NCBI RefSeq assembly: GCF_000446015.1
Contig: NC_022093.1
Coordinates: 1,170,001 to 1,202,000, forward strand
Origin: Thermofilum adornatum
Lineage (GTDB): Archaea; Thermoproteota; Thermoprotei; Thermofilales; Thermofilaceae
Direction: 5' to 3'
DNA: 32,000 nt
Part shown: piece by piece, positions 1-32,000 of the stretch
How positions within the stretch are numbered: the first letter of the stretch is position 1
Layout of the letters: each line of letters starts with the position of its first letter
Made by a program: the position numbers and the translations under genes
Notes under the pieces: generated by a model
Told to the model about the DNA's origin: nothing
What the model saw: the letters and a program-made list of their open reading frames with translations, nothing else
Database searches by the model: none

Positions 1-1
1 T

Positions 2-103
2 GTATGTGCTGCATCGGAGACAGTTTCGCTCTCAATACTCTATTTGGCTAGAGAAAAACACAGAACGATTGATCCTCAAAAAATCTCTAAGTTAAAGGGG
101 TGA
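2..103 (+). CDS. 3' end (partial) of an upstream gene: NuoK/MrpC-like small membrane subunit
   Basis: Frame 2 is open from the window edge to TGA 101-103 and reads VCAASETVSLSILYLAREKHRTIDPQKISKLKG. This resembles the AAxExxxGLxIL...D....LxG tail of NuoK-type subunits; compare the in-window NuoK tail ALSSVEVGLLISVFILLYRRSKSLDVYEIVGLGE. Too short for the ORF track. Confidence 0.4.
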   Translation, partial: VCAASETVSLSILYLAREKHRTIDPQKISKLKG

Positions 104-108
104 GATGA

Positions 109-1776
109 ATGAATCCATTGTACGTTCCAGTGTTGCTTTTCGCTGGGAGCCTCTTTAATCTGATAGTGGGTCGTTTATCAAGAAAACTATGTGAGGCAGT
201 ATCGGTTCTCATCACGGGTTTAGCTGCTGTTCTGTCTATTTACTTTTTCCTGTGTCCCATCGAAAACGGCTCGTTCCTGCCGATATATACTGATGGTATT
301 TCTCGCTTAATGCTCCTAGTAGTCAACTCTCTGGGCGCACTTATAACACTTTACAGTGTTGGCTACATGGCTAATGATACGGGCTACACGAGGTACTATA
401 CCCTGATTCTTCTCTTCATAGGCTCCATGTCTTGGCTTGTCTTAACCAGGGACCTAGTCCAGCTATACATATTCTGGGAAATGGTTGGTGTATGTAGCGC
501 TTTACTCATTGCTTTTTGGTGGGAAAAGCCTGAAGCCAGGAGAGCCGGCCTCAAAGCCTTTACTGTTACGAGAATAGGGGATATCGGTTTGTTGCTGGCT
601 ATAGCCTTAGCTGTTTGGCAGCTAAATACTACGGACATTTCTCAGCTCATAACTGCCCTCTCCAGTAATCAAGATCTTTCCGTACTCTTCTGCACCTTAC
701 TCTTTGTCGCCGCTATTGGTAAGTCTGCACAGTTTCCACTGTTTGTCTGGTTGCCTGACGCAATGGAGGGTCCAACATCTGTAAGTGCACTTATCCACGC
801 AGCCACGATGGTAAAGGCGGGCGTCTACCTCATAGCCAGATTCTACCCAGTAATCCAGCTAATCCCAGAAGTCCAGCACACAATTTCAACGATAGCTCTC
901 ATAACAATATTTATCTCTGCTATAGCCGCTCTCGGAGCATTCGATATCAAAAAGGTTCTAGCATATAGCACGATCAATCATCTGGCACTCATGTTTCTCG
1001 CGCTCGGAGCAGGCTCGCTAACCGCCGCAATATTCCATCTGTTTTCTCACTCACTCTTTAAGGCTCTTCTATTCCTCACTGCCGGCATAATTATACATGA
1101 GACTGGGACCAGAAGCCTGGACGAAGTTTCTGGGCTGTGGGCAAGCGGCCTCAAGATTTTGGGAATAGCGTTCTTTGTTGGGGCATTAAGCCTGGCAGGG
1201 ATACCTCCACTTTCAGGATTCGTCACAAAAGAAATGGTGCTAGAATCAATGGAACACTTGTTCCCAGAGGAGACAGTAAACTTGTTATCATTCATTATAT
1301 GTCTCCTTTCATCGCTCTACATATTCAGGCTTTTCTTCAGGCTTTTCGTAGGGCATTCGACTCGGCATCTACATGAGAACATAGACACTATGGTTGTAGC
1401 TGTAAGCGTCCTCATCCTATTGACACTGATGGCAACAGTCCTTATTTACCCAATTTCTAGCATTATTGGTCTAAACATAGGAGAACTCAAAGTCAACCTC
1501 TATGCGCTAACTGGAACCTTCTTAGGGCTCTTGATAGCCTACCTCGTGTGGTGCACGAATAAATTCACTATGCTAAGAGTTTCCCTAAAGCCCTCTGGCA
1601 GAATAGCTGACCAAGCATTCTATATAGATAGGCTATACACGTTTATAGCAAAGAAAGCCCTGAACATATTGTCGGAGCTATCTACAAGCCTACAAACAGG
1701 GAACCCATCAGTCAATACTCTTTGGCTTATAAGTCTGCTTCTTATCCTACTCATATTTATCTTAGGGGTGATTTAA
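109..1776 (+). CDS. Antiporter-like subunit, NuoL/ND5/MrpA class (extra copy, L-prime)
   Basis: 555-aa polytopic ORF. Motifs FWEMVGVCSALLIAFW and SAQFPLFVWLPDAMEGPTSVSALIHAATMVKAGVYL. Short C-terminal FYIDRLY helix plus a terminal TM segment. SD GGGGTGAG at 97-104. Confidence 0.85.
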   Translation: MNPLYVPVLLFAGSLFNLIVGRLSRKLCEAVSVLITGLAAVLSIYFFLCPIENGSFLPIYTDGISRLMLLVVNSLGALITLYSVGYMANDTGYTRYYTLILLFIGSMSWLVLTRDLVQLYIFWEMVGVCSALLIAFWWEKPEARRAGLKAFTVTRIGDIGLLLAIALAVWQLNTTDISQLITALSSNQDLSVLFCTLLFVAAIGKSAQFPLFVWLPDAMEGPTSVSALIHAATMVKAGVYLIARFYPVIQLIPEVQHTISTIALITIFISAIAALGAFDIKKVLAYSTINHLALMFLALGAGSLTAAIFHLFSHSLFKALLFLTAGIIIHETGTRSLDEVSGLWASGLKILGIAFFVGALSLAGIPPLSGFVTKEMVLESMEHLFPEETVNLLSFIICLLSSLYIFRLFFRLFVGHSTRHLHENIDTMVVAVSVLILLTLMATVLIYPISSIIGLNIGELKVNLYALTGTFLGLLIAYLVWCTNKFTMLRVSLKPSGRIADQAFYIDRLYTFIAKKALNILSELSTSLQTGNPSVNTLWLISLLLILLIFILGVI

Positions 1777-1777
1777 A

Positions 1778-3082
1778 ATGGAGGAACAATTAATCCAGTA
1801 CTCATTTTACGGAGTATTTGCAGTACTACTCACAGGTTTTGCACCTCGGAAAGTATCCCGCTATCTTTCAACACTACTATCCATAGGTACTTTACTTGTA
1901 GTGTCTATCATCAGTATCGAAGCAAAGGGGATAGCTGGCATCGTAGGACTCGTCTCATCAACTATCGGGATAGCAAGCATACTTTCCGCCCATGAGCTTG
2001 TAGAGGAAAACATCTCTCTACACGATGCATTAATTGTTTCAATCGCATCCCTGCTTCCAATCCTGCTTCTGAGCGATGACTTGGTAAGGATGTTTATTGC
2101 TTGGGAAACAATAAGCATTTCTATCGTTCTTCTCACGGCCTTCCACAGGGACGAGGAAAGCTCTGAAGCTGCACTCAAATATCTAACGCTCTGCGGAGTG
2201 GCGTCTCTAATTGCCCTTCTCGGTATAAGCCTAGTCTACTTTGAAACAGGCAGTCTTGTCGCCGGGAAAGTTGCAGAAGCCAGTTTACTAGCAAAAATCC
2301 TCATCCTGATCGGCTTTGGAGCAGAAGCAGCACTCTTTCCACTTCACTTTTGGCTACCCGATGCGCACATGGCGGCACCTGCTCCAGGAAGCGCTGTTCT
2401 ATCTGGAATCGCCATAGAAACAGCATGCTTGCTTGTATACAGGTTGCTAGGAAGAGATCCAACCATTGCTGGCATAGTCATACCCCTAGCAGTTGTAGGC
2501 GCATTTGTTGGAAACTTCAGTGCTTATAGACAAGTAGACATGAAGAGGTTACTGGCCTACAGCTCTATAGCAAATGTAAGCTACATAATGCTGGGGCTTT
2601 TCTCGATGAACAAACTGGCACAATCCTTTGCCGTTCTACACGTAGCTGCCCATGGATTCCTTAAGGCTGGCCTGTTTATTCTCTCAGGGCTCCTACTAGC
2701 CGAGAGCGGAACAAGAAGGCTTGACTTACTACTAGGATCACTTAGTTCTAGACCCCTCCTAAAAACGATATTTATACTCGCGGCTCTAGGTTTAACAGGC
2801 GCACCGCCCACGCTGACGTTCTGGAGCGAACTATACCTTATTGTTGGTCTATCACAGGCCTCATGGATCCTAGCCATTCTCCTAGCATTGGCAATAATAA
2901 CATCCTTTGGCTACTACTTTGCACTTATATACAATCTAAGCATCAAATCGACCCCTCAAACACAAACAAGTATAACCTCTAAGAGAAAATTCCCCTTATC
3001 GAAACTATCAATAATTCTCTTAGTACTGTCTAGCGTGGCTTTGTTCTTTTTCTATCAGAACTTGTTAAGCTTTCTTGGATAA
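1778..3082 (+). CDS. Antiporter-like subunit, NuoN/NuoM/MrpD class (extra copy, N-prime)
   Basis: 434 aa. Motifs FIAWETISISIVLL, FPLHFWLPDAHMAAPAPGSAVLSG and KRLLAYSSIANVSY. ATG lies 1 nt after the previous stop. SD GGGGTGAT at 1765-1772. Confidence 0.8.
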   Translation: MEEQLIQYSFYGVFAVLLTGFAPRKVSRYLSTLLSIGTLLVVSIISIEAKGIAGIVGLVSSTIGIASILSAHELVEENISLHDALIVSIASLLPILLLSDDLVRMFIAWETISISIVLLTAFHRDEESSEAALKYLTLCGVASLIALLGISLVYFETGSLVAGKVAEASLLAKILILIGFGAEAALFPLHFWLPDAHMAAPAPGSAVLSGIAIETACLLVYRLLGRDPTIAGIVIPLAVVGAFVGNFSAYRQVDMKRLLAYSSIANVSYIMLGLFSMNKLAQSFAVLHVAAHGFLKAGLFILSGLLLAESGTRRLDLLLGSLSSRPLLKTIFILAALGLTGAPPTLTFWSELYLIVGLSQASWILAILLALAIITSFGYYFALIYNLSIKSTPQTQTSITSKRKFPLSKLSIILLVLSSVALFFFYQNLLSFLG

Positions 3083-3128
3083 CTATTGCATAAAAAGTCT
3101 AACAAGATTTCGTCATAAGACAAATAGG

Positions 3129-3165
3129 CTTTTTATATATATAGAATCTCAGATATAATTTTATC
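3129..3165 (+). promoter_or_regulatory. Candidate promoter (TATA-like boxes) of the nuoA-N operon
   Basis: The 129-bp AT-rich gap after N-prime contains TTTTTATATATATA (3130-3143) and AGATATAATTTTAT (3151-3164). nuoA itself is preceded by GAGGG (3203-3207), implying a leadered mRNA. Confidence 0.35.
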
Positions 3166-3211
3166 ATGCAAAATCTTTTAAGCATTCTTTAACAGATTTT
3201 AAGAGGGTCTT

Positions 3212-3577
3212 ATGCTCTCGGATTCAGGAACAATTGCTCTAACCCTCCTCCTGGGAATTATAGCCGGGACGCTAGTTATAGTCTTGGCGTTTCTCTTAGA
3301 AAAAGGCCCAGAGGGAACATTTAAAAGAAAAAGATACGAGGCGGGAAACCCCCCTAAGGGAGAAGCAAAAACAAGGCTCCCCTTCCAGTACTATGGTTAT
3401 CTCCTGCTTTATCTGTCGCTCGAGCCCCTCGTGGCATTCCTATTTCTGTACTCATATATGCCATTGGAGACACTAACTAGATCCGCTATTGTGCTAATAA
3501 TTATTCTCGCAATGTTTCTCCCTGTTTTAGCTTGGGGGCTCAAATCTGCTGAAGAAATCCATAGGTGGGAAATATGA
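3212..3577 (+). CDS. nuoA: NADH-quinone oxidoreductase-like complex subunit A
   Basis: 121 aa with three predicted TM segments. YEAGNPPKG loop and FQYYGYLLLYLSLEPLVAFLF segment typical of NuoA/ND3. First gene of the operon. Confidence 0.85.
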   Translation: MLSDSGTIALTLLLGIIAGTLVIVLAFLLEKGPEGTFKRKRYEAGNPPKGEAKTRLPFQYYGYLLLYLSLEPLVAFLFLYSYMPLETLTRSAIVLIIILAMFLPVLAWGLKSAEEIHRWEI

Positions 3578-4089
3578 GCTGTCCCTTTGGCTTTGTAATG
3601 GTTGGCAGGCTTGAAGAATCAGCAAGAAAAGCTACCAAGTGGCTTGTCGAAAAAACACCTATAAGGTCTCTAAGGGACTGGGCAATAACGTTCAGTTTAT
3701 GGCCAGTCCACTTCACTACGTCTTGTTGCGGTGCAGAATTTGCTGCCGCCTCGGCTCCAAGATACGACGCTGAGAGATTCGGCTTTTTGCCATTCAACTC
3801 GCCTAGACAAACCAATCTTATGGTAGTCGAGGGAACATTAACAAAGAAAATGGGTGAAGCGGCCAAGATCGTATATGACCAGATGCCCTGGCCCAAGTTT
3901 GTGATCGCTATGGGAGCATGTGCAATTGACGGGGGCCTCTTTTATAACAGCTACAATATAGTGAGACCTAAAGATATCCTCCCAGTAGAATATTATATCC
4001 CTGGTTGCCCACCGAGACCCGAAGCAGTAGCACAGGCAATAATAATGTTACAGGAAAAGGTGAGGAAGGGTGAATGGAGAAAAGCCTAG
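3574..4089 (+). CDS. nuoB: Complex I-like subunit B (20 kDa, [4Fe-4S] N2-type)
   Basis: Cluster ligand motifs TSCCGAEF, GACAIDGG and IPGCPPRPE. I prefer ATG 3574 (ATGA overlap with the nuoA stop; SD AGGTGGG at 3563-3569) over the track's GTG 3565, which lies inside that SD. Confidence 0.9.
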   Translation: MSCPFGFVMVGRLEESARKATKWLVEKTPIRSLRDWAITFSLWPVHFTTSCCGAEFAAASAPRYDAERFGFLPFNSPRQTNLMVVEGTLTKKMGEAAKIVYDQMPWPKFVIAMGACAIDGGLFYNSYNIVRPKDILPVEYYIPGCPPRPEAVAQAIIMLQEKVRKGEWRKA

Positions 4090-4555
4090 CTGGCTTATAG
4101 AAATGTTTTCAAAGCTTTCAGAGCTAGGAATAAAGCTCGAGGAAGCCAAGAATGTATTGAAAATGGAAGTTTCCCCTGAATCTCTACGGGAAGCCGCCAA
4201 GATACTCATTCAATATGGCTATGATCATTTGGCATCAATAAGCGGCGTTGATTGGCCCACAAAGGGAACCATTGAAGTTATCTATTTTGCCGAGAGCTAC
4301 GAGCCAGAAAAAAGAGGCATCCTCATCGAGTTAAAAACTGCCACAAGCCGGGAGAATCCTAAGCTCCCCTCACTTATAGACCTGTGGCCAAACGCTCTGC
4401 TCTTGGAGCGTGAAACATGGGAAATGTTTGGAGTTGTATTTGAGGGGAACCCAGACCTCCGCAGGCTTCTCTTGCCTCCCGACTGGTCTGGTCCCCCACC
4501 TCTAAGAAAAGACTACAAGGTAGTAGAGGAGGGTATATATGTTGAGTATGAGTAG
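4070..4555 (+). CDS. nuoC: Complex I-like subunit C (30 kDa)
   Basis: 161 aa. LLERETWEMFGVVFEGNPDLRRLLLP is the NuoC signature. SD AGGTGAGG at 4058-4065 precedes GTG 4070. ATG 4103 is an alternative start. Confidence 0.85.
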   Translation: MNGEKPSWLIEMFSKLSELGIKLEEAKNVLKMEVSPESLREAAKILIQYGYDHLASISGVDWPTKGTIEVIYFAESYEPEKRGILIELKTATSRENPKLPSLIDLWPNALLLERETWEMFGVVFEGNPDLRRLLLPPDWSGPPPLRKDYKVVEEGIYVEYE

Positions 4556-5753
4556 CGAGTTTGTCTCTTCAAGGCTACTCTTCAAGGAGGGCGACGAGAG
4601 CACATACGAGCTCTTCATTGGTCCACAGCACCCATCCTCTGGACACATGAGGTTCATTGTGAGACTTAAAGGGGACATAATCGTCTCGGTAGACCCCGAC
4701 ATAGGCTATGTCCACAGGACAATGGAAAAGCTAGCAGAGGGACGGGAAGCAATCAAAGCTATACCCCTACTGGAAAGGCTCACTATAATCGACTCACATA
4801 ATGCCACCGTTGCCCTGGTAACTGCCCTCGAGAGACTGCTCGACGCAGAGCCACCTCCCAGAGCTCTCTACTTGAGAACTCTCCTCTCAGAGATAAATCG
4901 TATTGCAAGCCACCTCTATGGAATGGGAATAGCAGGGATAATGCTAAACCACTCGACAATGTTCATGTGGGCGTTCGGGGATCGTGAGGTCTGGATACAG
5001 CTGGCAGAAGAGCTGACTGGCGCCAGGCTTACGCATACGTATAGCATACCGGGGGGAGTAAGAAGAGATCTTCCACAGGGTTTCAAAGAGAAATTCGAAA
5101 AGGCGGCGCGCTACATGGAGAAGAGGTTGCAGGAATACATGAAAATATTTCTCCTCAACCCCCAGATCGCGTCCAGGTACGAAGGAGTCGGAATCCTAAA
5201 GAAGAGCGAGGCGCAAAGACTTGGCATAGTCGGCCCCAACCTCAGGGCAAGCGGTGTCAAGTACGACGCGAGGCTCGCAGATGACTATGGGGCATACAAG
5301 GAACTAGAATTCGAGGTGCCAGTAAGGGAGGAAGGCGACTGTATGGCTAGGATGCTCGTGAGAGTAGAAGAGATCAAGCAGAGCCTATCCATTATCAGGC
5401 AGGTTCTAGAAAAGATGCCAAGTGGACCCATATTTGCAGAGAAATACTTGAAGCTCCTGCCGCCAAAGACGCGTGAACAAGTTCTCAAAACCGGCCACGT
5501 TAAATTCCCAGGGCTTTTTGCATCCCTAAAATTGCCGGCTGGAGAAGCAGTGGCCAGGGCAGAGATGGGCCACGGAGAAATATTCTACCACATAGTAAGC
5601 GACGGTTCTACAAAGCCCTATCGCTTGAGGGTTGTTACGCCATCGTTTAGAAACGTGATACTTTTCCGCTACCTGCCGCCCGGGCACAGGTTTATGGATT
5701 TCCCAGCTATATATGGGAGTCTGGATTACTTCCCACCAGAAGCAGATAGGTGA
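4539..5753 (+). CDS. nuoD: Complex I-like subunit D (49 kDa)
   Basis: 404 aa. Motifs GPQHPSSGH and IGYVHRTMEKLAE, with C-terminal GSLDYFPPEADR. No RxCGxC or DPCxxC NiFe ligand motifs. SD GAGGAGGG at 4526-4533. Confidence 0.9.
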   Translation: MLSMSSEFVSSRLLFKEGDESTYELFIGPQHPSSGHMRFIVRLKGDIIVSVDPDIGYVHRTMEKLAEGREAIKAIPLLERLTIIDSHNATVALVTALERLLDAEPPPRALYLRTLLSEINRIASHLYGMGIAGIMLNHSTMFMWAFGDREVWIQLAEELTGARLTHTYSIPGGVRRDLPQGFKEKFEKAARYMEKRLQEYMKIFLLNPQIASRYEGVGILKKSEAQRLGIVGPNLRASGVKYDARLADDYGAYKELEFEVPVREEGDCMARMLVRVEEIKQSLSIIRQVLEKMPSGPIFAEKYLKLLPPKTREQVLKTGHVKFPGLFASLKLPAGEAVARAEMGHGEIFYHIVSDGSTKPYRLRVVTPSFRNVILFRYLPPGHRFMDFPAIYGSLDYFPPEADR

Positions 5754-5758
5754 GAACT

Positions 5759-6772
5759 ATGGATATAATTGGTTTTATAGTCAAGTTGTTTTTGTCCCCC
5801 CAGGTATTTGCGCCCATAGTGTTTCCAGGACTCCTTACAGCCCTCGTTGTCCTACTGATAATAATCTGGGCCGAGAGGAAAATCGCTGCCAGGATACAGA
5901 TGCGTGTAGGGCCCTTATATGTGACACGCCACCTGGGAGGAGTGCTCCAGATGCTTGCCGATGGAACAAGGTACATGTTCCAAGAATTCATTGTACCCGA
6001 AACAGCGGACAGGATACCATTTATTGTTGCGCCAATCCTAGCATTGACCTTGGCGATACTTCCATTTGCATTTATACCCTCAGCTCCTGGGTTCTCCCCT
6101 ATATCTTCGCCCCTAACATTGCCCGCGGTTCTAGCTGTCATCTCTGCGATACCAATCTCTGTTTTGCTAATGGGATGGGCTTCTAATAACAAGTTCTCTA
6201 TACAGGGAGCCGTAAGAGAGGCTTTTATGTCTCTAGGATACGAGGTCCCGCTCTTTATTTCCGCTATCTCTATGTCTATTCTGTATGGGACAATGAGCCT
6301 AGAAGAAATGGTGACTAAGCAATTTATTCCGGGGCTTATTCTTAACCCGATAGCGGCCTTTACTTTTCTAGTAAGCATGATTATGAGTGCAGGCAAACTG
6401 CCTTTCGACATAGTTGAGGGAGAACAAGAGATCGTAGCAGGTCCCTACGTTGAGTATACGGGCATAATTTTTGGGATAGGGATGGGTCTTGCATACCTAA
6501 AGCTCTACGCCCTGTCATTGATCTACACAATAATCTTTTTGTCAGGCTGGGAGCCTCTTCCCAAGCTACTCTATGATATCTATCCAGGCATAGCAGGCAT
6601 ATTCCTCTTTGTGAAGGCATTCCTCCTAATGCTCTTCATAGTGTTTCTAAGATCTGTATACGGGAGATATAGGCTTGACCAAGCTTTGAAGATAGGTTGG
6701 CGTGTATACTTTGTTATGTCTATTGTTTCCCTCATACTTTCGTTGGGGGTAAGGGTGATCCTAAATGTCTAA
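5759..6772 (+). CDS. nuoH: Complex I-like subunit H (ND1)
   Basis: Motifs AERKIAARIQMRVGP and LPFDIVEGEQEIVAGPYVEYTG; polytopic. I prefer ATG 5759 (SD AGGTGA at 5748-5753, 5-nt spacer) over GTG 5750, which lies inside the SD. Confidence 0.9.
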   Translation: MDIIGFIVKLFLSPQVFAPIVFPGLLTALVVLLIIIWAERKIAARIQMRVGPLYVTRHLGGVLQMLADGTRYMFQEFIVPETADRIPFIVAPILALTLAILPFAFIPSAPGFSPISSPLTLPAVLAVISAIPISVLLMGWASNNKFSIQGAVREAFMSLGYEVPLFISAISMSILYGTMSLEEMVTKQFIPGLILNPIAAFTFLVSMIMSAGKLPFDIVEGEQEIVAGPYVEYTGIIFGIGMGLAYLKLYALSLIYTIIFLSGWEPLPKLLYDIYPGIAGIFLFVKAFLLMLFIVFLRSVYGRYRLDQALKIGWRVYFVMSIVSLILSLGVRVILNV

Positions 6773-7241
6773 TCCAGTTAAGAATTTCCCCAGGCATATC
6801 GAAGCTATATGGACAGGGCTAAAGTACCTCGTAAAGCCCAACAGAATGACTGTATACTATCCTGAATACTTTGTTGAGCCTCCAGAAGGCTACAGGGGGT
6901 TAATAAGGTACTATCCAGACAAATGTATACAATGCGGTCTATGCGCAATGGTTTGCCCAGCAGGCGCAATGAAGATGTACGTTAAGAAGGGAGAAAAGAA
7001 GGGAAGACCAGGAGTGAACTATCAGAGATGCATATTCTGCGGCTTCTGCGTTGACATTTGTCCACAGGACGCACTCGAAATGACAAAGATCCATGACGTT
7101 GCATTTGAAAGGTTTGAGGATCTTGTCTTCCCGCCAGAGAAAATGGCTCTTGAGCCTGTTTCTCCAGCACTAAAGATGGGGGCTAAAAAGGTTAAACCTG
7201 TATTTGATGAAGAGAGGGGGTTGAGGCATGAGTCTGCCTGA
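6765..7241 (+). CDS. nuoI: Complex I-like subunit I (2x[4Fe-4S] ferredoxin-type)
   Basis: Two CxxCxxCxxxCP motifs: CIQCGLCAMVCP and CIFCGFCVDICP. SD GGGTGATC at 6753-6760. Confidence 0.9.
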   Translation: MSNPVKNFPRHIEAIWTGLKYLVKPNRMTVYYPEYFVEPPEGYRGLIRYYPDKCIQCGLCAMVCPAGAMKMYVKKGEKKGRPGVNYQRCIFCGFCVDICPQDALEMTKIHDVAFERFEDLVFPPEKMALEPVSPALKMGAKKVKPVFDEERGLRHESA

Positions 7242-7722
7242 ATTCAGCCTTGTGTATGTTCTAGCCGCCGGCACGGTAGCGGTAATAGCGGCAATTCTAT
7301 CTGTAAAAGCACGGGAAGACTTCTACTCAGCAATCCTGCTTGGAATCGTGGGCCTAGCCATAGCATCTTTAATTGCGCTTTTAGGCTTCCCATATGTCGG
7401 GATATTCCAGGCACTGGTATATGTAGGGGCAACTGTCATGTTTGTGATTATGGGTGTCGTTTTTATTGGTAGAGGGATGGTTTCGGAGAAGAAAATGATT
7501 CTTCCAGCTGTCCTAGTAGCTGTCCTGGGATTTTTCTCGGTGCTACAGATACTAGTCTCGCCACTTGCTCAGCAGGTAACTACTGTGAATACTGCCCTCA
7601 GTCTAGAAGGGCTATTGAAAGTTTTCTCAGAGAATTTGCTTGCATTCTTCTACTTGTCTCTCTCGCTTCTTGCTCTCTTGTTAGCTGGCATATCAATAGC
7701 TAGGGGTGAGACAAATGAATGA
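7228..7722 (+). CDS. nuoJ: Complex I-like subunit J (ND6)
   Basis: 164-aa hydrophobic protein. VYVGATVMFVIMGVVF segment typical of NuoJ. Sits between nuoI and nuoK. Confidence 0.8.
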   Translation: MSLPEFSLVYVLAAGTVAVIAAILSVKAREDFYSAILLGIVGLAIASLIALLGFPYVGIFQALVYVGATVMFVIMGVVFIGRGMVSEKKMILPAVLVAVLGFFSVLQILVSPLAQQVTTVNTALSLEGLLKVFSENLLAFFYLSLSLLALLLAGISIARGETNE

Positions 7723-8014
7723 CTTGATTTTTCTAGTAGTCTCCTCAATGCTCTTCAGCATAGGTCTGGTAGGTGCTGTCATCCATAGAAGTGCGGTCAG
7801 AGTGATGATTTCTTTAGAGATAATGTTCAACGGAGTCCTACTGGCGCTATTAACTCTTTCTAAGTACTTTAATCCTCTGGGCGGAAGCATCCTGGCCCTC
7901 TATGCGATCGCTTTGAGCTCTGTAGAGGTGGGGCTCCTTATTTCTGTATTTATCCTCCTGTATAGGAGGAGTAAAAGTCTGGATGTTTATGAAATAGTTG
8001 GTTTGGGTGAGTAA
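7715..8014 (+). CDS. nuoK: Complex I-like subunit K (ND4L)
   Basis: About 99 aa with three TM segments. SLEIMFNGVLLAL and SSVEVGLLISV motifs. ATG 7715 is preferred (SD GGGGTGAG at 7703-7710) over GTG 7706, which lies inside the SD. Confidence 0.85.
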   Translation: MNDLIFLVVSSMLFSIGLVGAVIHRSAVRVMISLEIMFNGVLLALLTLSKYFNPLGGSILALYAIALSSVEVGLLISVFILLYRRSKSLDVYEIVGLGE

Positions 8015-8016
8015 AA

Positions 8017-9522
8017 ATGAGTGAAATACCATTATTATGGGCAACACTGTTGGCTCCACTTTTAGCATCCATTTTGTCTCTATTCATCAAGGAAAAGAAG
8101 AGCCTTGCCATTCTAAATTCAGCGGCACTAGGTTTTTCCGCAATTGTTCTTCTTTATCTCTATACCAGCAAAGGCACAACCTGGATGGATCCAGTCAGTT
8201 TCAGCATAGGCGGTCTCGGAACATTTGCACTCGTAATTGACCCCACGGTCTTCCTGGTAGCATTCAGCATAGCGGTTACAACTTCTGTGATAGCTCTATA
8301 CAGCCTGCCATACATGGATCACAGGTTTGAAGAACTGCACCACGAGGGGGTATCTGCGCCCGGCTGGGGCTCCTACTACTTCCTCTACACATTGTTCGCC
8401 CTAGCAATGATGGGCACCGTGATGTCAACAAACATAGTCGAGTTCTATATATTCCTAGAGCTCACACTTATACCAAGCTTCCTACTGATAGCCTTCTATG
8501 GCTACGGAGAGAGACTAAAAATAGCCATAATGTATCTTTTATGGACACATGTAGGTGCCCTACTATTCCTCATCGGTGCACTAAGCGTTGGACAAAAGAT
8601 AGGCTTCGACTTCATTACACAGGGAGGCTTTAGAATAGGTGCCGCAAACAACCTTGTGGGACTAGAATACGCCTTCTGGCTAATGATTCTAGGTCTCTCA
8701 GTTAAGCTTGCGGCCGTCGGCGTCCACATGTGGCTACCATACGCCCACGCCGAAGCACCTACACCGATATCTGCACTTCTAAGCCCCAACCTGATTGGTC
8801 TAGGAGGAGCAATGATGTTTAGGATCGTATACACCCTATTCCCGCAAATGTTTGCATCAGCCTCCCCAATACTTACAGCGTGGGCAGTCATAACAATGAC
8901 TTACGGTGGACTAATGGCGCTCAGCCAGACAGACTTTAAGAGGTTGCTCGCCTACAGCAGTATCTCGCAAATGGGATACCTCCTACTTGGACTAGCCTCT
9001 GTAAACGCCTACGGCATAGCTGGAACATTCCTCCACTACATGGTCCACGCTTACGGAAAAGCAATCCTCTTCGCCGTAGCAGGCATCCTTATAGCAACAT
9101 ACCACGGTCTAAGAGACATAACGAAGATGGGTGGACTAGCCGCAAAAATGCCCTATACAGCTTCACTTGCATTACTAGGCTTCATGCACATCACCGGAAT
9201 ACCGCCGACCCTAGGCATCTGGAGCGAATACCTAATAGTTAGAGGAGCAGTAGCACAGGCACTACAAAACGGCTCAACATGGTATATCCTTCTAGCAGTA
9301 GGGCTCCTCATAGCAATAGGCCTATCAACTGCATATGCATTTGTAACAATGAGAAGAATCTTCTATGGCCCACTCAAAGTCCAGGAAGCTAGAGAAGCCA
9401 GCGCGTCGCTCTGGGGACCATTACTAGTCTTCGCACTCCTCGGCATACTCTTCTTCCTATTTGCCTCTCTTCTCATAGATCCCCTCTTAAGCTTCCTGAA
9501 AACGTTCCCGCTAGGTGCATAA
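8017..9522 (+). CDS. nuoM: Complex I-like antiporter subunit M (ND4)
   Basis: 501 aa. Motifs YIFLELTLIPSFLLI, VHMWLPYAHAEAPTPISALLS and KRLLAYSSISQMGY. Confidence 0.85.
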   Translation: MSEIPLLWATLLAPLLASILSLFIKEKKSLAILNSAALGFSAIVLLYLYTSKGTTWMDPVSFSIGGLGTFALVIDPTVFLVAFSIAVTTSVIALYSLPYMDHRFEELHHEGVSAPGWGSYYFLYTLFALAMMGTVMSTNIVEFYIFLELTLIPSFLLIAFYGYGERLKIAIMYLLWTHVGALLFLIGALSVGQKIGFDFITQGGFRIGAANNLVGLEYAFWLMILGLSVKLAAVGVHMWLPYAHAEAPTPISALLSPNLIGLGGAMMFRIVYTLFPQMFASASPILTAWAVITMTYGGLMALSQTDFKRLLAYSSISQMGYLLLGLASVNAYGIAGTFLHYMVHAYGKAILFAVAGILIATYHGLRDITKMGGLAAKMPYTASLALLGFMHITGIPPTLGIWSEYLIVRGAVAQALQNGSTWYILLAVGLLIAIGLSTAYAFVTMRRIFYGPLKVQEAREASASLWGPLLVFALLGILFFLFASLLIDPLLSFLKTFPLGA

Positions 9523-9524
9523 AC

Positions 9525-11600
9525 ATGGAGAGCCTGCTACTGCTTGCTTGGCTTTCACCATTCATTGGAACCCTCCTCATACTATTATTTAAGAGCGCCT
9601 CCTGGAAGATAAAATCACTCCTAGGCATACTATCCATCCTTGTCTCTGCACTCGTATCTAGCTATGCCGCTTATCTATTCCTAACTGAGGGAGAATCCAT
9701 ACACATAAGTTATCCCTGGGTGAAAAGCCTAAACGTTTCTCTGGGAGCATTCTTTGACGGCCTCTCTACAGTTATGGCCCTAGTGGTTTCATGGCTAAGC
9801 TTCCTGATAGCTGTCTACAGCTACGAATACATGAAGGGAGAAGTAGGCGAAACACGGTACTGGCTCTTCTTCACATTCTTTGTTGGAAGCATGATGCTAC
9901 TCGTACTCTCAGACAACATGATAAGCATGTTTATAGGCTGGGAGGGAACAGGGCTTGCAAGCTACGCCCTCATCGGGCACTGGTTTACAGACGAAGAAGA
10001 AAGATGGGTCGGCGAACCCGGCAGAAGAGCACTAGGCGTCCCAATGTGGTCTGAACCAAGCCACTCAAGCCTCAGAGCAATAGTTTTTACAAGGCTAGGA
10101 GACGTTGGAATGGTCATAGGAATAGCGACCCTACACACATTGGCCGGGACCACTCTATTGTCCGGACTCCTTGACGCCCAATGGGCAACACAGCTACTAA
10201 GCAAAGGCGTGTTACCCGTGTTTCTCTGGCTACTTTTCCTCGGAGCCCTAGCGAAAAGCGCACAGTTCCCGTTCCACGAATGGCTCGTCACAGCAATGAC
10301 TGGCCCAACGTCGGTAAGCGCGCTGATACACGCTGCAACAATGGTAAAGGCGGGTGTATACTTTGCGCTCAGGTTTTCACCCTTCCTTGTAGCCGCATAC
10401 ATCGTACTCCAGGGCGGCATCGGCTCCACAATAATTGAAGAGTTCCTCGTTGGCCTTGCAGTGATAGGCGCATTCACAGCCTTCATGATGGCTACAATGG
10501 CAATCGTCAGCAGAGAGCTCAAACTCGTACTAGCCTTCTCTACAGCCAGCCAGCTTGGCTACATGTTCCTCGGCGTTGCCGTGGGAACACTGGTCGGGGG
10601 CGCTGTTGGGGGTCTCTATGCAGGTATGTCACACCTAATGAGTCATGCCGTGTTCAAGGCGGCCCTATTCCTGGGCGCCGGAGCAGTGATTCACGCTGTC
10701 CACTCTAGGTTTATTGACGACATGGGCGGATTAGCCAAAGAGATGCCCATTACAGCCACAGCATTTGTGCTAGCTTCCCTGAGCCTTGCTGGTGTACCAC
10801 CCTTCCTAGGATTCTGGACGAAGGACGAGATAATACACCTGTCTTCAGAGACAGGCCTCATAGTGCCCACATTCTTAGCAGTAATAACTGCCTGGATAAC
10901 AGCGTCTTATACAGCCCGAATGATTTCAAGAGTATTCTTTGGCCATTCCCACCACAAAGCACACGAAGTCAGCCCAGTAATGTTTACCCCGTACCTCGTC
11001 TTGGGTCTAGCAAGCATAGGAATCGGAGCAATATGGCCCTCGATTTCTGGCAGCTTTGAAAAAATGCTTGAACACACCTTGGGAGGTGAAAACTCTGTCC
11101 ATATGCTTGAAGGTCACATACCTGGAACATTTGAAGCCACAATTATCCTTGTCCTCCTCCTATTTCTCTCAGTATTCTACATCTACAGCATAGCAAAGAA
11201 ACAGCCCTACTATTACATCTCTAAGAGCCCCATTCTAATGAAGCTTCACAGTTTCCTCTTTGACAGGTGGTATATCAATGCACTGTACTATAGGACTATA
11301 GTTGATGGATTCAAGGAAACGTCCAAGGCCCTCTACAAATACTTAGATACACTTATAGTCGACAACTTCTACCACAAAGCCATACCTAAATTATTCCAGC
11401 AACTAGTCAATGTGACTTCAATATACATAGAACACACATGGGACCGTATCCTGCATCACTACCTCGTAGAGGGCTTTAAAGGCTTATGGAGGATATTCAA
11501 GCAACTGCAAACTGACAAGGTGTCAAGCTACTTACTCTATCTCTGGCTAGGATTGTCCCTAATCCTGGTATCCATGTACATTTTAGGGTGGTTCCCATGA
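9525..11600 (+). CDS. nuoL: Complex I-like antiporter subunit L (ND5) with long C-terminal lateral-helix extension
   Basis: 691 aa. Motifs FIGWEGTGLASYALIGHW and SAQFPFHEWLVTAMTGPTSVSALIHAATMVKAGVY. C-terminal extension of roughly 130 aa containing FLFDRWYINALYY, plus a terminal TM segment. Confidence 0.9.
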   Translation: MESLLLLAWLSPFIGTLLILLFKSASWKIKSLLGILSILVSALVSSYAAYLFLTEGESIHISYPWVKSLNVSLGAFFDGLSTVMALVVSWLSFLIAVYSYEYMKGEVGETRYWLFFTFFVGSMMLLVLSDNMISMFIGWEGTGLASYALIGHWFTDEEERWVGEPGRRALGVPMWSEPSHSSLRAIVFTRLGDVGMVIGIATLHTLAGTTLLSGLLDAQWATQLLSKGVLPVFLWLLFLGALAKSAQFPFHEWLVTAMTGPTSVSALIHAATMVKAGVYFALRFSPFLVAAYIVLQGGIGSTIIEEFLVGLAVIGAFTAFMMATMAIVSRELKLVLAFSTASQLGYMFLGVAVGTLVGGAVGGLYAGMSHLMSHAVFKAALFLGAGAVIHAVHSRFIDDMGGLAKEMPITATAFVLASLSLAGVPPFLGFWTKDEIIHLSSETGLIVPTFLAVITAWITASYTARMISRVFFGHSHHKAHEVSPVMFTPYLVLGLASIGIGAIWPSISGSFEKMLEHTLGGENSVHMLEGHIPGTFEATIILVLLLFLSVFYIYSIAKKQPYYYISKSPILMKLHSFLFDRWYINALYYRTIVDGFKETSKALYKYLDTLIVDNFYHKAIPKLFQQLVNVTSIYIEHTWDRILHHYLVEGFKGLWRIFKQLQTDKVSSYLLYLWLGLSLILVSMYILGWFP

Positions 11601-12970
11601 TGTTGGAAGCCATATACCTCGATATAGCTCTACTAGTACTAACCGCAATAATAGCCCCGTATTTAAGGAAACAGCCGAAGATACTCTATGTCTTAGCATC
11701 ACTCGCCCTAGCTTTCACCTTACTCGTAAGCCTAGAGGAATCATTATCAGGCACAATAGCCACAGGAGAAATGGTCACCGACTGGTTTACCTCCCTCATA
11801 CTAACCATTGTCCTCGCAGACATCCTCGTCGTAATAGCCTCATCATTCCAAGCCCTCAACCTGTCCCCCGAGGGCCCATCCTTTATAGCGACACTACTAT
11901 TAGGCATAACTGGCCTCATAGGCCTCTCCCATGCAGGAACAATACTCATGCTCCTCGTCTCATGGATACTTGTCTCTGTGACAAGCTACGCTATGATTGC
12001 ACTCATGAAAGACAAGTACTCAGCATCTGGAGCAACAAAATACGGGTTAATGAGCCTAGCCTCCTCAATGCTCCTCCTATTATCACTAACCTTCGTAACA
12101 ACACAGGACCCAAAACTATCAATCACTCCGTTAAGTTCTCCACCCATAATAGTGGCGGTAGCTACCCTAGCTTTTTCCGCAGCTGCTTTTGGCTTTAAAG
12201 CTGGAATATTCCCCTTCCATGGCTGGCTACCAGACACCTATGGCATATCAGATCCATACCCAGTAGCAGTGGTGGCTGCAATCTCAAAAGCCGCAGTTAT
12301 ACTTGCATTCTACAAACTCGCAATTCTGATAGCCCCTATCGTTTCGTCCCATTGGCTAACGCTCCTCGGAATACTCTCCGTCCTCACAATGACTTATGGA
12401 AACATAACTGCCCTCCTACAGAAAGGCTTCCAGGGCATCCTTGCCTATAGTAGCATAGCACATGCAGGATACATCCTAATAGGTATCGCGGCGCTCTCCT
12501 TACCGGATCCGCATCTACGGTACCTCGCCATGCTAGGACTACTCATGCAACTAGTAACCTACTCCTTTGCCAAGACCGGCCTCTTTCTGCTAGCAAAACT
12601 AATTAGACAAAAAGAAAGTCCCCCGCTCAAACTTGAACACCTAAACGGCCTATCAAGGGTAGATGGTTCTCTAGCCGCTTCTTCATTAATACTCGTCCTA
12701 AGCCTAATGGGTATGCCCCCACTCGTAGGTTTCTGGGGCAAATTGTTCCTATTCTTCTCTGTCGTGGGGCCAGCTACATGGCTAACCGCTATAGCCCTCA
12801 TCAACACTGGAATCGCCGCCGCTTACTACGCTAGGATAATAAAAGCCATGTACTTCGAGCCAGGAAGTCCAAACCTCTCAAAAGATAGAGGACTCAAAGT
12901 AGCAGTAATTATTTCAGCCATAATCTCACTATTAGCAGGCTTTATACCGATCTTCCTCCCGATACAATAG
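11597..12970 (+). CDS. nuoN: Complex I-like antiporter subunit N (ND2)
   Basis: Motifs FPFHGWLPDTYGISDPYPVAVVAAISKAAV and GILAYSSIAHAGY. ATG 11597 (ATGA overlap with the nuoL stop; SD AGGGTGG at 11585-11591) is preferred over GTG 11588. Confidence 0.85.
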   Translation: MMLEAIYLDIALLVLTAIIAPYLRKQPKILYVLASLALAFTLLVSLEESLSGTIATGEMVTDWFTSLILTIVLADILVVIASSFQALNLSPEGPSFIATLLLGITGLIGLSHAGTILMLLVSWILVSVTSYAMIALMKDKYSASGATKYGLMSLASSMLLLLSLTFVTTQDPKLSITPLSSPPIIVAVATLAFSAAAFGFKAGIFPFHGWLPDTYGISDPYPVAVVAAISKAAVILAFYKLAILIAPIVSSHWLTLLGILSVLTMTYGNITALLQKGFQGILAYSSIAHAGYILIGIAALSLPDPHLRYLAMLGLLMQLVTYSFAKTGLFLLAKLIRQKESPPLKLEHLNGLSRVDGSLAASSLILVLSLMGMPPLVGFWGKLFLFFSVVGPATWLTAIALINTGIAAAYYARIIKAMYFEPGSPNLSKDRGLKVAVIISAIISLLAGFIPIFLPIQ

Positions 12971-13003
12971 AATTTATACAAAAAATTCCTAGATATTTCT
13001 GAA

Positions 13004-13018
13004 TTTTTTTCTCTTTTT
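13004..13018 (+). terminator. Oligo-T tract, likely archaeal terminator of the nuo operon
   Basis: T7 (13004-13010) and T5 (13014-13018) lie 34 nt after the nuoN stop. Archaeal RNA polymerase terminates at oligo-T runs. Confidence 0.4.
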
Positions 13019-13058
13019 GAAAAGAAAAACATTTTATTCTACAGCCTTGGAACCCTAT

Positions 13059-14348
13059 ATGCACAGAGAAGAAACAATCGAGGAATTCGAAAAACAATTC
13101 AACGAGTTGAGAAACAAGGGCGTAAAATTCTACGAAGTAGCTGTGCAAGACCTATATGGACACATACGTGGCCGCATACTAAAGCCAGAAAAACCTGAAG
13201 ACGTCCTAAAGGGATACCGCGTAGATGCATACAGCATAGGCTTCTTACCTATAGAAGATTCAGACGCGATGCTTGTTCCCGACCCTACAACACTCAAAGT
13301 CTACAGGACAAGAATGGGTCTTACAGCTTTCCTCATGGGAGATCTCTACAAAGACGGCAAACCATTAGACATTTCTCCGAGGACTCTACTCAGAGAGTTT
13401 TCCCGTTCGAAAAACTACAAGGTCTTGATGGGAGCCGAGCTTGAATTCTACCTGACAAAAAACCATAGACCAATAGACGACGGCTCATACATGTATCTCT
13501 CCCCCTACTCAAACAATTCAGACTTTTTGGCCGAGGTAATCATCCGAGCAGAAGAAGCCGGCGTAGCAATCTCTGCTACACACCACGAAGTGGGACCCAG
13601 CCAATACGAGATTCTCCCAAAAGCACGAACACCTCTCGAGTTGGCAGATGAAGTGGTATTTCTAAAGAAGCTCCTATGGGAAACAGCTTACGAGAAAGGC
13701 TTGGAGGCAACCTTTATGCCTAAACCCTTTAAAGGCTTGCCGGGGAACGGTCTACACATTCACGTCTCCGTTCATAACGGAGAAAGAAATATTGCAATAG
13801 AAGAAGGCGAAATTACTGAAACAGGAAAGAGGGTTGTAGGGGGTCTGCTCTCTTATTCTTCCACATTCGCTCTACTCACCAACCCCACTGTTAACTCCTA
13901 TAAGAGGCTGGCCCCTGGATTCGAGGCTCCAGTCTATATTTCTTGGGGGAGAGGAAACAGGACTACAATGATCCGGCTACCCGTGGGCCTAAAGGGGCTC
14001 TCGGGCACAATCGAGTACCGTCTACCAGACCCCGCTGGAAACATTTATCTCAAGATACTCTCTGTCCTATACTCAACAGTGAAAGGACTAGAAGAAAATC
14101 TAACCCCGCCACCAGAAAGCAATGAAAATGTTTTCGAAAAAAATGGTCTACCAAGAGTCCCTCAAAGCCTGGGAGAAGCAATAAACATTGCACAAAAAAG
14201 CCCAAGTCTTCCTAGAGACCTAAAAAAACTAACAGAGAAAATGGTAGAACTGAAAACAAAGGAATGGGACACATACTCCAGAATAGCTGGAAACCAAAAC
14301 CCTCAGGAGATTACAGACTGGGAAATAAAAGAATATTTTTTCCTGTAA
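13059..14348 (+). CDS. glnA: Glutamine synthetase, type I-like
   Basis: Motifs GAELEFYL, HHEVGPSQYEI, ATFMPKPFKGLPGNGLHIHVS, NSYKRLAPGFEAPVYISWGRGNRTTMIRLP and IEYRLPDPAGNIYL. I prefer ATG 13059 (ATTTTATT box at 13031-13038, about 25 nt upstream). The track's TTG 13017 sits inside the oligo-T terminator. Confidence 0.85.
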   Translation: MHREETIEEFEKQFNELRNKGVKFYEVAVQDLYGHIRGRILKPEKPEDVLKGYRVDAYSIGFLPIEDSDAMLVPDPTTLKVYRTRMGLTAFLMGDLYKDGKPLDISPRTLLREFSRSKNYKVLMGAELEFYLTKNHRPIDDGSYMYLSPYSNNSDFLAEVIIRAEEAGVAISATHHEVGPSQYEILPKARTPLELADEVVFLKKLLWETAYEKGLEATFMPKPFKGLPGNGLHIHVSVHNGERNIAIEEGEITETGKRVVGGLLSYSSTFALLTNPTVNSYKRLAPGFEAPVYISWGRGNRTTMIRLPVGLKGLSGTIEYRLPDPAGNIYLKILSVLYSTVKGLEENLTPPPESNENVFEKNGLPRVPQSLGEAINIAQKSPSLPRDLKKLTEKMVELKTKEWDTYSRIAGNQNPQEITDWEIKEYFFL

Positions 14349-14380
14349 AGAATTTTCACATTTTAAAGAGTCACCGAAGG

Positions 14381-14896
14381 CTAGATGAGCCATCCCTTTT
14401 CACGAATAACGTCCAAAAGAAGCTTGAACATGCCGGGCATAGCTTCTGGATCTGTGCCAGTAATGATGTTCCCGTCGCGGACAAACTTTTCGTCAAGCAC
14501 TATTGCTCCAGCGTTACGGAGGTCATCATGTATCGAGAAAAATCCCGTTAGCTTCCTACCCTTAGCGAGGCCAGCAGAAACAAGAACCCAGGGACCGTGA
14601 CAAACCGCCGCCACCACTCCTTTCTCGGCCACTCTCTTAACAAGTTCAAGAATTTCCCTGCTTCTTCTCAGCCTATCAGGAGCATAGCCGCCAGGTATCC
14701 ATAAGACAACATAATCCTCAGCTAATGCACTTCTTGCATCCTTGTTCGCCCTTATGGTTAGCCCGCTCTTTCCTTTGTATTCTCTTGCCTCAGGTCCTAC
14801 GAGGTCTACCTCAAAGCCAAGCTCCATGAGCCTATAAAGTGGGTAAATGAGCTCCCTCTCGTCAAACAAGTCTTCAACCAAAACTGTTGCCTTCAT
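14381..14896 (-). CDS. pfpI: PfpI/DJ-1 family intracellular protease (class I glutamine amidotransferase-like fold)
   Basis: 171 aa. Nucleophile elbow AAVCHGPWVLVSAGL. End-to-end resemblance to Pyrococcus protease I-type proteins (WIPGGYAPDRLR, VRDGNIITG). Confidence 0.85.
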   Translation of the reverse strand: MKATVLVEDLFDERELIYPLYRLMELGFEVDLVGPEAREYKGKSGLTIRANKDARSALAEDYVVLWIPGGYAPDRLRRSREILELVKRVAEKGVVAAVCHGPWVLVSAGLAKGRKLTGFFSIHDDLRNAGAIVLDEKFVRDGNIITGTDPEAMPGMFKLLLDVIREKGWLI

Positions 14897-14982
14897 TATG
14901 TGTACTTGCTTCGCGTAGATATTTATTCCTTATTCACAATTTTCCAAAGAAACCAAAAGTTGAGACATAGGCACACGGTAAA

Positions 14983-15735
14983 TCATAAGAACTTAATTTT
15001 ACTGAAATACTTCTCGAGATACTGTTTATTTGCCTCGTCGCCCCCGGGTACATTTGCACTCATCCACACTTCAGGTTTAACCCCCATAGATAACAACTTC
15101 TGAACGGTTCTAGCGACAAGAAGCTGTAGTATAAACGAATTGATTATGGTGGAGACCGGCGCCACCTTCTGCTCTAAGCCCTCGAGTTTAAGGTAAGCAT
15201 CACCCTCAGGAACCTTATTATCGATAACAACATCTGCAAGCTCGAAAAGCTTCTTCCCCAAAGGATTGCTTGGGGGCACCCTCTTGCTATACTCAACAGA
15301 AGTAATAGCGACAACCTTCAACCCCCTGCTTTTAGCCTCTGCCGCCATCTCAACAGGAACAGCGTTCTTGCCAGAGTTACTCACAATTACAAGCACAGAA
15401 TTGGGGACAGGCTTAATTGACTCGAGCAAGACCCTGGCATAACCAGAAAGCCTCTCAAGCATAGTACTCTTAAAGGCACCATTAAGACCCGAAATACTCA
15501 AATCAAAAACTGGGTACACACGCACCAAGCCGCCTGCCCGATAAAAAGTCTCAAGAGCCATCATCATCGAGTGCCCCGTACCAAAAACATAGATGAAACC
15601 ATCATTCTTAAGAACTTGGACAAAGAGTTCTATAGCTCTCTCCATGTTCAATTTTTCTTCACGCACTATCCTCTCCTGGAGACTGGCTATTCCAGTCAAA
15701 AACTCTGAATAAATATCGGAAACCATTTTTATCAT
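14983..15735 (-). CDS. SIS (sugar isomerase) domain protein, UPF0309-like
   Basis: 250 aa. Motifs [65 protein letters not shown] and APVSTII match my recollection of the UPF0309 SIS family pattern. Confidence 0.75.
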
Positions 15736-15783
15736 TCTTCATGTTTCACAACATAAATATATTTTTAGATGTTCAAACACACC
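15736..15783. promoter_or_regulatory. Symmetric bidirectional promoter shared by the SIS gene (-) and ptsH (+)
   Basis: The 10-bp perfect palindrome AAATATATTT (15755-15764) is centred at 15759.5. That is exactly midway between the divergent start codons at 15735 and 15784, 24.5 bp from each. It is flanked by ATGTTtcacAACAT (15741-15754) and ATGTTcAAACA (15769-15779). Confidence 0.55.
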
Positions 15784-16056
15784 ATGAAAACCATCGTCCT
15801 CAAAGTTAAAAACAAGAGCGGACTACATGCGAGACCTGCAGCCGTCTTTGTCCAAACAGCAAAAAAATTCACGTCAAAAATAATTGTAAAAAAGGGCGAA
15901 AAAACCGCGGACTCAAAAAACATTCTTCAAATATTATCCCTAGGCATAGACATGGGAGACGAAATAGAACTCCAGGCTGAAGGTCCCGACGAAGAACAAG
16001 CAATAAACGAGTTGAGCAAACTTCTGCTTGAATACCTCCCATCTATAGATCAATAA
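15784..16056 (+). CDS. ptsH: PTS phosphocarrier protein HPr
   Basis: From ATG 15784 the protein is 90 aa with GLHARPA placing the phospho-His at residue 15 (codon 15826-15828). LSLG sits at 51-54. The track's ATG 15769 would add 5 aa and lies immediately next to the TATA element. Confidence 0.9.
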   Translation: MKTIVLKVKNKSGLHARPAAVFVQTAKKFTSKIIVKKGEKTADSKNILQILSLGIDMGDEIELQAEGPDEEQAINELSKLLLEYLPSIDQ

Positions 16057-16067
16057 TTTCATAAAAT

Positions 16068-17813
16068 TCATTCGAAAACCTTGACATCCTTTTTCTTTAA
16101 ATAATTCTGAGACCACTCCTTTATATCTCGAGAGGAATCAGCCTCCTCAATCATTTCTCTAACTTCCTCAGCTAGCTCTGCAAAGTTAATCCTCCTAACA
16201 ACATATTTAACTTTCCCTACAAAGCCCGGAGCTACACTCAGTCCCTTAATACCTAGACCGACAAGAACAGGTATAGCAACACCTCTACTAGCCATTTCGC
16301 CACATACTTCCGTCTCTACCCCCTCACGAATATGGTCAAGGGCGTACGACATAAGCCTCAAAACGGATGGATTAAGTTCATCGTAGACATTGCTTACATA
16401 TGTACTTGTTCTATCTGCCGCTAAAACATACTGGGTTAAATCATTCGTACCAAAGCTAACAAAGCTCAATCTGCCCTTATCTACGAGTTCTCTTACTAGC
16501 AAAGCTGCAGAAGGCACCTCTATCATGACGCCCAAAAGAGGGATCTTAACGTTTTGTCCCTCATTCTCTAGCTTTTCCTTTTCTTCTTCAATGAATCTCC
16601 TAAGCTCCTCAACCTCCTCAACTGTGGAGATCATGGGAAACATAACTCTCAAGTCACCATATACCGACGCCCGCAAAGCCGCACGAACCAGAGGCCTAAG
16701 CATTGAGTCACGATACTTTAACAAAAGACGCGTCCCCCTAAAACCCAACTGGGGATTTGCCTCCCTCGGAATCTCTAAAAACCTTACAGGCTTGTCTCCA
16801 CCAATGTCTGGGGCACGCACAGTTAGAGGACCGCCTCCTAGGAACTCTAAGCTCTTCTTAAAGAGATTAAATAATTCCTCCTCACTAGGGGCTACATCCC
16901 TAGCCATGTAAGCAAACTCAATCCTAAACAACCCAACTCCCCCGCAACCATAGCTCGGAGCTACGCGGACCTCCTCTAGGCTACCAGTATTACACATAAC
17001 AGCTACTTTTACCCCGTCAACTGTTATGGGCTCGAGCTTTTCCTCTCTTGCATACAGAGATACTGTTTCCTTATACTCGGCGACTAGAGACTTGTAATTA
17101 TCAATTAATCTTGGGGAGATATCAACAACTAAATAGCCATTCACACAGTCAAGCACAGCGGTAACGTCATTTCTCAAACTGTTTAAGTCAACCTCTTGAG
17201 AAATCAAATAAGGCACACCCTTCAACCTAGCCAATATAGACACATGCGCCGTCAACCCACCTCTCCGAGTAACTAGGCCCGCTAGCCCACCCTCAACAGC
17301 CTCCAAAAACCTAATGGGATCAATTTCTTCTGCTACAAGAATTCTATCTCTCCAATCAACATCTGTCTTAGCCGCTCCAATAATGCTTGAAACCAGGCGG
17401 GCTGAAATGTCATGCAGATCCTGAGACCTAAGAGCAAAAAGCTCACTACCACTCTTAAGCAACTCTGAATATTTCTCGTAAACCCTCTTTACAGCCGAAG
17501 CGGCGCTGAGAGACAGGTTCCGAATAAGTTCTTCAGCCTCTGACACAAGGGAATCAAGCATAAGTAACTGTGCATCAATAATTTCTTGTTCTGCTTTCGG
17601 GAGAATTCTCTTTAAGTCTTCAAGTCTCTTTTTCACTATTAGGCTTGCCTCGTTTAGAAGCTTTGTTTCTTTATCCACACCGTTGGATTTCGATTCAGAA
17701 ATGCTTTCTAATATATCTTTCTCCTTCAGGACAAAAATCCTTCCAATAGCCACCCCAGGAGACACGATTAGGCCTCTATACCTCGTCTCACTGCTCCTCG
17801 GTAAACTACTCAT
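16068..17813 (-). CDS. ptsI: PTS Enzyme I (phosphoenolpyruvate-protein phosphotransferase)
   Basis: 581 aa. Phospho-His loop GGLTAHVSILARLKGVPY, PEP-binding region FRIEFAYM, plus SFGTNDLTQY and VCGEMASRG. Confidence 0.95.
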   Translation of the reverse strand: MSSLPRSSETRYRGLIVSPGVAIGRIFVLKEKDILESISESKSNGVDKETKLLNEASLIVKKRLEDLKRILPKAEQEIIDAQLLMLDSLVSEAEELIRNLSLSAASAVKRVYEKYSELLKSGSELFALRSQDLHDISARLVSSIIGAAKTDVDWRDRILVAEEIDPIRFLEAVEGGLAGLVTRRGGLTAHVSILARLKGVPYLISQEVDLNSLRNDVTAVLDCVNGYLVVDISPRLIDNYKSLVAEYKETVSLYAREEKLEPITVDGVKVAVMCNTGSLEEVRVAPSYGCGGVGLFRIEFAYMARDVAPSEEELFNLFKKSLEFLGGGPLTVRAPDIGGDKPVRFLEIPREANPQLGFRGTRLLLKYRDSMLRPLVRAALRASVYGDLRVMFPMISTVEEVEELRRFIEEEKEKLENEGQNVKIPLLGVMIEVPSAALLVRELVDKGRLSFVSFGTNDLTQYVLAADRTSTYVSNVYDELNPSVLRLMSYALDHIREGVETEVCGEMASRGVAIPVLVGLGIKGLSVAPGFVGKVKYVVRRINFAELAEEVREMIEEADSSRDIKEWSQNYLKKKDVKVFE

Positions 17814-17922
17814 TCTTTAACCCAATCTTCTATTATCAAAAGGATATAAAATGTTTTTAAAAACTAATGCGAAAAACTAATGTTTATATTCCTAAATACA
17901 CAACTGTATTCAGGGTTGACAC
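17814..17922. promoter_or_regulatory. Divergent ptsI / nagA promoter region with palindrome and tandem direct repeat
   Basis: ATTTTATAT on the minus strand (about 17843-17851) lies upstream of ptsI. TTTATATT (17883-17890) and TAAATACA (17893-17900) lie upstream of nagA. Between them are the 12-bp perfect palindrome GTTTTTAAAAAC (17853-17864) and two copies of AAAAACTAATG. Confidence 0.45.
17859..17882 (+). repeat. Tandem direct repeat AAAAACTAATG x2 (13-bp period)
   Basis: Exact 11-mers at 17859-17869 and 17872-17882, abutting the nagA TATA-like box. Confidence 0.6.
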
Positions 17923-19080
17923 TTGAGAATTCAAGTTAGGAATGCGCATGTTTTGACTCCGCTAGAAGATATCGGCGTGGTTAATATCTCTATAAGGGAT
18001 GGCGTAATTGAGAGTTTCAATGTCCAAGGAACACCGGACAAAATAATAGATGCTGAAAGACAGTATGTCGCCCCAGGATACATCGATACCCATATACACG
18101 GCTATGCAGGCATAGATGTTACGGAGGCTTCGCCAGAAGAAATACTAGAAATGTCACAAAAACTTGCAGGACGTGGAGTGACGGCATTCTTGGCTTCAAC
18201 AGTCGCCGCACCCCACGAGAAACTTGTCCAAGCCTGTAGAAACATTACAAAGGCGGCTGAATCGTGGTCTCCCTCTAAAGGTGCGAGAATTCTTGGACCT
18301 CATCTAGAGGGCCCCTATCTAAATCCCTCCATGAAGGGTGCCATGAATGAAGCATATCTGAGAAAGCCAAGCCTGAAAGAGTTTGAAGACTACTACCTTG
18401 CTTCGAAGGGACTTCTCAGAAAAATAACGGTCGCGCCTGAGCTCGAGGGAGCCATAGATTTCATCAAATCCGTAAAGAGCAGAGGTATAACGGTCAGTTT
18501 GGGGCATTCCCAGGCAACATACGACGAGACCCTTAGAGGAATAGAGGCGGGAGCTACAGTCGCCAACCATATTTTCAACCAGATGAGGCAATTTCACCAC
18601 AGGGAACCAGGCCTCCCATTTGCTCTACTCCTAAACCCTAACACATTTATCGAGATGATTGTAGATTTCATACATCTCCATCCAGCCACTGTTCAACTCG
18701 TATTCAAACTGGCAGGACCCCTACGAACAGTCCTCATAACAGATGCAGTTAGTGCGTCTGGCTTGCCCGATGGCGAGTATGTACTGGGAGGCCTCAAGAT
18801 AACCGTTAAAAATGGCGTTTCAAGGCTGAGTGAAAGCGGGGCCCTGGCCGGAAGCACCTTGACAATGGACAATGCAGTCAAAAATGTGATAAAGGCCGGA
18901 GCAGGCCTTCTAGAGGCACTTACAATGGCTAGCTATACACCCTCTAAGAGCATCGAGGCATTAACACGGGAAAAAATAGGCTACTTAAAGCCCGGATACA
19001 AGGCAGACCTCATTATTCTAGATGAAAAATTAAATGTAAAGAAGACAATTATAAATGGAGAGCTCGTCTACGAGGGATAA
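17923..19080 (+). CDS. nagA: N-acetylglucosamine-6-phosphate (or N-acetylgalactosamine-6-phosphate) deacetylase, NagA/AgaA family
   Basis: 385 aa. Amidohydrolase motifs GYIDTHIHGYAG, HLEGPYLNP, SLGHSQATY, VANHIFNQM and LITDAVSASG. The only in-frame start near the N-terminus is TTG 17923. Confidence 0.85.
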   Translation: MRIQVRNAHVLTPLEDIGVVNISIRDGVIESFNVQGTPDKIIDAERQYVAPGYIDTHIHGYAGIDVTEASPEEILEMSQKLAGRGVTAFLASTVAAPHEKLVQACRNITKAAESWSPSKGARILGPHLEGPYLNPSMKGAMNEAYLRKPSLKEFEDYYLASKGLLRKITVAPELEGAIDFIKSVKSRGITVSLGHSQATYDETLRGIEAGATVANHIFNQMRQFHHREPGLPFALLLNPNTFIEMIVDFIHLHPATVQLVFKLAGPLRTVLITDAVSASGLPDGEYVLGGLKITVKNGVSRLSESGALAGSTLTMDNAVKNVIKAGAGLLEALTMASYTPSKSIEALTREKIGYLKPGYKADLIILDEKLNVKKTIINGELVYEG

Positions 19081-19082
19081 AA

Positions 19083-20912
19083 ATGGGAGGAATATTCGCT
19101 GCTATTTCAAAAAGTTCTGAAAACACTGTTCCCATAGTAATAGAAGGCCTTAGAAGGCTTAAATACAGGGGCGCAGACAACTCGGGAATAGCTGTTCTTC
19201 TAGACGGACGCATAGAGATTTTCAAGGAAGCGGGATCAATAGAGGCAGTTTCAGCGAAACTCGGACTAGAAAACATATCCTCAAGAATAGTCTTGGGACA
19301 CACGCGCTTCGCCACCCATGGACGACCCACTGTTGAAAATGCTCATCCCCACACCGACTGTGAAAGAAGGATTGCTGTCGTCGGAGACGGCTCACTCTCA
19401 AACTATGAAGATTTAAGAGACAAACTGCTGATGGAGGGCCACAAGATTACTTCGAGATCAGACTTTGAGGTAGTTGCACATATATTTGAGTCTCTTCTCA
19501 ACAAAGAATATCAGTCATCAGAGTTCCTGAAGGAGATTTACTCGAAAATGGAAGGATACTTCTCATTTGCAGTTCTGGAGGCAGAAAAACAAAGAATAAT
19601 CGCGACAACAAATGGGCCCAAACTTTTCTACGGGCTGTCAGACAAATACGTTCTCCTTTCCAGTAGCCAATACGCCCTGCACGGCTTTGCAGACCAATAC
19701 GGCGAGCTCTCTCCAGGAGAACTAATAATCCTTTCAAAAGATGGGCCCACCATTTACACCTCAGAAGGCTTAGCGAAACAGGTACAGTCTTTACCGCTCC
19801 AACTCGACCCCATACTCGTCGAGAAAGGCGGCTATAAACATCACATGCTTAGGGAAATAAACGAAGTGCCAGAAGCTCTCCTAAGAACGCTCAGTTCTGT
19901 GCAAAAGAGATATTTGAACCTCGCGGGAAGACTGGTAACAGGAGCCGACAATATCTACATCATAGCAAACGGCACAAGCCTACACGCAGGCATGATAGCC
20001 TCCTACTACTTCTCCGAGCTCGCCGGCATAAGCCCAATAGTGACAAGTGCGGCCGAGTTCCCACTATACTACCTGGAAAACGTCGGGCCAGGAACCCTCG
20101 TCATTGCTATTTCCCAGTCTGGAGAAACTGGAGACGTATTATCATCTCTATACGAGGCAAAACTTAGAGGAGCCACGATTCTTGGAATAACCAACTATGT
20201 TGGCTCGAGGCTCGCTAGGCTCTCCAATCTCTACTTACCAATTGCCGCAGGACCAGAAATAGCCGTTCCAGCCACAAAGACATTCACCTCAACCCTTCAA
20301 GTTCTCTACCTAGTAGCCCTAAGCTCATCAAGACAAAAAGGCAAAATAGAGGAATCCGAGCAAAAAGCGAGGCTTGAAGCTATCAAGAAGCTTGCACAAA
20401 GCCTTGATGAAAGGCTTGCATTCATAGATAGTGAAGCAACAAAAGCCGCAGAAAAAATATCTCTTTGCAGGTCAGGCTATGTAGTTTCAAGAGGATTAAC
20501 ATATCCCCTCGCACTAGAAGGAGCACTAAAACTAAAAGAGGCCTCGTATTTCCACGCCGAGGGTGTCGAAGCAGGAGAATTCAAGCACGGTCCATTCGTC
20601 CTTGTAGAGCAAGGTTTCGCCACGATATTTATTATGCCTGTCGAAAAGGTTTCTGCAGAGGCAACTTTTCCATCGATAGAGATGGCCAGACAAACAGGTG
20701 CAACCGTAGTAGTGATAGGCTCTGAGAACAATCAGAAGTTGCTTGAGCTTTCACAAGACGGCGTAACTACCATACGAGCCGTAGAGACTGAGAGGCACCT
20801 TGCCCCAATATCGCTGGCTGTACCTCTCCAGCTCCTCGCCTATAGACTAGGCGAAAAACTAAACAGGCCCATAGATACTCCTAGGCACCTAGTAAAAGCC
20901 GTTACACAGTAA
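19083..20912 (+). CDS. GlmS-like protein (GATase-II-like N-domain plus two SIS domains) lacking the catalytic N-terminal Cys; possible sugar-phosphate deaminase/isomerase
   Basis: 609 aa, collinear with glutamine-fructose-6-P aminotransferase (GLRRLKYRG, GHTRFATHG, NAHPH, AISQSGETGD, EGALKLKEASYFHAEGVEAGEFKHGP, C-terminal PRHLVKAVTQ). It begins MGGIF instead of MCGI (codon 2 is GGA, 19086-19088). It has VVGDG instead of VHNG (D102, 19386-19388). Confidence 0.85.
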   Translation: MGGIFAAISKSSENTVPIVIEGLRRLKYRGADNSGIAVLLDGRIEIFKEAGSIEAVSAKLGLENISSRIVLGHTRFATHGRPTVENAHPHTDCERRIAVVGDGSLSNYEDLRDKLLMEGHKITSRSDFEVVAHIFESLLNKEYQSSEFLKEIYSKMEGYFSFAVLEAEKQRIIATTNGPKLFYGLSDKYVLLSSSQYALHGFADQYGELSPGELIILSKDGPTIYTSEGLAKQVQSLPLQLDPILVEKGGYKHHMLREINEVPEALLRTLSSVQKRYLNLAGRLVTGADNIYIIANGTSLHAGMIASYYFSELAGISPIVTSAAEFPLYYLENVGPGTLVIAISQSGETGDVLSSLYEAKLRGATILGITNYVGSRLARLSNLYLPIAAGPEIAVPATKTFTSTLQVLYLVALSSSRQKGKIEESEQKARLEAIKKLAQSLDERLAFIDSEATKAAEKISLCRSGYVVSRGLTYPLALEGALKLKEASYFHAEGVEAGEFKHGPFVLVEQGFATIFIMPVEKVSAEATFPSIEMARQTGATVVVIGSENNQKLLELSQDGVTTIRAVETERHLAPISLAVPLQLLAYRLGEKLNRPIDTPRHLVKAVTQ

Positions 20913-20922
20913 GGGGTACAAC

Positions 20923-22158
20923 TTGTTAGAGTTAGCCTTCACAAAGACAACTATAACTCCTCAGCCGGCTCAAGGACACGAGTTGGCTGGCTACATAACC
21001 AGGAGAGAAAAATCGCAGGGAGTACATGACGATATAGAACTCCGAGCACTACTTATTGAAGACGAGTCAGCGGTCTTGCTTGTTAATCTCGACCTTTTAG
21101 GGGTAGACACACATATCAAGGAAACAATTCAAAGAGTAGCAGAAAAGACAATTGGAAATGTCAATGTTATAGTTACTGCTACACATACTCACTCAGCCCC
21201 AGCGACTCTGTTTACAAACCTCTTGCTTACTTTTGGAGACAATGTTTTCCGAAAGGACTACTTCGATTATTTTGTGGAACAAACCGAGAAGACTTTTTCA
21301 AACATAGCTAATAACCTCGAACCAACTGAGACATATATCTATAAAACAAAGATAAGAGATATAGCCACAGACAGAAACGATCCACGAAACCCTATAGACA
21401 ACGAGGCACTTCTGCTAACTTTTGCCTCGAAGGGGGAAACTAAGGGTTTCCTTGTAAATTACGCAGTCCACCCTACAGTATTAGGACCCGACAATTTACT
21501 TATAACTAAGGATCTCATTGAATATATTCTCAAAGGACTTTATTCTGTCCTTAAAACAAATATAGGCCTCTTCCTAAATGGTGCGGCAGGCAATATTTCA
21601 ACAAGGTTTACCAGGAGAGCACAAACATTCAGTGAAGCTGAAAGAATCGGCAATGAATTTGCACGCCAAGTTTTGGTATCGAAATTTAGGCTCCACAATG
21701 TGGAAAATCTTAGAATAGTGTCCAAAGAAATAACTGTTTCTTTCAAAGAATATACCGAGGAGGAAATACGCAAGCTATCGATGCCTACATGGAAAGACGG
21801 AACACGTAGAAGCGAGTCGCTGAGAGAAGGAATAGAAGCTTTAAACAAACTTTATCCAATTATTTCAAAGAAAAGATACACAGCGAAAGCTGAAATAATA
21901 GGTCTAAATCTGGGCGACCTCAAAATGGTATTCGTCCCGTTCGAACTGCATTCAGATATTTCTCTAAGTTTAAAAAAACTGGTGGAGCCTCGATATCTTG
22001 CGCTTGTAGGATATACAAATGAATATTTTGGCTACTTATTGATGAAGGAGGCCGAGCCAGGATACGAAAAAATAATGCAGTTTGTAGATGAGAAAACGCG
22101 TCAACAAGTGTTTTCTGCGATATGTAATGTGCTAGACATCGATCCAGGTTCCCTGTGA
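20923..22158 (+). CDS. Neutral/alkaline ceramidase N-terminal-domain-like hydrolase (uncharacterised amidohydrolase)
   Basis: 411 aa. ITPQPAQGHELAGY, GVHDDIELRALLIED and VTATHTHSAPA resemble the prokaryotic ceramidase-like family pattern. Starts at TTG 20923 with SD AAGGGGT at 20911-20917. Third gene of the nagA unit. Confidence 0.55.
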   Translation: MLELAFTKTTITPQPAQGHELAGYITRREKSQGVHDDIELRALLIEDESAVLLVNLDLLGVDTHIKETIQRVAEKTIGNVNVIVTATHTHSAPATLFTNLLLTFGDNVFRKDYFDYFVEQTEKTFSNIANNLEPTETYIYKTKIRDIATDRNDPRNPIDNEALLLTFASKGETKGFLVNYAVHPTVLGPDNLLITKDLIEYILKGLYSVLKTNIGLFLNGAAGNISTRFTRRAQTFSEAERIGNEFARQVLVSKFRLHNVENLRIVSKEITVSFKEYTEEEIRKLSMPTWKDGTRRSESLREGIEALNKLYPIISKKRYTAKAEIIGLNLGDLKMVFVPFELHSDISLSLKKLVEPRYLALVGYTNEYFGYLLMKEAEPGYEKIMQFVDEKTRQQVFSAICNVLDIDPGSL

Positions 22159-23244
22159 GCTAGAAAGATAAAACGAGTCCAACAACTGCTGGTTTCGAAG
22201 CCCCTCTTTTAAGGTTGGCTGATAGTCCTCCCGTAGACCTGCTAAGTACTCTATAAACTGCTTGTACAAGATAACATAGGAGTAAACCCATCCCTCAAAG
22301 CTCTTTGAAATTGGCCATACTAGGTCTGGATAAATCTCCTCGTAACCTTTTACTATTTTCTCGATGCTTTTACTCTTTCTCTTAAAAACATAAAGATTGT
22401 GAGGCTCATTCAGAAGGAATCTTGCACTCCCCTCACTGCCATAGATCTCTATTCTCATCTGTTCTTCAAAGCCTGGAGACACTTTTGAAGCCTCAATACT
22501 GCCTACTTGTCCCTCGTCATACTCGAGAAGTGCAAAACCAACGTCTTCTGTGTCAACTTTACGCCTTGTACCAGTCGCGGGATCAATTCGCTCACCTATT
22601 AGCGTATAGGCCTTGCCGAAAAGCCTCTTAATGCGTCTGCCTGTGACGTTTTCAGCAAGGTCAAGAACATGCACGCCGATATCTGCAAAAACCCCACCTC
22701 CTGCAATGGCCTTGCTCATTCTCCACTCGAAAGGAGTATCTCTGTAAGCATGCTTTGCATGGGCTATTACACCCCGGAACTCTAGAAAGTCTCCTAGCTC
22801 CCCATTCCTAAGAAGTCCACGCAAGTATTGGATTCCCGGGGTAAACCTCGAAACTAAACATACAGTCACATTTCTGCCTGCTTTAACAGCATAGCGTTCT
22901 ATTTCGCCGGCTTCATGGAGGCTTAGAGCTACAGGCTTCTCCAAGACAACGTTAAACCCTCTTTCTAAAGCTTTCAACGCTAAAGGATAATGCGTATTAT
23001 TTGGTGTAGCAATTGCAACGAGATCTAAATCTACATTGAAAACCTCATCTTCGCTTGTTGTCCACCTTTTGAACCCAAACTGCCTAGCAGTTTCCTCTGC
23101 ATGAGTAGCTGTTCTACTCAAAACAATTTCAAGCTCTATTTCGGGAAAATCTTTCTTTTTAACTATTCTGTTTAGTGAAGAAAGTGTCCATCCTTGTGCC
23201 TGAGCCGACCACCCCGCCCCTATAAGTCCAGCCTTAATCTTCAC
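22132..23244 (-). CDS. Gfo/Idh/MocA family NAD(P)-dependent oxidoreductase
   Basis: 370 aa. N-terminal Rossmann motif KAGLIGAGWSAQ, EKPVALSLHEA motif, and a C-terminal alpha/beta dimerisation-domain pattern. GTG start 13 nt after the EIIB stop. Confidence 0.8.
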   Translation of the reverse strand: MKIKAGLIGAGWSAQAQGWTLSSLNRIVKKKDFPEIELEIVLSRTATHAEETARQFGFKRWTTSEDEVFNVDLDLVAIATPNNTHYPLALKALERGFNVVLEKPVALSLHEAGEIERYAVKAGRNVTVCLVSRFTPGIQYLRGLLRNGELGDFLEFRGVIAHAKHAYRDTPFEWRMSKAIAGGGVFADIGVHVLDLAENVTGRRIKRLFGKAYTLIGERIDPATGTRRKVDTEDVGFALLEYDEGQVGSIEASKVSPGFEEQMRIEIYGSEGSARFLLNEPHNLYVFKRKSKSIEKIVKGYEEIYPDLVWPISKSFEGWVYSYVILYKQFIEYLAGLREDYQPTLKEGLRNQQLLDSFYLSSSQGTWIDV

Positions 23245-23257
23245 TAGGCATCATCTT

Positions 23258-23761
23258 TTAGAATTTTATACTTCTTATCTTCTCAGCCATATCTAACGGC
23301 TTCGGTGGAAAATCTGGAAGTTGCTGATAATAAAGCTTTATACCCATGTCGAGAAGCTTAAGCAAAGCCTTGTGATCCTCGGGACCAATATCGAATGTTT
23401 TTTCCACCTTGACTCTCCCAGCTCTATAACCCATCTGTCCCAAGAGAACCCACTCAACATTTACTCCAGATTTCTCAATGAAAGCTAGAACATCGACTGG
23501 ATTCTCAAAGAGCATTAATATCTTTAGATTATTATTTACATTCTTGATTTTAATAGCAGCCTCCTCTACCTTCAACACTTCAACAGCAATGCCTGGGGGC
23601 GCAAGCATAACCTGCAACTGCTTCAAGGCAGGATTACTAGCTATCTTATCGTTTACCACCCAAATAGCATTTGCTCCAAATTTCTTTGTCCATGCCGCTG
23701 TTACTTGTCCATGTATAAAACGGTCATCAATACGAATGATAATATTCTGATTGTTTTCCAT
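23258..23761 (-). CDS. PTS mannose/sorbose-family EIIB component
   Basis: IIIRIDDRFIHGQVTAAWTK contains the family's phospho-His motif (RIDDRLIHGQV). ATG 23761 is preferred (SD GGGTG at 23772-23768, 6-nt spacer) over TTG 23764. Confidence 0.9.
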   Translation of the reverse strand: MENNQNIIIRIDDRFIHGQVTAAWTKKFGANAIWVVNDKIASNPALKQLQVMLAPPGIAVEVLKVEEAAIKIKNVNNNLKILMLFENPVDVLAFIEKSGVNVEWVLLGQMGYRAGRVKVEKTFDIGPEDHKALLKLLDMGIKLYYQQLPDFPPKPLDMAEKIRSIKF

Positions 23762-23839
23762 CAATTACACCCAAACTCTTACTCATGTAAGTTTTCATTT
23801 TATCTTTTAAGCTTTTTCTAGGCATCATTAAGACCAGTT

Positions 23840-24244
23840 TTATTTTGAAATTTCAACAAGCTGAGGTCCCACAAAGGCTCTTATTCCCTGCAAGCCCGCG
23901 TCCTTTACTCTAGAAATAAATTCTTGCAGATTACTTCCGAGATCTTCATTCGTGAGGATCTCTATAGCTATTGCCATGTTAAAACCTGTAATGACAGCCT
24001 TAGCCCTTCCCTCTTGGAGCAACATTAATGCGGCCCTACTAGGAGTCCCACCAAACAGATCAGCCAATATTATTGTTTCAGGATCCACTTTACCCGAAAG
24101 CTTCTCATAGTAATTCTCGAGGCTCTCTCCCTCTAAAAGATCTACACAATCAGTCTTCTCTTTGACAGATAAGCCAAGGATCATTGAAACAGCCTCACGC
24201 ATTGCGCACCCAAGGCCTCCATGAGAGGCAAACACTATCCTCAT
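23840..24244 (-). CDS. PTS mannose-family EIIA component
   Basis: N-terminal MRIVFASHGGLG carries the EIIA-Man phospho-His motif. LADLFGGTP follows later. ATG 24244 is preferred (SD GAGGTGA at 24256-24250, 5-nt spacer) over GTG 24253, which overlaps the upstream stop. Confidence 0.85.
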   Translation of the reverse strand: MRIVFASHGGLGCAMREAVSMILGLSVKEKTDCVDLLEGESLENYYEKLSGKVDPETIILADLFGGTPSRAALMLLQEGRAKAVITGFNMAIAIEILTNEDLGSNLQEFISRVKDAGLQGIRAFVGPQLVEISK

Positions 24245-24249
24245 ACCCC

Positions 24250-25137
24250 TCACCTCAAATAAGACATAGCGATACGTCTATAAGTATGTCTAACACCCCT
24301 CACAGCTAAAGAAAGCTCCAAAATATTCTCTGGAAGAGCTACCCTCATCCCATACCCAGAATCCCCAATATGGTGAATATCACAGCCGCATGCCTTCGAG
24401 GTTAAACCGATTTTCCGGATTACACTTCTCTGGGCCCCCTCCTGAGACGTCCCAATTGTACACATAAGTACAGCATCATACCTATAAGCAAGCTTAGCAA
24501 CCGAACTCACATTTTCCGGCAGTGACCATGGAACAGTGTAAGGTGCAGGTATCACTATTCCATCGGCACCCCTAGCTAAAACCTCTTCAATAAGTCTCAA
24601 GTCGTACATCTCTTCTGTTCTCAAGCCTCCACTATGCATCTTTCCACCAAAAACCAAAACTCTATCTCCAGCAATTTTTCTCGCCAATTCTACACCTTTA
24701 GATATCCTACTCCAAGTCACGCCAAGACCTGGATTCCCCGTAACAACTAATAGTTTAGATCCCAAATCAATGCTGGCCTTGACACTCTCCTCGGAAAGAG
24801 TTCTTCCAGCAGGAAGCAATCCAGGATCCACAGGCTCAAGGTTATGGCCGACAAACCTGCCGAGAAATTCAGAAAGCATCGAAAAAGAAGTATAATACTT
24901 TTCAGGAACACCCTCAATCCTGGGATTAAATACATCAATCATGTTCAGAAGAATTACATCCGCACCAAATGACGCCGCCAACTCGACATTGGAGACCCCA
25001 TCTATGAGTGGAGGAGCAGTAACCACGATTTCTGCTGCAATGGTCCTCCCCTCAGAGCTTAGAACAGCTGCCTTAAAATCTTTAGCTAAACATTTTGAGA
25101 GCTCTTTACCAGTCATTTCCAAAACTCTTTTAGCCAC
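24250..25137 (-). CDS. Uncharacterised 295-aa soluble protein, first gene of the EIIA-EIIB-oxidoreductase operon (possibly alpha/beta-barrel enzyme)
   Basis: Intact ORF translationally coupled to EIIA. Alternating hydrophobic-strand and helix pattern (GADVILLNMIDVF, LLVVTGNPG, VLVFGGKMHSGG, GADGIVIPAPY, AVLMCTIGTSQEG). I do not recognise a named family. Confidence 0.6.
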   Translation of the reverse strand: MAKRVLEMTGKELSKCLAKDFKAAVLSSEGRTIAAEIVVTAPPLIDGVSNVELAASFGADVILLNMIDVFNPRIEGVPEKYYTSFSMLSEFLGRFVGHNLEPVDPGLLPAGRTLSEESVKASIDLGSKLLVVTGNPGLGVTWSRISKGVELARKIAGDRVLVFGGKMHSGGLRTEEMYDLRLIEEVLARGADGIVIPAPYTVPWSLPENVSSVAKLAYRYDAVLMCTIGTSQEGAQRSVIRKIGLTSKACGCDIHHIGDSGYGMRVALPENILELSLAVRGVRHTYRRIAMSYLR

Positions 25138-25234
25138 AGCTGTAAAACAGGCATATTTGAATTAAAAATATTTTCGATAGAAACATTTATAATCCAAAAA
25201 TTTTATTAATAAGCAATATCCGTAATACATTTGT
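25138..25234. promoter_or_regulatory. Divergent promoter region (295-aa gene operon / EIIC-EIID)
   Basis: The 10-bp palindrome AAAATATTTT (25165-25174) lies about 32 bp from minus-strand start 25137. TTTTATTA (25201-25208) lies about 30 bp before ATG 25235. Confidence 0.4.
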
Positions 25235-26836
25235 ATGACAGCAATTGGACCATTCGAAGTGGGACTTCTAGGACTCCTAGCATTCTTCTTCGGACTAGAC
25301 TACATCTGGGTAACCCCGCTAGGTATCTGGCGCCCCGTAGTAGCCGGCACAATAACAGGCATTCTCCTTGGAGACCCACTAACGGGTCTACTAGTAGGTT
25401 CACTACTCGAATTCGTCTTTGCAGGTCTCTTTACAATCGGTGGAGGCACAGTGCCAGAGGCCGCAACAGGAACAATAGCATCAGTCGTCGTAGCCGTAGT
25501 GACCGGTTTGAAGCCGGAGGCAGCTGTACCACTAGCAATTCCAGTTGCAGTTCTAACGATGAACATAGAAATCGTTGTAAGGTCTTTTGACGCCGTATTC
25601 ACTCACTGGGCCGACCGTGAAATAGAGAGAGGAAACTATGGAATGATACCAATAATAAACATATTGGGTGCAGTTCCCTGGGGTCTTTCCAGAGCCATAC
25701 CTATATGGCTCTTTGTAGGTGCACTAGCAATCAACCCGCCAGCAGTTAAAGCCGCCATAGACGCATTACAAGTAGTATACATAGGGCCATTTGTCATTAA
25801 ATTCTGGGATGCGATGGCTGTTGCTGGAGCAGTTCTACCAGCACTCGGAGCCGCAATCTTAATGAAGCTTATGATTTCTAGAAGAAACGTCATGTTCTTC
25901 ATTCTTGGATTCGCACTGGCCGCCTACCTCAAGCTAAGCCTACTAGCAATAGCACTCATCGCTGGCTCGATAATATTTGCCATCTACTATTTCATACACC
26001 GCGAAACCCTCGAGACACAGCTTTCAACTACAACAGCGCCTCCAGCTGGAAAAGCCACAACAAAAGACTTTATCAGATGGTTTGGCGTTTCATGGTTTAT
26101 TCAGTCCTCCTGGAACTATGAAAGAATGATGGGCACAGGATTTGCACATGGAATGCTAGACATAGAGAAGAAGCTAAGAAAAGACCCAGAAGAACTGAAA
26201 GCCTGGATGAGACTACACAACGAATTCTACAATACTGAGCCACACATTCACAATGCAATATACGGAATGACGATATCATTAGAAGAACAAGGTGCAGACC
26301 CAGACACTATACGAGGCATAAAGACAGCACTAATGGGGCCATTCGCTGGACTAGGAGACTCATTAATATGGTTCACAATCCTCCCAATAGCATTCCTCAT
26401 AGGCGCCTCCCTAGGAGTACATGGAAATATCCTTGGCCCAGTAGTTGCACTCCTCATATGGATACCCGTCTCATGGGCAATCAAATACTATTCCCTCGTC
26501 TATGGATACAAGTATGGTCTATCATTGGCTGAGGTACTAAAGGGAGACGTCCTCAAGATATTCAGGGAAGGAATTGCAGCATTTGCAATGGCAATGGTTG
26601 GAGGCATAGCAGCCACATACGTCAGAGCAACAACACCAATAGTCTTAGCCCAGTACGGTGGCCAGGCCATCAAGCTGCAGCCAGTTCTAGACCAGCTCAT
26701 GCCATCACTGCTCCCACTCCTATTTACACTATATGCCTACTGGCTCATCAAGACAAAAGGCTACAGCTACGGTAAAGCTGTCATTATCCTGTTCCTCACA
26801 GCCTTCGTGCTTGCTTTAATAGGAGTCCTGGGATAA
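25235..26836 (+). CDS. PTS mannose-family EIIC-EIID fusion protein
   Basis: 533 aa. The N-terminal ~255 aa is EIIC-Man-like (IWRPVVAGTITGILLGDPLTGLLVGSLLEF). A Thr/Pro/Ala-rich linker ETQLSTTTAPPAGKATTK follows at nt ~26000-26065. The C-terminal half is EIID-like (SWNYERMMGTGFAHGM, HNEFYNTEPH, ALMGPFAGLGDS). Confidence 0.9.
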   Translation: MTAIGPFEVGLLGLLAFFFGLDYIWVTPLGIWRPVVAGTITGILLGDPLTGLLVGSLLEFVFAGLFTIGGGTVPEAATGTIASVVVAVVTGLKPEAAVPLAIPVAVLTMNIEIVVRSFDAVFTHWADREIERGNYGMIPIINILGAVPWGLSRAIPIWLFVGALAINPPAVKAAIDALQVVYIGPFVIKFWDAMAVAGAVLPALGAAILMKLMISRRNVMFFILGFALAAYLKLSLLAIALIAGSIIFAIYYFIHRETLETQLSTTTAPPAGKATTKDFIRWFGVSWFIQSSWNYERMMGTGFAHGMLDIEKKLRKDPEELKAWMRLHNEFYNTEPHIHNAIYGMTISLEEQGADPDTIRGIKTALMGPFAGLGDSLIWFTILPIAFLIGASLGVHGNILGPVVALLIWIPVSWAIKYYSLVYGYKYGLSLAEVLKGDVLKIFREGIAAFAMAMVGGIAATYVRATTPIVLAQYGGQAIKLQPVLDQLMPSLLPLLFTLYAYWLIKTKGYSYGKAVIILFLTAFVLALIGVLG

Positions 26837-26855
26837 ACAAAAATATTTTTTCTTT
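26837..26855. terminator. Shared bidirectional oligo-T/oligo-A terminator region
   Basis: The 19-bp gap between convergent stops reads ACAAAAATATTTTTTCTTT. This gives a T-run on each strand. Confidence 0.4.
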
Positions 26856-27524
26856 TCACTTTGGTTCTCCAAGAATCTTCTGTAAGCCTTCTACGACCCC
26901 CTCACCATAAGGCCTATTAGTCACATAGTCTGCCATCTCTTTCAATTTTTGATCCGCATTAGCAACAGCCACCTTAAAGCGGGCAATCCGAAACATTGGT
27001 ATATCAGACGCGCTATCTCCAATAGCAACCATATTCTTAGCATCCCAGCCAGTTACCTGTAAAAGCCTAGACACCCCGACACCCTTATCAAGCCCCCTTG
27101 GTGCAAAAACATGAGTCCGCGAACCTACCTTCTTCATTTCCACAGAGTATTCACTCTGTTTGTTTAATAATACATGTTGCGCTAGGGAAATATTATCTTG
27201 GTCAAAATAATACAGAACTTCTCCCAGGTTAACCCTGGGGACAACTCTAGAAACCTCTTCGATAAACGTGTTCCACCACTTAGGCCTAAATAAGATCAAA
27301 TCACTTGGCGGGAAGAAGAGAACACTGCCAAGCTCAAGAACCAAGGCATCAAACAAACTCGCTTCAACGAATCTCTCAATGTCGCTTAAAGGTCTGGCCG
27401 TAGCTAGAATTAGCTTAAAACCATGCTTTTGTTTTAGAGTCATGACCGACTGGGCCACTTCGTATCTAACAGGATGATTCTCCTCAGCCAGAGTTCCATC
27501 ATAGTCAACAACTATCAACAACAT
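26856..27524 (-). CDS. HAD-superfamily subfamily IIB (Cof-type) sugar-phosphate phosphatase
   Basis: 222 aa. Motif I VVDYDGTL, motif II ILATARP and motif IV AIGDSASD, with a cap-domain-sized insertion. Confidence 0.8.
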   Translation of the reverse strand: MLLIVVDYDGTLAEENHPVRYEVAQSVMTLKQKHGFKLILATARPLSDIERFVEASLFDALVLELGSVLFFPPSDLILFRPKWWNTFIEEVSRVVPRVNLGEVLYYFDQDNISLAQHVLLNKQSEYSVEMKKVGSRTHVFAPRGLDKGVGVSRLLQVTGWDAKNMVAIGDSASDIPMFRIARFKVAVANADQKLKEMADYVTNRPYGEGVVEGLQKILGEPK

Positions 27525-27751
27525 TTCTTCACCTAGTGCTGAAACCTTTCAAGAATAAAAGGATAACTTATTACTTTAGACCCCATGCATCCAATATAAT
27601 TGCGTGACTAGCTGAAGGAATTATGAAATAAAAGGCTACACATATTGGTTGTATTTTTGCTGATTAGTTTAAGTTTCTTCTTAATGTTTATATGCTAATA
27701 TTTATTACAATGGCGTAAAAAATAAATAGTTTAAAAAAGTATTACTACCGT

Positions 27752-29041
27752 ATGAGCCCGTTAGAAATTTTGTACTGGATCGGGCAAAATATTCTTGGAC
27801 AACCACCAATACTTCTAGGCCTAGTAGCCTTAATAGGCTTATTGATACAGAGAAAGTCATTTGAGGAGATTATAACTAGCACCTTCAAAGTAATGATAGG
27901 AGTCGTAATGATGATTGCCGGCGCCACTCTTTTTGTTAATGAATTGGTAAACTTTCAAAACATTGTAGGTACTGCGGTTGGCTTCCAGCCAAAATACCCG
28001 CCCGGGTATATCCCTCTAGGAGACTTTACTGCTAAGTTTGGTAGCTATGCAGCAATGATAATGACTGTTGCATTTATTATCCACTTGATAATTGCCCGAT
28101 TCACCAAAATAAAATTCGTTTACTTAACAGGACACTTGATGTGGTGGGTATCTTTAACTGTTGTTGCAACTCTTCTCACCATTAAACCTAATGCGTCAGC
28201 CCTCGAGATAATAGCAATCGGTTCAATAGTTATGGCACTCTACTGGAGCATACAGCCATGGTATATACACTCTGCAATGAAAGAAGTTATGGGCACAGAT
28301 GAGATAGCTTTTGGTCATACATCATCTTCGGCTGCTTTTCTAGCTTTCTATCTAGGTAAATATATAGGTAAACCAGAAGAGAGCACAGAACAAGTAAAAT
28401 TCCCCAAAGCATTAAGCTTCTTTAAAGACTACGCTGTAAGTACAGCCGTAATCCTGGGCTTAATAATGATCATAGCCGCCATAATAGGTTATGCCATAAA
28501 CCCAACTGCTGTAGTTAAATTAGCTGGAGAGCTCAATCCTATAATTTGGGCTTTTCTGAGAGGCATATACTTCGCCGTAGCCATCGTTGTTCTTTTAACA
28601 GGAGTAAGAATGTTTATCGCAGAAATTGTCCCAGCGTTTAGAGGTATAGCACAGAAACTTATTCCAGGAGCAAAACCAGCACTTGATTGCCCAGTAGTTT
28701 TTCCGCAGGCACCAACTGCAGTAGTTATCGGATTCGTAAGTGGTTTAATTGTCTTCCTAGTATTCATGGGATTATTTGCAGCGACAGGTTTTGCAATAAT
28801 TGTTCCGCCAATGATAATGTTATTCTTCCCAGGCGGAGCAGCAGCTGTATTTGGAAATAGAACTGGAGGCTGGAAAGGCGCAGTACTTGGAGGTGTTATA
28901 AATGGTGCTTTCTTAGCTATTGGGCAGGCAGTTACCCTGAATGCATTGACTTATGCTCCAGAACTTGCAACACTAGCTGACCCAGATTGGTACATAATTA
29001 TCTGGTTGTTAAAGGCAATCTTAGGACCTTTCTTCAAATAA
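27752..29041 (+). CDS. PTS ascorbate-family EIIC (UlaA/SgaT-type permease)
   Basis: 429-aa polytopic protein. The N-terminus LEILYWIGQNILGQPPILLGLVALIGLLIQRKS parallels UlaA. AATAAATA box at 27721-27728, about 27 bp before the ATG. Confidence 0.9.
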   Translation: MSPLEILYWIGQNILGQPPILLGLVALIGLLIQRKSFEEIITSTFKVMIGVVMMIAGATLFVNELVNFQNIVGTAVGFQPKYPPGYIPLGDFTAKFGSYAAMIMTVAFIIHLIIARFTKIKFVYLTGHLMWWVSLTVVATLLTIKPNASALEIIAIGSIVMALYWSIQPWYIHSAMKEVMGTDEIAFGHTSSSAAFLAFYLGKYIGKPEESTEQVKFPKALSFFKDYAVSTAVILGLIMIIAAIIGYAINPTAVVKLAGELNPIIWAFLRGIYFAVAIVVLLTGVRMFIAEIVPAFRGIAQKLIPGAKPALDCPVVFPQAPTAVVIGFVSGLIVFLVFMGLFAATGFAIIVPPMIMLFFPGGAAAVFGNRTGGWKGAVLGGVINGAFLAIGQAVTLNALTYAPELATLADPDWYIIIWLLKAILGPFFK

Positions 29042-29058
29042 GAAATAAATTAATTTTT
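29042..29058. terminator. Shared bidirectional terminator region
   Basis: GAAATAAATTAATTTTTTTATTTTTT lies between convergent stops, with oligo-T and oligo-A runs on both strands. Confidence 0.4.
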
Positions 29059-29379
29059 TTATTTTTTCTCTATCCATCCAGCATCAAGTAGTGCTTTTGT
29101 TATCTTTTCTCTCATCTCTTTTTTATCCACGAGACTCTTTAATCCTACAATTATTTTTGCCGAGCCTTTTAATTCGGGTTCATGTATTATAGAGCAAACG
29201 ATAATATCGGCGCCTCCGGCTTTTGCAGTCAATATTTCTGTTGGTTCAACCTTTGCAGGAATACCGAGTTCCTTAAATACATCATCTACGAACATTTTCA
29301 TGATCAAGGAACTTCCCTGCCCAACACCACATACAGTGAGAACTTTTAATTCTCTTCCTAAAATGTAGCTATAAGTCAT
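29059..29379 (-). CDS. PTS ascorbate/lactose-type EIIB (UlaB/SgaB-like)
   Basis: 106 aa. KVLTVCGVGQGSSLIMKM carries the phospho-Cys P-loop motif (CGxGxGSS). Confidence 0.85.
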   Translation of the reverse strand: MTYSYILGRELKVLTVCGVGQGSSLIMKMFVDDVFKELGIPAKVEPTEILTAKAGGADIIVCSIIHEPELKGSAKIIVGLKSLVDKKEMREKITKALLDAGWIEKK

Positions 29380-29449
29380 CGGTTTTTCACCTTACCTTAA
29401 AATTTAATTGTAAGAAAGTATTTATTGTTTTTCAGCCACGCAATGAAAT

Positions 29450-29914
29450 GTGGCCTGCTCCTATAACGAGATATGGAAGGCGGTTGAGGAAAGAATCAAA
29501 GTTGTGGAAGTAGTGTCAGACTGGAAAGAAGCAGTAATCCTTGCAGGTAAGCTTCTGCAGAGAGATAATTGCATAGAAGAATCCTACATAGAAGGAATGA
29601 TCAAGACATGTCAAGAATTGGGACCCTATATTGCAATTGCTCCTGGACTTGCTATTCCCCATGCACGACCAGAGGAAGGTGCCCAAAAGACGTGTTTCTC
29701 TATACTAGTAGTGCGTAAAGGTGTTAACTTCGGTTCTCATAACGACCCCGTTTACATAGTAGTGGCTTTTTCCTCTCCTGACAAAAAATCACATTTAAAA
29801 TTTCTCCAAGTTTTAGCTGAACTCTTCGCAAATAAAGGAGAACAAATAGTGAACAGCCTCCGTGAAGCAAAAAATACCTATGAAGCCCTGTCAATACTAA
29901 GGGAACTATTATAG
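29450..29914 (+). CDS. PTS EIIA, fructose/mannitol/ascorbate (EIIA-2, UlaC-like) type
   Basis: 154 aa. GLAIPHARPEEG contains the phospho-His. DWKEAVILAGKLL is a typical N-terminal segment. GTG 29450 start, with GTATTTATTG box at 29418-29427 about 27 bp upstream. Confidence 0.85.
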   Translation: MACSYNEIWKAVEERIKVVEVVSDWKEAVILAGKLLQRDNCIEESYIEGMIKTCQELGPYIAIAPGLAIPHARPEEGAQKTCFSILVVRKGVNFGSHNDPVYIVVAFSSPDKKSHLKFLQVLAELFANKGEQIVNSLREAKNTYEALSILRELL

Positions 29915-29964
29915 AAGTAATTACCATGCGTAATTATTGATGCAAGAGAAAAAAAGATTGTTTT

Positions 29965-30696
29965 TCACTGCTGAATGTTGAGCAAGACCCGAGACTTAAC
30001 TTCCTCGCTGAGAAGACTCCGCCATGCATTGCTCAAAGATACTATTGCAAAGACGCCCACAGTGTACGCGTCAGCGTCGCGGACAATATTCAATAGTGCT
30101 TTCAGAGTTCTTCCTGAACGGAGTAGGTCATCAGCTATGAGCACTCTAGAGTTCTTTGGTATGTGGTTCGCCGGGAGATATATGTGGACAATGCTGGGTG
30201 GATCTGTCTGAAAAATCTGTGCAGAGAGGTATTTTATCGACTGGCTTTCCCGCTCCCTGCGTGCCACTGCCAGCTTGGCGTCTAAAACCCAAGCAAGTAG
30301 AGATGCTAGTGGGATACCATTTACTGCAGCCGTCAAGACGACGTCTACGCTTCTAAAAAACGATAAATAAGCCTCGGCCATTGCCACTGTCAAGACGTCT
30401 TCATCGTAGGCCAGCTCTGCTACGTTGACCACGCCGTTCTCATCGATTTTCAGCTTGTTCTGAACAACTTGGGCGAAGACGTTCTCGCTCCTCAATGCCT
30501 GAATAATGTGGACTGCCTTTAACTGTGGAGGCAGAACTGTCCCAACAATGTACCGTTTAAGTTCAGGCTGTGATATCCTAATCTTGTTCTCTGCCAAGAT
30601 CTCGTACAAGTAGCCGAGCTCAAAATGTTTGCTTAGGGTCTTCAGGGCTCTCCAAGCCAGGATCTGGGGTATTGCTGCTTCACTTCTGGTTATCAT
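29965..30696 (-). CDS. Phosphoribosyltransferase-domain protein with N-terminal HTH-like domain (PurR/GfcR-type candidate transcription regulator)
   Basis: 243 aa. PRPP-loop motif RVLIADDLLRSGRT (nt 30106-30144). The N-terminal ~70 aa are helical and HTH-like (LSKHFELGYLYEILAENKIRISQPELKRYI). AAATATATAA box at 30716-30725, about 24 bp upstream. Confidence 0.7.
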   Translation of the reverse strand: MITRSEAAIPQILAWRALKTLSKHFELGYLYEILAENKIRISQPELKRYIVGTVLPPQLKAVHIIQALRSENVFAQVVQNKLKIDENGVVNVAELAYDEDVLTVAMAEAYLSFFRSVDVVLTAAVNGIPLASLLAWVLDAKLAVARRERESQSIKYLSAQIFQTDPPSIVHIYLPANHIPKNSRVLIADDLLRSGRTLKALLNIVRDADAYTVGVFAIVSLSNAWRSLLSEEVKSRVLLNIQQ

Positions 30697-30765
30697 GATT
30701 TCATTTTTTTGAAAGAAATATATAAGTTTAACGCTAAATCAGAGAGAAAAATTTAAAAATAAAAA

Positions 30766-31569
30766 GTGGTTGCAAAACACGTGAAGGCACAAATCAAAAG
30801 AAAAATAACATGGATGCACATAGTCACCTTCGTATTTGCAACGGCAGTCGCATATGTCCTAGCAGTAGTCTCGTCCCTCATCTTCCCAGTCCTCGGCGCG
30901 CCCGGCGTATCCGCTCTGTACGTCGCGGCAGCTATTTACGTTCCACTAGGTGTTTGGATGGGCATGTGGGGCGCCCTAGCAGGATACTTTAGTTGCCTTT
31001 TTCTGGGGCTCTATCCCTCGGGCTACACCTTACTACAATCCGTTGTTTGGTCTTTCGCAGACTTCATCGAGGCCTTTATACCTGCATTCCTCTTTAGAGT
31101 CCTCAAAATCGATCCAGACTTCACAGTGAAAAGGGGCTGGGCTGCCAAGCTCTTTCCATTGTTTATCTCTTTGGGCTCAATTATACTATTGGTCGGCATT
31201 ACAATACAGGTTCTCTGGGGAAGCCTTGGCGAACCCTTCACAAGCATTTACGTTTACTCTGTCTATACAGGGCTAGCCCTCGCCCTACTTGGCCTGCTTG
31301 TAGGGCTACTCGTAGGTGACAAGAAGACTTGGGCTACATACATTGTCGGAGTCATTCTGACCTCATTTATTTCAGGTCTTTGGGGAGCCGGCACCCTAAC
31401 CATCTTTAACTTTCCACCGCCTCTCCCCAGCGAAGCCTTCTGGCCAGTATTTGTAGGCTGGGTTGCAGGAGACCTCATTGTCCTCTCAGTACTTTCAACT
31501 GCACTCCTCGTGGCACTTACGCCTGTCTTCAAGCGAACTGGGCTCTACGTTGAAAAATGGTGGGCGTAA
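30766..31569 (+). CDS. Polytopic membrane protein, possible ECF-transporter substrate (S) component
   Basis: 267-aa hydrophobic protein with about 6-7 TM segments, directly followed 3 nt later by an EcfT-like gene. Start is ambiguous (GTG 30766, GTG 30781 or ATG 30814). No family motif recognised. Confidence 0.5.
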   Translation: MVAKHVKAQIKRKITWMHIVTFVFATAVAYVLAVVSSLIFPVLGAPGVSALYVAAAIYVPLGVWMGMWGALAGYFSCLFLGLYPSGYTLLQSVVWSFADFIEAFIPAFLFRVLKIDPDFTVKRGWAAKLFPLFISLGSIILLVGITIQVLWGSLGEPFTSIYVYSVYTGLALALLGLLVGLLVGDKKTWATYIVGVILTSFISGLWGAGTLTIFNFPPPLPSEAFWPVFVGWVAGDLIVLSVLSTALLVALTPVFKRTGLYVEKWWA

Positions 31570-31572
31570 CTA

Positions 31573-32000
31573 ATGCCGACAATACTTGGAGAACTAACAG
31601 GCTTTGAAGCAAAGAATAATGTCTATATGTCGTTGCACCCTGTAATCAAAATATTAGTTCCTCTTTTTTTCTCTCTTGATGTCCTACTGATAAAGAACAT
31701 CCATTCGGCACTCATTCTCGTTTTCCTCGTCTTTGCTACTCTTCTCTTTGCTGGTGTCCCGTTGAGAATACTCAAGGGCTTCCTAATACTTATAACCAGT
31801 ATAAGCATCTTCATTGTTTTGAGTTTTATCCTGTTCACAAACGTCCCTGGAAACAAGTTATTTGAATACACCCTTCTCCAGGTCAACGCCGAGAAGGGCA
31901 CACTTGTCTGGAAGATAAGCATTACTGACAGCGCTCTTATCAAGGCAGGCATGTTTATCTTTAGGATACTCGCTATGATTTTCACTGCGACACTATTCGT
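31573..32000 (+). CDS. Energy-coupling-factor transporter T component (EcfT/CbiQ-like), 5' partial, continues past window end
   Basis: My own translation from ATG 31573 stays open to the window edge: MPTILGELTGFEAKNNVYMSLHPVIKILVPLFFSL...KISITDSALIKAGMFIFRILAMIFTATLF. The TM pattern and the xITxxgLxxaxxxxxRi segment fit CbiQ/EcfT. It is absent from the ORF track because no stop is reached. Confidence 0.5.
   Translation, partial: MPTILGELTGFEAKNNVYMSLHPVIKILVPLFFSLDVLLIKNIHSALILVFLVFATLLFAGVPLRILKGFLILITSISIFIVLSFILFTNVPGNKLFEYTLLQVNAEKGTLVWKISITDSALIKAGMFIFRILAMIFTATLF

Follow-up and report, generated by a model that had tools for sequence, protein, structure and literature searches.

Thermofilum adornatum is a cultured hot-spring crenarchaeon, and the presence of a bacterial-type PTS in its chromosome raises the question of whether this system is authentic and complete and, if so, which sugar it takes up. 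In the 32,000-nucleotide stretch of DNA analyzed here (the window), positions 14983 to 30696 had been described, in a preliminary description, as encoding a complete PTS with amino-sugar enzymes nearby. The domain assignments, alignments, and gene-neighborhood comparisons presented below support that interpretation as a whole, with certain refinements.

The locus and its host genome

The region does encode EI, HPr, the Man-family IIA, IIB, and fused IIC-IID proteins, and the Asc-family IIC, IIB, and IIA proteins (Table 1). All the open reading frames named previously exist, are uninterrupted, and contain the expected domains according to Pfam and NCBIfam. For all 10 window proteins that were looked up, GenBank has identical proteins from T. 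adornatum strain 1910b (CP006646; AGT35659-AGT35681), and most of these ten are matched exactly in strain 1505 as well. The PTS cluster and its non-PTS flanks (the GlnA and PRTase genes) are syntenic in Thermofilum pendens strain Hrk5, and Infirmifilum lucidum has the cluster and the PRTase side in common with T. adornatum. The exact matches and the synteny with T. pendens bear out the placement of the window in an archaeal host.

The feature is already known, since the window is part of the published T. adornatum genome, a genome-level report from 2008 covers the orthologous PTS cluster of T. pendens, and the species paper of 2020 (PMC6965361) refers to the Asc IIC as "a PTS transporter" and detected EI by proteomics. 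The bacterial-type PTS of T. adornatum is real and intact, its presence in the genus has been on record since 2008, and its novelty had been overstated, as this very genome is published and annotated. The accompanying literature claim was correct: archaeal PTS function has been characterized in haloarchaea only, and T. pendens is a genome-level mention.

Table 1. Genes of the T. adornatum PTS locus, in order of position in the window
Product	Position	Strand	Domains and remarks
SIS_2 sugar-phosphate isomerase-domain protein (PRK02947 family)	14983..15735	-	Pfam SIS_2, E=1e-43; divergent from HPr
HPr phosphocarrier	15769..16056	+	Pfam PTS-HPr, E=9e-30
Enzyme I (PEP:protein phosphotransferase)	16068..17813	-	Pfam PEP-utilisers_N, mobile domain, C domain
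NagA-type N-acetylhexosamine-6-phosphate deacetylase	17923..19080	+	Pfam Amidohydro_1
GlmS-derived protein, glutaminase-type domain and two SIS domains	19083..20912	+	Above glmS equivalog cut-off (508.6 vs 418.05)
Small neutral-ceramidase-fold Zn amidohydrolase, 411 aa, without C-terminal domain	20923..22158	+	Pfam Ceramidase_alk N-terminal region, E=3e-21
Gfo/Idh/MocA NAD-dependent sugar dehydrogenase	22132..23244	-	Pfam; last gene of DUF7916-IIA-IIB-GFO operon
Man-family EIIB	23258..23764	-	PTSIIB_sorb, E=2e-39
Man-family EIIA	23840..24253	-	EIIA-man, E=4e-13
DUF7916 TIM-barrel enzyme	24250..25137	-	PF25509, E=5e-101; first gene of DUF7916-IIA-IIB-GFO operon
Man-family EIIC and EIID fused, 533-aa membrane protein	25235..26836	+	EII-Sor (9-247) and EIID-AGA (275-532)
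HAD-IIB (Cof-type) phosphatase	26856..27524	-	Hydrolase_3; TIGR01487, 129.9 bits vs cut-off 122.75
Asc-family (UlaA/SgaT-type) EIIC	27752..29041	+	EIIC-GAT, E=2e-98
Asc-family EIIB	29059..29379	-	PTS_IIB; opposite orientation to IIC and IIA genes
Asc/Mtl-type EIIA	29450..29914	+	PTS_EIIA_2, E=9e-28
PRTase-domain protein, ~100-aa N-terminal extension	29965..30696	-	Pribosyltran at residues 104-219 only; cluster boundary

Phosphoryl relay

The phospho-acceptor His and Cys residues match those of solved bacterial proteins in alignments, which bears out the catalytic signatures noted earlier. EI, an exact match to T. adornatum AGT35671, scores 416 bits against TIGR01417 (cut-off, 341.7), and its GGLTAHVS and VCGEMAS motifs align with GGRTSHSA and MCGEMAG of 2hro, respectively. 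In the LC-MS/MS proteome, EI (N186_RS06460) has a cellulose/pyruvate riBAQ ratio of 6.71 (PMC6965361). The GLHARPA motif of HPr is conserved in the alignment with 3le1, with Asn at the position of Ser46. HPr relatives are called at 90 aa, and the true start is probably Met6 of the open reading frame (position 15784), which gives a 90-aa protein with the phospho-His at position 15; a TATA-like sequence, AAATATAT, lies ∼26 nt upstream of that start. All PTS components are kept as intact genes; against T. pendens and I. lucidum, the tblastn identities are 54 to 63% for EI and 84 to 91% for the fused IIC-IID.

With complete domains, aligned active-site residues, genes conserved intact, and both EI and the Gfo/Idh/MocA (GFO) protein detected, the predicted phosphoryl relay is complete and looks functional. 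The phosphoryl group would pass from PEP to a His of EI and on to His15 of HPr, which would supply two permeases, one through IIA (His) and IIB (His) to the fused IIC-IID, and the other through IIA (His) and IIB (Cys) to IIC, this Asc-family branch presumably being a later addition to the locus.

The Man-family permease

Relatives of the Man-family EIIA are called from an internal Met (134 aa); its top NCBIfam match is AgaF (65 bits), and its ASHGG motif aligns with ASHGN/ITHGD, so that its His falls on the active-site His of IIA-Man proteins of known structure. In EIIB, IDDRFIHGQV aligns with IDDRLIHGQV of the Escherichia coli IIB-Man, active-site His included. The IIC-IID fusion is conserved in T. 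pendens (91% tblastn identity), a Desulfurococcales metagenome-assembled genome (MAG) (72%), Njordarchaeia (57%), and a Nitrososphaerota MAG (56%), and its nearest NCBIfam models are AgaW and the galactosamine IID, all under their cut-offs. The Aga (GalNAc/GalN) models give the best scores for the IIA, IIC, and IID components.

Man-family permeases are often broad, and those of bacteria commonly take up glucose and mannose. The system might instead import neutral sugars, either hexoses or beta-glucosides (glucose, mannose, cellobiose, or lactose-type sugars), with NagA and the GlmS-like protein encoded nearby for the biosynthesis or salvage of amino sugars and not for breakdown of the imported sugar, a reading that appears unlikely. 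It is consistent with the growth of T. adornatum on glucose, mannose, lactose, cellobiose, and cellulose, and with the GH1, MFS, and galT/galK genes a few genes downstream of the PTS cluster, to which the species paper ties the Asc IIC (PMC6965361). However, an ECF transporter lies between the PTS and the GH1/gal genes, which come with an MFS transporter of their own, and Pfam detects neither a sugar kinase nor a gene of the phospho-beta-glucosidase or phosphofructokinase type in the locus. The gene neighborhoods described below also argue against it.

The Asc-family permease as an insertion

The Asc-family EIIC scores 449 bits against NF006919 (cut-off, 380). Segment VLTVCGVGQGSS of EIIB aligns with VLTACGNGMGSS of 3czc, including the Cys, and IPHARPEEG of EIIA aligns with MPHARPEDG of 3oxp. 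The Asc EIIC was not found between the HAD and PRTase genes in the T. pendens and I. lucidum clusters; the two genes that flank the Asc trio in T. adornatum are direct neighbors in those genomes, and the trio is an insertion. The nearest relatives of this EIIC come from hyperthermophilic archaea (65 to 82% identity), with bacterial proteins at 60% or less. The same IIC-IIB-IIA genes also occur in Thermococcus sp. EP1 and in a Desulfurococcus MAG, where they cluster with genes for SIS_2, EI, and HPr and for a NagA-like amidohydrolase (identified in strain EP1 by Pfam only); Pfam shows no genes for ascorbate catabolism in either cluster. This lasting linkage of SIS_2 and a NagA-like gene to the PTS, like that of NagA, GlmS-like, and SIS_2 genes to EI/HPr and either permease type across Thermofilaceae, is not what would be expected if the transported sugars were neutral.

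NagA, GlmS-derived, and SIS_2 proteins

The presence of NagA beside the PTS holds, as the protein passes the TIGR00221 equivalog cut-off (299.7 bits versus 225.65). Its gene is kept in the Thermofilaceae clusters (T. pendens, I. lucidum) and heads an operon with the glmS-like and ceramidase-like genes, a 2-nt gap with an SD-like GAGG separating the first two. The GlmS-like and SIS neighbors are likewise present, as one GlmS-like protein and two SIS proteins (NCBIfam). The SIS_2 protein (297.6 bits against PRK02947; cut-off, 135) is a candidate amino-sugar-6-phosphate deaminase/isomerase. Its orthologs adjoin HPr/EI in T. pendens; in Thermococcus sp. EP1 and the Desulfurococcus MAG their neighbors are the Asc-type EII, EI, and HPr, and in a Chloroflexi MAG they adjoin nagE-DUF7916-nagA-ptsI-ptsH.

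The term "GlmS-like" is justified by the equivalog score but needs refining: the protein is GlmS-derived and lacks the glutaminase residues Cys1 and Asn98, as it starts with MGGIF (MGG rather than MCG) and has VVGDGS in place of VVHNGI. The replacements of Cys1 by Gly and Asn98 by Asp are found in all Thermofilaceae orthologs, including those of T. pendens and I. lucidum. The Cys is also absent from the nearest 50%-cluster representatives (P0508, P0510, P0512, P0513, P0516, and P0529), in which Asn98 is replaced by Asp, Glu, or Thr. Among the 150 best, by contrast, 125 full-length proteins begin with MCG. Because these residues are missing here and in a small conserved clade, the protein is probably a deaminase/isomerase acting on amino-sugar-6-phosphates rather than a glutamine-dependent synthase, although it could still serve biosynthesis with ammonia.

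A different, quite unlikely reading is that of salvage in place of energy metabolism: glutamine-dependent GlcN-6-P synthesis has been lost, the PTS imports N-acetyl amino sugars to make UDP-GlcNAc for the cell's own glycans, and the GlmS-derived protein balances the pool in either direction with ammonia. The rest of that protein is well conserved, a HAD sugar-phosphatase is encoded within the cluster, and Thermofilum growth depends on culture filtrate or cell fractions from other archaea, T. adornatum needing yeast extract together with filtered culture broth from Desulfurococcus, Pyrobaculum, or Fervidococcus (PMC6965361). However, genes of the deacetylase and deaminase types form the classical catabolic arrangement.

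The Salmonella gfr operon pairs a Man-family PTS with SIS-domain proteins, as does the T. adornatum locus, and the preliminary description had offered fructosamine or glycated-substrate catabolism as an alternative. On this reading, the locus would act on fructosamines or glycated amino acids, as in gfr/frl, with the SIS proteins as deglycases. Such a function is highly improbable. The GlmS-like protein does match the FrlB model, but at 47.3 bits, far under the cut-off of 430, and for that region the scores with NagB-II (130 bits) and GlmS (508) are higher. Moreover, the bona fide NagA has no role in fructosamine catabolism, and neither an FrlD-type kinase nor a sigma-54 activator is detected in the locus by Pfam.

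Accessory enzymes

The AF2 model of the DUF7916 protein is a (beta/alpha)8 barrel (pLDDT, 92.5) for which fold searches return generic aldolase or pyruvate-kinase-type barrels only (TM, ∼0.5); a NanE match is weak (E=0.02). Of the 74 bacterial DUF7916 loci (among 80 loci fetched), 27 have a Glc-family IIBC gene, and in 16 of these 27 the tblastn match is no more than 300 bp from DUF7916. All four such IIBC genes scanned pass the GlcNAc-specific TIGR01998 (574 to 629 bits versus 553), and one locus (L040) also has nagA and nagB. This association with GlcNAc-specific PTS genes, rather than with fructoselysine, speaks against both the fructosamine and the neutral-sugar readings.

For the GFO protein, the top NCBIfam match is levoglucosan dehydrogenase (166.6 bits, far under the cut-off of 650), and the top PDB matches are 6a3f, scyllo-inositol/L-glucose dehydrogenase, and DgpA. 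The species paper (PMC6965361), in which this protein (N186_RS06480) was detected by LC-MS/MS, lists it as GH109 by dbCAN and 6.97-fold up on cellulose; no GH109 structure was recognized among its 52 PDB matches at E<1e-8. A profile of seven ceramidase-like orthologs matches human and Pseudomonas neutral ceramidases (E, ∼1e-23), with the THTHS, HPT, and PFE motifs and a GY-containing segment aligned. The HAD-IIB gene occupies the same place, next to IIC-IID, in T. pendens, I. lucidum, and a Desulfurococcales MAG (L013).

Flanking genes and expression signals

The PRTase-domain protein, whose gene also adjoins the cluster in the T. pendens and I. lucidum genomes, scores 53.5 bits against the purR_Bsub model. 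In Haloferax, the PTS gene ptfC is regulated by GfcR, a protein with HTH and PRT domains (PMC10838023), and we infer that the PRTase-domain protein is a candidate PurR/GfcR-type regulator. The adjacent nuo operon noted earlier is indeed there (nuoABCDHIJKMLN) and contains no nuoEFG. The archaeal character of the expression signals agrees qualitatively with AT-rich, TATA-like sequences ∼27 to 37 nt upstream of unit-first genes, mostly without SD motifs; inside operons, GGGTG/GAGG precedes most genes, at -11/-12.

The transported sugar

The transported sugar is most likely, we infer, an N-acetylhexosamine (GlcNAc, GalNAc, or ManNAc type) or a small glycoside of such a sugar. The grouping of the Asc genes with SIS_2, EI, HPr, and NagA-like genes elsewhere, the glutaminase-less GlmS, and the association of DUF7916 with GlcNAc PTS genes all favor this substrate. 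The NagA equivalog score, the operon that nagA shares with the glmS-like gene, and the Aga matches of the IIA, IIC, and IID components point the same way, and the comparative context (Thermococcus sp. EP1, the Desulfurococcus MAG, and the bacterial DUF7916 loci) strengthens the amino-sugar reading proposed initially. Counting against it, none of the EII components reaches a substrate-specific (equivalog) cut-off in NCBIfam, and chitin and chitosan are reported as not used by T. adornatum, whose growth list has no entries for GlcNAc, GalNAc, or GlcN (PMC6965361).

In the proposed pathway, the N-acetylhexosamine would enter as the 6-phosphate, NagA would take off the acetyl group, and the GlmS-derived protein, the SIS_2 protein, or both would convert the amino-sugar-6-phosphate to a ketose-6-phosphate (fructose-6-phosphate) and ammonia, the direction of the GlmS-like reaction being the presumed one. 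The putative roles of DUF7916, the GFO dehydrogenase, and the ceramidase-fold amidase would probably be to feed a sugar variant (an epimer, another N-acyl form, or a glycoside) into this core pathway. The region is thus best explained as a chromosomal PTS locus of T. adornatum inherited within the family Thermofilaceae, and the best overall explanation of its function, held with moderate confidence, is that it may allow an N-acetylhexosamine to be taken up as the 6-phosphate, deacetylated, and deaminated.

Gene content and host of the PTS cluster

The window, annotated by a six-frame listing of open reading frames (ORFs) and by Pfam and NCBIfam scans, is compact and coding throughout, with every ORF intact in these analyses and with no tRNA or Rfam family found within it. 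All components of the phosphotransferase system (PTS) claimed in the preliminary description were found here as intact genes, and the neighboring 11-subunit nuo operon is present as described there.

Features of the window, with positions and strands
Feature	Position	Strand	Remark
Two antiporter-like (NuoL/M/N-type) genes	109-3082	+	Precede nuoA, extra to the 11-gene nuo set
nuoABCDHIJKMLN	3212-12970		Without nuoEFG
glnA	13017-14348		
DJ-1/PfpI gene	14381-14896		
SIS_2	14983-15735	-	
HPr	15769-16056	+	
EI	16068-17813	-	
NagA/GlmS-like/ceramidase-like operon	17923-22158	+	
GlmS-like gene	19083-20912	+	
Ceramidase-like gene	20923-22158	+	411 aa
DUF7916/IIA-Man/IIB-Man/GFO operon	25137 down to 22132	-	Convergent to the NagA operon
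DUF7916 gene	24250-25137	-	First gene of the IIA/IIB operon
Fused IIC-IID Man permease	25235-26836	+	533 aa, single polypeptide
HAD phosphatase	26856-27524	-	Locus tag N186_06710
Asc-family genes	27752-29914		
Asc IIC	27752-29041	+	
Asc IIB	29059-29379	-	
Asc IIA	29450-29914	+	
Phosphoribosyltransferase (PRTase)-domain protein	29965-30696	-	
Multi-pass membrane protein	30766-31569	+	267 aa, no Pfam match

The ten window proteins that were compared (NuoD, NuoL, DJ-1, SIS_2, EI, the GlmS-like protein, the Gfo/Idh/MocA dehydrogenase [GFO], the fused IIC-IID protein [IICD], the HAD-IIB phosphatase [HAD], and Asc IIC) all exactly match GenBank entries of Thermofilum adornatum (AGT35659-AGT35681), which establishes the contig as crenarchaeal; most of them are also identical in strain 1505. 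The anaerobic hyperthermophile T. adornatum 1910b is available in culture; it comes from Kamchatka and has a growth optimum of 80°C and a genome (CP006646) of 1.75 Mb with 46.5% G+C (PMC6965361). The archaeal character of the expression signals holds qualitatively, as a consistency check and not a statistical test: the genes that come first in their transcription units have 73 to 86% A+T at positions -40 to -18 (the exception being the membrane protein gene at 30766, with 64%), mostly with a TATA-like motif near -27 to -37 and mostly without a Shine-Dalgarno sequence, and GGGTG or GAGG is found at about -11/-12 before most operon-internal genes. The membrane protein encoded at the right-hand end adjoins CbiQ and a double ABC ATPase located just past the end of the window (L093:6685-9916) and looks like a part of an ECF-type transporter.

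Phosphotransfer proteins and Enzyme II components

Phospho-acceptor residues were judged by alignment to solved structures. EI contains all three domains recognized by Pfam (the N-terminal HPr-binding domain, the mobile His domain, and the PEP-binding C domain) and scores 416 bits against TIGR01417 (cut-off, 341.7); its His motif GGLTAHVS aligns to GGRTSHSA and its Cys motif VCGEMAS to MCGEMAG of 2hro. HPr (90.8 bits against TIGR01003; cut-off, 47.9) has the motif GLHARPA, identical to that of 3le1. The HPr ORF carries five surplus N-terminal codons, which are probably untranslated, judging from its upstream sequence and its relatives: 90-aa proteins are called in the relatives, and the internal ATG at 15784 is preceded by a TATA-like element at a distance of ∼26 nt, so that the phosphorylatable His would occupy position 15 of the real protein. 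The position of Ser46 is occupied by Asn, and regulation of the HPr kinase type is therefore not expected.

The Man-family permease (TC 4.A.6) is complete, with matches to PF03610, PF03830, PF03609, and PF03613, including the family-specific IID. The IIA-Man motif ASHGG aligns to ASHGN and ITHGD (5t3u and 3lfh, respectively), and IDDRFIHGQV of IIB-Man aligns to IDDRLIHGQV of the Escherichia coli IIB-Man. The permease thus shares with the E. coli ManXYZ and aga systems the His-containing IIA and IIB, IIC, the family-specific IID, and alignable active-site motifs, but differs from them in having fused IIC and IID, separate IIA and IIB, and scores below the equivalog cut-offs. In classical bacterial Man systems, IIC and IID are separate proteins; the fusion is retained in Thermofilaceae, a Desulfurococcales MAG, Njordarchaeia, and a Nitrososphaerota MAG. 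On T. pendens-like metagenomic contigs and at the Njordarchaeia loci (L001-L003, L012, and L021), the gene immediately after DUF7916 is that for IIB, and the position expected for IIA-Man gave no match to it, so that this IIB would need a IIA from elsewhere.

The Asc-family permease (TC 4.A.7) matches PF03611, PF02302, and PF00359. Its IIC scores 449 bits against NF006919, a model labeled “ascorbate” (cut-off, 380). The active-site Cys segment of IIB, VLTVCGVGQGSS, aligns to VLTACGNGMGSS of 3czc, and the IIA motif IPHARPEEG, with the active-site His, aligns to MPHARPEDG of 3oxp. Similarly to the E. coli UlaABC (SgaTBA), the system consists of three separate proteins with a UlaA-type IIC, a IIB Cys, and a IIA His, and its assignment to the Asc family is sound. 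In contrast to UlaABC, the three genes in the window are not co-directional, so that each has its own promoter region, and in archaea the Asc genes are accompanied by SIS_2 and by NagA or a NagA-like amidohydrolase. In the Desulfurococcus and Thermococcus loci, the IIC and IIB genes are co-directional.

In these alignments, the phospho-acceptor His and Cys residues all fall at their canonical positions. The PEP-dependent transfer from EI to HPr and on to EIIA is the relay predicted from these alignments, and the EI protein is present in the T. adornatum proteome (PMC6965361). The observation in the preliminary description is correct, and its interpretation was largely right.

Age and distribution of the cluster

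T. pendens Hrk5 and I. lucidum share the gene order PRTase-HAD-IICD/DUF7916-IIA-IIB-GFO/ceramidase-like-GlmS-like-NagA/EI/HPr, and the T. pendens cluster further ends in SIS_2-GlnA. By tblastn, the identity to these two relatives ranges from 41% (the ceramidase-like protein) to 91% (IICD); for T. pendens alone, whose cluster is found at about 1.027 to 1.048 Mb of CP000505.1, it is 46% to 91%. Besides the gene order, T. pendens Hrk5 shares the replacement of Cys1 by Gly in the GlmS-like protein; it differs in lacking the Asc IIC, IIB, and IIA genes between HAD and the PRTase gene, being also absent among the named relatives of IIC, and in lacking the DJ-1/PfpI gene found between SIS_2 and GlnA in the window. 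EI is only 34 to 35% identical to its best bacterial matches (from Bacillota) versus 54 to 63% within Thermofilaceae, with an intermediate group at about 40% that includes a Thermoprotei MAG, and the G+C content of the cluster is that of its flanks. On these comparisons, the PTS cluster is an old resident of Thermofilaceae. The idea that the entire cluster was acquired recently by lateral transfer was rejected on its flank-like G+C content and the low identity of EI to bacterial proteins.

Outside the family, the Desulfurococcales MAG (L013) encodes HPr, EI, the ceramidase-like protein, GFO, IIB, IIA, DUF7916, IICD (72% identity), and HAD, and two Njordarchaeia contigs and the Nitrososphaerota MAG carry the core IICD/DUF7916-IIB-GFO. 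A search with EI alone against the contigs of species-representative genomes gave no match; that collection yielded no Thermofilum or Infirmifilum record among the EI or DUF7916 alignment matches, which makes a lack of matches in it uninformative for Thermofilaceae.

The Asc-family genes are an insertion relative to T. pendens and I. lucidum: HAD and the PRTase gene are direct neighbors in these two organisms, and the three Asc genes are located between them in T. adornatum and in a metagenomic relative with 97% identity. The G+C content of this segment (0.39 to 0.40) is the lowest in the window. A search for repeats and inverted repeats at the insertion and the inverted IIB gene found only short matches at chance level. 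The nearest relatives of the Asc IIC come from other hyperthermophilic archaea, namely, an Infirmifilum MAG (80% identity), Thermosphaera and Thermoprotei MAGs (76 to 77%), Thermococcus sp. EP1 (68%), and a Desulfurococcus MAG (65%), followed by Thermoflexus (60%) and Caldanaerobacter/Thermoanaerobacter (56 to 57%). None of the matches above 60% is on a contig as large as a complete genome, so the gene is apparently missing from T. pendens Hrk5, I. lucidum, and Infirmifilum sp. NZ. The Asc permease would have been acquired laterally, as a second route of uptake.

The gene order in the Desulfurococcus MAG (L010) is IIC-IIB-IIA-SIS_2-NagA-like-EI-HPr. In Thermococcus sp. EP1 (L009; JXCG01000001.1), IIC-IIB is found beside EI, two IIA genes, HPr, a 559-aa SIS protein, and SIS_2, together with an amidohydrolase assigned by Pfam only. 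Full sets of EI, HPr, and Asc Enzyme II genes are thus encoded in an isolate genome (EP1) and in the Desulfurococcus MAG. PTS genes are therefore found in more hyperthermophilic archaeal lineages than the reviews consulted mention.

The existence of the system is of limited surprise, as a PTS has already been recorded at the genome level for the genus and is annotated in this genome. The 2008 genome paper on T. pendens reportedly described a PTS in a crenarchaeote. That paper is cited for the crenarchaeal PTS in the T. tenax genome paper (PMC3189178), and reviews consider PTS function in archaea as characterized in haloarchaea only; both agree with the earlier account of the prior record. Literature searches for DUF7916, UPF0309, and the Infirmifilum PTS returned nothing. 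The fructose PTS of Haloferax volcanii (ptfC, ptsI, and ptsH; Pickl et al. 2012) is likewise a PEP-dependent EI/HPr relay in an archaeon, but it belongs to a halophilic euryarchaeon, uses the Fru family of Enzyme II, and yields fructose-1-P, whereas the Thermofilum system is known from genes and proteomics. The H. volcanii system is controlled by GfcR, a regulator with a PRT domain, and the Thermofilum cluster is flanked by a PRT-domain protein.

A GlmS-like protein without the catalytic cysteine

In class II amidotransferases, the N-terminal Cys serves as the nucleophile. The GlmS-like protein begins with MGGIF, and this start is unambiguous, since the ATG is 2 nt past the NagA stop codon and is preceded by GAGG; Gly thus occupies the Cys1 position, and the oxyanion-hole Asn98 (VVHNGI in E. 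coli) is replaced by Asp (VVGDGS). Both changes are also found in T. pendens, I. lucidum, and a T. pendens-like contig. When 1.84 billion cluster representatives were searched exhaustively and the 150 best relatives were taken, six of the closest full-length proteins proved to lack the Cys: five (P0508, P0510, P0512, P0513, and P0516, with 37 to 53% identity) have GG and one (P0529) has GA, with D, D, D, D, E, and T, respectively, at position 98. Among the same 150, 125 full-length proteins begin with MCG and retain the Asn and the RWATHG motif.

The rest of the protein is that of GlmS: it scores 508.6 bits against TIGR01135 (cut-off, 418.05), contains two SIS domains, and aligns end to end with the E. 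coli GlmS (2j6h), agreeing with GlmS in the isomerase half and departing from it at Cys1 and Asn98. The intact isomerase half is homologous to SIS-type deaminases (130 bits with the NagB-II model and 55 bits with GlmD). NagB-II and the Thermococcus GlmD have SIS domains homologous to the GlmS isomerase domain; unlike them, the putative Thermofilum deaminase retains a full-length, catalytically disabled glutaminase domain. The concerted loss of both residues in a conserved clade points to a changed function, and from its sequence the protein is predicted to act as a deaminase/isomerase on GlcN-6-P (or GalN-6-P); at most, it would be an enzyme that depends on ammonia. Databases name it GlmS because it passes the glmS equivalog cut-off, but as to function it is probably misannotated.

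DUF7916 and other accessory proteins

DUF7916 is modeled as a confident (beta/alpha)8 barrel (pLDDT of 92.5), and many of its charged residues are invariant. It has no close relative by structure or sequence: in the PDB profile search, the only match was a marginal one to NanE (E = 0.02), and Foldseek returned only generic TIM barrels (TM score of about 0.5). The protein could plausibly act on a sugar phosphate, as a NanE-like epimerase or as an aldolase. The family is encoded in at least 559 loci in species-representative genomes. Among the 80 loci that were fetched, 74 were bacterial and 27 of these have a Glc-family IIBC(A) gene nearby, with a tblastn IIBC match within 300 bp of DUF7916 in 16 of the 27; all four IIBC genes that were scanned pass the GlcNAc-specific model TIGR01998 (614, 629, 616, and 574 bits versus 553). 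Melghiribacillus has nagB and nagA next to DUF7916 in divergent orientation, and a Chloroflexi MAG has the order SIS_2-?-nagE-DUF7916-nagA-ptsI-ptsH. Among loci L015-L092, DUF7916 of many Bacillota directly adjoins GlcNAc-specific PTS IIBC genes near nagA/nagB. The association is frequent but not universal: PTS genes are absent at the Sporosarcina and Citrobacter loci, the latter (L074) being located between purB and phoPQ.

The ceramidase-like protein has THTHS, HPT, and PFE motifs and a GY segment that align to those of neutral ceramidases, lacks their C-terminal domain, and would be a second amidase besides NagA. Archaeal clusters of the Man type retain this “mini” ceramidase, as does an Anaerolineales MAG (L073). 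The GFO protein is labeled GH109 by dbCAN in the species paper (PMC6965361). Its PDB ranking is headed by levoglucosan dehydrogenase, scyllo-inositol/L-glucose dehydrogenase, and DgpA, and no GH109 entry was recognized among the 52 matches at E < 1e-8; with sugar dehydrogenases being nearest, its identity as a GH109 alpha-N-acetylgalactosaminidase was rejected.

The PRTase-domain protein is extended by about 100 residues at its N terminus and matches PurR weakly. It is conserved at the cluster edge in T. pendens and I. lucidum, with an architecture that recalls the PurR and GfcR regulators. GfcR of Haloferax (HTH plus PRT) activates the PTS gene ptfC (PMC10838023), and a regulatory role of the Thermofilum protein is suggested only by analogy.

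Predicted substrates

An N-acetyl amino sugar is the probable substrate, as indicated by three independent lines of evidence. The operon containing the GlmS-like gene is headed by a NagA equivalog (299.7 bits versus 225.65); EI, HPr, SIS_2, and NagA or a NagA-like protein form a common core that accompanies the Man-type permease in Thermofilaceae and the Asc-type permease in Desulfurococcus and Thermococcus; and DUF7916 often accompanies GlcNAc-specific PTS genes in bacteria. The amino-sugar uptake and catabolism proposed in the preliminary description is thus favored: an N-acetylhexosamine would be taken up and passed to NagA and then to a deaminase, either GlmS-derived or SIS_2. The fructosamine pathway of the gfr/frl type that was suggested as its alternative is very unlikely, as the FrlB model is matched with 47.3 bits against a cut-off of 430 and Pfam detected no FrlD kinase or sigma-54-dependent activator domain in the window.

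For the Man-type permease, the best matches of IIA, IIC, and IID are Aga (GalNAc/GalN) models, each scoring below the equivalog cut-off, and linkage to a NagA/AgaA-type deacetylase is a further likeness to the aga system. That deacetylase is present but scores as NagA, and a candidate SIS deaminase is also present. The cluster differs in lacking AgaS, the tagatose-bisphosphate aldolase (AgaY/Z), and the kinase, and in having other accessory genes (DUF7916, GFO, and the ceramidase-like gene); no match to the families of the aga-regulon kinase or class II aldolase was found in the cluster, and DUF7916 is aldolase-like by fold only (TM score of about 0.5). With the bacterial nag regulon (NagE/NagP-NagA-NagB), the cluster shares NagA, as well as DUF7916, which in Bacillota co-occurs with nagE/nagA/nagB, but it has neither a classical NagB nor a Glc-family NagE.

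A PTS for neutral hexoses or beta-glucosides would be a different reading of the same genes. The proteomic data of the species paper (LC-MS/MS, cellulose versus pyruvate) mean that the EI and GFO proteins are made, which is compatible with a neutral-sugar role or with general induction by carbohydrates. Against an amino-sugar substrate, chitin and chitosan are not used by T. adornatum, and amino-sugar monomers are absent from its reported growth list (PMC6965361). The NagA operon, the shared core, and the DUF7916 context nevertheless favor N-acetylhexosamine uptake.

As for the Asc permease, no genes of ascorbate catabolism (UlaD/E/F/G-type) were detected by Pfam in the window or in the Thermococcus or Desulfurococcus locus. 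This lack, together with the linkage to SIS_2 and a NagA or NagA-like gene, makes ascorbate specificity doubtful, and the NCBIfam label of the IIC is probably an over-annotation.

Thermofilum depends on other archaea. A joint reading, which we regard as tentative and on balance rather unlikely, is that hyperthermophilic archaea (Thermofilaceae, Desulfurococcales, Thermococcus, Njordarchaeia, and the Nitrososphaerota MAG) laterally share an amino-sugar PTS toolkit in which the permease, of either the fused-IICD Man or the Asc type, is combined with EI, HPr, a NagA-type deacetylase, and SIS_2; that the Asc permease moves an N-acetylhexosamine and not ascorbate; that the GlmS clade turned into a deaminase via the loss of the glutaminase nucleophile; and that Thermofilum scavenges amino sugars from the glycans of its neighbors. 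If true, N-acetylhexosamine would be a new specificity for the Asc family.

Implications

The existence of this PTS was already known; the re-examination flags a probably misannotated “GlmS” without the catalytic Cys and the widespread DUF7916. The most useful new leads are the GlmS clade that lacks Cys1, the association of DUF7916 with GlcNAc-specific PTS genes, the fused IIC-IID permease, and the archaeal module of Asc genes with SIS_2 and a NagA-like gene. The re-examination also narrows the experiments to strain 1910b (DSM 28063), with N-acetylhexosamines as the first substrates to try. A PTS at 80°C in a cultured and sequenced crenarchaeon is a tractable case for the operation of the phosphotransfer relay at high temperature, for the transport substrates of uncharacterized Asc-family permeases, and for the spread of bacterial-type modules among archaea.

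Follow-up and report, generated by a model that had tools for sequence, protein, structure and literature searches.

In glutamine-fructose-6-phosphate aminotransferase (GlmS), established enzymology identifies Cys1 as the nucleophile of the glutaminase reaction. The window analysed here, a stretch of 32,000 nucleotides from Thermofilum adornatum, encodes a GlmS-like protein of 609 aa (19083..20912, + strand) that begins with MGGIFA where GlmS has MCGI, a replacement that had been pointed out in an earlier note on this DNA. What reaction can such a protein catalyze, and what use does it make of an amidotransferase domain deprived of its nucleophile? NCBI, JGI and UniRef give its relatives (about 200, in hot-spring archaea), referred to below as the MGG clade, the name glutamine--fructose-6-phosphate transaminase and credit them as synthases, although the residue needed for the glutamine-dependent reaction is absent. 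We argue that the Thermofilum protein is probably a GlmS-derived, glutamine-independent amino-sugar-6-phosphate deaminase/isomerase, which converts GlcN-6-P to Fru-6-P and NH3 in the manner of GlmD and NagB-II and carries a remodelled N-domain.

Architecture and active-site residues

The protein was characterized by TIGR01135, Pfam, HMMER alignment, an AF2 model and Foldseek, and residue equivalences with E. coli GlmS (2j6h) were read from the HMMER alignment. It comprises an Ntn-type class-II amidotransferase fold (aa 1-~240) followed by two SIS domains (aa ~250-609), with Pfam matches to GATase_6/7 and SIS, and has the same two-domain architecture and length as GlmS/GFAT (EC 2.6.1.16; 2j6h, 1jxa), with 33% identity to the E. 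coli enzyme. The AF2 model (pLDDT 92.6) matches the fold of both domains, its isomerase domain superposes on that of GlmS with a TM of ~0.9, and GlmS/GFAT structures are its best Foldseek matches. The earlier note had described the protein as collinear with GlmS and intact in its isomerase half, and so it is: the motifs SQSGETGD (aa 344-351), EGALKLKE (479-486), FKHGP (500-504) and LVKAVTQ, which contains K605, are all found, S344, Q345, S346 and T349 are retained, and Lys485, Glu488, His504 and Lys603 of GlmS correspond to K483, E486, H502 and K605, the last of which (codon AAA, 20895..20897, + strand) is the equivalent of the Schiff-base lysine. In the glutaminase half, Cys1 is replaced by Gly2 (codon GGA, 19086..19088, + strand), the oxyanion-hole residues His97-Asn98-Gly99 read G101-D102-G103, with Asp102 (codon GAC, 19386..19388, + strand) at the position of Asn98, and Trp74 is F76, while Arg26, Arg73, Thr76/His77 and Asp123 are kept as R29, R75, T78/H79 and D127, all as previously read from the sequence. 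Because both the nucleophile and the oxyanion Asn are replaced, the enzyme should be unable to hydrolyse glutamine.

A sequencing error or a wrong start call as the source of Gly2 can be excluded. The ORF, which begins with ATG GGA GGA at 19083, starts 2 nt after the TAA stop of nagA (19078-19080) and is preceded by a GAGGG motif 8 nt 5' of the ATG; the ORF listing of the window contains no earlier in-frame start, and there is no upstream in-frame Cys, as had been claimed. The identical protein is present on 21 contigs from independent assemblies, and a check of whether its relatives share Gly2 revealed Gly-Gly in 209 and Gly-Ala in one of the full-length homologues collected, at the position of the Cys-Gly pair of GlmS.

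With the GlmS equivalog model TIGR01135 the protein scores 508.6 bits (cutoff 418.05), and it is because this cutoff is passed that the databases call it GlmS. As the clade passes the model without Cys1, metabolic reconstructions credit these archaea with de novo amino-sugar synthesis that the gene probably does not provide. GlmD and NagB-II, which consist of SIS domains alone and are related to the isomerase domain of GlmS, catalyse GlcN-6-P deamination; the scores with their models are far below the cutoffs (130.2 bits vs 430 for NagB-II, 55.2 vs 580 for GlmD). NagB-II of Shewanella (SO3506; 8eol, E 3.4e-25) and GlmD of the Thermococcus kodakarensis type (related structures PH0510/2dec, E 2.3e-10, and 2cb0) are homologous to the isomerase half, and they share with the GlmS-like protein the occurrence in amino-sugar catabolic clusters and the reaction that we propose, but they are proteins of ~330 aa without an N-domain, which in the GlmS-like protein takes up 240 aa. 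AgaS, a GalN-6-P deaminase, and FrlB/GfrE, both of which act together with mannose-family PTS, are likewise related to the isomerase domain of GlmS; they too are SIS-only, whereas the partner of the GlmS-like gene is NagA, without tagatose-pathway genes. Some bacterial mannose-family PTS transport fructoselysine and glucoselysine, and the FrlB/GfrE-type alternative raised in the earlier note, considered here as a fructosamine-6-phosphate deglycase that serves such a PTS for glycated amino acids, could draw on this as well as on the homology of FrlB and a weak match to its model. It is nevertheless highly improbable, given that the match to this model (PRK11382) amounts to 47.3 bits against a cutoff of 430 and 508 bits for GlmS, and that NagA, the recurrent partner, plays no part in fructosamine catabolism.

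The MGG clade and its former glutaminase domain

The loss of the glutaminase residues, noted earlier for the single protein, extends throughout the clade, with an isomerase site that is invariant. Gly occupies the Cys1 position in all of the 116 aligned homologues and in 95 of the 96 non-redundant clade members, as opposed to Cys in 60/60 canonical sequences, and the Asn98 position is taken by Asp in 94/96 clade members, as opposed to Asn in 60/60 canonical ones. Further changes from GlmS that are fixed clade-wide are Trp74 to Tyr/Phe and Ala400 to Pro. In the isomerase half, S347, Q348, S349, K485, E488, H504 and K603 (GlmS numbering) are invariant or nearly so among 118 homologues, with T352 present in 117/118; R73, G99 and D123 of the N-domain are invariant across the clade, and R26 and the C-terminal tail are conserved.

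The clade is monophyletic in 30/30 NJ bootstraps (96 clade sequences vs 63 others); its representatives score 392-675 bits, compared with at most 387 bits for canonical GlmS. Among members whose source names the organism, only Thermoprotei are represented. In a search for canonical GlmS of Thermofilum and other Thermoprotei, the closest canonical sequence (P0124), used as a protein query, matched generic GlmS of bacteria and archaea only, and a contig scan with the clade alignment, which contains motifs common to all GlmS, gave almost exclusively bacterial loci among the matches listed. The clade is a distinct lineage that branches inside the GlmS family proper, and the loss of the glutaminase nucleophile is natural and ancient, with N98D, W74Y/F and A400P as compensating changes. 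Among the best structural matches of the model is the E. coli GlmS C1A mutant (3ooj), which is also a full-length GlmS without the nucleophile, but a laboratory-made one.

Mean sequence identity within the clade is 0.38 for the N-domain vs 0.51 for the isomerase half, compared with 0.43 vs 0.43 in canonical GlmS; the N-domain is relatively relaxed, i.e. under weaker constraint than the isomerase half, yet without decay. The earlier note had spoken of a "dead" N-domain, but the domain is not simply dead, as the Gln-anchoring residues and a fixed Asp98 are kept. Its conservation (mean identity of 0.38 between deep lineages; R73, G99 and D123 unchanged) exceeds the needs of a passive scaffold, and it probably still binds some ligand.

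Could the domain still be a glutamine amidotransferase by an unconventional mechanism, for instance with water activated by Asp98 together with the α-amine of Gly1? R73 and D123 are kept, position 76 is T/S, Asp98 is invariant, and after removal of Met the N-terminal amine would be placed as in the Cys1 enzymes. However, we know of no Ntn amidotransferase that works without a side-chain nucleophile, the glutaminase is routinely killed by substitution of Cys1 (as in the C1A mutant mentioned above), and some parts of the clade are relaxed at H77 and H86, which makes such a mechanism very unlikely indeed. Cys93 is excluded as a relocated nucleophile, since Cys is found at this position also in 46/60 canonical sequences.

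Somewhat less remote, though still tentative, is the idea that the former glutaminase pocket (Gly1, Asp98 and Tyr/Phe74 together with Arg73 and Asp123) has been remade either into a site that captures ammonium and supplies it to the conserved intramolecular channel or into a sensor of Gln/Glu. In the former case the protein would be a glutamine-independent GlcN-6-P synthase, possibly the sole one in some Thermoprotei; in the latter, binding of Gln/Glu would gate a deaminase/synthase that works in both directions, in response to the nitrogen status, and either would constitute a new repurposing of the Ntn amidotransferase domain. The clade may be regarded as a natural experiment, in which the nucleophile was lost long ago and the domain has been kept under selection, and which is suited to asking about non-glutaminase roles of this fold.

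Gene neighbourhoods and the proposed reaction

The GlmS-like gene had been placed in a catabolic operon with nagA, and the neighbourhood confirms this: the operon is headed by nagA and is surrounded by a complete mannose-family PTS cluster. The gene directly upstream encodes NagA, N-acetylglucosamine-6-phosphate deacetylase (17923..19080, + strand; TIGR00221, 299.7 bits vs 225.65). Divergent from nagA is the gene for PTS Enzyme I (16068..17813, - strand; TIGR01417, 416 bits vs 341.7), with HPr (15769..16056, + strand; PF00381) beyond it; on the other side, profile searches identified mannose-family EIIB (23258..23764, - strand) and EIIA (23840..24253, - strand), and a fused EIIC-EIID follows (25235..26836, + strand).

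The specificity of this PTS bears on a galactosamine-series function, in which the enzyme would act as an AgaS-like GalN-6-P deaminase/isomerase that yields tagatose-6-P, or as a GlcN-6-P/GalN-6-P 4-epimerase. The best models for EIIA, EIIC and EIID are indeed of GalNAc/GalN type (AgaF 65, AgaW 137 and GalN IID 182 bits), and NagA and AgaA are indistinguishable by the models used. However, all of these PTS scores are below the cutoffs and only marginally above those of the mannose-type models, neither tagatose-6-P kinase nor tagatose-bisphosphate aldolase was found in the window or the related loci, and the sugar-binding residues are the same as in GlmS. A 4-epimerase activity on GlcN-6-P/GalN-6-P has reportedly been assigned to ST2245 of Sulfurisphaera tokodaii. 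The clade member of that organism (BAK54820.1) is located at 2,553,847-2,555,592 of 2,694,756 bp, which corresponds to ~ST2680 if the ST numbers follow the coordinates, and on this assumption its position argues against identity with ST2245, as well as with ST2186, to which we return below. Altogether, we consider a galactosamine-series function improbable.

Across the clade, 12 of 41 non-redundant loci (646 kb in total) have nagA at a distance of at most 10 kb, where ~0.4 would be expected if each genome of ~1.8 Mb had one nagA, and 16/41 loci contain some amino-sugar or PTS gene; these counts fit the context of a SIS-type deaminase. Amidohydro_1 is the commonest family among the ±3 neighbours. 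The arrangements differ: nagA is co-directional, with a 2-3 nt gap, in Thermofilum and Infirmifilum, divergent in Acidianus and S. tokodaii, and convergent in Staphylothermus, where a ROK kinase, a GH130 enzyme and an Asparaginase_2 protein are nearby, and in each case the neighbouring amidohydrolase exceeds the nagA cutoff. In one metagenome-assembled genome the GlmS-like gene directly follows the series HPr-EIICD-EIIB-EIIA-EI, without nagA, and in Thermoproteus it adjoins a BadF-type kinase, whose best match is GlcNAc kinase (78 bits, below the cutoff of 370). Such recurrence of nagA and amino-sugar genes in unrelated arrangements is the pattern expected of a NagB-like deaminase and supports the earlier proposal that the protein runs the reverse, deaminating reaction. 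No classical NagB (PF01182) was found in the gene tables of the loci examined.

In the remaining 25/41 loci, neither amino-sugar nor PTS genes occur in the stretch examined. Many of them, mostly Desulfurococcales-like, show conserved housekeeping synteny with TyrRS/TrpRS, OMP decarboxylase, 5-FTHF cyclo-ligase or PolB/Obg, as would likewise be expected of a biosynthetic enzyme with a housekeeping role. The corresponding alternative is an ammonia-dependent GlcN-6-P synthase, which would catalyse the same reaction biosynthetically and replace the glutamine-dependent GlmS in some lineages, with NH4+ entering through the remodelled pocket (Asp98, free Gly1 amine) or directly at the isomerase site. 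In its favour, the N-domain, C-tail and Gln-anchoring residues are conserved and position 98 is invariably acidic, in Caldivirga a GlmU-like nucleotidyltransferase is encoded 2.3 kb from the clade gene, and no canonical GlmS of these genomes came up among the matches of the searches described above. Bacterial glmS, however, usually pairs with glmU and not with nagA, and the association with nagA, PTS or kinase genes that sets the clade apart from GlmS/GFAT is typical of catabolism. In addition, free ammonia is a poor substrate of E. coli GlmS, and at least one genome encodes a canonical GlmS besides its clade member: paralogy of the two forms was observed only in an archaeon other than Thermofilum, in which a clade member and an MCGI GlmS share one contig (JBMXEB010000013.1). 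S. tokodaii, too, is said (in work attributed to Dadashipour 2018) to have a separate active GlmS, ST2186. For these reasons we regard an ammonia-dependent synthase as unlikely, though less so where the gene has housekeeping neighbours.

The deaminase that we favour would carry out GlcN-6-P + H2O -> Fru-6-P + NH4+, i.e. the glutamine-independent half-reaction run catabolically, which is the job of NagB. In the Thermofilum cluster, the mannose-family PTS (EI, HPr, EIIA, EIIB and fused EIICD) would import an N-acetyl-hexosamine and phosphorylate it at position 6, and NagA would take off the acetyl group. The GlmS-like enzyme, translationally adjacent to NagA, would then open the ring via His502, with the C2 imine handled by Lys605 and Glu486, whereupon ammonia would be released and Fru-6-P passed to glycolysis. 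The N-domain would persist as a folded module whose pocket is remodelled (Gly1, Asp98 and Tyr/Phe74, with Arg73 and Asp123 kept), and its role is probably not catalytic but structural or ligand-sensing. What speaks against the deaminase are the loci without amino-sugar or PTS genes, the marked conservation of the N-domain, the low scores with the GlmD and NagB-II models, and the PTS components, which match GalNAc/GalN-type models slightly better than mannose-type ones. If the protein is a deaminase, it supplies the NagB-type step in amino-sugar/PTS clusters that show no classical NagB in the loci examined, and represents a third independent route to GlcN-6-P deamination, after NagB and the SIS-only GlmD/NagB-II.

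Other genes of the cluster deserve mention. The SIS_2/UPF0309 protein (14983..15735, - strand; PDB 9eol, E 6.9e-40) is homologous to NagS (SCO4393; PMC12680351), the GlcNAc-6-P dehydratase of Streptomyces. According to the T. adornatum paper, chitin and chitosan are not used by this organism, which requires culture filtrate of other archaea. A DUF7916 protein (24250..25137, - strand; PF25509, 338 bits) is encoded by the first gene of the EIIA-EIIB-oxidoreductase operon; a PDB sequence search yielded no relative, and its single-sequence AF2 model was unusable (pLDDT 39). The oxidoreductase is a Gfo/Idh/MocA sugar oxidoreductase (22132..23244, - strand), whose best match is levoglucosan dehydrogenase (166 bits, below cutoff). 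Finally, 10 nt downstream of the GlmS-like gene begins a gene for a neutral-ceramidase-like protein (20923..22158, + strand), which consists of the N-terminal catalytic part only and is a candidate N-deacylase of the same operon. The neutral-ceramidase-like gene directly follows the GlmS-like gene in four non-redundant lineages, and in these same lineages it co-occurs with the Gfo/Idh/MocA gene.

A GlmS relative without the glutaminase nucleophile

The GlmS-like gene (19083-20912, + strand) encodes a protein of 609 aa with the N-terminus MGGIFA. It is preceded by nagA (17923-19080, +; 299.7 bits on TIGR00221 vs a cutoff of 225.65), whose TAA stop is separated by 2 nt from the ATG of the GlmS-like ORF. 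A GAGGG motif is found 8 nt upstream of this ATG, and the ORF listing of the window contains no earlier in-frame start. A copy of the identical protein is encoded in the 1.754 Mb record CP007493.1 (about 369.7-371.5 kb), and others in 20 further contigs.

In GlmS, glutaminase activity depends on Cys1 as the nucleophile, and Asn98 contributes to the oxyanion hole. Residue equivalences were taken from the HMMER alignment against E. coli GlmS, whose numbering we follow. Cys1 corresponds to Gly2 of the GlmS-like protein, Trp74 to Phe76 and His97-Asn98-Gly99 to Gly101-Asp102-Gly103 (Asp codon 19386-19388), with Arg26, Arg73, Thr76, His77 and Asp123 of the N-domain kept. In the isomerase half, SQSGET, K485, E488, H504 and K603 (K605 in the protein; codon 20895-20897) are all present. 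The factual statements of the earlier note about this ORF are all correct.

By its architecture, fold and HMM score the protein belongs to the GlmS family, but it lacks two of the catalytic features that define GlmS as an enzyme; since both Cys1 and Asn98 are missing, glutamine is unusable as a nitrogen donor. TIGR01135, a curated equivalog model, nevertheless takes in the Cys-less clade (508 bits vs a cutoff of 418), and therefore NCBI, JGI and UniRef name its members glutamine--fructose-6-phosphate transaminase (isomerizing). The present analysis corrects this systematic misannotation; no description of the clade was found in the searchable literature, which covers few of the subscription journals.

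Extent and conservation of the Gly-Gly clade

Among the top 120 homologues, all 116 full-length sequences (43-98% identity to the query) exhibit Gly-Gly in place of the Cys-Gly of GlmS; they come from Thermofilum, Infirmifilum, Ignisphaera, Sulfolobales, Thermosphaera and Acidianus, and a further search extended the list to Saccharolobus, Sulfurisphaera, Stygiolobus, Staphylothermus, Thermoproteus and Acidilobaceae, among others. Overall, 209 Gly-Gly sequences and one Gly-Ala sequence were collected, and the loss of Cys1 is a character of the clade, not an artefact. When 1.84 billion representatives were searched exhaustively, those of the clade scored 392-675 bits and canonical MCGI sequences began at 387. 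A neighbor-joining tree of 96 clade members (<75% mutual identity) and 63 other sequences recovered the clade as a single bipartition in 30/30 bootstraps. Discriminating positions, defined by one residue in at least 90% of the clade and a different one in at least 85% of canonical GlmS sequences, include C1→G, N98→D, A400→P and three more in the isomerase domain; residue 74 is always Tyr or Phe in the clade.

The isomerase site is invariant at S347, Q348, S349, K485, E488, H504 and K603, with T352 in 117/118 sequences; R73, G99 and D123 of the ancestral glutamine site are invariant as well. Mean pairwise identity is 0.38 in the N-domain and 0.51 in the isomerase half, vs 0.43 in both for canonical GlmS, which indicates a comparatively relaxed N-domain that is nonetheless far from decay. 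The AlphaFold2 model, computed from 26 clade sequences, is confident along its whole length (pLDDT 92.6, pTM 0.93); E. coli GlmS and human GFAT are its best matches in the PDB, and its isomerase domain superposes at a TM of about 0.9. Because the residues that anchor the amino acid are kept and a fixed Asp has been gained beside the free N-terminal amine, sequence conservation suggests that the N-domain still binds some ligand, and we regard the clade as a natural example of an Ntn domain put to another use. That it serves an unconventional amidotransferase, with the ancestral site partly retained and both Cys1 and Asn98 gone, seems very improbable. Cys93 was considered as a relocated nucleophile and rejected: it is invariant in the clade, yet also present in 46/60 canonical sequences.

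One divergent metagenomic member, P0158, has an altered isomerase site as well (K485→I, H504→Y, Q348→P, T352→D) together with R26→L, and may have another function again. Three otherwise canonical GlmS proteins with N98 and W74 unchanged deviate at the N-terminus: P0257 (MSGIFG, Ser for Cys1), P0141 (VCRIF, Gly2→Arg) and P0209 (MCSII, Gly2→Ser).

Genomic context and predicted function

In the window, the gene lies within a complete PTS cluster. HPr (15769-16056, +) and Enzyme I (16068-17813, -) are followed by nagA, the GlmS-like gene and a ceramidase-like gene in that order (17923-22158, +; gaps of 2 and 10 nt), by genes for a Gfo/Idh/MocA oxidoreductase, EIIB, EIIA and a DUF7916 protein (22132-25137, -), by a fused EIIC-EIID gene (25235-26836, +) and by a HAD phosphatase gene (26856-27524, -). 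The cluster contains neither a classical NagB (PF01182) nor a tagatose-pathway gene. Infirmifilum has the same cluster, and in one Thermoprotei MAG the GlmS-like gene directly follows HPr-EIICD-EIIB-EIIA-EI, without nagA. A divergent nagA, separated from the clade gene by a 34-nt spacer, is found in Acidianus brierleyi and Sulfurisphaera tokodaii (the Acidianus neighbours including GH116, GH31, PIG-L and MupG-like genes), and in Staphylothermus marinus nagA is convergent, with a ROK kinase, a GH130 enzyme and an Asparaginase_2 protein nearby. The amidohydrolases encoded by these nagA genes all score above the nagA cutoff. In Thermoproteus a BadF-type kinase gene, best matched by GlcNAc kinase below the cutoff, is divergent from the clade gene.

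Metagenomes scanned for the motif [VA]GDGx[IL]xNYE, which is specific to the clade, yielded 66 more loci, and removal of redundancy at 85% identity left 41 (646 kb in total). The gene nagA is present in 12 of these, against a chance expectation of about 0.4 (one nagA per ~1.8 Mb genome). One or more amino-sugar or PTS genes occur in 16, and Amidohydro_1 is the commonest Pfam family within three positions of the clade gene (201 genes).

The typical partner of nagA is nagB, not glmS. An intact GlmS isomerase site interconverts Fru-6-P and GlcN-6-P via a Lys603 imine, and the SIS-only homologues GlmD and NagB-II use the same scaffold as GlcN-6-P deaminases. From the lost glutaminase site, the intact isomerase site, these deaminases and the recurrence of nagA (in five different arrangements), PTS and kinase genes, we predict, with somewhat better than even confidence, that the clade protein is the NagB analogue of these archaea and would catalyse GlcN-6-P + H2O → Fru-6-P + NH4+. 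We propose it as the candidate enzyme of the NagB-type step in Thermoprotei. It probably works like GlmD and NagB-II but falls outside both families, by score (NagB-II, 130 vs 430; GlmD, 55 vs 580) and by architecture. A galactosamine-series role is less likely and in our judgement rather improbable; a deglycase is scarcely to be expected.

Among the non-redundant loci that have neither amino-sugar nor PTS genes, many display lineage-specific housekeeping synteny (TyrRS/TrpRS, OMP decarboxylase with 5-FTHF cyclo-ligase, or PolB with an Obg-like GTPase), which is neutral with respect to a catabolic role. The GlcN-6-P/Fru-6-P reaction is in principle reversible, and the main rival to the NagB analogue is an ammonia-dependent biosynthetic role, perhaps in these lineages, which we consider unlikely. 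The two types coexist in one archaeal MAG, where P0122, a clade member, and P0125, a canonical MCGI GlmS, are encoded on one contig with about 55 kb between them. The S. tokodaii member of the clade, BAK54820.1, is encoded at 2.554 Mb in a sequence of 2.695 Mb. Provided that ST numbering runs with the coordinates, it would be about ST2680, distinct from ST2186, reported to be the characterised GlmS, and from ST2245, reported to be a GlcN-6-P 4-epimerase.

Associated genes and the second PTS

The SIS_2/UPF0309 protein (14983-15735, -), which belongs to the PTS cluster of the window, is a homologue of Streptomyces NagS (SCO4393; PDB 9eol, E 6.9e-40), a GlcNAc-6-P dehydratase whose reaction has been described as confined to Streptomycetaceae (PMC12680351). 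Archaeal NagS homologues accompany EI, nagA and the GlmS-like gene in four non-redundant loci (the window, L104, L110 and L125). In four non-redundant lineages the GlmS-like gene is immediately followed by one for a ceramidase-like protein, comprising only the N-terminal catalytic part, and a Gfo/Idh/MocA oxidoreductase gene is close by (window, 20923-22158, +, and 22132-23244, -; L010; L123:3607-7616; L134:11558-15654). In L123 and L134 GHL10 glycosidase-like and xylose-isomerase-like TIM-barrel genes are located between the two, and an M14 peptidase gene upstream. The set looks like a conserved catabolic module for amino-sugar glycans.

The EIIC-EIID fusion, a single mannose-family PTS protein of 533 aa, is kept in Infirmifilum and one Thermoprotei MAG. 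The DUF7916 gene (24250-25137, -; PF25509, 338 bits) leads an operon with EIIA, which it overlaps by 4 nt, and EIIB; a sequence search found no relative of its product in the PDB. Upstream of the cluster, complex-I-like membrane genes (109-12970, +; NuoA-D and H-K subunits, several antiporter-like subunits), a glutamine synthetase with a weak N-domain match (13017-14348, +) and a DJ-1/PfpI protein (14381-14896, -) show nothing unusual. The region 27752-30696 contains another PTS, which belongs to the ascorbate/galactitol type and comprises EIIC-GAT (27752-29041, +), IIB (29059-29379, -) and EIIA_2 (29450-29914, +); the adjoining 243-aa phosphoribosyltransferase-domain protein (29965-30696, -) may be a regulator.
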